Part shown: piece by piece, positions 1 through 64,000 of the stretch
Layout: every line of letters begins with the position of its first letter
Position numbering within the stretch: position 1 is the first letter of the stretch
Assembly: GCA_963748815.1 (NCBI GenBank)
Contig: CAVVKJ010000017.1
Location: 32,001-96,000 of the forward strand
Origin: an uncultured Gemmatimonadales bacterium
GTDB lineage: Bacteria > Gemmatimonadota > Gemmatimonadetes > Gemmatimonadales > GWC2-71-9
Reading direction: 5' to 3'
DNA: 64,000 nt
Notes under the pieces: generated by a model
The model's database searches: none
What the model saw: the letters and a program-made list of their open reading frames with translations, nothing else
What the model was told of the DNA's origin: nothing
Program-made: the position numbers and the translations under genes

Positions 1-489
1 TCGACGGTTTGTTGTAGATGAAATCGTACCAAAGCACGCCGCCCCGGCTGACCCACCGCCACATCGCGTTCGCCAGGGGCCGCTGGTTCGCCTCTCGAGC
101 AGCGACGAGAAGACGACGACGAAACACGATGTCGGGGACGCTGCAGGCAGTTCCGCGTGGACGGCGTCTCGCACCGGACGATCTCGGCGGCAGGACGGTG
201 TCGGCCGCGCGGCTGCTCCTCGAGCAGCTCGATCCGGGTCAGGCGCCGGGGCTGAAAGCCGAGCCGCAGGAACCGAGCAGCTTCTTCGGCGCCGGACCCC
301 ACCTCAACGAGCGAGAGGTCGGCGGCGCTCGATGCCGAGCCGGGAGAGGAGGCGAATCATCGCACGCTGGCGCCCTGGACTGTCTGCCAGACGTCGGGGC
401 GGAGCATGCCGTAGCGATGCTGCTCGACCATCGATTGCGGCGCTCCATACCGCTCGTAGACATCATCGATTTCCGGTTACCGGTCACCC
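1..489 (-). CDS. Class I SAM-dependent methyltransferase, multiply frameshifted, runs off the left edge
   Basis: Manual minus-strand reading across frames gives EIDDVYERY..RYGMLRPDVWQRVQ..QRAMIRLL..LVEVGSG..ANAMWRWVSRGGVLWYDFIYNKP, resembling methyltransferases found in polysaccharide loci. Start approximate. Confidence 0.6.
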
Positions 490-2030
490 GCAACGCCCCC
501 TTCTTCCCGATCCTCAGCGTCGCCCACAGCTGCGCCACAAAGGTAGTGGCGGTGTTCCCTTCGATGTGGTCGGCGTTCCAGGTCTGGTTGACCCCGATGT
601 TCCCCTGCAGGCGCAGGTGCCCCTGCTGCCCACGCACGCCCACCGCCACCCGCGCCGTCTTGGCCACCACGCCACTCAGGAATCCGTCCAGTCCGCTCAG
701 GTCGGCGGGAAGGAGTCGGTGATCTGCGCCGCCCCCTGCCGGAAGCAACGTGAGCTCGGGCGTCACGACCCAATTCTCCCGGACCGGCCACGTCGCGGTC
801 AAGGTCAGTTGATCGCCATCCACGAACTGCCGCCCGAGCCCGACTCCGATATTGATGTAGTCCTCCTCCGGCTAGAACGTCCGGAAGGCGTAGGTGCTCA
901 CCTGCGTGTAGAGGGCCCGCCAGCTTCCGGTCGAGCCCAGCGGCCCCATGGCGCTCAAGGTGAAGGCCCAGCGGTTGGGGCGATCGGTCGAGCGCTGTCG
1001 CCTGGTCGAACCACCGGAAGTCGTCGATCGCCACCTGCCCTTCGAACGACACTCCGCTGTTCAGGAGGATCCGACCGTCGCCCCCGATCATCACGTTGGA
1101 CTCGTCACCCGACCGAGAAGGTGTTGCCCAGCAGGAAGATCGCCCACCGGCGTGATCCACTTGGCGTTCAGGTTCTCGTCCACCCCGGCGATGATGGCCG
1201 TCTGCCAGAGCGCCAGGTTGATCTTCGGCGTGACCTGGAAACCGAGTCGGTGGGCCACCTGGTAGCGGTGGATGACCTGCCCTGCCGTGTCGACCATGTC
1301 CTCGAGCTGCGCCACGACCCCCTGGAGCCGCAGGTCCCGGGTGCCGACATTGAACGCGCCGTGCGCAATGGGATAGCCCCAGCCGCTGGTCGGGATGCCC
1401 GGCACCCCCCGCGGCCCCCACTCCCGGGACATCGTCCCCAGGAAGAGCTCGGCCGGCTTCCACTGCGCCCCGATGTAGGCCACCGGATAGCGATAGATCA
1501 GCTTGGATGGGAGGGTGCACTGTCGATGTTCGCCGGCCAGTCGGGGTCGTCTTGAGCCGGTTTTCCCCATACAGGTCGGCGTGCGCCACCACCGGCCCGA
1601 ACACCCCCAGGAACTCCAGGCTGCCGAACGGCCAGACCCCACCATCCCCCGCCGGATGCACCGGGTCCCGCCGGCGTGGGTGTAGGCCTGCACACCGAGG
1701 GCAAAGTCGACCCGCCCCCAGTAGACGGTATCCGGCGGAGTCCAGAGCTTGAGGAGGCTCGCGACCTGCGCCGAGTCCGACGCCGTGGCCCTCGGCGAGA
1801 GCCCCGGAGCGCCGCCACCGCCTGCGCCTCGGTGAACGGCCGCACCAGCGGGGTCGGATCGGGAATCACCCCCCGGTCCACCAGCAGCTCGAACCGCGCC
1901 AGCCGCGGATCGTCGAGCTGGATGTAGGGGCTCCCCTGTGCCACCGCGGCGGCGGGCCGACTCAGAGGCCAGCCAGGCCCCCAGCAGCGCCTGGCCGACG
2001 AGCACGGAGCGGCATCGCCGCGGCTCACCT
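480..2030 (-). CDS. Capsule assembly Wzi-like outer-membrane protein (frameshifted)
   Basis: Pieces in ORFs 1498-2049, 1091-2005, 477-1661 and 239-823: SPYIQLDDPRLARFELLVDRGVI, GTMSREWGP, IHRYQVAHRL, NVMIGGD, GQVAIDDF. Lies next to a Wza-like gene. Boundaries approximate. Confidence 0.65.
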
Positions 2031-2035
2031 CGCGA

Positions 2036-2416
2036 TCACGGGCCAACACCGATCATCAGGCGCCGACCACCGCCCCCGGCGACCCCCGACACGAAGTCGG
2101 TCCATTGGCGCCCCGCGATAGGGCAGCGCCCACTGCACCAGCTCGATGCCCCCCGGCGAGGCACGACCGCCACGACCAGAGTCCGGAGCGACGGCGGCCC
2201 TCGTCGAGCCGGTAGAGCAGCGCAAAGATCAGGAAGATGCCAGGAAATGCACCAGCGTGTCGTACGGCGCGCCGCGGCGTCGAACCGGTGGGGCACCGGC
2301 AACAGGAAGAGCAGCGCCATGGCCAGGAGGTAGAGCACGAAGAGGGATGCCAGACGCCGCGCGTACCTGCGGAGGGCCTGAGGATGCCGACGGAGCGAGG
2401 CGTGACTCTGTGCCAT
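2036..2416 (-). CDS. VanZ-like membrane protein (frameshifted)
   Basis: Hydrophobic N-terminal helix, then YDTLVHF and GGIELVQWALPYRG..WTDF in adjacent frames, matching the VanZ pattern (DK..H, E..Q...P.R...D). Confidence 0.55.
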   Translation of the reverse strand: MAQSHASLRRHPQALRRYARRLASLFVLYLLAMALLFLLPVPHRFDAAARRTTRWCISWHLPDLCAALPARRGPPSLRTLVVAVVPRRGASSWCSGRCPIAGRQWTDFVSGVAGGGGRRLMIGVGP

Positions 2417-2642
2417 TCGGATCGGCGTTCAAGATGCTCCGAACCCGGGTGCGGCAGCCTTGGCGCTCCACGGCCATTCGCTCGCTCAGCGACATCGGCC
2501 GAGCCGTGGCTTCAGCCACGAGCTCGCGCGGCGGATCGAGGCTTCTGAACCGGATCAACCTGACCCCGGACTGCCGCACGGGGTGACGACCGAGGTGGTC
2601 GCATCTCCTTGACGCCCTCCCCGCGCGCCCCTAAGTTCCCCC

Positions 2643-5084
2643 ATGCCTAAGTCGCCGCGCCGGAACTGGTTGGCCCTCCTCGCCCTCCTGTTCCTCGCCT
2701 CACCCCTCGCCGCCCAGCAACCGACCCCGGAACAGGCCAAGGCGCTCATGGCCCAGCCGGGCGGGGCCGACTCCATCCGGGCGCTGATCAAGAACTCCGG
2801 CCTCTCGCCGGACCAGATCCGGATCCGGCTGCAGGCCGCGGGGTATGACCCGGCGTTGATCGACCCCTTCCTGACCGACGGCCGGGCTCCGACACGGTGT
2901 CCGTCACCGCCGAGCAGAACGCCGCCCTCAAGGCGCTGGGCATCAAGCCGGACTCAGCCTGCCGGCAGCCGGTCGACACCGGCCTCCGGTGGTCGATTCA
3001 CTGCCGCCGATCGGCGTGTTCGGCGTGGATGTCTTCCGCCGCTCCACGACGCAGTTCCTCCCGCTCCTCTCGGGGCCGGTGCCACCGGACTACCGGCTGG
3101 GCCCCGGCGACATGCTGGTCCTCATCCTGACCGGTGACGTCGAGCTGACCTACCAGCTCGGCATCACCCGCGAGGGCTTCGTGGTGATCCCGCAGGTGGG
3201 CCAGGTGTACCTCGCCAACCTGACCCTGGCCCAGGCCCGGAGCACCCTCTACGACCGGCTGGGGCGGGTGTATTCCGGCGTGCAGCGCGGGCGCGAACGC
3301 CACGACCCAGTTCGACCTCTCGGTGGCCAACGTCCGCGCCGCCCAGGTGTACGTGGTGGGCGAGGTGACCCAGCCCGGTGCCTACCAGATCAGCGCCCTC
3401 GGGACCGTGCTGACCGCCCTCTACACCGCCGGCGGGGTGACGGAGCGCGCCAACCCGCGGGCGGTGGAGGTCCGCCGCGGCGGCAAGACCGTCGCCACCT
3501 TCGACCTCTACGATTACCTCCTCAAGGGCGACACCGGCGAGGATATCCGGATCGAGAACGGCGACGTGGTGTTCGTCGGGGTCCGCGCCCGTCGGGTGAC
3601 CGTCACCGGCAACGTGCAGCGCCCGCCACTGTACGACCTGGCGCCGACCGAGACGCTGGCCCAGCTGATCGCCGCCGCCGGCGGGCTCGACGCGGAGGCC
3701 GCCCGGACCCGGATCTCGATCGACCGGATCGTGCCGCCCGCCGAGCGACGCGCCGGGCGGCGCCGCACCGCGTCACCCTCGACGTGCCCCTCCCCGCCGG
3801 GTCCGCGGAGATTCCGCCGGTCCCGATGGCCGACGGCGACAGCGTGACGGTGTTCGGCGTGCCGCCGGCCCAGCGGAACTACGTGTCCATCGAAGGCAAC
3901 GTCTACCACCCCGGCCGTTTCGGGCTGGAGGAGGGCCTGACGCTTTCGCGGCTGGTGTCGCTGGCGGGCGGGTTCCAGCCGGCCACCTACTCCGGCCGGG
4001 CCCTCATTTCCCGGCTCAACGAGGTGGACCAGACCCGGCGGCTCATTCCCGTTGCCGCTTCCGAACGACAGCCTCGCGCCCTGGACCGACGACCCGCGGC
4101 TCCAGGACCGCGACTCGGTCATGATCTTCGGCCTGTCCGAGACCCGACCGGTGCGGACCACCGTGATCGTCGGCGCGGTCAACGAGCCGGGGCGGAAACC
4201 GTGGGAGGCGGGGATGACGCTCCGCGACCTGATCCTGCAGTCCGGCGGACTGGCGCCCGGCGCCTCTCTCGCATTCGCGGAGATCGCGCGCCTGCCCGAG
4301 CGACCGCAGCGAAGGACAGCTCGCCACCACCTCCGGGTGCCGCTCGACTCGACCTACCTCTTCGACCGGGACAGCGCGGGGCAGTACATCGGACCACCCG
4401 GTCGGGCGTTCCCCGCCTCCGGCGCGCCGGAGGTGCCCGCTGGAGCCGTGGGACAACGTCCTGATCTTCCGGCAGCCCGATTTCGAGTTCCAGCAGACGG
4501 TCAGCATCGGTGGCGAGGTGGAGTACCCCGGCACCTACGCGCTCGAGAATCGCTCCGAACGGCTCTCCGACCTGGTCCGTCGGGCCGGCGGGCTCACCGC
4601 CCTGGCCTACCCGGACGGGGTCTGGTTCGTGCGGGATACCGGCGGTGTCGGGCGACTCAACGTGAACCTCCCGGTGGCGATGGCGAAGCCGGGGTCGAAG
4701 GAGGACCTGCTCCTCCGCGGCGGCGACCAGATCTGGGTCACGCAGTACCAGCCGAGCGTCCGGATCGAGGGCGCGGTGCTCTCGCCTGGGAGCGTGCTCT
4801 GGGAAAAGGGGAAGAACCTCAACTACTACATCGACGCCGCGGGGGGAGCGACTCCGGAGGGCAATCCGGGCCGCGCCGCGGTCCGGCAATCGAACGGGCA
4901 GACGCTGGCCAAGCGGGGAGGCTTCCTCGTCATCGGCGGCACGAATCCCAAGCCGAACCCCGGCGCCACGGTGTACGTGCCGCTCAAGGAAGTGAAGCCG
5001 CCAAGGGACAACACCGGGACCTGGCTGGCGATCGCATCCATCATCGCCAGTACGGCCACGATCGTCATTGCGCTCCAACCATAG
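2643..5084 (+). CDS. Polysaccharide export protein, Wza/KpsD-like with multiple SLBB domains (several frameshifts)
   Basis: Signal peptide; PVPPDYRLGPGD Poly_export motif; repeated GEV..PG.Y and L..AGG SLBB motifs across ORFs 2643, 2989, 3323, 4052 and 4518; C-terminal helix. Confidence 0.85.
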
Positions 5085-5141
5085 CGATGCGCGGTGGCCA
5101 TCACCTCCTGAATCAGACATATTTGACCATTCTCTCTCCAG

Positions 5142-8324
<3,183 letters not shown>

Positions 8325-8537
8325 CTACTTGGCCACCTCGCCTTTGCAGGTGCTGATGCCGAACAGGGTGTAGAGCGGGCAGGTGCCGGACAGCCCGGTT
8401 ACGATGGGGATGATACCGATGTAGCCCCACGGGGTCTTCGGTCCGATGAAGGCGAGCGACAGGAGGCCGATGCCGGCGAGCACGCGGATGACCCGCTCAA
8501 CGGTGTGTTCGTTCTGGGGAAAGAGCTTGCTGGCCAT
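8325..8537 (-). CDS. DUF2892 (YgaP-like) membrane protein
   Basis: N..T.ER..R..AG and TG..G.CPLY.LFGISTC signature. Confidence 0.85.
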   Translation of the reverse strand: MASKLFPQNEHTVERVIRVLAGIGLLSLAFIGPKTPWGYIGIIPIVTGLSGTCPLYTLFGISTCKGEVAK

Positions 8538-8675
8538 GGAAGTGCTCCGACGTTAAGGAAATCCTCAGACTTTCGCCGCGCTCGACTGCATACCAAGATA
8601 CACGCTGACTCGCACGCCGGTTCCCTCCCTTCCCACGCACCCGCCGGCGCGCCCCCTTCCGCCTCGGGCCGCGAC

Positions 8676-10052
8676 ATGCCGTTCCACACCATCATCGAGC
8701 CGTTCCGGATCCACTCCACCCAGCGGATCCGCCACACCACGCCCGCGGAGCGGGAAACGGCACTTGAGCGCGCCGGTTACAATCTCTTCGGGCTCCGCGG
8801 CGAAGAGGTGCTGATCGACCTCCTGACCGATTCCGGCACCGGCGCCATGTCCTCCCGGCAGTGGGCCGCGATGATGGACGGCGACGAGTCCTACGCCGGG
8901 AGCAGTTCATTCGAGCGATTCCGCGACACGGTCCAGAGCCTGACGGGACTCTCCGAGATCATCCCCACCCACCAGGGCCGCGCCGCCGAGCACATTCTCT
9001 TCTCCGTCATGGCCCGGAAGGGCCAGGTCATCCCCAACAACACCCACTTCGACACCACCCGCGCCAACGTGGAGTTTGTCGGCGCCGAGGCGCGGGACCT
9101 GGTCATTCCCGAGGGGCGGGTGCCGTCGTCCGAACATCCCTTCAAGGGAAACATGGACCTGGAGGCGCTCGAGGCGACGATCCGGAAGGAAGGGGTCGAG
9201 CGGATTCCCCTGGTGATGGTCACGGTCACCAACAACAGCGGGGGTGGGCAGCCCGTCTCGCTCGAGAACCTCCGCGGCGTGCGGACGATCTGTGACAAGT
9301 ACAACCTCCCCTTCTTCCTCGACGCCTGCCGGTTCGCCGAGAACGCCTGGTTCATCAAGCTGCGGGAGCCGGGGCAGGCCGACCGGACCCCGCGCGAGAT
9401 CGTTCGGGAGATGTTTTCGCTGGTGGACGGCTGCACCATGTCGGCCAAGAAGGACGGGATGGCCAACATCGGCGGCTTCCTCGCGCTGAACGACGCCGAG
9501 ATTGCCCGGAAGGCGCGCAACCTGCTCATCCTGACGGAGGGGTTCCCGACCTACGGCGGGCTGGCCGGCTACGACATGGACGCGATCGCGGTGGGGCTGG
9601 AGGAGGTGCTCGACGAGGATTACCTCCGCTACCGCATCCGCTCCACCGCCTACCTGGCGGAGAAGGCGGAGGCGGCCGGTGTCCCGACCGTGCGACCTCC
9701 CGGCGGCCACGCGGTGTACCTCGACGCCAAGGCGCTGCTGACGCACATCCCGGCGTCGCAATATCCGGCGCAGGCGCTGGCGGTGGAGCTCTATCGGGTG
9801 GGTGGGGTGCGGGGAGTGGAGATCGGGTCAGTGATGTTCGGCGTTCGGCATCCGGACGGGACCGAGACGCCATCGGCAATGGAACTGGTGCGGCTCGCCA
9901 TTCCGCGCCGCACCTATACCCAGAGCCACGTGGACTACGTCGGCGAAGTGATTCGCGAGGTGGCGGGCCAGCGCGAGAAGATCCGTGGACTCCGGATCGT
10001 GGAGCAGGCGCCGTGGCTGCGGCACTTCACGGCGAGGTTCGCGGCGGCGTAG
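8676..10052 (+). CDS. tnaA: Tryptophanase (beta-eliminating PLP lyase)
   Basis: IDLLTDSGT, THQGRAAE, SAKKD PLP-lysine motif. VEIGS and LRHFTARF (His) favour tryptophanase over tyrosine phenol-lyase (LRFF). ATG at 8676. Confidence 0.85.
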   Translation: MPFHTIIEPFRIHSTQRIRHTTPAERETALERAGYNLFGLRGEEVLIDLLTDSGTGAMSSRQWAAMMDGDESYAGSSSFERFRDTVQSLTGLSEIIPTHQGRAAEHILFSVMARKGQVIPNNTHFDTTRANVEFVGAEARDLVIPEGRVPSSEHPFKGNMDLEALEATIRKEGVERIPLVMVTVTNNSGGGQPVSLENLRGVRTICDKYNLPFFLDACRFAENAWFIKLREPGQADRTPREIVREMFSLVDGCTMSAKKDGMANIGGFLALNDAEIARKARNLLILTEGFPTYGGLAGYDMDAIAVGLEEVLDEDYLRYRIRSTAYLAEKAEAAGVPTVRPPGGHAVYLDAKALLTHIPASQYPAQALAVELYRVGGVRGVEIGSVMFGVRHPDGTETPSAMELVRLAIPRRTYTQSHVDYVGEVIREVAGQREKIRGLRIVEQAPWLRHFTARFAAA

Positions 10053-10076
10053 GGGCGCGACGCATCGCGTCCCTAC
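10049..10076. repeat. GTAG-type REP-like palindrome between convergent genes; probable bidirectional terminator
   Basis: GTAGGGGCGCGA-CGCA-TCGCGTCCCTAC, containing both convergent TAG stop codons. Confidence 0.6.
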
Positions 10077-10975
10077 GCGTCCGCCCTGTGCCGCAGCTGC
10101 CGCCGCACGATGGCCAGCGCATCCTTCCGTTCCTTGTCCGACAGCACCATCCGCGGCGCCCGCACCGCCTCACTCCCCATCCCTACCTCCGCCTGCACCA
10201 GCTTGATCAATTGCACGAACTTGGGCACCGTGTCGAACCGGAGAAGCGGCAGGAACCAGGCGTAGAGCTTGAGCGCCTCCTCGATCCGGCCTGACCTGGC
10301 CAGGTCCACCAGCGTCACCGACTCCACCGGCAGCGCGTTGACCAGCCCCGCCACCCATCCGTCCGCACCGACCGCGATCGCCTCGACGATCATGTCATCC
10401 AGGCCGGCGAAGAGCGCCAGTCGAGACCCCAGGAGCGCCTTGACGGCGGTAATCCGCCGCACATCGCCGCTCGACTCCTTGACCGCATGCACATTCGAAT
10501 GCTTGTCGGCCAGCGTCTTCACGTCCTCGGCCGAGAGGTCGGTGCCGTAGGCGATCGGATTGTTGTAGAGCATGCAGGAGAGCTTCGTGGCCGAAAGCAC
10601 GGCCGAAAAGTGCGCCTCGATTTCGGGCCAGTCGCCGAGGTAGACGTACGGCGGCAGCACCATGAGACCGTCACAGCCCACCCGCTCCGCCTCCTTCGCC
10701 AGCGCCACGCACTCGGCCGTCGAGAGCCCGCTGATGGAAGCCACGAGCGGCACCCGGCCCTTGGTGACGGTGCCGCAGACCTCGAGAATCCGGACCTTTT
10801 CTGCGGTAGTGAGCGTGGCGCCCTCGCCGAGCGAGCCCAGGGCCACGACGCCCTTGCACCCCGCGTCCAGCAGCCACGCGACGTGCTTCACGAGGAACGC
10901 CTCGTCGACCGCCCCATCGGCGGTGAACGGCGTCGTGATGGCGGGAAAGACGCCGGTCCAGTCGGCCTTCTGCAT
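10073..10975 (-). CDS. DapA-family protein, likely delta-1-pyrroline-4-hydroxy-2-carboxylate deaminase
   Basis: GVFPAITTPF, GSLGE, LYNNP, VKESSGD; hydroxyproline operon context. Confidence 0.8.
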   Translation of the reverse strand: MQKADWTGVFPAITTPFTADGAVDEAFLVKHVAWLLDAGCKGVVALGSLGEGATLTTAEKVRILEVCGTVTKGRVPLVASISGLSTAECVALAKEAERVGCDGLMVLPPYVYLGDWPEIEAHFSAVLSATKLSCMLYNNPIAYGTDLSAEDVKTLADKHSNVHAVKESSGDVRRITAVKALLGSRLALFAGLDDMIVEAIAVGADGWVAGLVNALPVESVTLVDLARSGRIEEALKLYAWFLPLLRFDTVPKFVQLIKLVQAEVGMGSEAVRAPRMVLSDKERKDALAIVRRQLRHRADA

Positions 10976-12274
10976 CAGGGCGCTCCTTGCGATTCATCCA
11001 GGGGTGAAGAGAGATCGGCGAGCACGCCGACGGCGGTCGGGACAACCGGCATCCGCACCGTGTCCCGTCCCATTTCGAATAGATGCTCCAGCGCGGGGCC
11101 GCAGACCCGCCCCTGGCAGCTGCCCATGCCGGCACGGGTGACCAGCTTGGTCTGTCGGGCACTCCACTCGGCATCAATTGCCGACAGCGGCACATCCTCG
11201 CAGCGGCAGACGATGGTACCGGGTTCCGGCCGTGCGCGCAATTCCGGCCGCAGCCGAAAGGCGACTGGCCACCCGCTCGGCGAAGCACCGGTGCGCGTCA
11301 CGCTCCGCCTTCAACTTCCCCGCTTCCCCGCTTCCCCGCCCCGCGGCCGCGAGCCCTGCGAGCGCCCCCTCCACCAGCGCCGCTTCCATCCCGGTGTTGC
11401 CGGTCGGCTCGCCTGCGGCGTAGACCGATGGAACGGTGGTCTGCTGGGCATCGTCCACGACGACCGAGCCGCCCCGCAGCTCGCACCCGAGCAGCCGGGC
11501 GAGCTCCGTCGACGGAACGAGTCCCGCTGCCGTGCACAGGATATCCACCGGTTCGGCCCAGGTGCTCCGCCCATTCGTGTACGTCACGTGGAGCTCGCCG
11601 TTCACGTTGACGACGCGCCGGACCCAGGTACCCCAGCGATACCGGACGCTCAGGAACGCCATGCGGTAGGTGGCCGCCTGCATCAGGCGCCTGGGCGTTC
11701 GCCGGAGGGACCACGCAAACTCCCTGACCGCCTCCGGTGGCGCCTGTTCCGCCACCATCCGCAAGTCGGCGCCCGCCTTGGCGAGCGCCGCCGCCACCGG
11801 CAGCAGCAGCGGCCCGGTGCCCGCCACGGCCACCCGCTTTCCGCGCACATCCCAGCCGGCCTTGAGCAGGGCCTGCGCCCCGCCGACGCCAATCACTCCC
11901 GTGTGCGTCCATCCCGGGAATGGGAGGAACAGCTCTTGTGCACCCGTCGCGAGGACAACCTTTTCAGCCAGCACTGTGAGCGGGCGCCCCTCGCGCACGA
12001 CTCCGAGTCGACCGTCCGGGGTCGCGTCCACGACCTGCGCACCGGTGAGCACCGTCGCGCCGGAGCGGTCGAGCCGGTCGAGCCACATCCGTGCGATGGG
12101 AGGCAGCTCGCGCCGCTCCCGGTGTCGCCAAATCTGCCCCCCGGGCCGAGGCGAGGCGTCGACAAGCACCACCGAGCGCCCGACCCCGGCGGCCTCGACG
12201 GCCGCGGCGATGCCGGCCGGGCCGCCGCCCACGATCGCGACATCCGCGCGAAGGATCGCGGCGCGCTCAGTCAT
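10975..12274 (-). CDS. FAD/NAD(P) oxidoreductase with C-terminal BFD-like [2Fe-2S] domain; D-hydroxyproline dehydrogenase alpha-like subunit (frameshift near 11280)
   Basis: VGGGPAG, ATGAQE..LPFPGW, YAAGE, then VCRCEDV..RAGMGSCQGRVCG in ORF 10975-11301. Confidence 0.8.
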
Positions 12275-12516
12275 CGACCACCACCTGCATCCCATCCCGC
12301 ACCGACTCGAGGCAGGCGCGTCGTCCGGCCGCCCCGTCGATGGTGACGCGACATTCGAAGCAGACTCCCATGCCGCAGATGGGCCCTCGCGCCTCGCCGC
12401 CCGAAGACCTGCGAAAAGTCGAATATCCGGCGTTGAGCAGCGCCGCCGCGAGGCTGACCCCGGCGGGCACCTCGCGCGTAGGCACCGTTGACCGAGATCC
12501 GAACCTTGCCGGCCAC
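12267..12516 (-). CDS. [2Fe-2S] ferredoxin-like subunit (dehydrogenase gamma subunit; frameshift near N-terminus)
   Basis: RGPICGMGVCFECRVTIDG..RRAC; GTG start at 12516 (MAGKVRISVNG). Confidence 0.8.
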
Positions 12517-12517
12517 G

Positions 12518-13637
12518 TTAGTGCGTCTCCGCCATCGCGCGGTCGGGCGCAAACGGGGTCGGGTCAATGCGCGGGAGTGTCACCGCCGATGAGCGCCGCC
12601 AGCATCGACCCGGTGCCGAGGGCGGTCGTGATGCCCAGGCCCTCGTGCCCCGCGGCAATCCAGAGCCCGTCGACCGCCGGCCACGCGCCGATGAGCGGGA
12701 GTTTGTCCGGCGTGGCAGGACGAAAGCCGGTCCAGGTGCGCACCACCGGAACCGCAGCGAGTCCGGGCATGAATGCGACCGCCCGGTGGAGCATCCGGGC
12801 CAGCACCTCGCGGTTGATCGTGGCGTCCCAGCCGACCAGTTCGCGGGACGATCCGATCAGCAGCTGCCCCGTCGCCCGCGGCTGCACGTTGAACGCGACC
12901 GAGGCCGCGTTCATGGTGTGCGCGCTCTGGAGATACCCGAGTTCGATCACCTGGTGGTGGCAGGCGCCGGGAACGCGCTCCGTGATGGCCAGGTGGCCCT
13001 TCCGCGGCACGATGGGCAGTCCGGCGGTGAGCCGCGGGGCGGCGGCCCCCGCCGCGTTGACGATGACGTCCGCCTCGAAGCGACCCGCCGAGGTCATCAC
13101 CGCCCGCGCATGGACGGCCTGCACCTCCACCCCCTCGGAGATGACCGCGCCGCTCGCGACCGCCTCGTCCGCCAGCCAGCGCGCCACGGCCGGGGGATAC
13201 ACCACCCCGTCTCCCGGCACGCGCAGCCCGCCGGCCAGCCCCGCCCGCAGCATCGGCTCCGCGGCCGTGAGTTCGCTCGACCCGAGCAGTTCCGCCGGGA
13301 CGCCCCGTGCGCGGTAGAACGACAGCTTGGCCCGCGCCGATGCGAGCTGCACTTCGTCCTCCGCGACCCAGAGGGTGCCGCGTCGCTCGAACTCGACGGA
13401 CGGGGGAAGCTGTGGCAGGAGATCATCGAGGAGTCGCTGCGACCAGCCGGTGAGCGCGAACTGCGCTTCGCTGTCGTCCATGACAACGATGTGGCCCATG
13501 CCGGCGGCGGTCGCGCCGGCGCCGGCGAATGCCGCGTCGAGCACCGTCACGCGCATTCCTCTGCGACTCAGGTAGTAAGCGCATGCCGCGCCGACGATGC
13601 CGGCGCCGACCACGATCGCGTCCGGCCGAGTGGTCAT
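12518..13637 (-). CDS. FAD-dependent D-amino acid oxidase family protein; D-hydroxyproline dehydrogenase beta-like subunit
   Basis: VVGAGIVG, ATAAGMGH, PRKGH, WTGFRP, GHEGLG. C-terminus IDPTPFAPDR is in a shifted frame. Confidence 0.85.
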
Positions 13638-14596
13638 CCGGCGGAGGTCAATCCGGCTCGGAAGGGGTCGGTGGGGTCGAAACGAAGGGTGGATTCGCCG
13701 GTGATGAATGCGGTGCCGCGGACGTAGGGAATGAGCTGTCCCCCCTGCTCCTCCAGCCATCCGGTGAAGAGACTGCCGGTAATGCTCTCCTGGCGCCACG
13801 GCGCCCCGAGGGCCAGCGCCCCGCGGGCGTGCCGCGCCGCCATGACCGCCGATGTGCCCGTCCCGCAGGGAGAGCGGTCGTAGGCGCCGCCGGGACAGAG
13901 GACGAAGTTCCTGGCGTCGGCGTCGGGCCGCCTCGGCGCTGCAGAGAGTTCGACGTGATCGATTTCCGCGCCGGCCTGCCCCGTCACCCCCTGCGCGCGG
14001 AGGGCCGCCATGATGCCGCGCGTCATCCGGGTGAGTTCGTCCACCCCTTCCAGGACCAGCGGCGTCCGGTCCCAGTGCGTGAGGAAAAACCAGTTGCCGC
14101 CGTACGCCACGTCTCCGACGATACGCCCGAGTCCCGGCACCTCCACGGCCACGTCCCGCGCATGAGAGTACGAGGGGACGTTCCTGATGGTGACCGCCCC
14201 ATCCGTGCCGAGCTCCGCCGTCACCGACCCGACCGGCGTGTCGAGATGCACCTGTCCCGCGGTGATCCGCCCGAGGTGCTCCAGGGTGCGGACCACGCCG
14301 ATGGTTCCATGGCCGCACATGCCGAGGTAGCCGACATTGTTGAAGAAGATGACGCCGGCGGCCGAGCCCTGCGAGACGGGCGGCGTGAGCAGGGCGCCGA
14401 CCATCGCGTCGTGCCCCCGCGGTTCGCAGATCACGGCACTGCGCAGGTGGTCCCAGCGGGCGGCGAGGTCGTCGCGGCGGGCGGCCATCGTGGAACCGGC
14501 GGGCTGCCGCCAGCCGTCCACCACCACCCGGGTCGGTTCGCCTTCGGTGTGCGAATCCACGACCTGGATCATCGCAGGAAACGCCGGGGGGTTCAT
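13634..14596 (-). CDS. 4-hydroxyproline 2-epimerase (proline racemase family)
   Basis: DSHTEGEPTR, MCGHG and DRSPCGTGTSA (Cys/Cys catalytic pair). Confidence 0.88.
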   Translation of the reverse strand: MNPPAFPAMIQVVDSHTEGEPTRVVVDGWRQPAGSTMAARRDDLAARWDHLRSAVICEPRGHDAMVGALLTPPVSQGSAAGVIFFNNVGYLGMCGHGTIGVVRTLEHLGRITAGQVHLDTPVGSVTAELGTDGAVTIRNVPSYSHARDVAVEVPGLGRIVGDVAYGGNWFFLTHWDRTPLVLEGVDELTRMTRGIMAALRAQGVTGQAGAEIDHVELSAAPRRPDADARNFVLCPGGAYDRSPCGTGTSAVMAARHARGALALGAPWRQESITGSLFTGWLEEQGGQLIPYVRGTAFITGESTLRFDPTDPFRAGLTSAG

Positions 14597-16039
14597 GCCG
14601 GGTTCACCTGGACCGTCTTCGTCTCAGTGTAGAACTCGCGGGCGGCGGAGCCCTGTTCCCGGCTGCCGGAACTGGAGCCCTTCATCCCGCCGAACGGCGC
14701 GTGCGGGTCCACGCCCGTCGTGTCGCCGTTGATCCGCACCAGCCCAACGTCGATGCGGTGGATGTACTTCAGGGCCGCGCCGACGTCCTTCGTGAAGAGC
14801 GACGCGCTCAATCCGTATCGTGAATGGTTGGCGATGGCGATGGCCTCATCGAGGCCGCCGGCGCTCGAGACGGCCAGCACCGGCCCGAAGAGCTCCTCCT
14901 GCGCGATCGGCGAGGCCGGGTCGACGCCGCGCACGATGGTCGGGGTCACAAAGTACCCCTTCTTGAAGACCACACCCGTCACTTCGACCCCGCCGCACAC
15001 CACCTCCGCCGTGGTGGCCGCCAGCGCAGCCCAGACGCGCTTCCGGGCGTCGGCACTGATGACCGGGCCAATCGCACAGGCCGGATCGGTCACGGGTCCC
15101 AGCTTGAATCCCTCCACCTGCTCCCGAAGTTTGTCCAGGAATGCGCCCTCGACTTCCGGAAGGACGACGGCCCGGCTGGTGGCAGTGCACTTCTGCCCGG
15201 CAAAGCGCATGGCCCCGGCGGCGGTCAGCTTGGCCGCCAGGTCGAGGTCAGCGTCGGGCATCACGATGACGACGTTCTTGCCGCCCATCTCGGTCTGGTA
15301 GCGGATGTTCCGCTCCGCCGCGATGGCCGCGACCCGGGCGCCGACCGCCGCCGACCCGGTGAAGCTGACGCCCCGGACCTCGGGGGCGCGCAGCAGCGGT
15401 TCCCCAACGCCGGCGCCAGTGCCGAGCAGCACATTGAAGACGCCGGCGGGCAGGCCGGCCGCCTGCGCCGTCTCCGCCAGGAGGAGGGCCATCATCGGGG
15501 ACTGTTCAGAGGGCTTGAGGACGACGGTGTTGCCGAACGCCAGGGCGGGTGCCGCCTTCCAGAGCGGAATCGCGACCGGGAAGTTCCACGGCGTGATCAG
15601 GGCGACGACGCCGAGGGGTTCACGCAGCGTGAACTGGAGGGCGCCGGCCGCCTGCGAGGGCACCACCTCGCCCACCGAGCGGACGGCGTCGCCGGCGTAG
15701 TACCGGAGGATCACGATGCAACGACCGACCTCGCCGCGCGCCTCCCCGATCGGCTTGCCGACCTCGCGCGCCATGGCCTGGGCCATTTCTTCCGCCCGCG
15801 CCTGGATGGCGGCGGCCCACTGGTGCAGGAATTCGGCACGGGCCGGCCCGGTCAGGCTGCGCCAGGCGGGGAGGGCGGCGCTCGCCGCGGCCACCGCCGC
15901 CGCAGTGTCGGCCGCGGTGCCGACCGGCACCTCGGCGATGACATCGCGCTCGTCGGAGGGGTTGAGGTCGGGGAGGACATCCGTGCCGGTGGAGCCGACG
16001 AAGCGCCCCGGCGATGAAATGGGAGAGAGGCTTGCTCAT
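14593..16039 (-). CDS. Aldehyde dehydrogenase, likely alpha-ketoglutaric semialdehyde dehydrogenase (N-terminal frameshifts)
   Basis: ITPWNFP, SFTGS, EMGGKN, GQKCTA, EELFGP; start MSKPLSHFIAG at 16039. Confidence 0.85.
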
Positions 16040-17720
16040 GCGAACTTCTTTCCACGATCTCCAGGATCTCCGCCTCCAGCCGCGCGGCCGCCTCATCCAG
16101 CTTGACGCCATCGGCCATGACGTTCGCGATGGCCGACTTGTCCTTGATGCCGCTCGCGTTGGTGCGCACGTTCAGCCAGGCGCCGCGCACGGCGGCCCGG
16201 GCGCAGAGCGCGCCGACGCCGGCGTCCGAGGCGGAGGCAGGGTTCCCGTGTTCCGCCATCGCCCGGATGAGGTCGAACGACTGGTAGGCGGTCTGCATCA
16301 CCTGCCACGGCACCTGCAGCGCGCCGAGGTTGGCGGCGGCCAGCGCGGCGCTCCGCGCCGACTTCTCCGCATCCGTCCCCTTGGGCATGCCGAGCGCGGT
16401 CATCACCCGCTCGAAGGCGCGGGTGTCGGCGTCGACCAGGCGCAACAACTCCTCCTTGATTTGCTGGCCGGCGTCGGCCCACTTGGAAAACTCTTCCCAC
16501 CGCTCGTCCCACCCCCGCTTGTGGGCGGAGAGGTTGGCCACCATGGTGCCGAGCGAGGCGCCGAGCGCTCCAACCGCCGCGGCGACCGACCCGCCACCCG
16601 GCGCCACCGACTCCGAGGCGGTCTCGTTCGCAAACTCCTCGACGGTCATCCTCACGAGCCGACGATCGGCCTCGTTCCGGAGCCGGTACTCGATGATCCG
16701 CTCCTCCGTCTTGAACGGCCCCAGTTCGTCGAGGCCGAGGGACTTCACGGCAATCTTGATCAGCTCGGCTTCCGAAACTCCGACGGAGCGCTGCTGCTTG
16801 CGGAGGTAGTGGCGGCCGGCGTCGAGGAGCGCGGCCAGCGGCACCAAGCCGACCAGCTCGCTCCCCGTCACCCGGACGCCCCGTGCCTCGGCGGCGCGGC
16901 ACACTTCGTCGAAGGCGGCGTGAATCGAGGTGACCGACAGGTCCACCAGGTTCATCGAGACCTGCGCGACCCCGTACTCGGGGATGAACCACCCGATGGC
17001 CTTGACCGCCTTCAGCGTACCGGGAATCATCACCGGCTGGCCGGCGGCGTCGGTCACGGCCTTGCCTGTGAGCTGGTGCCCTTCGCGCTTTGGCCGCCCC
17101 GCCTCGCGCACATCGAAGGCGATGGCGTTGGCCCGGCGGGTCGAGGTGGTGTTGAGGTTGACGTTGAAGGCCACGAGGAAGTCACGCGCGCCGATGACGG
17201 TGGCACCGCTCTTCGCGTTGAAGGTGGCCGGGCCGAAATCGGGTGTCCACGCCGGTTGCTTCATCTTCTGTTCGAGGCCCTCGTATTCTCCGGCGCGAAT
17301 GATCGAGAGATTCTTCCGAAGCGGATCGGGCTGCGCAGCCTCGTAGGCGTAGACCGGAATCCGGAGCTCCCGGCCAACCCGCTCGGCGAGCTTGCGGGCC
17401 AGGTCCGCCGTCTCCCGCATCGTGATCCCGGAAATCGGTACCAGCGGGCAGACATCCGTCGCGCCCATGCGTGGATGCTCACCGCTGTGGCGCCGCATGT
17501 CGATCAGTTCCGCCGCCTCGGCGATGCCCCGGAACGCCGCCTCGACCACGGCGTCCGGCGTGCCGGCAATGGTCATGACGGTGCGGTTGGTGGCCTTGCC
17601 CGGATCGACATGGAGGAGCGCCGCGCCTTCGACCGATTCGAGGCGGGCGGCGATCCGCCGGATGACCTCGGGGTCACGGCCTTCGGAGAAGTTGGGGACG
17701 CATTCGATCAGGGCGGGCAT
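16036..17720 (-). CDS. ftcD: Glutamate formimidoyltransferase / formiminotetrahydrofolate cyclodeaminase
   Basis: LIECVPNFSEGRD, HPRMGATDVCP, APGGGS. The true stop probably overlaps the ALDH start (ATGA); the longer ORF reflects an indel. Confidence 0.9.
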
Positions 17721-17789
17721 TGAAATTCCGTGGGAATAAGGTAGGCAGCAAATCTACCCAACGCCGTCCTGATGCGCCTCAGCCTCCGA

Positions 17790-17841
17790 CCCCTTGAATT
17801 TCTAGGGGAGCCATTTTATCGTATACCTAGAACTTCTATGG
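17790..17841 (+). promoter_or_regulatory. Putative sigma70 promoter with two palindromic PadR operator sites
   Basis: TTGAAT(17794)-17bp-TATCGT; CCCCTTGAATTTCTAGGGG (17790-17808) and TAGAA-C-TTCTA (17828-17838). Confidence 0.55.
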
Positions 17842-17851
17842 AGACGTCCAG

Positions 17852-18193
17852 ATGGCCGATACTGTGACCCTGCTGCGCGGTGCCCTCGATGCCCTGGTCC
17901 TCAAGGCGCTAACCTGGGGTCCGACCCACGGGTATGGTGTGGCGCGCTGGATCGAGTCGGTGACCGACGACGCCCTCCGCATCGAGGAGGGCTCCCTCTA
18001 CCCCGCCCTGTACCGCATCGAGCGCCGCGGCTGGATCGAGAGTGAGTGGGGGGTCTCCGACACCGGTCGGAAGGCGCGCTTCTATCGCCTAACCCCTGCG
18101 GGTCGGGCGCAGCTCAAGGCCGAGACCCACAACTTCACCAGGTTCGCCAGAGCCATTTTCAAGGCCTTTGATGCGAGCCCCAGTGCCGTCTGA
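17852..18193 (+). CDS. PadR family transcriptional regulator
   Basis: GPTHGYGV, IEEGSLYPALYR, RKARFYRLT. Confidence 0.92.
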   Translation: MADTVTLLRGALDALVLKALTWGPTHGYGVARWIESVTDDALRIEEGSLYPALYRIERRGWIESEWGVSDTGRKARFYRLTPAGRAQLKAETHNFTRFARAIFKAFDASPSAV

Positions 18194-20897
18194 CACGCCT
18201 GGCTTCCGGGGCGCCGGCGGGACCGCATGGCGCCGCCTGCGCCGGCTGTTCGGCAGGGACCCGCTTGCCGAGGTCGACGCCGAGCTTGCGTTCCACCTCG
18301 ACATGCGCGCGGCCGAGCTGGTGGCCCGCGGCCTGACTCCCGAGGCCGCTCGGCGCGCCGCGCTCGAGCGCTTCGGCGATCTCCCTCGCATCCAACACGA
18401 ATGTGGCCGCCTCGCCTCTCGGCGGGAGCGCACCCTTGAACGGATGGAACGCATGATGGACATCTGGCAGGACCTTCGACTGGCCACCCGGTCCCTCCTT
18501 CGTCGCCCGCTCTTCACCGCGACGGCGGCCCTGGCGCTGGCCCTGGGCATCGCCGCCACGCTCTCGATCTGGGCGATGGTCGACACCTACCTCTTCCGGC
18601 CGTTGCCGTTCCCCAACGCCGAGCGACTGGTGGTGGTCGGCCAGGGGGAGTATTCGTCGGTCTCGTATCCGAATTACCTGGATATCCAGGCGCGTCGCGA
18701 CCTCTTCGACGATGCCATGATCTTCGACAACACCGTGCTGAACGTCCGCATCGGGGACGGGGAGCCCACGGTGCTGATGTTCGAATCCACCTCGGGCAAC
18801 TACTTCCCGGTGTTCGGCATCCCGCTCCTCATGGGGCGGGGTTACACCGAGGAGGAATTTGTCGAGCGGGCCCCCGTCGTCGTGCTCACGCATGCGGCCT
18901 GGATGACACGGTTCAATGGCGCCCCGGACATCATCGGTACGGTGGTCCGGTTCAATGGCTCGCCGTTCACGATCATCGGCGTGACGGCCGAGGGATACGA
19001 TGGCATGCGGCAGTACCTCTTGCCGGTGGCCGGCTTCCTCCCGTTGACCTCAGCCATGTCCCTCGACTCCCGCGGCACCGCGGCGCTGGAGGAACGGGAC
19101 CAGAGTTCCTTCCGCGTCGCCGCGCTGCTCAAGCCCGGGGTGACCCTGGGGGCCGCCCGCGCGGGGCTCACCGTGCTCGCGGACCAGATCACGCGCGAGC
19201 ACCCGGAGCTCCCCGCCGACCTGTCATTTCATACCGACTGGGAGACGCGTGCCCGGCCAGACCTCTCCATCGCCGGCGTCGTCCCCTGGGCGGCCGCCGT
19301 CTTCCTGCTGCTCACCGGGCTTGTCCTGATGATCGGGTGCACCAACGTGGCGGGATTGCTGCTCGCACGGGCATCGGCGCGACGCGGAGAGATCGCCGTG
19401 CGCCGCGCGCTTGGCGCCACACCGGGGCGGATGGTGCGTCTGATCTTCACCGAGAGCATGGTCCTGGCTGTGCTTGGCCTCTGCTTCGCGGTGCCGCTCG
19501 TGACGCTGATGCTGCGCTGGTTCACCGGCATCCGCATGGCCACCGACTTCCCGGTTCGTTTCAGCGCCAGCGGGGGATGGAACCTGGCCCTGCCCGCCGT
19601 CGGCCTGGCGGTGCTGGCCGCGGTCTTCACGTCGATCGGGCCGGCGCTGCACGCCCACCGCCTCCCCCTGCAGGAGACCCTCAAGGATGGAGGTCGTGGC
19701 GGCAGCGGCGGCCGGCGCCGCCGCAACGCCCGCACCATCCTGGTCGGGGCGCAGGTTGCGGTCTCCTTCGTCCTCCTCGTCTGTGCGGCGCTCTTTTCCC
19801 GAAGCGTCAAGGCGGCCCAGAACCTGGACCTCGGGTTCCGGCCGGACGGCGTCGCCATGGCGACCACGGACATGGAGATGCTGCGGTACGACCGCGCCCA
19901 CGGGCAGCGGCTCTACCGGGAACTGCTTGACCGCGCCCGGACGCTGCCGGGCGTGGAGTCTGCGGCCCTTGTCCGGGACCTCCCCCTGGGCTACAACACC
20001 AGCTCGCGCGATGTCTTCTTCGATCACGACATCGGCGTCCGGGACAATCGCGTCGATATCATCTACAACATGGTCAGCGCGGGCTACTTCGAAACGATCG
20101 GCTATCGGCTGCTGGAAGGCCGTGACTTTACGGAGCGCGATGACAGCAGCGCCGTGCCCGGGGTCGTGATCAATGCGACCATGGCCGAGCGCTATTGGCC
20201 GGGCGAATCGGCGGTGGGCCGCCGCATCCGGCTTGCACCCGATGGGGAGTGGCTCACCGTGTTCGGGGTCGTCGGGAGCGGGCCGTACGTCTTCACGAAC
20301 GAGGCGTCCCGCGACTATCTCTACCTGCCAATGACACAGCGCTACAGCGAGCGGATGACGCTGATGGTCCGTGCGCCCGGGCACACGGATGAGGCGCTCA
20401 TCGCAATTCGGCGCCTCCTGCACGACCTGGATCCCGACCTCCCGATCGCGGACGTGCGCACCATGAACGCACACCTGCGGGGCGGCCTCGCGTTTCTCTT
20501 TCCCCGGCTCGCCGCGCAGATCGCGATCGTGCTCGGCCTGCTCGGCCTGCTCCAGGCGGTGGTCGGCCTCTACGGCGTGATCGCGTTCAGCGTCGCGGAG
20601 CGGACGCAGGAGATCGGCATCCGGATGGCGATCGGGGCGCGACCCGGCAGCGTGGTGCGCGCGGTGCTCGGCGACGGCCTCCGCCTGACGCTCGCGGGGA
20701 TGGTGGTCGGTGTCGTGGGGGCACTGGGGGTGGCGCAGCTGATGCGCGCGGTGCTGGTCGGGATTGGGGCCACTGACGTCGTTTCCTACCTCGTGGCGGC
20801 GGCGCTCCTGCTCTCGGTGACCATGCTCGCCGCGTGGATTCCCGCGCGTCGGGCGGCGCACCTCGACGTGGTGGCGGCGCTGCGAGGCGGGGAGTAG
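18168..20897 (+). CDS. ADOP-family duplicated ABC permease (MacB/FtsX domains)
   Basis: EVDAELAFHL..RFG N-terminal domain; two MacB_PCD + FtsX repeats (RRGEIAVRRALGA, RTQEIGIRMAIGA). Paired with PadR. Confidence 0.9.
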   Translation: MMRAPVPSDTPGFRGAGGTAWRRLRRLFGRDPLAEVDAELAFHLDMRAAELVARGLTPEAARRAALERFGDLPRIQHECGRLASRRERTLERMERMMDIWQDLRLATRSLLRRPLFTATAALALALGIAATLSIWAMVDTYLFRPLPFPNAERLVVVGQGEYSSVSYPNYLDIQARRDLFDDAMIFDNTVLNVRIGDGEPTVLMFESTSGNYFPVFGIPLLMGRGYTEEEFVERAPVVVLTHAAWMTRFNGAPDIIGTVVRFNGSPFTIIGVTAEGYDGMRQYLLPVAGFLPLTSAMSLDSRGTAALEERDQSSFRVAALLKPGVTLGAARAGLTVLADQITREHPELPADLSFHTDWETRARPDLSIAGVVPWAAAVFLLLTGLVLMIGCTNVAGLLLARASARRGEIAVRRALGATPGRMVRLIFTESMVLAVLGLCFAVPLVTLMLRWFTGIRMATDFPVRFSASGGWNLALPAVGLAVLAAVFTSIGPALHAHRLPLQETLKDGGRGGSGGRRRRNARTILVGAQVAVSFVLLVCAALFSRSVKAAQNLDLGFRPDGVAMATTDMEMLRYDRAHGQRLYRELLDRARTLPGVESAALVRDLPLGYNTSSRDVFFDHDIGVRDNRVDIIYNMVSAGYFETIGYRLLEGRDFTERDDSSAVPGVVINATMAERYWPGESAVGRRIRLAPDGEWLTVFGVVGSGPYVFTNEASRDYLYLPMTQRYSERMTLMVRAPGHTDEALIAIRRLLHDLDPDLPIADVRTMNAHLRGGLAFLFPRLAAQIAIVLGLLGLLQAVVGLYGVIAFSVAERTQEIGIRMAIGARPGSVVRAVLGDGLRLTLAGMVVGVVGALGVAQLMRAVLVGIGATDVVSYLVAAALLLSVTMLAAWIPARRAAHLDVVAALRGGE

Positions 20898-20960
20898 CCC
20901 CCGCCCGGCAGTGATCCCCCCCCGGTGGATTCGGGGGGGGGTTGTGCATTTCGTGAAAAT

Positions 20961-20980
20961 AGGTAAGTTTTTACTTACAT
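20961..20980 (+). promoter_or_regulatory. Palindromic operator upstream of ArsR-SRPBCC operon
   Basis: AT-rich patch AGGTAAGT-TTTT-ACTTACAT containing GTAAGT-N4-ACTTAC. Confidence 0.55.
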
Positions 20981-21040
20981 GTTATCCACCTCCACCGTTC
21001 CCGCCCGCCGGCCGACGGCACCCCCCTCGGGGCCGCTGCC

Positions 21041-21451
21041 ATGACCGTCATGGACGACATGGCCGCCGTGTTCGACGCCCTCGGCAACCCGACCCGACGG
21101 CGGATCCTGGACCTGGTGAAGGCCGGCCCTGGTTGCAGCGTCGGGGCGCTGGCGGCACACTTCGACACCTCGCGCATCGCGGTCATGCACCACCTCAGGC
21201 AGCTGGAGGAGTGCGACCTCATCCTCTCGCGCAAGGAGGGCCGGCTGCGCCGGCTCTACCACAACCCGGTGCCGATCCAGCTGATCCACGACCGGTGGAC
21301 CACCGAGTACAGCGCGTTCTGGGCAAGCAAGATGGCCGACGTCAAGTACGCTGTCGAACAGCGATCCTCAAGGAGAACCGAGCATGGCGGACACGGTGCG
21401 GCTGGTGTCGAAGATCCACATCCAGGGTCGAATCGAGGACGTGTGGCGTGA
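21041..21451 (+). CDS. ArsR/SmtB family regulator (true stop may be earlier)
   Basis: VFDALGNPTRRRIL, SRIAVMHHL, KEGR..YHNPVPIQLIHDRW. Confidence 0.85.
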   Translation: MTVMDDMAAVFDALGNPTRRRILDLVKAGPGCSVGALAAHFDTSRIAVMHHLRQLEECDLILSRKEGRLRRLYHNPVPIQLIHDRWTTEYSAFWASKMADVKYAVEQRSSRRTEHGGHGAAGVEDPHPGSNRGRVA

Positions 21452-21914
21452 AATCACCAAGACGGACGAGCCCCAGCTCGCCTTCTTCGGTGCGCAGATG
21501 TACCGGCTGACGCTCGGCGCCGGTTCGCCGGTCCAGATGCGGACGCCCGACAACAGGTTCACCTCGGTCGTCGGCGAGATTCTCGAGGTGTCGCCGCCGC
21601 ACCGCTTTTCGCACACGATGAAGTTCACCGCGTACGACGACCCGTACTGCAAGGTGACCTACGACCTCAAGGAAGTGGGCGGCGGCGTCGAGTTCACGCT
21701 CACGTCGGAAGACATCCCGGCGGGCAGCAAGACCGAAAAGGACATGCGGCGCGGGGGCGACTTCATCGTCAAGACCCTCAAGCAGATTGTCGAGACCGGC
21801 CGGCCCGCCTTCGGGACACGCGTCCTGTACGGGCTCTTCGGGCTCCTCGCCTTCCTGACGCCGGCGAAGTGCAAGAGCGAACACTGGCCCCTGAAGGAGC
21901 CGTCGAATGCCTGA
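21384..21914 (+). CDS. SRPBCC/AHSA1 domain protein
   Basis: IHIQGRIEDVWREIT, GEILEVSPPHRF, LKQIVETG; follows ArsR gene. Confidence 0.8.
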   Translation: MADTVRLVSKIHIQGRIEDVWREITKTDEPQLAFFGAQMYRLTLGAGSPVQMRTPDNRFTSVVGEILEVSPPHRFSHTMKFTAYDDPYCKVTYDLKEVGGGVEFTLTSEDIPAGSKTEKDMRRGGDFIVKTLKQIVETGRPAFGTRVLYGLFGLLAFLTPAKCKSEHWPLKEPSNA

Positions 21915-22608
21915 GTCGACATCGAGTTCCGAGTCGGGCCGCTGCCTGGCGTTTCGCCGGTGGGCGGTCCCCGCGATCCTGGCGCTCGGGGTCGCCCTCC
22001 CCGTCCGCGCCCAGGAACTGAAGACTCCGGCGGAGTGGCGCTGGCGGCTCGACCGACCGGCGGCGCTCGTCACCGAGCAGGCAGTCGGAGACTCTGCCTG
22101 GCGATTCGTCGCGATGCCCCCGGGATGGCACGTCACCACCGGGCCGGGCGTCGTCCTCTTCGACCCGTCGGAGCGCGCCAGCGGCCGCTACGCGCTCTCC
22201 GCCGACTTCCTGCTCTTCCCCGATCCGAGTGACGCCGGATTCGGGCTCGTCCTCGGCGGGGCCGACCTCGGGCAGGCCGCGGCCCCACTGCTCGGAGTTC
22301 AGCTCCGACGGGATGGCGCCGTGCGGGTCGTGGCTCGCCGGGAGGGCCGGCTGGACGTCCTCGCCGACTGGGCGCTGCACCCCGGGGTCAAGCCGCACCC
22401 GGGGACAGGCGTCGTCGGCAACAAGCTCCGGGTGGATGTGGGGACGGATTCGCTCCGGGTGTTCGTCAACGACTCCGCCGTGACGGCGGTCGGGGCGGCC
22501 GGCCTCGCGACCGATGGGCAGTTCGGCCTGCAGCTCGGCGAGGGCCTCAACATGCACATCACCACGCTGGACGTGACCCGGCATCTTGCTCCCGCCCGCA
22601 CGCCGTGA
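21907..22608 (+). CDS. Exported hypothetical protein (beta-sandwich-like)
   Basis: Signal peptide ending VRA-QE; MPPGWHVTTGP; overlaps the previous gene as in an operon. Confidence 0.6.
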   Translation: MPESTSSSESGRCLAFRRWAVPAILALGVALPVRAQELKTPAEWRWRLDRPAALVTEQAVGDSAWRFVAMPPGWHVTTGPGVVLFDPSERASGRYALSADFLLFPDPSDAGFGLVLGGADLGQAAAPLLGVQLRRDGAVRVVARREGRLDVLADWALHPGVKPHPGTGVVGNKLRVDVGTDSLRVFVNDSAVTAVGAAGLATDGQFGLQLGEGLNMHITTLDVTRHLAPARTP

Positions 22609-22656
22609 GCGGCGCCGGCAACTCTCTCACCCCCAACCAGACCGGAGACCAGCCCC

Positions 22657-23232
22657 ATGGCTGACAACGCCAAGGCCATCGAAACGATGGTCAGGAACAT
22701 CGAGGCCCAGACCGGCAAGACGATGGCTCAGCTCGGCAAGGTGATCGCGACGAGCGGCCTGACGAAGCATGGGGAGATTCGCGCCATGCTCATGGAGAAG
22801 TTCGGGCTGGGGCACGGGCAGGCCAACACGGTGGCGCACCTGGCGCTCAAGAGCGACGGGGAGAGCGCGGCGGCGGCGCGCGGCCTATCGGCCACTGACG
22901 TCCTCGCCGAGATCTACACCGGCAAGAAGGCCGACCTCCGGCCAATCCACGACAAGGTGCTCGAGATACTGAATGGCCTCGGCGATTTCGATGCCGCGCC
23001 GAAGAAGGGGTATGTCAGCTATCGAAGGAAGAAGCAGTTCGTGATGGTGGGGCCGAAGACCAACACGGAAGTGGAGCTGGGATTCGGCGCGAAGAGCCTT
23101 CCTGCCCACCCCCGGCTGAAGGAGATGCCCCCCAACAGCATGTGCAAGTACACCACCCGGGTGAGTTCCGCGGCGGAAGTGGACGGGCAGGTCAAGAAGT
23201 GGATCGAGACATCGTACGCCGAGGCGGGGTGA
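22657..23232 (+). CDS. DUF4287/DUF5655 domain protein
   Basis: NIEAQTGK, KHGE..L..GLGHGQAN, PKKGYVSYRRKKQF. Confidence 0.8.
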   Translation: MADNAKAIETMVRNIEAQTGKTMAQLGKVIATSGLTKHGEIRAMLMEKFGLGHGQANTVAHLALKSDGESAAAARGLSATDVLAEIYTGKKADLRPIHDKVLEILNGLGDFDAAPKKGYVSYRRKKQFVMVGPKTNTEVELGFGAKSLPAHPRLKEMPPNSMCKYTTRVSSAAEVDGQVKKWIETSYAEAG

Positions 23233-23238
23233 TCTGGA

Positions 23239-23670
23239 CTACCGGACCGTTACCCAAATCGTATCTGTGCCCACACCCGGCATGGGCACATGGTCCCCGT
23301 ATGCGAAGCGGGTGATGATTCGGTGGGTGCCTGGAGCAAGGCCCGTGACGCGAAGGGTGTCGGCGCCGCTGCCGATGTGGTACACCCCGTCGGTCTTGGG
23401 GATAGCGGAGTCAGCGGGGGTGAGATCGGCGTCGACGAATAGGTGGTGATGACCTTCGCCCTCGACCCGGATGCCGGTCGCGGGGACGGCCTGGGCGCCG
23501 GTGACGCTCAACTGGACCAATATCTCCGAGGGGACCGTGTCGCCGTCCGCGGGACGCAGGATATGGCTCGCGGCCGGCTCCGTCGCGGGAGCGGGACGGT
23601 CGATGCACGCCGAGAGCGCCAGGATCGCGAGCCAGCCGAGTGAAGTGCGCATGGATGTAAGATGGGCCAT
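23239..23670 (-). CDS. DUF4399 lipoprotein
   Basis: Lipobox LSAC; GHHHLFVD; LAPGTH; GDHVP. Confidence 0.78.
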   Translation of the reverse strand: MAHLTSMRTSLGWLAILALSACIDRPAPATEPAASHILRPADGDTVPSEILVQLSVTGAQAVPATGIRVEGEGHHHLFVDADLTPADSAIPKTDGVYHIGSGADTLRVTGLAPGTHRIITRFAYGDHVPMPGVGTDTIWVTVR

Positions 23671-23763
23671 CAGCCTTCATCGAACAATTGGGAGAATTCG
23701 CCCCCTGGACGACCAGGCGCCACCCCCTCGCCAAACCACTCTCCCCCAAGTATCCATCCAGCC

Positions 23764-25071
23764 ATGCCATCAGCACGCCCGTCGGCTCCCCGCCGCCTCA
23801 CCCTCGCGCTGCTCATTGTTTTCACCACCGCATGCCTAGGCGCCGTGCTCTGGTGGGCCGCCGACAGGATCCACCCGCTTCCTCCCAGCCACCTCGTGAT
23901 GACGACCGGACCGGAGGGAAGCGCATACTACCTCCTCGGGGCCCGGTATCGTGACATCCTGGCGACGCACGGGATTGAGCTCGAACTGCGCCCCTCCGCG
24001 GGCGACGTCGAGAACCTTGCCCGACTCCAGGATGCGGCATCGGGCATCGACGTGGGGTTTGTGCAGGGCGGGCTGACGGATGGCGCCCGATCGCCGGAAT
24101 TGTCGTCGCTGGGGACGGTCATGGTGCAGCCGCTCTGGATCTTCCATCGCGCAGGCGCCGTCCGCACCACCGGCTATTTGTCCGACTTCCAGGCTGCTCG
24201 ACTCTCGGTGGGAGAGGCCGGGAGCGGGACCCGGGCCCTGACGATGATGCTGATCGAGCGCGCGGGCGTGGACACCGATTCCGCGCTGCTGTGGAGTCTC
24301 CCCCCCGACTCGGCGGCCGATGCGCTGCTCGCGGGCCGGATCGACGCGGCGGCGATCTTGACCGCGTGGGAGGCACCGGCCGTCCAGCGGTTGTTGACCG
24401 CCGCGGGCATCGGGCTCCTGCCACTGAGGCGGGTCGAAGCGTTCACCGCCCTCTTTCCCTTCCTGGAGACGGTCGTCCTCCCGGAAGGCGCCGGCGACCT
24501 GGCGACGGACAATCCCCCCGCCGACGTGGCGTTGCTCGCCGACAAGAGCAGCCTGATCATCCGAAACGGCATGCACCCGGCCATCGAGCATGTGCTGCTC
24601 GACGCCGCGGAACGCATTCACGCGACCCCGGGGGTGTTCAATGCCGCGGGGCAATTTCCCGCCCCGGAGGCGATCGACCTGGCGCTCAGTCCCGCGGCGC
24701 GCCACTACTACAAGTCGGGGCGGCCGTTCCTGCAACAACACCTGCCGTTCTGGGTTGCGGCCGTCCTGGAACGACTCCTGGTCCTCCTGCTGCCCCTCCT
24801 GGGGATCATCATCCCGCTGGTGCGCCTGGCACCGCTGCTGGTCGGCGCTGTCGTGCGGCGGCGCGTGTTCGGGCTCTACACCGAGCTTCGGATGCTCGAG
24901 AAGGAACTGCGGACGCTCGGCTCCGAAACCCCGTCGGAGGAGTTCGTGGAGCGCCTCGACCGCCTGGACCGCCGGGCCCACGCGATGCGCCTGCCGATGT
25001 CCTTCATGCCGATGCTGTACACGCTGCGGCACCATATCACGCTGGTCCGGGCGCAGCTGGAAGAGGGGTAG
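23764..25071 (+). CDS. TAXI-family TRAP solute-binding protein with C-terminal TM segment
   Basis: TGPEGSAY, SAGDVENL, FVQGG, GEAGSGT, LPFW. Confidence 0.8.
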   Translation: MPSARPSAPRRLTLALLIVFTTACLGAVLWWAADRIHPLPPSHLVMTTGPEGSAYYLLGARYRDILATHGIELELRPSAGDVENLARLQDAASGIDVGFVQGGLTDGARSPELSSLGTVMVQPLWIFHRAGAVRTTGYLSDFQAARLSVGEAGSGTRALTMMLIERAGVDTDSALLWSLPPDSAADALLAGRIDAAAILTAWEAPAVQRLLTAAGIGLLPLRRVEAFTALFPFLETVVLPEGAGDLATDNPPADVALLADKSSLIIRNGMHPAIEHVLLDAAERIHATPGVFNAAGQFPAPEAIDLALSPAARHYYKSGRPFLQQHLPFWVAAVLERLLVLLLPLLGIIIPLVRLAPLLVGAVVRRRVFGLYTELRMLEKELRTLGSETPSEEFVERLDRLDRRAHAMRLPMSFMPMLYTLRHHITLVRAQLEEG

Positions 25072-25138
25072 GAGGGGGGCGTCACTGGCGCGCTCACTTT
25101 CACACGAAGACGCGACACCCACAGGCGAGGAGTGGCAA

Positions 25139-26305
25139 ATGCCCGACATCCCGGCATTTTCGTTGTGCGAGGGTGGGGTGGTGCACCAGAAGCTGATGGC
25201 TGTCGGGCTGGCCGGCGGTGCCAGGGGCCGGGCGATTCTCGTGGGCGTCCTCCTGGCGGTCGGGTGGTTGCCGCTGCTCTTCCTCACGTGGGCCGCCGGC
25301 ACCCTGGTCGGCGCGGGGCATCCCTTCCTGACGGATCTCGGCGCCTGGGCCCGGTTTCTCGTCGTCGTTCCGATCATGGTCCTTGCGGAGCCGATGGCCG
25401 ACGACGTCCTGGCAATCGTCGTCAACCTCTTCCGACGGACCGGCCTGATCCGGGAAGCCGACCTGCCCGCGTTCGAGGCGGCGGTCGTCCGGACGCAACT
25501 CCGGGCGACCTCCGACCGGATGGAGTTATTCCTGCTGGTCACGGCGCTCGCGCTCCCCCACCTGCTCGTGAGTTCGCTGCCGCATATTTCGACCGGCACG
25601 GCCTGGTTCGGGACGCTGGTGGCCGAGGAGGCACAGATCAGTGCCGCCGGACAGTGGTACACCTGGGTCTCGCTCCCGCTGGTGCAGTTCCTCCTCCTCC
25701 GCTGGCTGTGGCGCATACTGGCGTGGTGGGGACTCGTGTGGCGCATCGCGAGGATGAACCTGGCATGGTCGGCGGCGCACCCGGACGGCGCGGGCGGCCT
25801 CGGCTTCCTCGCCTGGTCGCCCCGCGCCTTCCGGGCGGTTTTCTTCGGCTTCAGTGCGCTCGCGGCCTCGGCGGTATCCAACCAGATCCAGTTCGGCGGG
25901 CACACCCTGGCTTCTGCGCGGGGCCCCATCCTCGCCTTCATCCTCTGCGAGTGCCTGCTGCTGCTCACGCCCCAATTCTTCTTCGTGGGGTCCCTCGTCC
26001 GCGCGCGGTATGCGGCGCTCGTCGGCTACGGACTGACCGGCATGTCCATGACACGCGAATTCGACCGACAGTGGACGGCCGCCGCGAGTCCGCATACCGC
26101 CCAGCTGCTCGACAGCCCGCAGTCCAGCGCGATGATCGACTACGCCGGCACCTACGGGCTGGTGAAGGCGATGCGCCCCGCGGCCATCTCCCTGCGGGAG
26201 ATCGTGTCAATCGTCCTCCCGCTCGCCGCGCCATTTGCGCCGCTCCTCCTCTATCAGTATTCGCTCAAGGAGATCCTCAAGGGGGTGCTGCAGCTGGCGC
26301 GGTAG
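25139..26305 (+). CDS. Conserved hypothetical multi-pass membrane protein
   Basis: Several TM helices; LLRWLWR, HPDGAGGLGFL. Confidence 0.7.
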   Translation: MPDIPAFSLCEGGVVHQKLMAVGLAGGARGRAILVGVLLAVGWLPLLFLTWAAGTLVGAGHPFLTDLGAWARFLVVVPIMVLAEPMADDVLAIVVNLFRRTGLIREADLPAFEAAVVRTQLRATSDRMELFLLVTALALPHLLVSSLPHISTGTAWFGTLVAEEAQISAAGQWYTWVSLPLVQFLLLRWLWRILAWWGLVWRIARMNLAWSAAHPDGAGGLGFLAWSPRAFRAVFFGFSALAASAVSNQIQFGGHTLASARGPILAFILCECLLLLTPQFFFVGSLVRARYAALVGYGLTGMSMTREFDRQWTAAASPHTAQLLDSPQSSAMIDYAGTYGLVKAMRPAAISLREIVSIVLPLAAPFAPLLLYQYSLKEILKGVLQLAR

Positions 26306-26393
26306 GGCCATGGGACGGCCAAGCGGCGCTTTGTGCACCCGGGGCGCGTTTGTTGCCATCTGGTGCCGGGCAACCGCCACCAGGCAGGGGAAG

Positions 26394-27047
26394 ATGTTGC
26401 CAGTCAACCATTTCGCCATCAGCGCCGTCGGGCGCCACCTCATTGCAATTGTGGCCGGAGTGGCGCTTTCCGCCTGTTCCTCGACCCTGTCCCAGGTCCC
26501 CCCCAGGCTGGACCTGGGCAACTACGGCCGCATCGCCCTCGTGACCTTTTCCGCCGAACCCGCCAGGGCACCTCTCGGTCTCCAGGCGACCCAGCAATTT
26601 GCGGATGCCCTGCTGTCCAGCCAGTCCGACTTCGAGCTGCTGGAACTCGGTCCCGCTGACTCCGCCGTCGCGCGGTTGCTCGGGCAGGGCGATGCACCTG
26701 CAGCGGCGCAGGAAGTCGGCCGGCAGAAGCACGTCACCGCGGTGTTTTTCGGGCAGCTGACGACAACCGGCACCAAGCCGAGCGGGCACGTTTCCGGCGG
26801 CGGCAATCTCAGCGTGAGCGGCACCATCGCTGCCGATTTGAACGTGCGCCTCCTGTCGACCAGCACCGGTGGCACCCTCTGGCGCTCCAGCGCCACGGCA
26901 AGCCAGAGCGTGGGCAACGTCTCGATGAGTGGCGGGCGGCTGCCGAGCATCTCGGCCACCGACCCGAACGCCGCCTACGCCAACCTGGTGGGGGACCTGG
27001 TGGCTCAGGTCACCCGCGACGTCCGACCGACCTGGGTCAAGCAGTAG
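26394..27047 (+). CDS. Hypothetical lipoprotein (CsgG/LpoB-like fold possible)
   Basis: Lipobox LSAC; GC-biased codon usage; ends before a terminator. Confidence 0.6.
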   Translation: MLPVNHFAISAVGRHLIAIVAGVALSACSSTLSQVPPRLDLGNYGRIALVTFSAEPARAPLGLQATQQFADALLSSQSDFELLELGPADSAVARLLGQGDAPAAAQEVGRQKHVTAVFFGQLTTTGTKPSGHVSGGGNLSVSGTIAADLNVRLLSTSTGGTLWRSSATASQSVGNVSMSGGRLPSISATDPNAAYANLVGDLVAQVTRDVRPTWVKQ

Positions 27048-27064
27048 CGCCCGCGGTTGGCACG

Positions 27065-27102
27065 CGAAAGGCCCGCCCCCGGTGACGGGGGCGGGCCTTT
27101 CG
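27065..27102. terminator. Bidirectional rho-independent terminator
   Basis: CGAAAGGCCCGCCCCC-GGTGAC-GGGGGCGGGCCTTTCG perfect stem between convergent genes. Confidence 0.85.
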
Positions 27103-27123
27103 ATTGCCATGGTGCGCCGGACG

Positions 27124-27600
27124 CTATTTCGTGACCGGCGTCCGTGCCACCCGAACGAGGTCCCAGTTCCCGCCCCCGCCCAACTCGCGGCGAAGCACCG
27201 CGATGTACCGGCTCTTGATCTCGCCGCCGCCCGCGGGGTGCGACGTGATGGTGCCCATGTCGATGGCGGTCCCGCCATATGACAACAGGCTCTCGGAGGT
27301 GATGACGATGTGCGGCATGGTGGTGGCCGTCTTCGTGAAGTAGGCCTTGATCGCGTCCTTGCCCGTGTAGGTGGTGCCGTCCTCGCCGGTCAAGATCGCA
27401 TTTGCCGCGTACAACGTCATCAGCCCGGTGACATCCTTGTTGTTGTAATACTCGGCGTATTCCGCGCGGAACCGGTTCGTCTCGCTGATGACGGTCTGCA
27501 GGGGAATGACGCTGTCCGGGATTTGGGCGCTGGCGACCGACGGCATCGCGGATGCGACCAGCAGGAACAGGGCGCCGACAGCATAGGAACGAATTCGCAT
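27124..27600 (-). CDS. Exported NTF2-like / DUF4440 protein
   Basis: Signal peptide; YNNKDV..LYAANA..GKDAI; W.LV C-terminus; GGAGG RBS. Confidence 0.75.
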   Translation of the reverse strand: MRIRSYAVGALFLLVASAMPSVASAQIPDSVIPLQTVISETNRFRAEYAEYYNNKDVTGLMTLYAANAILTGEDGTTYTGKDAIKAYFTKTATTMPHIVITSESLLSYGGTAIDMGTITSHPAGGGEIKSRYIAVLRRELGGGGNWDLVRVARTPVTK

Positions 27601-27728
27601 GGCTACCTCCAGGAGTGGGGGGAATCTGGCATCGGGGATCGTACCACCAAATTCGGGTTTCCGTGAGGGGGGGGATAGCAGCAACCCCGCCCAAGCCGTG
27701 AGGCCCAAGCGGGGCAAGCAGTTACATC

Positions 27729-27751
27729 TCAGTGGGCCTGGGAGGAGTTGA
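27729..27751. repeat. att site: duplicate of the tRNA-Ile 3' end (distal island boundary)
   Basis: TCAGTGGGCCTGGGAGGAGTTGA, identical to 49261-49283. Confidence 0.9.
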
Positions 27752-27953
27752 TCCAAAGGAGATCGACGTTCCACCGAGGGCCTCACGCATGTCAAGGACG
27801 CGGCGAGGGGTAGGGAATCTCGACCTGGTCCGGCGTGATGTCGAACTCCAACCGCGACGGAACCGCGGCTACTCCAACCCCACCCTTCGAAGGCCTGTAC
27901 GTGCCGAGCCAGCCGGTGAGCGGATGCGTATCCACGTTGTCATCGCGCGTGGC

Positions 27954-28808
27954 TCAGTCGAGCACCTGGACACTGGCAGTCTGTTCCGCGAACGCAATCA
28001 CCCGTTCGACCAGGACCGATACCGTCATCGGCCCGATACCGCCCGGCACGGGGGAGAACGCTCCCAGGTGCGCCACCCCGCCGGCGGTGTCCACATCGCC
28101 CCGCCCTCCGGAATTGAAGTAGCCGACATCGATGCAGATCGAGCCGGCGGCGAGCGCCGTCGACGGCACGACGCCAGGATCCGAGGCGGCCACCACCACG
28201 AGTGCCGCCTGTTGCACCCCTTGCAGGAGAGCGGCGTCGTCCGCCGGCAGGATGGGTTGCATCCTGGCGCCTCGACGGGCGAGGGCCTCGCTGAACATCC
28301 TCGTGAAGGGGATGTCGGGACCCACCACCACGCCGGCTCGCCCTCGAATGTCTACGCCATGCCCGTCGAGCAGCTCCAATCCGGCGGATACGGTCAACGG
28401 CGGGAGCCCATCCGGAGCCGCAACGTATTCAGTGATGCGCTCCGCCGTCATGATATCCACGTCGTCCGCCGCCGGGACCAGGTCCGTCAGTGCATCACCG
28501 TCGATTCCGTCCGGAAACGGGAATTCCAGAAACACCGCGTCCACCACCTCGCGGGCGAGAAGCGTCCGCAGCGCATGCTCCGCCTCTGACGACGGCGTTC
28601 CCGCTGGGAGCACCAGCGGCACGACGTCGACTCCGGCAGCAGCGCATGCTCGGAGTTTGCGCGCGACAAATGGTGTGTCGCCCTGCCCGTCCGCAAAGGC
28701 GACCAGCACCAGCCGCGGCCGTCGGCCCAGGCGCTCGGCCACCCGGTGGCCACGCGCGGCGAGCGCGGGGGCACGGGACCGGGCGAGCGCCGATCCGTCC
28801 AGGATCAC
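27954..28808 (-). CDS. Divergent FolD-like protein (methylene-THF dehydrogenase/cyclohydrolase fold)
   Basis: MILDGSALA, FVARK..AC..AG, DDVD, IDVG, SPVPGGIGPMTV; several canonical motifs altered. Confidence 0.75.
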   Translation of the reverse strand: MILDGSALARSRAPALAARGHRVAERLGRRPRLVLVAFADGQGDTPFVARKLRACAAAGVDVVPLVLPAGTPSSEAEHALRTLLAREVVDAVFLEFPFPDGIDGDALTDLVPAADDVDIMTAERITEYVAAPDGLPPLTVSAGLELLDGHGVDIRGRAGVVVGPDIPFTRMFSEALARRGARMQPILPADDAALLQGVQQAALVVVAASDPGVVPSTALAAGSICIDVGYFNSGGRGDVDTAGGVAHLGAFSPVPGGIGPMTVSVLVERVIAFAEQTASVQVLD

Positions 28809-29317
28809 CGACCGAGCCCCCGGATGATCTTGACCGTGGTGATGACCTGACCGGCATGCCGCTGGGCGTGCTGAGCGGCATGCGACAACAGGCCGATCAC
28901 ATCGCTCGGCCGCTGCGCCTTCCCGACCCCACGGAACTCAAGCAACTGTTCAGCTGGCGTCTCGCGCAGCACGGCCAGCGCCGCGTCCACTGCCCTGGTC
29001 ACCGAGGCAAGCAACTCCTTCGCCGACGCCGGCGGCTCTCCCGGGTCCCCCTCCAGCTTGATGGCCCTAACCTGGTCCGGGGTCAGTGGCACACTGCGGG
29101 CGTACGTAACCAGCCGGTCCGTGCTGCCGGCAATGTGACGCAGGTGAAAGCCCACCGCAGCCGCCCCGCTGGGCCGTGCCCAGAGTTCGTCCCCGGTCAG
29201 GTCGGCCGCGGCAGACTCCACATCCCGGCGCGTCTGGATCAGTGCTTGCGCCACCGGCATGAGCAGCGGGGGAATCCCCTCCACCGGTCCGTCGAGCCAG
29301 GCCTCGATTCCGCTCAT
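28805..29317 (-). CDS. DinB/DUF664 family protein
   Basis: VGFHLRHIAGS, H..QH..RH.GQ. Confidence 0.82.
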   Translation of the reverse strand: MSGIEAWLDGPVEGIPPLLMPVAQALIQTRRDVESAAADLTGDELWARPSGAAAVGFHLRHIAGSTDRLVTYARSVPLTPDQVRAIKLEGDPGEPPASAKELLASVTRAVDAALAVLRETPAEQLLEFRGVGKAQRPSDVIGLLSHAAQHAQRHAGQVITTVKIIRGLGR

Positions 29318-29685
29318 GAAGGCTTGGGAGGGTCGCCGGACGCCCCCACCGATGCCACCGTCAGGAGGAAGGTCGCGCCAGAGGCCGAGGCGACGGCATG
29401 CCGTACCCCCGCCCCGAGCGAGAGCAGTTGGCCCGGACCGATCTCGTGGGTGTTACCGGCGGCTGAGAACTGGAGTCGGCCCTGCAGCGGCTGGACCGTG
29501 ATCGGGCCGTCCGCCTGATGCTCGGGAATCTCCGCGCCGGCCGCCACGGTCACCAGCGTCGCGCGAATCAGGCCATTCTTGATCAACGTTCGTGCACGTC
29601 GACCGCCCGGCGGTGGCCCCTCGCCACCTCCCGACAATTCTACGATCACCACATCACCGGAAAGCGGTCGTTCGATCGAAGACAT
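29314..29685 (-). CDS. Cupin domain protein
   Basis: EIPEHQADGPITVQ..GRL; GVRHAV. Confidence 0.8.
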   Translation of the reverse strand: MSSIERPLSGDVVIVELSGGGEGPPPGGRRARTLIKNGLIRATLVTVAAGAEIPEHQADGPITVQPLQGRLQFSAAGNTHEIGPGQLLSLGAGVRHAVASASGATFLLTVASVGASGDPPKPS

Positions 29686-29936
29686 CAGGCCTCCACCGTC
29701 ATTGTCCGCTTCCGTACATGTACCCGCCAGGTTTCCGGTCCGTTGTCGAGGTAGTCGAAGGCGAACGCATCATCACCCCGAGTCGCCTTGAGCGCGTAGT
29801 ACATGCACTTCGGATCGTGGTCCACCGTCAGATCCAGCGTCGCCCCCTCGGCGAGGCCTTCGTACGCCGACATGATTCGCTCGAACCGATCCTTCGGCTC
29901 GACCGGACGAATGTCCAGTTGTACCGTGTCCGTCAT
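29685..29936 (-). CDS. DUF2249 domain protein
   Basis: LDIRPVEPKDRF..DHDPK..YLDNGPETWRV. Confidence 0.85.
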   Translation of the reverse strand: MTDTVQLDIRPVEPKDRFERIMSAYEGLAEGATLDLTVDHDPKCMYYALKATRGDDAFAFDYLDNGPETWRVHVRKRTMTVEA

Positions 29937-30679
29937 TGTTCCGCTCCAATCATGAGAGGTCCTTCCAGCGGTACCAGGGGCGGTGCCTCGCCGCCGGCGC
30001 TTCCACACCCCCACCCTCCGCGGCGCCCCAGCCAATGCTGCCACGCCACGCCGTGGCGGGGCGTGCTGGGCGCCAGGATGACTGTCCCCGTATAGGAGAT
30101 CAGGGCGAGCTGGTGCATCAGGTCGCCGATTCCTGCACCATCCTGCGAGGCGGCCTCGGGCCCCCCGCCGATCAGGCGGATGTGGCCCAGGGCGTTCCCA
30201 AACCGCTCGAGCAGCGGCTCGGCCATGACACCGACCGGACCAAGACGGGGATCGGCCTCCCAGGCCAGCGCCAGCCCCGCATCGTGACAGACGATCCCGT
30301 CCCACACCGCCGAGTCTCCGCGCAGGACGACCGCCACCTGGCCCCTGGCGCCCTTGATCCGCTTGGCGCGCGCCACGCGAGTGGCGAGCAGCACCGGGCC
30401 GGCCAGCAACACGGGGGCGCCGAGTGCTTCGGAGAATCGAGCCAGGCGAGACTCGTCCTCTAACTGGTGAGTACGATACCCCGTCAGCGTGAGTCCCGCC
30501 GCACGCACCGTTTCGGCGGCAGCGGCAACGCTCGCAGGCGCGCTCGTGTCGGCGGCGACGCCATGCGCGTCCCCCTCCCGCAATTCAAGCGCGGCTAGCC
30601 CTCGGCGCTGCGCAAAACGAATCAGGTCATCCAGTGAGGCGTCCGGCGCCGCCTCGGAACTGAGCCCCAGCCGCATCAT
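29933..30679 (-). CDS. Hypothetical protein, xylose-isomerase-like TIM-barrel N-terminus, C-terminal WGCGS
   Basis: MRLGLSS.AAPD.SL..L...A.RRGL.ALELR..DAHG; overlaps its neighbours in the operon. Confidence 0.6.
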   Translation of the reverse strand: MMRLGLSSEAAPDASLDDLIRFAQRRGLAALELREGDAHGVAADTSAPASVAAAAETVRAAGLTLTGYRTHQLEDESRLARFSEALGAPVLLAGPVLLATRVARAKRIKGARGQVAVVLRGDSAVWDGIVCHDAGLALAWEADPRLGPVGVMAEPLLERFGNALGHIRLIGGGPEAASQDGAGIGDLMHQLALISYTGTVILAPSTPRHGVAWQHWLGRRGGWGCGSAGGEAPPLVPLEGPLMIGAEQ

Positions 30680-31547
30680 GCCTCCGTGCGTGAAATCTCC
30701 ACCCGCCACACCGATGGCCCCTGCTCGAGGTACTCCCAGCCGAATTCGCCGGCGTGCTCGTAGTCGAACTGATAGCGCAGCGGCTTCGGGTCGTGGTCGT
30801 TGACCAAAACGAACGACTCCCCAGGCGCCAGCGCGGAAAAGGTGCTGAAGATCGTGGGATGCTTTTCCCGGGTGGAATGACCCGAACGTCCAGGGTGCGT
30901 GCCGTAGCCATCGGTGTACCTCGTGATTGATGTGGCTGGTCCGGCGTGCCCGCCACCCGATGGCGGATGAACACCCGAACCAGGTCGGGAGCCTGCTGAC
31001 GAACCTCGTACGAGAAGCCGCGCTCCTCGAGGAGTGGAAGGAGGAACTGCGGGACCCGGACATTGATCTGCAACAGCGTGCGATCGGGCGGAAGCGTCTC
31101 CAGCGCCGCCAGGGTCAGGACCATCGGCTCCGGCGGCTCCATCTCCCGTACGTCGAGCACGATGACCCCGGGGTCCGGCTCCTCGTTCGGCGGGACGGGC
31201 GCGGCGGGGGTCGAGACGGCGGCAGCCGGTGCCGATGGATAGAACCACACCCGCCAGTCCTCGTCGCCCAGCTGTTCGGTGTAGTGCTCGAAGCCCTGCT
31301 TGCCCATCACCTGGTAGAGGGGCACCGGCTCGAAAATGGCGCGCACCGCCAGGGCGCCGCCTTCGGGAACGCGTTGCCGCGCGGCCATGATGAGGCTGAA
31401 GGGTTCCCGCCCGTTGCGAAGGTCCTCGCGCACATCGAGCTCCACGAGTTTGTCCGGGGCAATCGCATCGAGCGCCTCCGGGCGCGGGGCCGATGGCGCC
31501 GTGGCCGTCGCCGTCGCCTTCATCGAGTCCAGCCGCCTGCGATTCAT
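30676..31547 (-). CDS. DUF2249 protein(s): tandem DUF2249 pair (31547 to ~30950) plus a further DUF2249 (30911-30676, frameshifted)
   Basis: LDVREDLRNGREPF..IM..FEPVPLY; LDVREMEPPEPM..L..L..P.FL; LDVRVIPP/REKHPTIF..NDHDPKPL..GP.VWRV. Confidence 0.8.
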
Positions 31548-31849
31548 CTGTCCTCCTCGTTGATCATCCCCGCATGCCAGCGTGGATCCCAGACCAGGTG
31601 CGGCTCGACGCGCGCAACCTGCGGTACCAGCGAGAGAGCGTCGAGGATGTTTGCGGTGATGAGTTGTTCCATCGGGCAGCCAGGGGTGGTGAGGGTGTAC
31701 GTGACCGTCACGGCGGGCCCGTCGACCTCGAGGTCGTACACCAGCCCCAGGGTGACGATGTCGAGCCCGATTTCAGGATCAATGACGGTGCGGAGCGCGT
31801 CCCACACGAGCCCGTCGAGGGGGGCACCGGGAAAGGCGGCCTGGGTCAT
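31544..31849 (-). CDS. DUF59 / SufT-PaaD-like metal-sulfur cluster assembly factor
   Basis: VIDPEIGLDIVTLGLVY, TLTTPGCPM, LVWDPRW. Confidence 0.9.
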   Translation of the reverse strand: MTQAAFPGAPLDGLVWDALRTVIDPEIGLDIVTLGLVYDLEVDGPAVTVTYTLTTPGCPMEQLITANILDALSLVPQVARVEPHLVWDPRWHAGMINEEDR

Positions 31850-33113
31850 GGGGTTCTCCGTGCCAGCGCAAGCATTTGGGCAGCCTCGACCATGACTCCG
31901 GATGTCCAGAGCAGGGCGCCGGTCCGCGCGATCCCGGCCTGCGCCGCCACCACGCCGACCAGGAGCAGCGCAACGCCGAGCAGGAGCAGGGCGCCGGCCG
32001 CCCCAGCCAGGCGCGCGGAATAGAGGTCGCTCACCCGTGAGATCTTCCCCTTGCCGGCCAGCGGTCCGAACCGATGATACCAGACGAGGAAGGGGACAAT
32101 CTTGTAGTAGAGCGCCGCAACGAAGAGGCTGATGCCCAGCACCAGGGCCAGGACGTAGGCCAGCGACGCGCGCGGAGACGGGTCGATGAGCAGCGCCACG
32201 GCGGCGAGCACAAGCGCCGCCGCCAGCACACCAAGGGCGAACGCGGCCGATCGCATGCCAGGATCGAGTGCGGGCCGATGCCGATGGCGATAAAATGCCC
32301 GCGCCTGGAGCAGCAGGGCCACGAGGCCGCCACCGAACAGGAGTGTCGGAAGCCAGCGGCTGACGATTGCCGGCCCATGATGCCCCACCGTGAGCGTCGC
32401 GGCGCCGGCGGCCAGCAACCCGACCGCCGCCCTGGCGAAGCGGTCCCCGGCGCCGTGGCTCAGCAGGAACATCGGCAGGAGCCGGTGGGCAACGCCGGCG
32501 ATGACCAGGAGAACCCACCCGAACAGGGCGACGTGCAGGTGGGTGCGGAGCGCGACCGGCCGCTCGACGCCGAGAAAACCCCACTGCCGGTTGCCGGCGA
32601 GCGCCAGGCCCAGGACGAGCGTCACCAACAGGAACAGATCCGCGCCCGGCGAGCGCCCACCAGGTGAGGTCGCGCGCGGTGGCCCGCAGCAGCGTGGCGG
32701 CCAGGTTGATGATGAAGACAAGCAGTCCGGTGCCGAGCGACGCTGCGCCGACCAGCATCAGCGGTGAGATCTGCGAAGATCAGGCCGGCCACGAACACGG
32801 CGACGCCCGGCACGTACAGGGCAAAGGCAACGTGGCCGGCGGGAACCGACTTGATCGGTTCGCCGAGCGCCACGGGAAGGAACTGGTAGAGCGCCCCCAT
32901 GATGGACGTGGTCATCCAGCCCAGGGTAAAGAGATGCGTCACGCCGAGAACCGCAGGGAGCGGAAAGGCGCCGGCGGCCAGGTCAGGCGCGACCCAGATC
33001 AGCCCGACCGCCCCGAGGCCCAGGAACACGATGGCCGCCGTGAAGTGCTCGCCTGGAAGCCGGAACGGCGGGGCCTTGGCGGCGGCCAGGCCCATGGCAG
33101 GGCCGCCCGTCAC
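31846..33113 (-). CDS. Multi-pass His-containing membrane protein (two frameshifts)
   Basis: EHF, THLFTLGW, GALYQFLPV, HLHVALFGW, RLLPMF..SH, YKIVPFLVW.HR; about 12 TM helices. Confidence 0.7.
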
Positions 33114-34195
33114 GAGAGGCCCGCCCAGTCGGCTGTCGCGAGGTGTCGCATCCCGAGGGCCTCGCGCACGCCGCGCGCCAGGTGCCGGAAGCAGGCCGCC
33201 GTGGGCCCGTCGGCCCGCGCCAGCATTGCAGGAGCCCCAGCATCACCATCGATCACGGTGCTCTCCTCGAACGGGACTCGGGCCAGCAACGGACTCCCCG
33301 TCTTCTCGCTGAGCGCGGCGCCGCCGCCCTGTCCGAAGGGGTGCGAGATCCGGCCGCACTCACACACCGCCTCGCTCATGTTCTCCACCACCCCGAGCAC
33401 CGGCACCCCAAGCTTGCGAAACATCTCGACGGCCTTTCCAGCCTCCAGCACCGCCAGGCGCTGCGGCGTCGTCACCACCACCGCCCCGCCCACCTCGATG
33501 GCCTCCGCCAGGGAGAGCGGCACATCGCCGGTTCCTGGCGGGAGATCGACGACGAGGATGTCCAACTCCGGCCAGACCACACCCCGGGCGAATTGCTTGA
33601 CCGCCTTGCCGACCAGCGGGCCGCGCCAGACCGCGGGTGACTTGGCGCCGAGGAAGAAGCCGAACGAGACCACCGGCATCCCGAACGCCTGAAGCGGAAT
33701 GATCTGGTGCTGCTCCGTCATCCGGACGTGGCGAGCGCCATCCTCAATACCCATGAGCACCGGGACCGAGGGGCCGTAGATATCGGCGTCGAGCACGCCG
33801 ACACGAAGGCCCAAGTCCTGGAGCGCCAGCGCCAGGTTGACGGCAACGGTGCTCTTGCCGACGCCGCCCTTCCCCGCGCCGACCGCGATGACATGCCCGA
33901 CGCCAGGCAGGCGGACCCGATCGGCCGCGGGCAGTGCCTGGGTGGAGGCGGCGGGTTCAGGCGTGAGGATCTGGATTTCAGCGCGCACGGCGCCAGCGCG
34001 GGCCAGTCGGTCGCCAATTGCCTCGCGGAGCTGATTCGGCACATCCTCGCGCGCCGTTGAGATCCGGAGGGACACGTGGACTCGGTCGTTGCGAACCGCA
34101 ATCGAGCGCACCAGCCCGAGGGCCACGATATCCCGGTTGAGCCCCGGATAGGGAACCTCCGCCAACGCCGCCCGAACGGCAGCTTCCGTGAGCAT
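33110..34195 (-). CDS. mrp: Mrp/NBP35 (ApbC) Fe-S carrier ATPase with N-terminal DUF59-like domain
   Basis: GKGGVGKST, DADIYGPS, WRGP, DLPPGTGD, ENMS..CECG. Confidence 0.9.
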   Translation of the reverse strand: MLTEAAVRAALAEVPYPGLNRDIVALGLVRSIAVRNDRVHVSLRISTAREDVPNQLREAIGDRLARAGAVRAEIQILTPEPAASTQALPAADRVRLPGVGHVIAVGAGKGGVGKSTVAVNLALALQDLGLRVGVLDADIYGPSVPVLMGIEDGARHVRMTEQHQIIPLQAFGMPVVSFGFFLGAKSPAVWRGPLVGKAVKQFARGVVWPELDILVVDLPPGTGDVPLSLAEAIEVGGAVVVTTPQRLAVLEAGKAVEMFRKLGVPVLGVVENMSEAVCECGRISHPFGQGGGAALSEKTGSPLLARVPFEESTVIDGDAGAPAMLARADGPTAACFRHLARGVREALGMRHLATADWAGLS

Positions 34196-34822
34196 TACGC
34201 CTCCATCCGGTATGCGCAGGAGGTGTCTCGCCGGCATGTAGCTCACCCGGGTCAGCTCCTCGCCGAGCAGTCTCCTGATGAGCCCGATTTCCGCCACGCA
34301 TGGGATCCGCGTCGAGCGGACCAACTCGCGAATCGGGCAGTGGCATAGGCGGAGGCGTGGTGCGCCGTCGTCCTCCTCGACCACCGCCATGAATCCGAGC
34401 TCCGAAAAGATTCGTGCCACTTCGGCGACTCGCGCCCGGCCCCGGAGGTGACGCACCCGCGCCAGTGCATCGGCCCGGCGTCCGCCGATGCGCCGCTCGA
34501 AGAATTCCCGGAGCACTTCGGCCTGCCCCGACTTGACCAGGTGCGCCGCGAGATCCCGGAGGGTTTCTCCCTCTCGACGCGGAAAGAGCGGGTCGGCCTC
34601 CGGCGTGAGGCCGTACACCACCTCCGGGCGGCCGGGACCGCTGCGCTGGGTTCCCTCGCGCCGCACCAGCCCGGCACCGACCAGCGACTTCAGGTGTCCA
34701 CGGATCGTCTCGATGTTGAGCCCCACTTCGGCCGCCAATTCGGGAATGGTGGCGTGACCCCGACGCTTGAGCAGGTCAAGGATGGATCGCTGGCTTTCAC
34801 CGAGGCCTGGGGCGCTGATCAT
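34195..34822 (-). CDS. SufR-like (COG2345) HTH transcriptional regulator with Cys motif
   Basis: HTH, GPGRP..Y.LT, LCHCPI..IPC. A further Cys (DTSCAY, then TAA) is in a shifted frame, with TAATG overlap into mrp. Confidence 0.78.
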
Positions 34823-35187
34823 CGGCGTCCCACCTGATCGGCCATCATCGTGTCGAGGAACTCCTTCAGGACCACCGCCTGGTTGTGCTCGGTGTCGTGC
34901 GCGGCGTACAGCAGCGTCACGTCGCCGGCCGCAGCGGCCACGAGCAGCGGCGTCAATGCACCAGGGTTGCGCTCCAGCTCATGGGAGTAGCGACGGTGGA
35001 ACTCTCGCCACTTCTCGGGATCATGGCCGAACCACCGGCGGAGCTCGGTGCTTGGAGCCACGTCCTTGAGCCAGGCGTCCAGCTTGAGCGCCGTCTTGCG
35101 GACGCCGCGCGGCCAGAGTCGGTCGACAAGAATGACGCGTGACCCATCGTGGGCGGCGGGCTCGTAGGCGCGTCGGATTCGGATCAT
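34819..35187 (-). CDS. DUF488 (YeaO-like) protein
   Basis: IRRAY, LVDRLWPRGV.K, APSTELRRWFGHDP, HNQAVVL. Confidence 0.9.
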   Translation of the reverse strand: MIRIRRAYEPAAHDGSRVILVDRLWPRGVRKTALKLDAWLKDVAPSTELRRWFGHDPEKWREFHRRYSHELERNPGALTPLLVAAAAGDVTLLYAAHDTEHNQAVVLKEFLDTMMADQVGRR

Positions 35188-35253
35188 CTGTCCTCCCTCC
35201 CTCGATGGGGTATCCAGCCTCCAGTGCCGCGGCGAATGGACTCCCCGAAGGGC

Positions 35254-35299
35254 AGCTTAGGGTCACGCATTGATATTGTCAAGGCAATGGCCTTGATAA
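35254..35299 (-). promoter_or_regulatory. Sigma70 promoter with overlapping palindromic operator
   Basis: Minus strand TTGACA (35282-35277)-17bp-TAAGCT (35259-35254); palindrome TTGTCAAGGC-AATG-GCCTTGATAA (35276-35299). Confidence 0.7.
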
Positions 35300-35980
35300 A
35301 TAATCGCAGTCACGGAACCTCGGGCGCGGGTGGGTTAGGTGACCGCGGTCCCCGCACCCTCGCGTCAGTGCCCGGATTCGGGCACGCAACGCCGGCACCA
35401 CCTGGCGCTCGAACCAGGGGTTCCGCTGGATCCACGGCTGATTGCGCGGCGACGGATGGGGAAGCGGCAGGAACTCCGGCTCGTATTCCCGCCAGGCCCG
35501 GACCGTTGCGGAGAGCGTGGGCTTGCGGCGGCCGGCCAGGAAGTGACGCTGGGCGTACTGTCCGACCAGCAAGGTCAACTCGACGCCGGGCAGCCGTGCC
35601 AGGAGGTGTGGGAGCCAGAGGCTGGCGCATTCGCGCCGCGGCGCCACATCACCGCCGTTGCCCCGGCCCGGGTAGCAGTATCCCATGGGGATGATCGCGA
35701 TCCGTGCTGCGTCATAGAAGGTTTCCGGCTCGACTCCCATCCACCGCCGCAGCCGTTCGCCGCTCGGGTCGTCCCAGGGAACACCGGTGGTGTGGACCCG
35801 GAGCCCGGGCGCCTGCCCTACCACGAGAATGCGGGCGGTCACTCCGGCACAGAGCACCGGGCGCGGACCGAGCGGCAACTCCGCCTCGCAGGCGCGACAG
35901 GCCCGCACCATGTCCAGGACCGCCGCGAGCGTCGCGTCGGGTGGAATCCGGGCGGCTCCGGTTGGTGTCGCGAGGGTCAC
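35279..35980 (-). CDS. Uracil-DNA glycosylase family protein
   Basis: CRAC..LPLGPRP, GQAPG..VH, WDDPSG.RLR.W, PMGYCYPG, PHPSPRN. 3' end uncertain. Confidence 0.85.
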   Translation of the reverse strand: MTLATPTGAARIPPDATLAAVLDMVRACRACEAELPLGPRPVLCAGVTARILVVGQAPGLRVHTTGVPWDDPSGERLRRWMGVEPETFYDAARIAIIPMGYCYPGRGNGGDVAPRRECASLWLPHLLARLPGVELTLLVGQYAQRHFLAGRRKPTLSATVRAWREYEPEFLPLPHPSPRNQPWIQRNPWFERQVVPALRARIRALTRGCGDRGHLTHPRPRFRDCDYLSRPLP

Positions 35981-36327
35981 GGGGCGGGCGCCGCCTGATC
36001 CGCCATCGCCTGGAGCGCAATCACCGAATGCGCAAATGCGCCCCCCGCGCGCATTTCCGCGCCGACCCAGATCGCCTCCATGATCTCCTGCTCCGTGGCA
36101 CCGGCATGCAGCGCCCCCTTCGTGTGCCCCCGGATGCAGTAGGGACACTGGGTCACATGCGCCACCGCCACGGCCATCAACTGCTTGGTCTTCGCATCCA
36201 GCGCCCCCGCCGCAAACACTTGCCGGCTGAACTCCCGGAAAGCGTGATCGGTCTCGGGCGCCAGGTCCCGCCGCTTGGCCGAGAGCGCCGCGCTCGGGGT
36301 CGGATACATCGATGCGTCCTGGTCCAT
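35977..36327 (-). CDS. Carboxymuconolactone decarboxylase (CMD/AhpD) family protein
   Basis: LDAKTKQL.AVAVA..QCPYCI.GH, EI.EA.WV..EMRAG. Confidence 0.88.
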   Translation of the reverse strand: MDQDASMYPTPSAALSAKRRDLAPETDHAFREFSRQVFAAGALDAKTKQLMAVAVAHVTQCPYCIRGHTKGALHAGATEQEIMEAIWVGAEMRAGGAFAHSVIALQAMADQAAPAP

Positions 36328-36563
36328 TGATCCTGCTCCATTCGTCCGTGGTACCGGGAGCCCTCCCGTAGGTGAACAGTGTCGCGCGCGTCCGCGCGCG
36401 CCAATAGCCCGTTTGTACCATCGGGATCAACACCGATCACGGGGTAGGAGCGATTCAAGGAACCTTCACCCTCCTTTCACCCCCACCACACCGGTGCGGG
36501 TCTACCTTGGTGCCATTCACGACCGCACCCGACGGTCCCATCCCGTCACAAGGAGAGACACCC

Positions 36564-37052
36564 ATGCCTCAGGTTTCCACCGTGCCCCCCGAGGCCCTGC
36601 CCCAGATTCCCAGCGCGCTTCAGGTGGAGCATCGGGTCATCCATGAGGCGCTGCTGCGTGCCACCAAAGCTCCTGGCGACATCGGCACCGCGGCCCGCGA
36701 ACTCGCGGGGGCGCTGCATGACCACTTCGTCCGGGAAGAGGAGATCGCGCTGCCCCCGCTCGGCCTGCTGGCCGCGCTGGCGCGAGGTGAGTTTACGCCC
36801 GAGATGCGAGCCGTGCTGCCGATGACCGAGGCGCTGCGGGCCGAACTCCCGCGGATGCTGGACGAGCACCAGGCGATTCACGCCGCCACGCGCCGGCTGG
36901 GCGAGGTGGCGCGGAAGGCCGGGAACGCGGAGGTACAGCAGTTGGCGGAGGCGCTTGCCCTCCACGCCCAGAGCGAGGAAGAAGTCTTCTATCCCGCGGC
37001 GCTGCTCGTTGGCGAGGTCGTTGAGTCCCGCTCGCAGGCGCACGGATCATGA
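36564..37052 (+). CDS. Hemerythrin-domain protein
   Basis: EHRVIH, HFVREE, DEHQAIH, HAQSEEEVFYP; AGGAG RBS. Confidence 0.85.
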   Translation: MPQVSTVPPEALPQIPSALQVEHRVIHEALLRATKAPGDIGTAARELAGALHDHFVREEEIALPPLGLLAALARGEFTPEMRAVLPMTEALRAELPRMLDEHQAIHAATRRLGEVARKAGNAEVQQLAEALALHAQSEEEVFYPAALLVGEVVESRSQAHGS

Positions 37053-37598
37053 GCGCCATGCTGGAGCTACCCGACCGGGCCGCGCTCCGGCCCGCGCTAC
37101 CCGGCCTCGCACTGGCGGTGCTGACCCTGCTGTTTGGCTTCGGCCTTGGGGGAGTGTTCGGCTTGGACGAGGATGCCATCAAGTCCCGCCTGTCGGCCTC
37201 CGCGGCCGCCGTGCAGGCGTCGGTCTATCAGGGGGACCACGCCACGGCCCAGGCCGTGGTGGCCAAGTCGTGGACCTACATGCAGCGTGCCCACCTCCAC
37301 GCCGGGAGCCTCGGCACGGCCGCCGTGGTGCTGACCATCCTCGTTGTCCTGCTTGGCGCTTCGCCCGGCGTCACCCGCGCCATCAGTATCGGCCTCGGGG
37401 CCGGAGCGCTGGGATATTCCGTCTTCTGGATGTGGGCCGGCTTCCTGGCGACCTTCACTCGGGAGTACCGGTGCGGCCAAGGAGGCGCTCCGGTGGTTGG
37501 CCGTGCCGTCGTCCGGGGCGATCCTGGTGGCCACCTCCGCCGCCGCCGTCCTCTGCGTCCTCCCCCTCATCCGCCGACGGCGGCCTCCGGAGGCGTGA
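37049..37598 (+). CDS. Hypothetical membrane protein (frameshift near 37460)
   Basis: TM helices, SWTYMQRAHLHAGSLG; C-terminus AAKEALRWLAVPSSG in ORF 37344-37598. Confidence 0.65.
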
Positions 37599-37611
37599 CC
37601 CGGCGGGCCGT

Positions 37612-38296
37612 TCAGCCGAGTAGTCCCCGCTGCTGCGCGTGGGTCACCGCCTCCAGGCGGGTGCGGGTGCGCAGCTTCTGGTTGATGTGGTGCAGGTGGT
37701 TGCGGAGCGTCTGCGGGGAAATGTCCAATTGGCGGGCGATGGCCGTGGAGTTGCGGCCTGCGGCGAAGAGCTTGAGGATCCGGCACTCCTGCTCGGACAG
37801 CGGGCTCACCGGCGCATGGTGCTGGCGCGTCGTCCACCAGCGCGAGTAGCTGGCGGGCTGCCTCCTGTGCCCGGCCGAACAGCTCCGCCTGGCGTCGTGT
37901 CTGCGTCACATCTCGCGCCAGGCGCATGAACAGTCGGTGCCCGGTGCGCCGGTTATCGAAGACAATGGTGGAGACGCCCACCCAGATCAGCGCACCGGAC
38001 CGCGTGCGGACGCACAGGTCGAAGGTCGGGATGCCACCCGGCGCACCATCCCACTGCCGAGCCGCCGCCTCGGCGCCTCCCGCGAGCGCGCTGGTGCCCA
38101 GCGCGTCGTGGGCCTCGAGCACCTCGTCGATGCTGCGATGGAGCACCTCCTCCGCCGCGTGGCCGAAGAGCCGTTCCGCAGCGCCATTCCAGAAACAGAT
38201 CTCACCCTGGTCGGTTACCGCATACGCCGCATCCGCGGTCCGCTCGAACAGCGCGAACAACTCCGCTTCCAGCATCGGACCCTCGCTCTCGTGCAC
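37612..38296 (-). CDS. PAS + LuxR-type HTH regulator (frameshift near 37815)
   Basis: DAAYAV..G.ICFWN.AAERLFG PAS; LSEQE..IL...GR....IA..L.IS..T.RNH...I.QKL....R.EAV HTH. Confidence 0.85.
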
Positions 38297-38426
38297 GCTC
38301 GGCGCGTGACAGGCGTACCACCCGACCGTACGATCACTTCATTGTCACCCAGGGCAGGGTTCGTCATCCTGCCGGTGTCGTGGCGCGCACAAATGTTGAC
38401 TGGCATTTCCACTCAGGAGACTCATC

Positions 38427-38853
38427 ATGACACGGCTTGGCACGCTCGCTCTCGCCGCCGGCCTCGGACTGGGGCTGGTGATCGCATCCCCAGGGGACAG
38501 CGGCCGCACAAAAAAAGGCACCCCCCGGTGGAGCCTACAAGGAGGTCAGCACCCTGGTGCCCCTGCCCAACTACCTGCCCGGCCTCGGAACGCTGTATGT
38601 CGATCCAGCGACTTTGCCTGCAGGCCCGTTCCTGGCCTACGACCATCAGGGGAGCCTGGTCAGTTCAATCTACATGATCCCGCTCAAGGACTTGGACGCC
38701 CACAAGGCGTTCACCGATCTCAAGACGGCTCACGAGCCGGTCGATCACGTGGAGATCGTGTACAATGCCGGCCACCCCGGCGTGGCAGAGCCGCACTATC
38801 ACATGATTGTCTGGTATGTGTCGGCCCAACGCGCGGCGAGCCTGGCGAAGTGA
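38427..38853 (+). CDS. Exported His-rich hypothetical protein (DUF5602-like; frameshifted)
   Basis: Signal peptide; PGLGTLYVDP..LP.GPF; VDHVEI.YN.GHPG..EPHYH..W. Confidence 0.55.
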
Positions 38854-39447
38854 CCAGGCTGGACCGTCGTGACTTCCTTCGGCTCGGCGGATTGGCATTC
38901 GTCGGCCTTGGCGTTGCGCCGGTCCGGCACTTGGCCGGCGCGCGGCGCCTCGGGGTGGCCGGTCATCTGGCCACGGCACCCGAGGTGATCGAGATGCGCA
39001 GTGACCTGCTGGGTACGAGGGTCTGGTTTGATCCCGTCGGGCTCTACGTGGAACCTGGCACCACAGTCCGGTGGGTCGCTCGGGAAAACGTCCACACGAC
39101 CACCGCCTACACTCCGCGCAACGCAAATCACCCGCTCCGCATTCCCGACGGCGCGGTGCCCTCGGATTCAGGGTTCCTGGTGCACCCCGGTGACCACTTC
39201 GACGTGACGCTGACCGTGCCCGGCGTGTACGACTACTACTGCATGCCGCATGAAGCCGCGGGGATGGTGGGCCGGATCGTGGTGGGCAGGTCCAACGATT
39301 CGGCTGCCCGGCCGTTCGACTACTGGGTGGGGCAACCAGGCACCGACCGGCTGGACCCACGTGCCCGAGGCCGCGCGAACGACGTTCCCGACGGTGGCGC
39401 GGATACTGTCCGAGCGCCGGGTGCATGCGCCGGAAATGGGGAAATAA
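38850..39447 (+). CDS. Tat-exported cupredoxin (plastocyanin/halocyanin-like)
   Basis: DRRDFL Tat motif; HTTT; YDYYCMPHEAAGMVG type-1 Cu ligands. C-terminal frameshift. Confidence 0.85.
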
Positions 39448-39448
39448 G

Positions 39449-40876
39449 GTGTCAGTCGGCCAGAGCCACCTGACGCTCGTGGAGCAGATGGCCCGCTTCG
39501 CGTCCCGGGCGTCGTGGGACAACATCTCGGACGCGGCGCGCGAGCAGCTCAAGATCCGCGTGCTGGATTCCCTCGGGTGCGCACTGGGGGCGCTCGAAGG
39601 GGAGCCGGTGCGCCTGGTCCGGTCGCAGGTAACGGAGTTCGACGGGTCGGGGCCCTGCACACTGTTCGGCGGCGGCTCCGCCACGCCCGATCGGGCCGCC
39701 TTGTACAACTCGGCCCTGGTCCGCTACCTGGATTTCAACGACCGCTACCTCGCGCCCGGCGAAACCTGTCATCCCAGCGACAACCTCGGTGCCGTCCTCG
39801 CCGCAGCGGAGTACGCCGGTGCCTCGGGACGCGACTTCCTCACCGCCCTGGCCCTCGCCTACCAGGTGCAGTGCCGTCTCAGTGACGTGGCCCCGGTACG
39901 CGAGGCCGGATTCGATCACGTGACGCAGGGCGCCTACGCGGTGGCCGCCGGAACCGCCCGGGCACTCGGCCTCGATGCGGCCCGCACCGCTCACGCCATC
40001 GCCATCGCGGGCACCGCCTTCAACGCGCTCCGCGTCACCCGCACCGGTCGGCTTCGCACTGGAAGGGCCTGCAGCCCCCAATGTGGCCGGTGCCGCGCTG
40101 CGCACGACCCTGCTCGCCGGCCGAGGGATCACCGGGCCCCTCGAGGTCTTCGAAGGCGACAAGGGCTTCATGGACGCGGTGGCCGGCGGCTTCGAGCTCA
40201 ATTGGCAGGCGGAGGATCTCGATCGCGTCGTCCGGACGATCCTGAAGCGATACAACGCCGAGATTCACTCAGCAAAGCGTACTGGACACGGTGCTCACCA
40301 TCCGGGCGCGGGAGGGGGTCGCCGCCGCCGACGTGATGCGAGTGGACGTCGACGTGTTCGACGTGGCCTATCGCATTATCGGCGGCGGTGAGGAGGGAGA
40401 CAAGACGCGTGGTCCACACCAAGGAAGAGGCGGACCACAGCCTGCCCTATCTCGTGGCGCGTGGCCCTGCTGGACGGCCAGGTGATGCCGGAGCAGTACC
40501 GCCGGCTCGATCGGATTCGCGGGACGGACGTGCAGGAGCTCCTGCGGCGGGTGACGGTACGCCCGATCCGGCGTTCTCCCGCCGCTTTCCCTCCGAAATG
40601 CCCTGCCGCGTCCGTATCACGCTCCGCGACGGACGGGTGGCTGGCGGCAGAAGCAGCGGATTACCCCGGTTTTGTTACGCGGGGCCGGACGTGGGAGGCG
40701 GCGCGGGCCAAGTTCTGCGGACCTGGCGGCACCCTACACCGACGCCAGCCCTGCGGGAGCGGATTCAGGCCACCGTGTCTGACCTGGAGCGGGTGCCGGT
40801 GACCGCGCTGACCCACCTGCTTGCCAGCGCGGGGCTTCCGCGGGTTACGACCACAACCAAGCAGGCAACGGCGTGA
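39449..40876 (+). CDS. MmgE/PrpD family protein (2-methylcitrate dehydratase-like; several frameshifts)
   Basis: VLDSLGCA, RYLDFND, HPSDN, GFDH, LKRYNAE.HS, TKEEADHSLPY. Confidence 0.82.
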
Positions 40877-40936
40877 TATCGGCGCCCATGCCACCGGCCA
40901 CGCACGAGGCTGGCCCAGCCCAGGAGGGGAAGCAGA

Positions 40937-41410
40937 ATGGAACATCGGCTCAAGTACGGCGCAGTGGCACCCGAAGGGGTTCAGGCGCTGCTCGGCATCG
41001 AATCGTATGTGCGGCAGAGTGGGCTCGAGCCCGGGCTGCTCCACCTGGTCAAGACCCGGGCCTCCCAGGTCAACCGCTGTGCCTACTGCATTGACATGCA
41101 CACCAAGGATGCCCGCGCGGGGGGCGAAACCGAGCAACGGATCTACGCGCTGTCGGCATGGCGCGAGACGCCGTTCTTCACGGAGCGGGAGCGCGCCGCG
41201 CTGGCCTGGACCGAGGCGATCACCCTCATCGGCCATGGGTCGGTCCCCGAGGCGCTGTACGACGAAGCCCGCCGATCCTTCAGCGAAAAGGAACTCGTGG
41301 ACCTGACGCTCGGCCTCATCGCCATCAACGGCTGGAACCGGCTGGCCATTGCGTTCCGCAGCGTGCCGGGGACATACCAGCCCATGAAGCGTTCCGAAAC
41401 CCGCGCCTGA
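40937..41410 (+). CDS. AhpD-like CMD family alkylhydroperoxidase
   Basis: RASQVN.CAYCIDMH, WRE...FTERERAAL, AINGWNR. Confidence 0.9.
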   Translation: MEHRLKYGAVAPEGVQALLGIESYVRQSGLEPGLLHLVKTRASQVNRCAYCIDMHTKDARAGGETEQRIYALSAWRETPFFTERERAALAWTEAITLIGHGSVPEALYDEARRSFSEKELVDLTLGLIAINGWNRLAIAFRSVPGTYQPMKRSETRA

Positions 41411-41439
41411 TGTCAGGCCACACCCATGGAGCCACAGTC

Positions 41440-42105
41440 ATGAACGCATATCACGCGAAGCGCGTCGCCCAGGGATCAGCCCTCGTCCCCATTCTCCTTG
41501 CCGCCTTGGCGTTGCCAGCCAGTGCCCAGCAGGCGGCCACCCGCCCATCTACGGTCAGGTATGTGGCGCAACTCTCCGCGCTCAACTCGGCGGCGGCCGG
41601 CGGATCGGCAACCGGCGAGGCCACGTTCACCATCACCGGCGACAGCCTGACCATCACGGTTACCGCGAGCGGGTTGCCGAAGGACATCACTCACTGGCAG
41701 CACTTCCATGGATTCCCCGAGGGGCAGCCCGCCGCGTGCCCGAACGCCTCCTCGGATGTGAACCACGACGGGATCATCGACATTGTCGAGACCGAGCCGG
41801 CGGCAGGGACGACCATGGTGCCCTTGACCGACAACCCGGCCGGCATGGACGTGGCGCACGGCATTTATCCGAAGGCGTCGGCCACCGGAACGTTGCAGTA
41901 CACGCAGACCGTCTCCCTGGCCGAACTGCAGGCCGCGTTCGGCAAGGCGTTCCCAGGCAAGTCGCTGGACCTCGACCGGCGTGTCGTCTTCCTGCACGGG
42001 GTCCCGAGCACCACCGTCCTCCCGGCGACGGTCGCTTCGCTTGGGCCGATCCCCGCGGCGGTCACGCTGCCGATTGCCTGCGGCCGGATTGCCCTGGCCG
42101 AGTAG
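41440..42105 (+). CDS. Exported hypothetical protein (CHRD-like / His-motif)
   Basis: Signal peptide; GEATFTI.GD.LTI; HWQHFHG; LHGV; LPIACG. Confidence 0.6.
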   Translation: MNAYHAKRVAQGSALVPILLAALALPASAQQAATRPSTVRYVAQLSALNSAAAGGSATGEATFTITGDSLTITVTASGLPKDITHWQHFHGFPEGQPAACPNASSDVNHDGIIDIVETEPAAGTTMVPLTDNPAGMDVAHGIYPKASATGTLQYTQTVSLAELQAAFGKAFPGKSLDLDRRVVFLHGVPSTTVLPATVASLGPIPAAVTLPIACGRIALAE

Positions 42106-42130
42106 CGTGCGGGGCCCGCAGGTTGGCATC

Positions 42131-43172
42131 ATGGCAGCAAGGCGACGCATCTTCTCCGGCGTCCAGCCGACCGGTGCTGCCGCACCTGGGCAATTACCTC
42201 GGGGCGATCTCGCTCTGGGTGGCCATGCAGGCGGAGTACGAGGCCGTCTTCTGCATTGCCGACCTGCACGCGCTGACAACGCCCGACACCGTAAACCCCG
42301 CCCACCTCCGAACCGCCGTACGCGATACCGCCGCCATCCTCCTGGCCTCGGGCGTGGACCCCGCACACGCCATCCTCTTCGTGCAGTCCCGCGTGCCGGC
42401 TCACGCCGAGCTGGCGTGGCTCCTCGGCACAGTCACGCCAGTCGGTTGGCTGGAGCGCATGATCCAGTTCAAGACCCGTTCCGCCGAGGGCGACAGCGTG
42501 GGCGCCGGCCTGCTTGCCTATCCGGTGCTCCAGGCCGCGGACATCCTGCTCTATCGGACTGACGTGGTGCCGGTCGGCGAGGACCAGCGCCAGCACATCG
42601 AGCTCACCCGGGACATCGCGCGCCGCTTCCACGGCCTCTTTGGAGAGGTATTCACGCTGCCGGAGGCGCTATACCGGTCCGGCGGGGCCCGGATCATGGG
42701 CCTCGACGACCCCGGCACGAAGATGAGCAAGAGTGCCGGACGGCACCGGGCCCGCCACGCGATCGGGCTGGTTGATTCACCCGACAGCATACGCGATGTG
42801 ATCATGCACGCGGTGACTGATGGAGGGCGGGAGGTTCGGGCCGACGACCTCTCGCCGGGGGTGGCCAACCTGGTGACGATCTACCAGCTGCTGACCAGCC
42901 GTTCCCGCGGGGAGGTGCTGGCCGAGTTCGAAGGAAAGGGCTATGCTATGTTGAAGGCGTCCGTGGCCGAGGCAGTCATCTCGACCCTCGACCCGATTCA
43001 GCAGCGCTATCGCGAGTTGTCCGCCGAGCCGGAAGCCCTCGACGCGATACTCGATTCCGGTGCCGAGCGCGCCCGGCCGCTGGCGGGGGCGACTCTTGAG
43101 CGGGTCAAACGGGCAATGGGACTCGACGCGCCGCCGCCGCCACCCGGCGCCCGGCTGAGCGCCATAGCCTGA
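42131..43172 (+). CDS. trpS: Tryptophan--tRNA ligase (frameshift near N-terminus)
   Basis: IFSGVQPTG/HLGNYLGA, DLHALT, YPVLQAADIL, VGEDQ.QH.E, KMSKS. Confidence 0.9.
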
Positions 43173-43238
43173 AGCGGCCAAGACTTTCCGCGCACGCTCG
43201 TCCAATTTCCACAACCACCTCATCGCGAAGGGATTCCC

Positions 43239-43784
43239 ATGTCCTTTCAAGACAGCATCTGGCTGACCACCCTCGTCGGGATCACGGGGGTCGCCTTGGT
43301 GTTTCTCTACGTGATCAGCCAGTCGGGCCGGCAGGAGGAACCGTCGGCCGTCCAGGCCCGGGCCTACGCGCTTCGGAGGTGGGTCTTCGGTGGGTTGATC
43401 GCCCTGGGCGGTTCGTGGTGCACCGGCGCCAGCTTGCGGCCCTTCCCCATCGCGCCGCAACACACGCTTCAGCCAGCACCGCAGGTCATTCGGGTCGTCG
43501 GGCACCAGTGGGACTGGCAGGTGGATTCCGGTCCGATCCAGGCCGGAATCCCGGTGGCGTTCGAGGTCACCAGCGCCGACGTCAATCACGGCTTCGGGAT
43601 CTACGATGCGGATGGTCACCTGCTGGGCCAGAGCCAGGCCATGCCCGGCGTGACCAACCGGCTGGTGCACACATTCACCCAGCCCGGCAAGTACCGCATC
43701 CTCTGTCTTGAGTACTGCGGTTTGGCCCATCACGGCATGATCCTCGAATTCGACGTCGTCGCCGGCGCGGAGGAACAGTCATGA
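43239..43784 (+). CDS. Heme-copper oxidoreductase subunit II with CuA (NorS-like)
   Basis: GHQWDW, DVNHGF, AMPG, CLEYCGLAHHGM. Confidence 0.88.
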   Translation: MSFQDSIWLTTLVGITGVALVFLYVISQSGRQEEPSAVQARAYALRRWVFGGLIALGGSWCTGASLRPFPIAPQHTLQPAPQVIRVVGHQWDWQVDSGPIQAGIPVAFEVTSADVNHGFGIYDADGHLLGQSQAMPGVTNRLVHTFTQPGKYRILCLEYCGLAHHGMILEFDVVAGAEEQS

Positions 43785-45256
43785 GCGCCCTCCACCCCGG
43801 GAATGAGATCCTGCCTCCGCGCGAACGTGGCGCCCTCACCCTGTACCTGGTAACCACGCTGGCGCTGCTCCTGGTGCTGATGGTGTTCGGGCTCCTGATG
43901 CGCATGGCGCAAGGCACCTGGCTCCATGTTCCACCCACGCTCTTCTATCAGTTGATGACGGCGCACGGCGCGGGAATGGTCGGAACCGTGGCGCTGGGCG
44001 GGAGCGCGGTGATGTGGTACTTCCTCCGCAAATATGTGTCGCTGAGCCTCCCCATCTTCTTGACCAACTACATCCTGTTCATGCTGGGTGCCGTCCTCCT
44101 GCTGGCGGCCACCTTCCTCGGCCACTACGCCGGCGGCTGGACATTCCTCTACCCTCTCCCCGTCAAGTCGATGGGCATCTGGAGCGTCGGGGCCGCCGCC
44201 CTGTTCATGACGGGGTACCTGCTTATCGGCGTGGGCTTCCTGCTCTTCTATCTGGACGCCATGCGCGCGGTCATCCGGGTCTATGGCAACCTGGGCCGCG
44301 CCCTCGGCGTGCAATGGCTCTTCGGCGGCATCATCGACAAGACCCATCCGCCGACCGTGGTCGCCAGCGCCATGGTGATCATCGTCAACTCGCTCGGCAT
44401 CCTGGGCGGGGCCGTCGTCCTGGTCATGAGCCTGCTCAACGCCTACGCGCCCGAGATCGTGCTGAGCGCCCTGTTCGTCAAGAACCTGATCTACTTCTTT
44501 GGGCACGTCTTCATCAACATCAGCATCTACATGGCCGTGATCGCCGTGTACGAGTTGCTCCCCCGCTATACCGGCCGGCCCTGGGGCGTCTCGCGCCCCT
44601 TCCTGTGGGGCTGGGCCGCGAGCACCGTGATGGTGCTGATCGTCTATCCGCACCACCTGTTGATGGACTTTGCCATGCCTCGCTGGGCGGCGGTGTTGGG
44701 CCAGATCATCTCCTACACCAGCGGCCTGCCAGTCTTCACCGTTACCGCGTACGGCGCCCTCACCAACATTTACCGCTCCGGCGTGCGCTGGCGCCTGCCC
44801 GCCATGCTGCTGATCCTCTCGATGTTCGGCTGGGCGGCGGGGATCATCCCCGCCATCATCGACGCCACCATCAGCGTCAACCGGGTCATGCACAACACGC
44901 TCTGGGTCCCCGGCCATTTTCATTTCTATCTGCTGCTCGGCGTGCTGCCCATGCTGCTGGCGTTCATGTACCACCTGATCGGCGGTGAGGCGGACCGCCC
45001 CGACCGAGGGGGGGACCGGTCGGCGTTCGCCCTCTATGTCCTTGGCGGGTTGGCATTCGTCCTGATGTTCCTTGCCGGGGGGCACGCCAGTGTGCCGCGG
45101 CGCTGGGCGGTGCATGAATCCGGGTGGCAGTTCTACGATCAGGTGGCCTCGGTCGCGGCGGCGGTCGTGATCGTGGCAATGCTCTGGTTCACCGTGCGCC
45201 TGTGCCGCGGACTGCTCCACGGGCCGGCCGCATCGGCCCCGTCGCCTGGCAGGTGA
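43781..45256 (+). CDS. Heme-copper superfamily subunit I, probable sNOR-type nitric oxide reductase (NorY-like)
   Basis: TAHG, GWTFLYPL, FFGHVFIN (no cross-link Tyr), PHH, GHFH, PRR. Confidence 0.8.
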   Translation: MSALHPGNEILPPRERGALTLYLVTTLALLLVLMVFGLLMRMAQGTWLHVPPTLFYQLMTAHGAGMVGTVALGGSAVMWYFLRKYVSLSLPIFLTNYILFMLGAVLLLAATFLGHYAGGWTFLYPLPVKSMGIWSVGAAALFMTGYLLIGVGFLLFYLDAMRAVIRVYGNLGRALGVQWLFGGIIDKTHPPTVVASAMVIIVNSLGILGGAVVLVMSLLNAYAPEIVLSALFVKNLIYFFGHVFINISIYMAVIAVYELLPRYTGRPWGVSRPFLWGWAASTVMVLIVYPHHLLMDFAMPRWAAVLGQIISYTSGLPVFTVTAYGALTNIYRSGVRWRLPAMLLILSMFGWAAGIIPAIIDATISVNRVMHNTLWVPGHFHFYLLLGVLPMLLAFMYHLIGGEADRPDRGGDRSAFALYVLGGLAFVLMFLAGGHASVPRRWAVHESGWQFYDQVASVAAAVVIVAMLWFTVRLCRGLLHGPAASAPSPGR

Positions 45257-45873
45257 TGTCGGCCCTGCGCACCGCGGTCCTCAGCGTTGCCCTGCTGGTG
45301 GCGGGAGGGGAAGGGATTGCCATCGCCACCGACGGATTTCGGGCGTTCACGACCGAGACGGCGCGTCGGCTTGCGGTGCGCCGTCGGCCGGTCGGGCTTC
45401 CGGCGGTACCGCTCGAGAATCAATCCGGCGTGGCATTCACCGTGGACGATCTTCGTGGCCGGTGGGTGCTGGTGGATTTCATCTACACTCGCTGCCTGAC
45501 AATGTGTGCGGTGCTCGGCGGCGACTTCTCGCAACTCGAGCGCCAACTGGCGGAGCCGATTGCCCGGGGCAGGCTCCAGCTCCTGAGCGTCAGTTTCGAT
45601 CCGGCGCACGATGCGCCCGCCGACCTGGCCTCCTATCTCACACGGTTCCGGGGCCACGGGCCGGGTTGGGAGGCTGCGCGACCCGTCGCGGAGGAAGGGC
45701 TGAAACAGATCACCACGGCATTCGGAATCACGGTCATTCCGGATCAACTGGGTGGCTATACCCACAATGCGGCGATTCACCTCGTGGACCCCGCCGGCAG
45801 GCTGGTGGATATTTACGACGTGGGCCAAGTGGAGTTGGTCACGCGGTCCGTCCTGGACCGACTCACGCCGTGA
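45256..45873 (+). CDS. senC: SCO/SenC copper chaperone
   Basis: FIYTRCLTMC (CxxxC), SFDP, YTHN..LVD. Confidence 0.85.
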   Translation: MSALRTAVLSVALLVAGGEGIAIATDGFRAFTTETARRLAVRRRPVGLPAVPLENQSGVAFTVDDLRGRWVLVDFIYTRCLTMCAVLGGDFSQLERQLAEPIARGRLQLLSVSFDPAHDAPADLASYLTRFRGHGPGWEAARPVAEEGLKQITTAFGITVIPDQLGGYTHNAAIHLVDPAGRLVDIYDVGQVELVTRSVLDRLTP

Positions 45874-46688
45874 GGATCCCGCGCGGGTCGCATCCGCTCG
45901 GCGGGGGCGCGCTGATTGCGCTGGTGTCGCTCGTGCCGCCGGTTCGTCACGCTCTGGAAGCAAGCATGACGGCGCAAATGCTGGTGCAGATCCCGCTCCT
46001 CATCGGGGCGGGCTGCCTGCTCGCGCCTGTCGTCCCCACCCGTGTGCCGGCCCGCATCCATGCCTGGAATCAGGGCGGCGTTGCCGGGCTGATCCTGGCC
46101 ACCCTCGTCGCCACGTTCTGGATGCTGCCGCGCTCGCTCGATGCCTCCATTTCCCATCCGCTCATGGCGGCGGCAAAGCACCTCTCGGTGCCGCTCCTCA
46201 TCGGCCTGCCCTTTGCCCTGAGCTGGCCGAAGATGGGATTCGTCGTCAGGGGAGTCCTGCTGGCGGAGGTGGTCGCCACCTTTTTCCGTCTGGGCTGGCT
46301 GTACTGGGTGTCGCCCATCCGGCTGTGCAACAATTATGGACTGGATGACCAGCGGCGCCTGGGCGCCTACATGCTGGTCCTGGGTGGCGGGTTGTTGGCC
46401 TGGCTCGGCTGGAAGCTGCTCATGGGGCGCTTCGACTCAGGCGCACCCTCGCCGGGAAGCCTGCCCCCCGCAACGGATCACTGGGAGTGGACCCCCGCCG
46501 AGCTGTCCCCGGAGGCCGCGAGTGCCTACGAGGATGCGCGACTCCGTGGTCTGTGCCATGAGGGAGCACTGGAGGCAGCACTCGGAGCGGCACAACGGCT
46601 GCCTATCCCCACAGCGTCGCATCCGCCACCCGCCCTGTCTCGTCCAGCCGGCGCTCGTGTGCCGTCAGCAAGTCGCTCCGGGAAATGA
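45870..46688 (+). CDS. Membrane protein (CtaG-like / 'orf1' of norSY-senC clusters) with extended C-terminal tail
   Basis: LEASM..QMLVQIPLL, FWMLPR.LD, RLCNNY..DQ. Confidence 0.65.
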   Translation: MRIPRGSHPLGGGALIALVSLVPPVRHALEASMTAQMLVQIPLLIGAGCLLAPVVPTRVPARIHAWNQGGVAGLILATLVATFWMLPRSLDASISHPLMAAAKHLSVPLLIGLPFALSWPKMGFVVRGVLLAEVVATFFRLGWLYWVSPIRLCNNYGLDDQRRLGAYMLVLGGGLLAWLGWKLLMGRFDSGAPSPGSLPPATDHWEWTPAELSPEAASAYEDARLRGLCHEGALEAALGAAQRLPIPTASHPPPALSRPAGARVPSASRSGK

Positions 46689-48393
46689 TGCCGACCACCC
46701 TCCTCGATCCGTCCTCCGCCACCACCGGCAGGCGGCCCACCTTGGCGCGGACCATTCGATCCGCCGCGTCCCGAAGGGATTGGTGTCCCTCGATCACGAT
46801 GGGCGGGTGGAGGATGAGGGCGCGGAGCGGCGTGTCCTCCGCCACCTCGGGATTCTGGATATCCCGTCGAGTCAGGAGGCCCACCAGCCGGTCCTCCCCA
46901 TCGACGATTGGAAATCCCTGGTGGGTTGACGCATTTTCCCCCGACAGCCAGATCCGCGTCGCGGCCACCGTCGCGTCGGCGGGAAGTGTCACCACCGATC
47001 GGGTCGAGTGGTCCCGCACCAGGAGTCGCTCCAGGAAGTCCGCCGAGTATTCGGTGATGACCGGCGTGCCGCGCCGCGCGAGTCGCTCCGTCATGATGGT
47101 GTAGCGCATCGTACGGAGCGAGATCAGGTACGCCCCGGTGCACCCCGCGAGCAGCGGCAGGAGCCCCATCGGCTGGTGCGTCGCCTCGAAGGCGAAGACC
47201 ACTGACGCGAGGAGGGCTCGCGAGGCACCGGTGAACGCCGCGGCCATTCCCACCAGTCCGGCGACCCGGGGATCGATGCCCAGCATCGGGAGGAAGGCGG
47301 CTGCTCCAGCTCCGACCAGCACGCCGGCGCCACCACCGATCGTGAAGAGCGGCGCGAGCGTCCCGCCGGCGGTCCCGCTGCCGAGGGCAATCGACCAGGA
47401 AATCGATTTTGCGATGACGAGGAGGAGCAGTGCCTGCCCGGCCAGGCTGCCGTCCAGCAGGTGCTGGATGTTGTCGTACCCGACACCGAGGGTCCGCGGA
47501 GAGAGGTACCCCATTAGGCCGACCACGATGCCGCCGAGAGCCGGCCACCACATCCAGTGAATCGGGAGCCGCTCAAAGGCGTCCTCAATGCGGTAGAGCC
47601 CCTTGGTAATGACGACGCCAAACCAGCCGATGAGGACGCCGATGACGGTGTAGGCGGCCAGCGCCATCCCCGACGGAGTGGCAATGAACTCCATCGGGAA
47701 GACCGCAGCCGGACCGTGCACGGCGATGCGGAAGCCGGCCGCCGCTGCCGAAGCGAGCGCCACCGGTGCCAGCGATCGCGGCCGGTACTCGAAGAGGAGC
47801 AATTCGACAGCGAGGAGAGTCGCCGAGACCGGGGAGCCGAACACCGCCGACATGCCAGCCGCCGCGCCGGCCGCCAGCAGCGTCTTTCGCTCGTCGGCCG
47901 TGACCCGGAGCGCCTGCCCCACCAGCGACCCGAGGGCACCGCCGGAGGCGATGATCGGACCCTCGGCACCGAAGGGACCTCCGGTGCCGATCGAGATGGC
48001 GCTCCCGATGGGCTTCAGGAGGGTGACACGCGGGGGAACCCGGCTTTCGCCCACCAGCACCCGCTCCATGACCTCGGGAATCCCGTGACCACGGATTGCG
48101 GGGGAGCCCCAGCGCGCCACCACGCCGACCACCAAGCCGCCGAGGACAGGGATCCCGATCACCCAGGGGCCGAGGGTGTTCTCCGCGGGTGACGAGAAGG
48201 CGAGGGACCAGCGCCCGTAGAACGTCAGATTGGTGACGAGTCCGATGAGCGCCATGAGCGCCTCAGCCAGCACCCCGGCGCCAAGGGCAATGACGATGGC
48301 AAGCCCGGAAACGAGGAGCAGGCGTCGATCGGCTAGGGGAGCGAATGCGGGCGCGGAGTGGTGCGGCGCGGCGGCATGGTTTGATTCAGTCAC
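46603..48393 (-). CDS. CLC chloride channel / H+-Cl- antiporter with CBS domains
   Basis: GHGIPE, GAEGP, GGTLAP, GVGY; two C-terminal CBS domains. Confidence 0.9.
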   Translation of the reverse strand: MTESNHAAAPHHSAPAFAPLADRRLLLVSGLAIVIALGAGVLAEALMALIGLVTNLTFYGRWSLAFSSPAENTLGPWVIGIPVLGGLVVGVVARWGSPAIRGHGIPEVMERVLVGESRVPPRVTLLKPIGSAISIGTGGPFGAEGPIIASGGALGSLVGQALRVTADERKTLLAAGAAAGMSAVFGSPVSATLLAVELLLFEYRPRSLAPVALASAAAAGFRIAVHGPAAVFPMEFIATPSGMALAAYTVIGVLIGWFGVVITKGLYRIEDAFERLPIHWMWWPALGGIVVGLMGYLSPRTLGVGYDNIQHLLDGSLAGQALLLLVIAKSISWSIALGSGTAGGTLAPLFTIGGGAGVLVGAGAAAFLPMLGIDPRVAGLVGMAAAFTGASRALLASVVFAFEATHQPMGLLPLLAGCTGAYLISLRTMRYTIMTERLARRGTPVITEYSADFLERLLVRDHSTRSVVTLPADATVAATRIWLSGENASTHQGFPIVDGEDRLVGLLTRRDIQNPEVAEDTPLRALILHPPIVIEGHQSLRDAADRMVRAKVGRLPVVAEDGSRRVVGIISRSDLLTAHERRLDETGRVADATLWG

Positions 48394-48560
48394 GTGGCTC
48401 TACCGGATACAGAAGGTCACTGGCACTCGGGGAGCGGCGGTCCACCGGGAACTCGCCGGGATATCGCTGGCAGACAAGGTAGCAGGATTTGGCTGGTTGC
48501 TGAAGCGATTCGGTGTAACTCGTCCCCAAGTTTGCCCTCGGATGTTAGATTTCGCTTCCT

Positions 48561-48761
48561 ATGGACCGCAGCTCTTACCCCACGCGAAAACGCCGCCTCC
48601 GGGACCCGGAGGACTTTGTCGAACTGGATGCCCTCTCGCCTGCGGCTCGGCTGGCCATGGTATGGCCACTCACAATGCAGGCGTGGGCATTCCACACCGG
48701 GCTCACTCATGAACCCCGACTTTCTCGAGATGTTGTCCGCACTCTCCGAGGCGGGCGCTGA
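48561..48761 (+). CDS. Small hypothetical protein upstream of nucleotidyltransferase
   Basis: LSPAARLAMVWPLT..AW...EPRL.R; overlaps the downstream gene start. Confidence 0.55.
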   Translation: MDRSSYPTRKRRLRDPEDFVELDALSPAARLAMVWPLTMQAWAFHTGLTHEPRLSRDVVRTLRGGR

Positions 48762-49146
48762 GTTTCTGGTCGTCGGGGCCCACGCCTTGGCGGCTCACGG
48801 ACGCCCACGGGCGACGGGGGACCTCGATCTCTGGGTCCGCCCCACCCCGGACAATGCCGATCGGGTCTACGCCGCGCTCCGACGGTTCGGCGCGCCACTC
48901 GATGACCTGCGCGCGGCTGAGTTGACTCGTGCTGACTTGGTGTTCCAGATCGGCGTGGCGCCGGCCCGTATCGACCTGTTGACCAGCATTTCGGGCGTGA
49001 GCTTCGAGGAAGGCTGGGCGTCCCGCATCTCGGTCACGATTGGCACGCTGCAGGTCCCGGTGATCGGACGCGAGTGCCTCATCCAGAACAAGCGGGCGGC
49101 GGGGCGGCCCCGGGACCTTGCAGATATTGCGGAACTAGAGGAATAG
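48709..49146 (+). CDS. Nucleotidyltransferase (DUF6036 / AbiEii-like superfamily)
   Basis: VVGAHA..HG.PRATGDLDLW, RIDLL, L..NKRA.GRP.D.AD. Confidence 0.8.
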   Translation: MNPDFLEMLSALSEAGAEFLVVGAHALAAHGRPRATGDLDLWVRPTPDNADRVYAALRRFGAPLDDLRAAELTRADLVFQIGVAPARIDLLTSISGVSFEEGWASRISVTIGTLQVPVIGRECLIQNKRAAGRPRDLADIAELEE

Positions 49147-49212
49147 CACGGAGCCCAAACAGGCGCCCGTGCGGAACGCGCTCGACTCGAAAATTCGCCT
49201 CAAACGCCAGAC

Positions 49213-49249
49213 AAAAACCCCGCACCAGCACCTAAGCTGTTGCGGGGTC
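49213..49249 (-). terminator. Rho-independent terminator downstream of tRNA-Ile
   Basis: ACCCCGCA.CAGC-loop-GCTG.TGCGGGGT hairpin followed on the minus strand by a T-run. Confidence 0.6.
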
Positions 49250-49264
49250 GATATTTCAGGTCAG

Positions 49265-49338
<74 letters not shown>

Positions 49339-49427
49339 GGTTCACCGGCCACCTTCGGCCAGCCCGGGGAGGCGGTAGGATAACGGCGCTGCGGGACCGA
49401 TGCAACATTGTCGGCCCCGCGGGCACG

Positions 49428-49670
49428 CTATTCGTCCCAGTCCCCGCCGCGCTTGCGGCGCGGCTTCGGATCGTCCTCGTCGTCGATGTCGAATTCCTCG
49501 TCGTCGAGATCGTCGTCGTCCTTTTCCTCGTCGTCGAGCTCCTCGTCGTCGAGATCATCCTCGTCGTCTTCTTCCTCAAAACTGAAACCATCATCCTCGA
49601 ACTCGTCGGCATCCTCATCAAATCGCGGCTTCCGGCCCACGACCGCGGTCGACGTCTCCCAGGCCCACAT
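49428..49670 (-). CDS. Small highly acidic protein
   Basis: GGAGGG RBS; Asp/Glu-rich core flanked by basic patches. Confidence 0.65.
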   Translation of the reverse strand: MWAWETSTAVVGRKPRFDEDADEFEDDGFSFEEEDDEDDLDDEELDDEEKDDDDLDDEEFDIDDEDDPKPRRKRGGDWDE

Positions 49671-49714
49671 GGCTCCCTCCGGTGAAAAAATGGCTGACAG
49701 GTGCGGCGTGAAAC

Positions 49715-51577
49715 TCAGGACGCGTCGGCCACGCGGCTGGCGCGGCTGGCCCGCTTCCGGTCGATTGCCGAGAGATTCCGCTTGCGGAGCCGGATCGTCT
49801 TCGGCGTGACCTCGATCAGTTCATCCTCCTCGATGTACTCGAGGCCGTACTCCAGCGTGATGTCCCTCGGCGGCTCCAGGATGACGTTGTCGTCCGACGC
49901 GGTGGTCCGCATGTTCGACAACTTCTTTTCCTTGGTGACGTTCACGTCGAGGTCGCCGGGCCGGCTGTTTTCGCCCGCGATCATCCCCTCGTACACATGG
50001 TCGCTCGGCGCCACGAACATCTGCGCCCGCTCCTGCAGGTTGCCGAGCGCGAAGGCGACCACGCTGCCTTCGCGGTCCGCCACCAGCACCCCCCGCTTGC
50101 GCCCGGCCAGCGGACCGGCCCACGGTCCATAGTCGAGGAACCGGTGGTGAATGAGGCCGGTGCCGCGGGTGTCGGTCAGGAACTCCGACCGGTAGCCGAA
50201 GAGGCCGCGCGCCGGAATCCGGAACATCATGCGGACCATGCCCTGCCCCGGATTCTTGAGCTCCAGCATTTCGCTGCGCCGGGGCCCGAGCTTCTCGATG
50301 ACGGCGCCCATGTACTCCTCAGGCACGTCGATCATGAGCTCCTCGTACGGTTCCTGTCGCTCGCCGTTCGGGCCGACCTTTGTGATGACCCGCGGCCGCG
50401 ACACCTGGAACTCGAACCCCTCGCGGCGCATCGTCTCCATCAGGATGGCCAGGTGCAGCTCGCCGCGGCCGGAAACGGTGTGCGTGTCGGGACTCTCGGT
50501 CGGCTCCACTTTCAGCGCCACGTTGCGCTCCAGCTCCTTGAAGAGCCGGTCCCGGACCTGGCGGCTGGTGACGAACTTCCCCTCGCGACCGGCAAAGGGA
50601 CTGTTGTTGACGATGAAGTCCACCGAGATGGTGGGCTCCTCGACCGCGATCCCCTCCATCCGATCGAGGTGGTCGATCGCGGTGACGGTCCGGCCGATTT
50701 CGATCCCCTCCAGCCCGGCCAGGACCACGATGTCGCCCGCCACCGCCTCCTGGACCTCCACCCGGTTGAGCCCGTCGAAGGTGTAGAGCTTGGTGATCCG
50801 GCTCCGCTCCACCGCCTCCTCCGCCCCCACGAGGCCCGGGGCCCCGATCGGCAGCAGCGCCACCTGGTCGCCCACCCGAAGCGTGCCCCGCTCGATCCGC
50901 CCGATGCCCATCCGCCCGAGGAAGGTGGTGAAGTCGAGGGTGGAAATCAGCATCTGGAACGGACCGCTGGCATCGCTCGACGGCGGCGGCACGTGCCGGA
51001 GGATGGCATCGAAGAGCGGCGCCAGCTCGGTGCCCGGCTCGTCGAGTTCCACCGTGGCGGTCCCGTGGCGGCTCGACGTGTAGAGGAACGGCGCATCGAG
51101 CTGCTCGTGACTGGCCTCGAGATCGATGAACAACCCGAGCACCTCGTCGTGCACCCGCATCGGCTCCGCGTCCGGCCGGTCGATCTTGTTGATGGCCACG
51201 ATGGGCAGCAAGCCCAGGTCCAGCGCCTTCCGGGTCACGAACCGCGTCTGCGGCATCGGCCCCTCGGCCGCGTCCACCAGGATCAGGACGCCGTCCACCA
51301 TCCGCAGGATCCGCTCGACTTCGCCGCCGAAGTCGGCGTGGCCGGGGGTGTCCACGATGTTGATCTTGACGCCCTTCCACCGCACGGCCGTGTTCTTGGC
51401 CAGGATGGTGATGCCCCGCTCCCGCTCCAGCGGGTTGGAGTCCATGACGCGCTCGTCCACCTGCTGATTGGCCCGGAAGGCCCCCGCCTGACGAAGCATC
51501 TGGTCCACCAGCGTCGTCTTGCCGTGGTCCACGTGCGCGATGATGGCGATGTTGCGAATCTGCTCTGTACCTGCCAT
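49715..51577 (-). CDS. typA: Translational GTPase TypA/BipA
   Basis: [41 protein letters not shown]. Confidence 0.97.
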
Positions 51578-51737
51578 TGGCCCCTGCACTTCATGCGAGA
51601 CTGCCCCTCAGACCCCATTCCACCCCACCCAACGGCGGCATATATAGCGGACTCCACGGGCCGGAGCAATGGTCAATTCCCCCGGGGCCGGACCCGGAAA
51701 CCTCGCGAGGGAACGGGAGGCCCGCTACCTTGCCGGA

Positions 51738-53066
51738 ATGGACCCGTCCACCTCGCCCGCCGTCGGCACTGGCCTGCTCGCCGTCGTCCTCCTCGTCCTC
51801 GCCAACGCCTACTTCGTGGCGGCCGAATTCGCCCTGGTCGGGGCCCGGCGCACCCGGCTCGACGAAATGGCCCTGGCCGGCGATCGGAAGGCCGTCCTGG
51901 CCCGCCGGGCCGTCCGCTCCCTCGACCGGTACATCTCCGCCACCCAGCTCGGCATTACCCTGGCCTCCCTCGGCCTCGGCTGGATCGGGAAGCCCGCCCT
52001 GGCCGGCCTCCTCGACGGGCTCTTCGCCTTCCTCCCCGAGACCGCCGCCGTCTGGACCACCCACGCCGTCTCGGCCGCCACCGCCTTCGCCATCATCACC
52101 GCCCTGCACATCGTCCTCGGCGAACTGGTGCCCAAGTCCCTGGCCCTGCTCTACCCGGAGGACGTGAGTCGGTGGGTGGCCGGCCCCCTGATCGGGTTCG
52201 GCTGGCTGATGGCCGGCCCCATTTCCCTGCTCAACGGCACCGCCAACTGGCTGCTCGGGCTCTTCAAGATCAAGCCCCGCGGCGACCACGAGCGCCTCCA
52301 TTCGACCGAAGAGATCCGGATGCTCGTCGAGCAGAGCCAGGTCGGCGGGTCGATGGAGACGGAGGACGCCCGGCTCCTCGAGGGGGTCTTCGAATTCAGC
52401 GAGAAGTCCGCTGAAGAGGTGATGACGCCGCGCACCCAGATCGTTGCACTCCCCGCCGACCTGCCGGTCACGGAGGCGGCCGACATCATCGCCGAGGCGG
52501 GGCGCTCGCGGTATCCGGTGTACGTGTCGAGCCTCGACGACATCGTCGGGGTAGTGCTCGCGAAGGACGTGCTCCGCGCGCTCCGCGCTGCCCCCACCGC
52601 CACGGTCGGGAGCATCAAGCGGGAGCCGCTCTTCGTGCCCGGCTCCCGCGAGGTCGAGGACGTCCTCACCGACATGAAGCGGCTCAAGACGCACTTCGCC
52701 GTGGTCCTCGACGAATACGGGGGCACGGCGGGGCTGGTGACGATGGAGGACCTGCTTGAGGAGATCGTCGGCGAGATCTTCGACGAACACGACGTCCCGG
52801 AGGAGGCCACGGCGGCGGGGGGCGGGGCGCCGCTGCTCGACGGCGCCATGACGCTCTCGGAGTTCAACGCCACCTGGGACGCCGACCTCGATGACCGCAA
52901 CTACACAACGCTCGGCGGCTTCCTCTTTGGCGAACTGGGCCGCCTGCCACGGGTGGGAGACCGGATCGTGGTGGGGACACGCACCTTCGAGATCGCGTCG
53001 ATGGAGGGGCGGAGGGTGAACGAGGTGAGGATGACGGTGGAGGAGGGAAAAGAGAAAGGGACTTGA
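51738..53066 (+). CDS. Hemolysin/CNNM (DUF21-CBS-CorC) family protein
   Basis: FVAAEFALV, TQLGIT..SL.LGW, GELVPK, DEYGGTAGLVTMED. Confidence 0.92.
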   Translation: MDPSTSPAVGTGLLAVVLLVLANAYFVAAEFALVGARRTRLDEMALAGDRKAVLARRAVRSLDRYISATQLGITLASLGLGWIGKPALAGLLDGLFAFLPETAAVWTTHAVSAATAFAIITALHIVLGELVPKSLALLYPEDVSRWVAGPLIGFGWLMAGPISLLNGTANWLLGLFKIKPRGDHERLHSTEEIRMLVEQSQVGGSMETEDARLLEGVFEFSEKSAEEVMTPRTQIVALPADLPVTEAADIIAEAGRSRYPVYVSSLDDIVGVVLAKDVLRALRAAPTATVGSIKREPLFVPGSREVEDVLTDMKRLKTHFAVVLDEYGGTAGLVTMEDLLEEIVGEIFDEHDVPEEATAAGGGAPLLDGAMTLSEFNATWDADLDDRNYTTLGGFLFGELGRLPRVGDRIVVGTRTFEIASMEGRRVNEVRMTVEEGKEKGT

Positions 53067-53160
53067 GGACTTGGACGGGCGGAAGGAGAAAAGAGCAAGG
53101 CGGATTTCTCTGAACATCCTGAACCCCCCTTTTCCTTCGACTTTTCGCCCCTCCAAGTCC

Positions 53161-54097
53161 CTAGTCCTCTTTCTCCTTCCTCCCCTTTCCCGCCAGCCGC
53201 ACCGCCAGTTCCAGCGCCGCCCGCATGCTGGACGGGTCCGCCTGCCCTGTCCCCGCGATGTCGAACGCGGTGCCGTGATCGGGGCTGGTCCGCGGAAACG
53301 GCAACCCGAGCGTCACGTTCACCGCCTGCCCGAACGACGCCACCTTGATCGCGGTCATCCCCACGTCGTGATAGGGCGCCAGGACGGCGTCAAACTCCCC
53401 CCGCATCGCCCGCACGAAGACGGTGTCCGCCGGCAGCGGCCCGGCGGCACCGAGCGCCCGGGCGGCGGGCCGCGAGCACGCGGGCGTCCTCGTCGCCGAA
53501 CAGCCCGCCTTCGCCGGCGTGCGGATTGAGCGCGCAGACCGCGAGGCGCGGGGCCGCGATGCCGAACCACTTCCGCAGCGCCGCCTGCGTGACGCGACCG
53601 ACGCGGACCACCCGGTCGTGGGTCACCAGCGCCGGCACATCGCGGAGCGCCACGTGCGTGGTCACGAGCACGACGCGGAGCCGCTCCGAGGCGAGCATCA
53701 TCGCCACATCCACCCCGCCGGCCAGTTCCGCGAGCCACTCGGTATGCCCCGGCCACGCGAACCCCGCCTGGTGCAGCGCGTGCTTGTGCACCGGCCCGGT
53801 TACGATCGCGTCGACCTCGCCGGACAAGGCCAGGGCGGCCGCGCGCTCGATGGCGTGGCCGGCGATCCGTCCCGCCTGCACCACGCGCGAGGGGCCCGGA
53901 GTCACGGAGAGCTGTTCTCCGGAGCCCAGGCCCCACGGTCCCACGATGATGCGATGATCGGCCCGGACCGCGGCCACCTGGTCGTCCGCGCCGAGGACGG
54001 TGACCTCCGCGTCCAGCGGCGCGTCGAGGGCGCGGGCGATGACTTCCGGCCCGATCCCGCGTGGATCGCCGAGCGTGACGGCGATCCTCGGCGTCAC
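53161..54097 (-). CDS. pdxA: 4-hydroxythreonine-4-phosphate dehydrogenase (frameshift near 53465)
   Basis: [39 protein letters not shown]. Confidence 0.92.
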
Positions 54098-55407
54098 AGC
54101 GGCCGGACCTCGATGTGCGCCGATCGGCGCAGCTGCTCGACGTATCGTTGCTCGGCCAGCTGGACGCTCAGCATGTTGCGGATGCCATCGCGCACGTCGT
54201 CGTAGGAAATCTCCCCCTCCGGCGACACGTTGATCACGTAGGCCACGACGAACTTGCTGCGGTTATTGGGTGCCTCGAGCATGAAGACGGGCACCACGGT
54301 GCCGGAGTCGGCGTTGGCCAGGGCGGCCTGGTAGGCCGGCGGGAGCTGGGCGAGCGCCACCTGCTTGGCCTCGCGCTCCTCGGCCTGGTCGTGATACACC
54401 CGCTGGAGGGAGTCGAACGACGCGCCGTTCCGCGCCTCGATCGCGATCAGGTCCGCCAGCTCGCGCGCCGCCTGCGCGTCGGCGTCGGTCACCGACGGCA
54501 TGATCAGGATGTGGCGGACGTCGATTTCCGAGGGCTGGGTGCGCTTGACCTGGATGATGTGGTAGCCGAACGGCGATTCCACCGGAAAGGAGATGACCCC
54601 CACGCGGAGACTGAACGCCGCCTTTTCAAACTCGGGCGCCAGCGGCGGGCCGCGCCGCAACCAACCGAGGTCGCCCCCCTGCTCCCTGGACCCGGGATCC
54701 TGCGAAAACCGCCGCGCCGCCGTCGCGAAGTCGGCTCCCCCCCGCAGCGCCACCGCAATGGAATCCGCCTGCTTGAAGGCCGCAGCTTTCGAGGCCGAGT
54801 CGGCCCGGGGCGCCACCACGATCTGCTTGAAGGAGATGGTGGCGGGACGCTTCCCCAGCCGGCCCTTCTGCGTCTCGTAGAAGTCCCGCATCTGCTGTTC
54901 CGTCGGGGACACCGGCTTGAGTTTCTCCCGGTCGCGGAGCGAGGTCTTGAGCGCCTCCTCAAGCGCCTCCCGCCGCTGCTGATCGGTCAGCCACCGGCGG
55001 TATTCCTCCGGGCTGCCGAACCCCGCCTTCTTGAGCTCGTTGCGATAGTCCACCTCGCTGGTGAACCCCTGCCGCACCCGCTTGATCTGCTGCTCCACCC
55101 GCGCGGCCACTTCCTGGTCGGTCACCTTGATGGAAGTATCCCGCAGCGCTTCCTGCACCATCAGTTCCTGGTTGATCAGCCGGTTGAGGGCCTCCTCCCG
55201 CAGGGCGCGCATCGCGGCGGAATCCCCCTCCGGAAGCTTGACCCCCGAGGCCTGCTGCGAGAAAAGCGCCTCGTCCAGCTGGGAGGCCAGCAACGGCTTG
55301 TTGCCGACCACAGCGACCACCCGGTCCACCACGACCGACTCCCCCTGCGCGGCCGCCGGAGCGGCCGCCAGGAGGATCAGGCACGCCAGCAGGAACGAGA
55401 GCCGCAT
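54094..55407 (-). CDS. surA: SurA-like peptidylprolyl isomerase
   Basis: VDRVVAVV, parvulin domain (SQDPGS..GGDLG, FGYHII); upstream of pdxA. Confidence 0.8.
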
Positions 55408-56858
55408 CAGGGCTGGCTGGGAGCCGCCGCACCGATCGGCGGCGGGCCGGCCGCAGGCTGCACCGGGCCACCCTGGCCCGGCGCGCCGCCGGCACCCGGG
55501 GGCGCGGCCTGCTCCGCCGCCGCGGCCGAGGCGAGCTCGACCGCGCGGGTGATGCCAGGCTGGCTGATCTTGCCGCCTTCCTGGTCACGCAGCACCTGGC
55601 CGAGAGCGCCCGGCAGCGGCCGCAGGCGAGCAGTCTGGGCAAAGACCTGGTTGAAGAAATCCTCCACCCGGCCCTGCGCGACCCGCTCCCGCTCCGAGAC
55701 GGCCGCGGAGGGGTCGATCACGTCGGCTCCGAGCCCGATGGTCAGCTTGAGGGTATCGATGACGCCCTGGTAGCTCGCTTCCATCGCCGCCCACTGGTCG
55801 GCCGGGAGCGTAATGCCGGCGGAATCCGCCTGGGCCAGCAACAGCTGGTTGGTGGAGAGCGCCTTGGCGAATTGCGTGAGCTGCTCGTCGCTCGCTTCCC
55901 GGACCTGCGAGGCGAACTGGGGAGGCAGTGCGCTCAGCCACCGGAGGTACTCGGCCACCGTCAGCTTGCCGCCCTTGTACTTCGAGATCGCCTTGCCGGA
56001 CTTCCGCATGCCGCTCTTGTCAGCGAGGCCGGCCCGCATGAGCGCCGGGGCGTCTGCCGAAATCGAGAGGTCATACTGGATGGAAAGGCTGTCCATGTAG
56101 ATGCTGTCGAGCCGCCGCGTGGCGTCCTGGGTCAGGTAGGCCACGACCTTGTCGCGGGAATCTTCCATCGTGGGCCGACGGATGATATGGTAGCCGAAGG
56201 GCGTCTCGACCAGGCCGGAGGTCTGGCCGGGATTCAGGCGCCAGGCGGCGGAGTCGAACGCGGTCACGTAGGCACCGGGCTTGGCCGGCGGCATCCAGCC
56301 ACCGTTCGCCTTGCTCCCCGGGTCGTCCGACAGCTGCGAGGCGAGGAGGTCGAAGTTGGCCCCCTGCTGCAACTGGTTGAGCGCGAGCTGCGCCTTCTTC
56401 TTCGCCGCAGCGCGCTCTTCCGGTGCGGCGGTGGCCTGCACGCCGATGAGGATGTGCTGGAGGACGCGCACGGTGTCCGCGAGGTACATGCTGTCCGCAG
56501 CGCCGGGCTGCGGCTGCTCGCGCCGCGCGGCCAGGGTGTCGTACCAGATAGCGCCCTTGGCCTCGGCCACCTGCGGCCAGAGGACCGTGGCCACCATCGC
56601 CGAGTCGGTCTTGAGGGTCCCGCGGGCGACCGCCTGGGCGAACAGGGTGTAGTCGCTCCACACGGTGGCGATGAATTCGGCGGTCTCGGGATTCATCTGG
56701 GCGCCCTTGGCCTTCCCCATCATCTCGGCCAGTGCTTCGGCGGAGAGGGACTGGCCTGCGGCGGTGGCCGCCACGTCGGCATGAGCCGAGAAGAGGTCGC
56801 CAAAATTCGAGCAGCCCGCGAGCACGAGCACGCTGGCCGCCAGCACGATCCTGCGCAT
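55407..56858 (-). CDS. Parvulin-type peptidylprolyl isomerase lipoprotein
   Basis: Lipobox [26 protein letters not shown]. Confidence 0.85.
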
Positions 56859-56891
56859 GTTCTCTCCAGTTTGGAAGTTCACCACGGGCCC

Positions 56892-59800
56892 CTAGGCCCG
56901 GACCATTTCGAGCGCGCGCACCAGCGCGGGGAGCAGGGCCTCGCCCCCGAGGCGCGTCAGCCGCAGGGAGAGCGGCACCGTGCGCCGGACATCGGCGGCG
57001 AGCTGCACGTCATCGAGCGCCGCCGCCAGCCCTGCCATGCGCGGAGCGGTGCCCGCGCGGAAGGTCAGGCGCGCCTCGTCGCCGCGAGCCACCACGTGTT
57101 GCAATCCGAGCCGGGCGCCGACCGCGCGCAACCGACTGAGGTTCAGCAGCGTTTCCGCCTCGGGCGGCAGCGGTCCGAACCGCTCCCGCAATTCCGCGCC
57201 AAGCCCTTGAATGTCGCCAGATGACCCCGCCCGCGCCAGTCGGCGATAGATGTCGAGCTTCGACTCGTCGTCCGCCACGTAGGTGTCCGGCAGCCGCGCC
57301 GGCGTGTCGAGCACCACCTCGGGTGGGGCCGGATCCTCCACCCCGCCCTTCCCCCGGAGCGACTGGACGGTTTCCTCCAGCCACCGCATGTACAGGTCGA
57401 ACCCGACCGCATGCGCATGGCCCGACTGTTCCGCGCCGAGGAGATTCCCCGCCCCGCGCAACTCCATGTCCTTGAGTGCGATGCGGTACCCGGCCCCAAG
57501 GTCGCTGTTGTGCTCCAGGACCTTGAGCCGCTCCTCCGCCACCAGGTCGACCTCGTCGGGCGCCAGCAGGTAGCAGTAGGCGCGCCGGTGGCTCCGCCCC
57601 ACCCTCCCCCGCAACTGGTACAGCTGGGCCAGCCCGAACCGGTGGGCGTCGTGCACCACCATCGTGTTCGCGTTCGGGACGTCGAGTCCAGACTCCACGA
57701 TCATCGTGGAGACGAGGATGTCGAGGTCGCCCGCCACAAACTGCTGCATCACCGACTCGAGCTGGTCCGCCGGCATCTGTCCATGCGCCACCCCCACCCG
57801 GGCCCGCGGCGCGAGGGCCCGCACCCGGGCCGCGTAGGTGTCGATGGTGTCGATCCGGTTGTGCACCATGAACACCTGGCCCCCGCGGTCGAGCTCCCGC
57901 GCAAACGCCTCCTCGAGCAGCGAGTCGTCCCAGGGCTCCACGAAGGTGAGGATGGGAGAGCGGTCGCGGGGCGGGGTCTCGATCAGCGTGAGGTCGCGCA
58001 TCCCGGAGAGGGAGAGGTGCAGCGTCCGCGGAATCGGCGTGGCTGTCATGGTGAGCACGTCCACCGCCAACCGGAGTGCCTTGATCCGTTCCTTGTGCTT
58101 CACGCCGAACCGGTGCTCCTCGTCGACCACCAGGAGCCCGATGTCCTTGAACGTCACGTCCGGCGAGAGGAGCCGGTGCGTCCCGATCACGATATCCGTC
58201 TCGCCGGAGGCGAGCCGTCCCAGCGCCGCCTTCTGTTCCCTGGCGCTGCGGAACCGGGACAGGACCTCGACCTTGACCGGGAAGTCCGCCATCCGCTCCG
58301 TGAAGGTCCGGCCGTGCTGCTCGGCGAGGATCGTCGTCGGCACGAGCACCGCCACCTGCTTGCCCCCCTGCACCGACTTGAACGCCGCGCGGACCGCCAC
58401 TTCGGTCTTCCCATACCCCACGTCGCCGACCAGCAGCCGGTCCATCGGGACAGGGCGCTCCATGTCACGGCGGACCTCCTCGATGGCCTTGGCCTGGTCG
58501 GGGGTGTCCTCGTAGAGGAAGCTGGCCTCGAGCTCCCGCTGCCACTTGGTGTCCGGGGGGAAGGCGTATCCCGCCTGCACCGTTCGCCGCGCGTACAGGT
58601 CGAGCAGCTCCGCCGCCATCTGCCGGATCGCCTGCCGGGTCTTTTCCCGGGTCCGTTTCCAGGCCGGCCCGCCGAGGCGGTGCAGTTTGGGCGGCGGCCG
58701 GTCGCCGTCCTCGCCGGCGGAGCGGTAGCGCTCGAGCTGGTCGAGCCGATAGAGGGGCACATTGAGCCGGTCGCCCCCCTCGTACTCCACGACGGCGACC
58801 TCGAGGAGGCCGCCTCCGACCGTGATCGTGTCGATGCCCCGGTAGATCCCGATGCCATGGTCGAGGTGGACGACGTAGTCGCCGGCGGCGAGCGCCCCGG
58901 TGGCGGCGGTGGGCGCCGCCTGCCGGTAGCGACGAGGCCGCCGCAGCCGACGGGCGCGGCGGAAGATCTCGTGGTCGGTGAGGACGCGGAGCGCCGGGAG
59001 GACGAACCCGCCGTCGAGCGCCCCGACCGCCATCGAGGCGTGCGGACCGCGATGCCCCTCGCTCAGCAACTCCTCGAGACGTTCGAGCTGCCCCTCGTTG
59101 TCGCAGAGGAGCAGGGTCGGCTGGCCCCCGGCCAGCAGGGCCCGGAGTCGCGGAATTTCCCGGTCGATCCGCTCCGGCGGGAGGAATCCCATCTGGAGAT
59201 CGACCGCCTCCTCACGCACCAGCACCCGCGCGAAGGCAGCCCGGCGCTCCCGCCAGCGCTCGGGCGACTCGTAGAGGTCGCCCCGGCCGGGCACATCTTC
59301 CCCCATCCGTCGCGAGAGCTCGAGGTGATGCTCGGCCTCGGACCAGGCGCGGTCGACCTCGTCGGCATCGGGCCCCTCGGCCTCCTCGACCAGCAGGGTG
59401 TCGGCGGCGAGCAGTTCGAGCAGCGAGCTCCGCGTGGGCGCGCGATGGTCGTCGGGCGCCGCGCCGCGCGGCGTTCCGCCGACCGGCAGCACCGTCACCT
59501 CGTCGAGGTCTTCGAGCGACCGCTGCGTCGTGAGGTCGAATCCGCGCAGCGAGGCGAGGACGTCGCCCCACCACTCGCAGCGCGCCGCCGTCGTCATGCC
59601 GAAGCCATAGACGTCCACGATACCGCCGCGCACGCTGAATTCCGCGACCTCGGTCACCGTGGGGACGCGGCGATACCCCATCGACTCGAGAGCGGAGACC
59701 ACCGCCGTGAGCCCGGGGGTATCGGTCCGCCCGGGGGCCAGCCGCAGGGTGGCCGCCCGCAGCCAGGCGGGAACACCGGTGCGCTCCGCCGAGGCGCGCG

Positions 59801-60164
59801 CCGTGGTCACCAGGATCCGGATCCGGCCCTCCACCAGCGCCTGCAGCGTCTCGACTCGTTCGCCGGCGATCTCGTGGTGCGGTTCCTCTTCGCCGAGCCC
59901 TTCCCGCTGCGGATACAGTGCGGTCGCCGCGTCGGTCAACCGCTGGAGGTCGCTGAGCCAGCGCTCGGCTTCCGCCGGGGTCGTCGCCATCACCGCGAAG
60001 AGGCGGTCGGGGTGGCGTCGCGCGAGCCAGGCCACGAGCGCGGCACCGCTGGAGCCCGGCAATCCGCCGAGGGCCAGGCGGCCGCCACGCCCGGGCAGCC
60101 GGGACGCCATCTCGAGGGCGGTTGGAGTCCGGTCGAGGGTGTCGAGCAGAAGGGCGAGGGTCAC
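56892..60164 (-). CDS. mfd: Transcription-repair coupling factor
   Basis: RGGIVD, CarD domain, GDVGYGKTEV, DEEHRFG, ATPIPRT, QLRGRVGR, TRCF domain. Confidence 0.97.
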   Translation of the reverse strand: MTLALLLDTLDRTPTALEMASRLPGRGGRLALGGLPGSSGAALVAWLARRHPDRLFAVMATTPAEAERWLSDLQRLTDAATALYPQREGLGEEEPHHEIAGERVETLQALVEGRIRILVTTARASAERTGVPAWLRAATLRLAPGRTDTPGLTAVVSALESMGYRRVPTVTEVAEFSVRGGIVDVYGFGMTTAARCEWWGDVLASLRGFDLTTQRSLEDLDEVTVLPVGGTPRGAAPDDHRAPTRSSLLELLAADTLLVEEAEGPDADEVDRAWSEAEHHLELSRRMGEDVPGRGDLYESPERWRERRAAFARVLVREEAVDLQMGFLPPERIDREIPRLRALLAGGQPTLLLCDNEGQLERLEELLSEGHRGPHASMAVGALDGGFVLPALRVLTDHEIFRRARRLRRPRRYRQAAPTAATGALAAGDYVVHLDHGIGIYRGIDTITVGGGLLEVAVVEYEGGDRLNVPLYRLDQLERYRSAGEDGDRPPPKLHRLGGPAWKRTREKTRQAIRQMAAELLDLYARRTVQAGYAFPPDTKWQRELEASFLYEDTPDQAKAIEEVRRDMERPVPMDRLLVGDVGYGKTEVAVRAAFKSVQGGKQVAVLVPTTILAEQHGRTFTERMADFPVKVEVLSRFRSAREQKAALGRLASGETDIVIGTHRLLSPDVTFKDIGLLVVDEEHRFGVKHKERIKALRLAVDVLTMTATPIPRTLHLSLSGMRDLTLIETPPRDRSPILTFVEPWDDSLLEEAFARELDRGGQVFMVHNRIDTIDTYAARVRALAPRARVGVAHGQMPADQLESVMQQFVAGDLDILVSTMIVESGLDVPNANTMVVHDAHRFGLAQLYQLRGRVGRSHRRAYCYLLAPDEVDLVAEERLKVLEHNSDLGAGYRIALKDMELRGAGNLLGAEQSGHAHAVGFDLYMRWLEETVQSLRGKGGVEDPAPPEVVLDTPARLPDTYVADDESKLDIYRRLARAGSSGDIQGLGAELRERFGPLPPEAETLLNLSRLRAVGARLGLQHVVARGDEARLTFRAGTAPRMAGLAAALDDVQLAADVRRTVPLSLRLTRLGGEALLPALVRALEMVRA

Positions 60165-61945
60165 GCCGTCCGCCTGTGGAAGCTGGCGAGCCCGACTTCG
60201 ATGAGTCCGAGCAGCAAGGCCAGCCAGAGCAGCGGGCCGCGGAGATGCGCTCGCGCCCCGGCGGCGAACGCCGCTTCCCCAAGGCGCGGGAGCGGGACGA
60301 GGCGCGCCCCGGGCCAGAGCGCCTCGAGTTGCGCGCGCGGTGCGGTCCGCAACTCCGATTCTCGGGGATCAAGATTGACGGCGAGGGCGCCCAGTGTGTC
60401 GGCGCCTGACTGGAGCAGGTAGATCCCGGTGGCCGGCGGGCGCCAGGACGCGCCCCCTTCCACCCGCCAGACCCGGCCGCCCTCAGTCACGATATCCACG
60501 TTGTCGGGAAGGCGGACCGGTTCACCAGGCGATCCCGTCACCAGCGCCTGCTCGCCCCGCACCAGACGGTTGGCCAGCGCGTCGACCAGCGGCACGAACG
60601 CCGTCGAGGTGGGCAAGCCGGTCCAGGCCGGTTCGAGCCGGCTGCCCAGGAGGACGACGTCGCCCGCGCGGACGATCCACGGCTCTCCCGCGACTGTGGC
60701 CTCGATGCCGCGCGCCGCACCGCCGAGGTACGTGAGCTGGAGCCGGCGGCTCACCCGCGTGGATGGCAGGAGCAGACCGCTGTCGCTCCGCTGTTCCCGG
60801 ACCACCGGTCCCCCGAATCGCCACGGGACTCCGCGGCGCTCGAGGGCGCGGTTGAGGGACCCGAGCGCGGCGAGGTCGGTCGGGGGCTGCACCACTGAAG
60901 CGCCGGCGCCCAGCCACCCGAGGGTCACCTCCGTTCCCTGCTGCAGCCGCCCTCCCTCCCGCAGGGTCGCGGCCGCCGCCGAGATGTAGGTGTCCGCCGG
61001 ATCCCACTGCGCACTCGCCACCGGCAGCACCCGCACGAGCGTGCGACGGCGATCATCGGCCCGGAACTCGTCGGGATCGAGTTCGGCGCTGAGCGGCCAC
61101 CAGCCGGCCACGGGGGCTGCGACCATCACCTCGAGCGTGGGACCGACGGTCGCCAGCTGCGGACGACTGGCACGGTCCCCGAGTTGAACGGCCATCGGAG
61201 CGGTGCGACCGGAATCCCCGAGCAGCCGAACCCGGACGCGAGTGTCCCCCGGCGACCACGGCTGCGGGCCGGGCTCGAGTGCGGCGACACCGAGGTTCGG
61301 GGGCGAAACAATGCCGGGGAGGCCGACCACCAGTGGCACCCCCACGTCCGCCGCGGACAGCGCGCTGCCCTGCAGGTCGGAGAGGAGGATGATTTCCGCC
61401 GGGCGATCCGCGGTGGCGGCAAGGTCGCGCGCCTGGGTGAGCGCCGCCCCCAGGTCGAGGCGGATCTCGGACGGGCGCAACGAATCGACCGCCGCCCTCA
61501 GTGTCTCCTCTGAGGCGCGCCGGGCGAGTCCATCGGCGGTCACCAGCCAGAGGGCGTCCTCCGGCGTGGCCTTGTCGAGCACCGCGCTGGCCGCCTGACG
61601 GAGCCGATCGAGCATCGGGGTCCCGTCGGTGACGGCGCCGCTGCTGGGCGAGTTGTCGAGCACCAGCACCAGCGCCGTCGGCGCGTGACCGCTCAGGCCG
61701 TCACGGGCGAGGGTCGGGCCGGCCGCCGCCAGGAGCAGCGCCAGCATCAGGAGGGTGCGGACGAGGAGGAGGAGCCAGTGCTGGAGCTTGAGGCGGCGGC
61801 GATGGTCCCGGGTGACCTGCTGGAGATACCGCACGGCCGGGAACGGGACGGTCGGGGGCTGCCGGCGGGCCACGAGGTGCAGGATGAGCGGCAGGCTCGC
61901 CAGGGGAAGCGCCCAAAGCCAAAGGGGATTGAGAAACCCCGTCAT
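60161..61945 (-). CDS. BatA N-terminal + vWA domain membrane protein
   Basis: FLNP..LW.L...LP.ILHL; DNSPSS; LSDLQ. Confidence 0.85.
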   Translation of the reverse strand: MTGFLNPLWLWALPLASLPLILHLVARRQPPTVPFPAVRYLQQVTRDHRRRLKLQHWLLLLVRTLLMLALLLAAAGPTLARDGLSGHAPTALVLVLDNSPSSGAVTDGTPMLDRLRQAASAVLDKATPEDALWLVTADGLARRASEETLRAAVDSLRPSEIRLDLGAALTQARDLAATADRPAEIILLSDLQGSALSAADVGVPLVVGLPGIVSPPNLGVAALEPGPQPWSPGDTRVRVRLLGDSGRTAPMAVQLGDRASRPQLATVGPTLEVMVAAPVAGWWPLSAELDPDEFRADDRRRTLVRVLPVASAQWDPADTYISAAAATLREGGRLQQGTEVTLGWLGAGASVVQPPTDLAALGSLNRALERRGVPWRFGGPVVREQRSDSGLLLPSTRVSRRLQLTYLGGAARGIEATVAGEPWIVRAGDVVLLGSRLEPAWTGLPTSTAFVPLVDALANRLVRGEQALVTGSPGEPVRLPDNVDIVTEGGRVWRVEGGASWRPPATGIYLLQSGADTLGALAVNLDPRESELRTAPRAQLEALWPGARLVPLPRLGEAAFAAGARAHLRGPLLWLALLLGLIEVGLASFHRRTA

Positions 61946-62859
61946 GCGATGCCGCCGGGCCGGACCAGGGCCTCACGCAACGCCTGACCAAAGGGAAGAT
62001 CGGTCCTGATCGCGTGGTACCGGATCCCCTCGCGACGGAGCGACACCCGCCAGTCGGTGATGGCCTGCCCGACCGTCGCGCGGTAGACCTCGGCCCAGTC
62101 GCGCGGTCGCAGGATCACCGCATCCGCTGTCTCCGGGTCCTCGTAGCGGACCTCGGCCGGCCCATCCAGCTCCAACTCCGCCGGGTCGAGCAGGTGAAGC
62201 ACCAGCACGGAGTGCCCACGATGGCGGAGGAACTTGAGCGCATGCAGGGCGGGCGCGCGGTCGAGGAGCAGGTCGGAGACGAATACCACCAGCCCGCGGC
62301 GGCGGAGTCGCTCGACCACCCCGTGCAGCGCGGGGGCGGCGGCCGTCATTCGTCCCGGGGAGAGGGTGGCGAGCGCAGCGGCGAGGCGCATCCAATGCGC
62401 GCGGCTCACGCGCGGGGGGAGGGTGAGTCGCACGGTCTCGTCGAAGGCCACCAGCCCGGTCGCGTCCCGCTGGCGGAGCAGGACCAGGGAAAGCGCCGCG
62501 CAAAGGCGGCGGGCATACTCGAACTTGGAGAGCCGGGACTCCGGAGCACCTGACCAGTCCATCGATCGGCTGGCGTCGAGGACGACCATCGCCCGAAGGT
62601 TGGTCTCCTCCTCGAACTGCTTGACGTACAACCGGTCCTTCCGGCCGAGGAGCTTCCAGTCGACGTAGCGGAGTTCGTCGCCGGGCTGGTACATCCTGTG
62701 CTCGGCAAATTCGACGGAGAAGCCGCGGCGGGGGGAGCGATGCAGCCCGGCCAGAAACCCCTCCACGAGCCCTTCAGTCACGACCTCCAGTCCGCCGAGG
62801 CGGGAAACCTCGAAGGGGTCGAGCAGGTCGAGCCGGGCGGCGCCGTGGGTGGTGGCCAT
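61942..62859 (-). CDS. DUF58 (vWA) protein
   Basis: GLHRSP.RG.SVEFAEHR.Y.PGD..R.VDWK, FEEETN, DASRSM. Confidence 0.92.
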   Translation of the reverse strand: MATTHGAARLDLLDPFEVSRLGGLEVVTEGLVEGFLAGLHRSPRRGFSVEFAEHRMYQPGDELRYVDWKLLGRKDRLYVKQFEEETNLRAMVVLDASRSMDWSGAPESRLSKFEYARRLCAALSLVLLRQRDATGLVAFDETVRLTLPPRVSRAHWMRLAAALATLSPGRMTAAAPALHGVVERLRRRGLVVFVSDLLLDRAPALHALKFLRHRGHSVLVLHLLDPAELELDGPAEVRYEDPETADAVILRPRDWAEVYRATVGQAITDWRVSLRREGIRYHAIRTDLPFGQALREALVRPGGIA

Positions 62860-63062
62860 GCGGGCGGCAACGTACCGGGGAATGACGCGGGAAGTCAACG
62901 CGGACCCGGGATGTACCCCGAGGGGGACATCGGCGGCCGGTTCGTGCCGGCCCGGAAATGGCGCAAACGCTTGTCGGGGATGATATTATGAGCCGGTTGA
63001 TGGGTGGCACGCGCCCTGCTTACCTCTGCAGGTCTCGACGTGGTTGTCATCCAGGAGGTTTC

Positions 63063-63398
63063 GTGCTGGTTCCCCTGTTCCTGCTCTCCATGGCCGCTGC
63101 CCAGACTCCGACGCCGAAGCCGGCGGCGGAGCCGCCGCGCGCGGAGCAGGAGCAGAAGCCGAAGCAGGAACCCGCCAAGGCGGCACCCCAGAAAGCCCAG
63201 GACCCTGCCCCAAAATCGGCACCGAAACAGCAGCCAAAGTCCGCGACTCCCTCGAAACCGAAGCAGGCGGCCCCGCCCCGACCATCGGGTGGTAGCACCG
63301 GGCCGTCCCGGTCCTCGGCCCCCCGCACCAGCCCCAGCGCACCCCGATCTCCTCCGAAGGCGACGGGGGAACCGAAGCTCAAACGTCGGAAGCCCTGA
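63063..63398 (+). CDS. Exported low-complexity Pro/Lys/Ala-rich protein
   Basis: AGGAGG RBS before GTG; signal peptide; ends GEPKLKRRKP. Confidence 0.55.
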   Translation: MLVPLFLLSMAAAQTPTPKPAAEPPRAEQEQKPKQEPAKAAPQKAQDPAPKSAPKQQPKSATPSKPKQAAPPRPSGGSTGPSRSSAPRTSPSAPRSPPKATGEPKLKRRKP

Positions 63399-63509
63399 AA
63401 CTCCCACCCCGCTCGAGCCGTAGCGACACCGGGCCCGGCACGCGTAGTTTGCCTGCCGGGCCAACTCGTATTCCCGATTGACTGACTCACTCATCGACCG
63501 AGACCACGC

Positions 63510-64000
63510 ATGCGATACCTGCTCACCTTCGCCCTGTTCACCGCGTCTCCCCTCGCCGCCCAGGCGCCCGCCACCGTCGTCCCGCCGCCCACGTCGGCGG
63601 TCAAGAATGCGGCGGCGACCATCACGGCGGCGGACGTGGCCAAGCGCGTCAACATCATCGCCGACGACTCGATGATGGGCCGAGACACCCCGAGCCCGGG
63701 GCTCGAGATGACCGCGCAGTACGTGGCCGACCAGTTCAAGGCGTTCGGCCTCAAGCCGGGCGGCGAGAACGGCAGCTGGTTCCAGCGCTATGAAATCATG
63801 CAGACCCAGTTCGACCCCGCCGCGTCCCACGTCGGCTTCATGGCCGGCGGGAAGCACGTCCATGCGGACTTCACGACCAACGCCCGGTTCCTCTTCGGTT
63901 CGCCGCCCGCAAAGGAAGTCGGCGGGGCGGTGGTGGTGCTCGGCGGCACTCCGGACGAGGCGGCGCTGGAGCGCGTGGACGCCAAGGGAAAGGTCGTCGT
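63510..64000 (+). CDS. M28 family peptidase (partial, runs off the right edge)
   Basis: Signal peptide; IADDSMMGRDTPSPG...A.Y.A.QF...GLKP.G..GSWFQ. Confidence 0.8.
   Translation, partial: MRYLLTFALFTASPLAAQAPATVVPPPTSAVKNAAATITAADVAKRVNIIADDSMMGRDTPSPGLEMTAQYVADQFKAFGLKPGGENGSWFQRYEIMQTQFDPAASHVGFMAGGKHVHADFTTNARFLFGSPPAKEVGGAVVVLGGTPDEAALERVDAKGKVV

Follow-up and report, generated by a model that had tools for sequence, protein, structure and literature searches.

Islands that lack an integration module have been described in Dehalococcoides, where 15 ssrA islands are reported to be of this kind and module swapping via homologous recombination has been proposed (PMC3146451). The DUF2249 domain is tied to denitrification (PMC6282519; PMC11218638). 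In Haloferax mediterranei all four DUF2249 proteins, one of them a P-loop Fe-S carrier, are reported to be induced under denitrification (PMC11218638). For the sNOR family, nitric oxide (NO) reductase activity is described as 'proposed' (PMC11214002).

We analysed an island at tRNA-Ile(GAT) of an uncultured Gemmatimonadales bacterium. The island lies in a stretch of 64,000 nucleotides, here called the window. The sequence-only reading of this DNA saw a horizontally acquired, integrase-less island with a coherent NO kit, either decayed or mobilised in trans. The account that we favour, and think probably though by no means certainly right, combines old integration, att decay, homologous replacement, gap-filling by sNOR and an operon servicing Fe-S clusters.

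Attachment sites and mobility

The island ends and their flank comprise:

27124..27600, minus: NTF2/SnoaL gene of the chromosomal flank; adjoins tRNA-Ile in empty-site genomes
27683..27715, no strand: G+C hairpin, presumably terminator-like, flanking the displaced tRNA fragment towards the chromosome
27729..27796, minus: distal att, a displaced tRNA-Ile 3' half
27849..27867, no strand: tandem AACCGCG repeat, by analogy a presumed integrase arm site
49200..49260, no strand: tRNA-proximal arm, hairpin retained
49264..49338, minus: intact tRNA-Ile(GAT), the integration target

An exact direct repeat of 23 bp occupies positions 27729-27751 and 49261-49283. No longer exact repeat exists in the window (the runner-up is 17 bp), and the 3.16-Mb genome holds just 2 copies of it even with 4 mismatches allowed; the 23-mer is not a common genome-wide repeat. 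The last 20 bases of the tRNA-Ile(GAT) 3' end make up 20 of its 23 bases. Both coordinates and tRNA position were as first described. However, the att site extends beyond these 23 bp, and it is damaged. At the distal end, the exact repeat is followed by a 21-bp T-loop insertion (27752-27772) and then by 24 bp with 7 mismatches. Three of these fall within the 7-bp anticodon loop (3 of 7 overlap bases altered). Relatives have 44-bp att cores at the anticodon loop; these are intact at both ends of the G013 island and at the distal end of those in G010 and G046. Judged by sequence, the 23-bp repeat is the remnant of such a 44-bp anticodon-loop attachment site.

A similar G+C hairpin precedes each tRNA-Ile end aligned. 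The AACCGCG tandem repeat at the distal end is the sole copy in the genome and lies ~50 bp nearer the att core than in G010/G046. At the tRNA-proximal arm, ~46 bp are gone after 49204; in G008/G006 these bases hold an AACCGCG tandem repeat. Hence, with its overlap altered, 21 bp inserted and the presumed arm sites of the tRNA end lost, the window's island copy looks locked and immobilised rather than mobilisable in trans.

Three of 16 congeners (G001, G009, G012) have an empty site, in which 124-168 bp separate the NTF2 gene from the tRNA end. In the window, 132 bp lie between this gene and the distal repeat. The anticipated junction of NTF2 gene and tRNA does exist, and supports a horizontally acquired tRNA-Ile island.

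A profile search of the genome with PF00589 gave 7 matches at 5 loci, none on the window's contig, and PF00239 had no match anywhere in the genome. With 11 tblastn queries (relatives' tRNA-Ile integrases, the genome's own recombinases and one neighbour; E<=0.05) nothing was found within 26701-50300. PHROGs matched 0 of 12 unassigned ORFs. The island is integrase-less by all of these searches, as had been claimed. The nearest integrase of the genome is at tRNA-Ala and is 34-40% identical to tRNA-Ile integrases. In relatives, the island is an integrase-less unit within tandem arrays, and tRNA-Ile integrases are confined to separate units near the tRNA in G003, G004 and G013. Heavy-metal efflux cassettes were seen as neighbours.

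Might the island be a working cis- or trans-mobilisable cassette, excised and re-integrated whole at tRNA-Ile by the integrase of a neighbouring or unlinked element? As an explanation of its spread, including the window's copy, we regard this as unlikely. Cis-mobilisation of CIME-ICE tandems is documented (PMC5704250), and the tandem arrays place the island beside integrase-bearing neighbours in G003, G004 and G013; yet the three integrases seen have other arm repeats, and the nearest genomic one is 34-40% identical to those of tRNA-Ile and sits at tRNA-Ala. Intact 44-bp cores in relatives fit the idea, against which the window has a mutated overlap, the T-loop insertion and a deleted proximal repeat. 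G010 and G046, of different genera, are 98-100% identical over ~7 kb starting exactly at the att core, and some exchange is thus att-bounded. Conversely, the near-identical tract of the window (see below) stops inside genes, ~4 kb from one att site and ~1 kb from the other. With damage at both ends, and a search of the genome that turned up no cognate integrase, mobilisation of the window's copy in trans is improbable. The att sites do look decayed; the cargo does not, its frameshifts having the look of assembly errors. On the account that we favour, the island would have entered tRNA-Ile long ago through a tyrosine integrase acting at the anticodon loop. This integrase would later have been lost and, with the integrity of both att sites lost in the window's genome, the island would be fixed in place.

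Cargo and probable function

The core operon and the adjacent motif are:

27954..28808, minus: FolD-like protein, below NCBIfam cut-offs
28805..29317, minus: DinB-superfamily protein
29314..29685, minus: cupin
29685..29936, minus: single-DUF2249 protein
29933..30676, minus: 247-aa protein, no family match
30676..31547, minus: triple-DUF2249 protein; a 1-bp indel at 30869 splits it in the window
31544..31849, minus: SufT/PaaD-like Fe-S assembly protein; mosaic breakpoint ~31686 inside
31846..33113, minus: 12-helix membrane protein with heme-copper-oxidase (HCO) fold, split by indels at 32644/32773
33110..34195, minus: Mrp/ApbC Fe-S carrier; breakpoint ~33597 inside
34196..34822, minus: SufR-like regulator; loss of 2 bp at 34229 fuses it to Mrp in the window
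34819..35187, minus: DUF488 (N3i subclade)
35276..35299, no strand: palindrome TTGTCAAG-N8-CTTGAYAA, putative regulatory role

The remaining cargo is:

35279..35980, minus: UDG-superfamily protein, variable
35977..36327, minus: CMD/AhpD 1, variable
36564..37052, plus: hemerythrin-like (PF01814 only; no NCBIfam match)
37049..37598, plus: 182-aa membrane protein, no family match; indel at 37450
37612..38275, minus: PAS-LuxR regulator; indel at 37822
38427..38853, plus: TTHB210-like exported protein; indel at 38493
38850..39447, plus: cupredoxin, start uncertain; indel at 39345
39448..40876, plus: MmgE/PrpD protein, ~10 indels in the window; 473 aa and intact in G016/G003
40937..41410, plus: CMD/AhpD 2
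41440..42105, plus: exported protein, weak CHRD match below cut-off
42131..43172, plus: second tryptophanyl-tRNA synthetase, 44% to the copy on C10; indel at 42177
43239..43784, plus: norY, CuA-type subunit II
43781..45256, plus: norS, sNOR subunit I (H242, N246, Y250, Y257, E258, T322)
45256..45873, plus: senC/SCO copper chaperone
45870..46688, plus: orf1 membrane protein of the sNOR operon
46603..48393, minus: CLC-CBS channel/transporter; breakpoints at 47620, 47836 and 48265 inside
48709..49146, plus: minimal nucleotidyltransferase (weak AbiEii/DUF6036) with a small overlapping ORF ahead of it at 48561; no counterpart seen in relatives' islands

Assignment with Pfam/NCBIfam bore out the families listed earlier: COX1/COX2/SCO, hemerythrin, SufT, Mrp/ApbC, SufR, 4 DUF2249 domains, DUF488, UDG, 2 CMD, cupredoxin, PrpD, TrpS and CLC-CBS. 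Absent from that list were the FolD-like, DinB, cupin, PAS-LuxR, CHRD-like, TTHB210-like, nucleotidyltransferase and HCO-fold proteins. The last is 421 aa in G016. It aligns with cbb3 3mk7_A (Z 35.6, rmsd 3.1, 390 aligned) and cNOR 4xyd_A (Z 34.9, rmsd 2.9, 374 aligned). Non-catalytic HCO homologues, of which we take NnrS to be an example, likewise have this fold. Unlike NnrS, the 421-aa protein has no NnrS or other Pfam match at E<=1e-4, and H60 and H191 are its only two invariant His among 98 sequences.

NorS has all five sNOR marker residues, and the sNOR-like call was right by this measure. The island oxidase is a probable NO reductase. It is the sole one found in the genome (assembly 86% complete); the remaining heme-copper oxidases are one A-type and one cbb3, the gene for the latter being badly frameshifted. 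Genes for nosZ and a nirK-like protein (190 bits vs a 296 cut-off) are present, and the eNOR operon of the genus is missing from its syntenic place. Thus, norY-norS-senC-orf1 would most likely perform the NO-to-N2O step between chromosomal nirK-like and nosZ products. The island sNOR could decide whether such soil/sludge bacteria turn nitrite fully into nitrogen gas.

The 11-gene SufR/Mrp/SufT/DUF2249 core occurs in 9/9 islands of the genus, as against 6/9 for sNOR (in G010 a contig end leaves sNOR undecided); in G004 and G011 the core comes without any NO reductase. This pattern would suit a unit primarily for iron/Fe-S and metal-cofactor homeostasis under SufR, in low-oxygen or oxidative stress, with NO reductases as optional passengers and NorSY perhaps a detoxifier or even an oxidase. 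We consider that reading possible though doubtful; it is compatible with transfer by homologous recombination. The palindrome, found in all 9 islands of the genus and with a single copy in the genome, is probably the -35 element(s) and operator. As the only conserved regulatory motif found, it precedes the sufR operon; yet in G006, G008 and G013 the sNOR and Fe-S operons diverge from one ~120 bp spacer that contains it. Outside the genus group, norS is seldom beside core genes (Mrp 6/80, SufT 5/80 and UDG 6/80 loci), but sister islands have added a full cNOR norCBQD operon, and DUF2249 proteins are induced under denitrification in Haloferax mediterranei (PMC11218638). The same norCBQD operons and the DUF2249 literature (PMC6282519, PMC11218638) lend the denitrification link independent support. 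The SufR-Mrp-SufT-DUF2249-HCO-fold operon would most likely service Fe-S and heme/Cu cofactors during low-oxygen nitrogen-oxide respiration.

Presence of the island was significantly anti-correlated with eNOR only (p=0.015). Neither sNOR versus eNOR (p=0.33) nor island versus nirK (p=0.15) was significant; kin are not independent in any of these comparisons. Of the 'coherent NO' kit, sNOR and the denitrification link stood. Uniform coherence did not: 2/9 islands are NOR-free, no FNR/DNR box was found in the window, and for about half of the cargo no NO link was found (UDG, PrpD, TrpS, FolD, DinB and CLC among it). Nothing found ties UDG to repair of NO-deaminated cytosine.

Distribution and the recently shared tract

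The island is in 9/17 genomes of the genus, at constant location and in constant gene order, and in another genus it lies between two tRNA fragments. In the inside-outside comparison, GC was barely lower (0.680 vs 0.690/0.701 in the flanks), whereas GC3 was clearly lower (0.82 for 19 island gene calls vs 0.89 for 2543 others; p=1e-8). On the typA tree, island carriers are more clustered than in shuffles (3 changes vs a mean of 6.0). The common location and order, and this clustering, could reflect a region ancestral to the genus at the tRNA-Ile locus, lost in some species and without recent transfer. We judge this very improbable. Arm repeats beside the tRNA fragment, a reduced GC3 and the other-genus copy between tRNA fragments point to integrative origin, and the tract below cannot be vertical.

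31686..48264, no strand: recently shared tract; three blocks of 99.8-100% to G016

The blocks have 1297, 14006 and 429 aligned bases (~15.7 kb in total) and are 99.85% (31686-32984), 99.78% (33597-47619) and 100% (47836-48264) identical to G016. Divergent patches of 612 bp and 216 bp interrupt them; identity in the intervening and distal stretches is 73.5%, 86.6% and 75.4%. Conversely, the core genomes of the two species sharing the tract (G016, G003) are 81-93% identical to the window's (81-88% on the flank, 82-84% on C5, 93% at best). On the typA tree, the window's genome (G000) is grouped with G008 at 100/100 support, and G016+G003 stand apart. Much of the distal part, covering 28000-29750 and 30750-31250, is 91-100% identical to G008/G006; the distal part is itself a patchwork of alleles. 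Identity of 99.8% amid an 81-93% core, with breakpoints inside sufT, mrp and clc, points to recent homologous replacement. Most of the island thus seems a recent copy of another species' DNA, brought in by homologous recombination. Recent movement bounded by att is not what the window displays, since the visible exchange ends inside genes. Absence of recent transfer is refuted for the central tract, unless the tract is a chimera; the island itself may yet be ancient in the genus.

Indels of 1-3 bp split several genes in the window and are absent from relatives and from short-read contigs. These frameshifts are most likely assembly errors. The assembly is indel-rich, and the shared tract alone has 21 indel events. 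Such a low-quality consensus, seen also in the frameshifted cbb3 gene, is where a long-read assembly might have spliced a co-occurring G016-like island into the genome's own during assembly or polishing. We think this quite unlikely, as a single mis-join would hardly yield six switch points and patches of 216-612 bp at 74-87% identity. Contigs from 4 runs (4 studies) cover the shared block with few letters differing. No listed contig covers the whole stretch, and runs X1 and X4 are of G016 type at 33332-33367, where the window has its own patch. Yet one independent contig over 47312-48501 has 29 differences, where G016 type would give 77, as would fit a contig that crosses the 48265 junction as the window has it; this is the one junction with contig support, and that support is indirect. 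The patchwork of the distal part, and a mosaic of the same kind between G010 and G046, also argue against a chimera.

Under homologous replacement, the window's genome would have inherited a frame common to its sister species G008/G006. A G016/G003-like donor would then have contributed ~16 kb to this genome in several tracts, among it the 8-kb UDG-to-TrpS block and a new sNOR allele. Uptake may have been by transformation; comEC was present in 5/5 genomes checked and the VirB4 family in 0/5. The island would still be a vehicle of gene flow, since homologous islands occupy this site in many congeners. Hence, foreign-species DNA could recombine into sufT, mrp and clc, replacing or adding cargo between them.

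Comparison with known systems

Like the sNOR family as described (norSY-senC-orf1; PMC11214002, PMC4964001), the operon has the five marker residues, a CuA-type subunit II, senC and orf1. Here it sits on an exchangeable island in Gemmatimonadales, with subunit II ahead of subunit I; the family activity is proposed. In the reported clusters of Thermus (DrpAB; PMC6282519) and Haloferax mediterranei (PMC11218638), proteins with one or several DUF2249 domains likewise neighbour genes of nitrogen-oxide respiration, and a P-loop Fe-S carrier, a cupredoxin and SCO accompany them. The window's island differs from these clusters in having no nar operon and no DUF1858 domain, and in having a SufR-like regulator and an extra 12-helix HCO-fold protein.

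As reported for CIMEs and site-specific accretion (PMC5704250), the island has no integration or transfer genes, is bounded by att-derived sequences and, in relatives, is in tandem with integrase-bearing elements. Conversely, the window's att sites are damaged, there is no tandem partner and the visible recent exchange is internal. The Dehalococcoides ssrA islands (PMC3146451) are alike in their tandem arrangement at one tDNA and their respiratory cargo. Here the target is tRNA-Ile, the cargo comprises NO reductase and Fe-S genes, and exchange is across species (81-93% core) and genera. With the additive flexible genomic islands described in Alteromonas (PMC4898812), the locus shares a tRNA hotspot, variable cassettes marked by tRNA repeats, near-identical cassettes across species and heavy-metal efflux cassettes as neighbours. 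Unlike those cassettes, the window's identity tract does not equal a cassette; it ends inside homologous genes, as expected of within-cassette replacement. The island is CIME-like, of the additive-island cassette type.

Ends of the island at tRNA-Ile

The island at 27729-49283 was proposed from a direct repeat that ends in a tRNA gene. The elements that define its ends are as follows.

27729 and 49261, exact 23-bp direct repeat, the longest exact repeat of the window
27752-27772, 21-bp insertion that breaks the distal core after 23 bp
27850 and 27861, distal copies of the repeat AACCGCG
49264-49338, minus strand, tRNA-Ile(GAT), whose 3' end is the second 23-bp copy

No third copy of the 23-mer occurs in the genome (G000), with up to four mismatches allowed; it is thus not a genome-wide repeat. 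A single such tRNA was found. The displaced 3' fragment is downstream of the tDNA and in the same orientation, as set out in the available text on Islander (PMC4383910). The tyrosine integrase that the same text expects an island to encode was not found. Family, tblastn and PHROGs searches gave no integrase, resolvase or phage family between the repeats. An empty site, also predicted, was present in three of the 16 congeners (G001, G009 and G012), where the NTF2 gene is 124-168 bp from an intact tRNA; in the window, 132 bp separate this gene from the distal repeat. GC is 0.680 in the island versus 0.690 and 0.701 in the flanks, and GC3 is 0.82 (19 calls) versus 0.89 (2543 calls).

Rfam matched tRNAs only. 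An ARAGORN call of tRNA-Lys(ctt) at 49727-49813, antisense inside typA, has no Rfam match and is probably false. Near 246743 on contig C6 of G001, the tRNA-Ile gene has four additional bases at the anticodon loop crossover point, which are a scar or a sequencing error. At 48561-49146 of the window, a minimal nucleotidyltransferase is overlapped by a small ORF, possibly a toxin-antitoxin-like pair; a 38% paralogue is found near 56300 on contig C19.

The tRNA-Ile locus is variable among relatives. G002 and G014 have inserts of only two genes. Other congeners have tandem arrays; the locus has 0 to 4 extra tRNA fragments per genome. Among the array units are heavy-metal efflux cassettes without an integrase. 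In G003, G004 and G013 the tRNA-proximal unit encodes a tyrosine integrase. In the integrase-less copper/heavy-metal cassettes (RND, P-type ATPase, CDF), the distal arm repeat is still that of the integrase element in G003/G013; these cassettes are at G003:C5:162572-172322, G016:C42:47486-66465, G004:C16:26169-40503 and G013:C8:1110389-1120707. We tracked the NO island by DUF2249, which is encoded in 9 of 17 genomes and, within those, only on the island. A full copy with the same gene order is also present in another genus (G046:C1:17042-39287), between two tRNA-Ile fragments. The intact tRNA is on the same contig, ~700 kb away and oriented the opposite way. The copy adjoins several toxin-antitoxin-like small genes and transposase-like ORFs (labelled by eye). 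No island copy examined contains an integrase; the G010 copy ends at a contig end.

In relatives, the shared att core is ~44 bp long and extends to the anticodon loop, one of the standard tDNA crossover subsites in the accessible part of PMC4383910. Past its insertion, the window's distal core has 7 mismatches in 24 bp, three of these within the 7-bp loop. The arm sequence beyond the core is the same as in G010, G013 and G046. Integrase-bearing units begin and end with short tandem repeats (GGACACC-type in G003 and G013, TGGCACC-type in G004), which we infer to be arm sites. In the NO island the repeat is a different one, AACCGCG. The window lacks ~46 bp after 49204; in G008 and G006 that piece carries the proximal AACCGCG copy. 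Within G000, the integrase most similar to the tRNA-Ile integrases reaches 34-40% identity, and its gene is at tRNA-Ala. The damaged ends, and the failure to find a cognate integrase in the genome, argue against the suggested mobilisation in trans. Therefore, the window's copy looks locked.

We also searched for an integrase associated with AACCGCG arms. The arm pattern gave 21 matches in 20 of 401 family genomes; only two are at tRNA-Ile (G006 and G008), both without an integrase. In metagenomes, where the pattern was too loose, none of the 118 loci examined among the matches listed had a tRNA-Ile end. The tRNA-Ile core had no match in viral contigs. Further tRNA-adjacent integrases of G000 are at C9:8767-10429 and C10:641908-643265 (tRNA-Ala and tRNA-Met); the former has a helix-turn-helix/excisionase-like gene upstream.

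The hairpin-like insertion at 27752-27772 recurs, at 20-21 bp, in the T-loop of displaced tRNA-Ile fragments (G004:C16:26169, G013:C8:1120707 and G007:C50:778, with a variant at G008:C2:5069). It is found in different species, at junctions with different arm types, and nowhere else in G000. The insertion may have spread by recombination between arrays.

Probable NO reductase and other cargo

The gene norS was read as encoding an sNOR-like reductase, and its marker residues and operon partners fit this assignment. The predicted protein has H242, N246, Y250, Y257, E258 and T322, with Asn in place of the cross-linked Tyr, a marker of sNOR. By comparison of numbering, the offsets equal those of N243, Y247, Y254, E255 and T319 in Bacillus azotoformans sNOR, as given in the available part of Dataset S1 (PMC11214002). 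Among 80 relatives, the closest of which are from Gemmatimonadales and Gemmatimonadetes MAGs, the first four residues are invariant and T is kept in 77. The operon includes a CuA-type subunit II (PF00116), SCO/senC (PF02630) and orf1, found beside norS in 78, 79 and 77 of the 80 related loci, respectively. This is the layout norSY-senC-orf1 reported in the accessible text of PMC4964001. Other classes did not match: bNOR has Tyr at N+3, eNOR has Gln and B-family O2 reductases have Tyr at the cross-link position, whereas norS has Asn, then Tyr at N+4 and Glu at N+12. NO reductase activity of the sNOR family is itself described as proposed in the part of PMC11214002 consulted.

The sNOR module is present in 6 of 9 islands. 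The islands of G006 and G008 have added norCBQD; the complete cNOR set is at the tRNA-proximal end, beside sNOR (G006:C8:1273-6470 and L038:13758-18955, the latter the G008 locus).

Eleven genes occur in all nine islands. They encode a FolD-like protein, DinB, a cupin, DUF2249, a 247-aa protein without a family, a triple DUF2249 protein, SufT, a 421-aa membrane protein, Mrp, SufR and DUF488. DUF2249 proteins have been linked to nitrate respiration in Thermus (PMC6282519) and are induced under denitrification in Haloferax (PMC11218638), according to the available portions of both papers. The 421-aa protein (31846-33113) is predicted to adopt the 12-helix heme-copper oxidase (HCO) fold. The model was built from an alignment of 98 sequences (97 near-full-length ones chosen from at least 150 matches; pLDDT 96.1) and superseded an uninformative single-sequence fold (pLDDT 52). 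It resembled cbb3 best (Z 35.6, rmsd 3.1, 390 aligned); Z was 23.5-35.6 for ten HCOs and 9.8 for the next best match. A catalytic oxidase would have six conserved His ligands; here only H60 and H191 are invariant, and no other His is conserved at 90% in the 98 sequences. Neither this protein (with COX1 in 10% of the members of its top cluster) nor a 182-aa protein could be given a firm family from Atlas. Shorter look-alikes are at G000:C8:126616-126921 and C11:68215-69029, those on C11 at the edge of the nos cluster.

All nine islands, and G046, share a palindrome (35276-35299 in the window) that has a single occurrence in the genome. In G006, G008 and G013 it lies in the short spacer between norY and the divergently oriented Fe-S operon. 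Strict FNR/DNR boxes numbered zero in the window and nine in the genome. RNA runs contained only a 0.06-0.10 fraction of the sequence words searched.

The cargo had been called a coherent NO toolkit, a description too broad for what we found. UDG, PrpD, TrpS, FolD, DinB, CHRD and CLC had no tie to NO that we could find. UDG, proposed to repair NO damage, is beside norS in 6 of 80 loci and absent from three of the six sNOR islands. The hemerythrin was considered as a RIC/YtfE iron-centre repair protein and rejected, with a match to PF01814 only and to 0 NCBIfam families. A defence role gained no PADLOC match for the five proteins searched. A second TrpRS is encoded at 42131-43172; TrpRS II is reportedly known to bind NO synthase in Deinococcus.

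Elsewhere in the genus, nosZ is present in 15 of 17 genomes. A nirK-like gene is present in ten at E<1e-20, always below the family cut-off; the copy on C11, outside the window, scores 190 bits against a TIGR02376 cut-off of 296.3. Motifs in its translation are what we take to be type 1 and type 2 Cu ligands. An eNOR operon, beside a ctaA-like gene, is present in nine genomes (loci L304:6189-9552, L305 and L306); residues were checked in G013 (Q233, Y244, S306 and H309), the same motif is in the G016 translation and the others were assigned by score class. Consequently, we dropped the view that the genus has no NOR outside the island. At the syntenic position, G000, G003 and G008 cleanly lack the eNOR operon (in G000, the gap C5:568670-568794). 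In the 86%-complete G000 genome, the only such enzymes are an A-type oxidase, cbb3 and the island sNOR. Island and eNOR were distributed 2/7/7/1 (p=0.015), with p=0.33 for sNOR versus eNOR and p=0.15 for island versus nirK, in kin that are not independent and include several incomplete genomes.

Probable exchange of the cargo between species

The tract 31686-48264 is near-identical to G016, with interrupting patches.

Identity between the window and G016
27985-31685, 75.4%
31686-32984, 99.85% (2 of 1297 positions differ)
32985-33596, 73.5%
33597-47619, 99.78% (31 of 14006 differ)
47620-47835, 86.6%
47836-48264, 100% (0 of 429 differ)

Identity to G003 is 99.78% over 33597-46575. Core DNA of these two genomes is more distant from G000: 81-88% in the right flank, 82-84% in the C5 stretch, at best 93% in the C10 stretch and about 90% in typA. 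A typA tree of 17 rows, without the truncated G006 and without G015, joins G000 to G008 with 100/100 support and places G016+G003 elsewhere. Over much of its distal part, the island matches G008/G006 at 91-100% identity. The breakpoints are intragenic (in sufT, the membrane gene, mrp and clc), and the tract contains 8 kb (35188-43227) that G006, G008 and G013 lack. Among 400 family genomes, only G016 and G003 share this DNA at such identity; 34 of 401 have some match, a tally including unpublished G498, from which we draw no conclusion. Near-identical cassette DNA in different species is what an additive island is expected to show.

Across the block, contigs of four sequencing runs, each from a different study, have few differing letters. 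A contig of X1 that covers 47312-48501 has 29 differences, where a pure G016 type would give 77. From this count, we infer that its letters are those of G016 in the first patch and those of the window past 48265. Other observations count against exchange as read here. X1 and X4 have G016-type letters in the 32985-33596 patch, and none of the contigs listed spans the whole stretch. In addition, G010 and G046 are 98-100% identical for ~7 kb starting exactly at the att core, then 76-92%. Hence, exchange bounded by att sites also occurs in the family. X2 and X5 have little coverage left of 33500 and cover the block well, which carries no evidential weight here. All five genomes searched have comEC and none has the VirB4 family, compatible with transformation as the route.

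Compared with G016 and G003, which read alike at these points, the tract contains 21 indel events. Decay of the cargo into pseudogenes would explain the resulting frameshifts. This was rejected, as G016, G003 and the contigs of four runs read through the listed indels: at the 12 indel rows listed (of 28), every run covering them differs from the window. The runs may contain other strains and are thus no direct proof for this genome, and X5 does not cover 30869. A cbb3 gene on C10 is broken in a similar way. Thus, we treat the window's frameshifts as assembly errors.

Taken together, we favour, with some confidence, a locked island whose cargo is still exchanged by homologous recombination and supplies the NO-reduction step. 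A more far-reaching reading, for the Gemmatimonadales group, seems to us unlikely. Here, NO reduction would be a plug-in trait on a nosZ core. The sNOR, sometimes cNOR, would sit on a shared integrase-free tRNA-Ile 'docking' island, swapped across species and genera by homologous recombination, preferentially where eNOR was lost. The invariant core (two-His HCO-fold protein, DUF2249, SufR/Mrp/SufT) would form a module dedicated to NO sensing and cofactor repair, and the 21-bp T-loop insertion a spreading device that locks array members.

Implications and known systems

In a survey, 13% of Gemmatimonadota with denitrification genes had nir and nosZ and no nor, and the available text leaves open how they handle NO (PMC12569097). 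Here the missing step is on a patchy, recently exchanged island, so one recombination event may change a species' denitrifier class. For the never-assayed sNOR, near-identical alleles form a natural test set, as some of their hosts have eNOR or cNOR and others do not. The island is also a base-resolution case of a locked element that still exchanges respiratory cargo (14-16 kb) across an identity gap of 81-93%, and integrase-based island finders would miss it. Our literature search, which scarcely covered subscription journals, listed no paper on this island.

Integrase-less tRNA islands and near-identical cross-species cassettes are already known, and the architecture alone is unsurprising. 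Like a CIME, as described in the accessible part of PMC5704250, the island has lost integration and transfer genes. However, a CIME has intact attL and attR, whereas the window's sites are damaged (insertion, 3 of 7 overlap bases changed, proximal repeat deleted); intact cores are present in the G013 copy. The tandem integrative partner of a CIME is also missing from G000, with partners in G003, G004 and G013. Since intact att sites were looked for and are absent in the window, we do not class the island as a true CIME. Repeat-bounded cassettes, varying in number across species, recall the additive tRNA hotspot of PMC4898812, as far as its available text describes it. By analogy, the island behaves as a decayed CIME would within an additive tRNA hotspot. 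The nearest overall precedent, in the part of PMC3146451 accessible, is the Dehalococcoides ssrA arrays, with their integrase-less members and module swapping.
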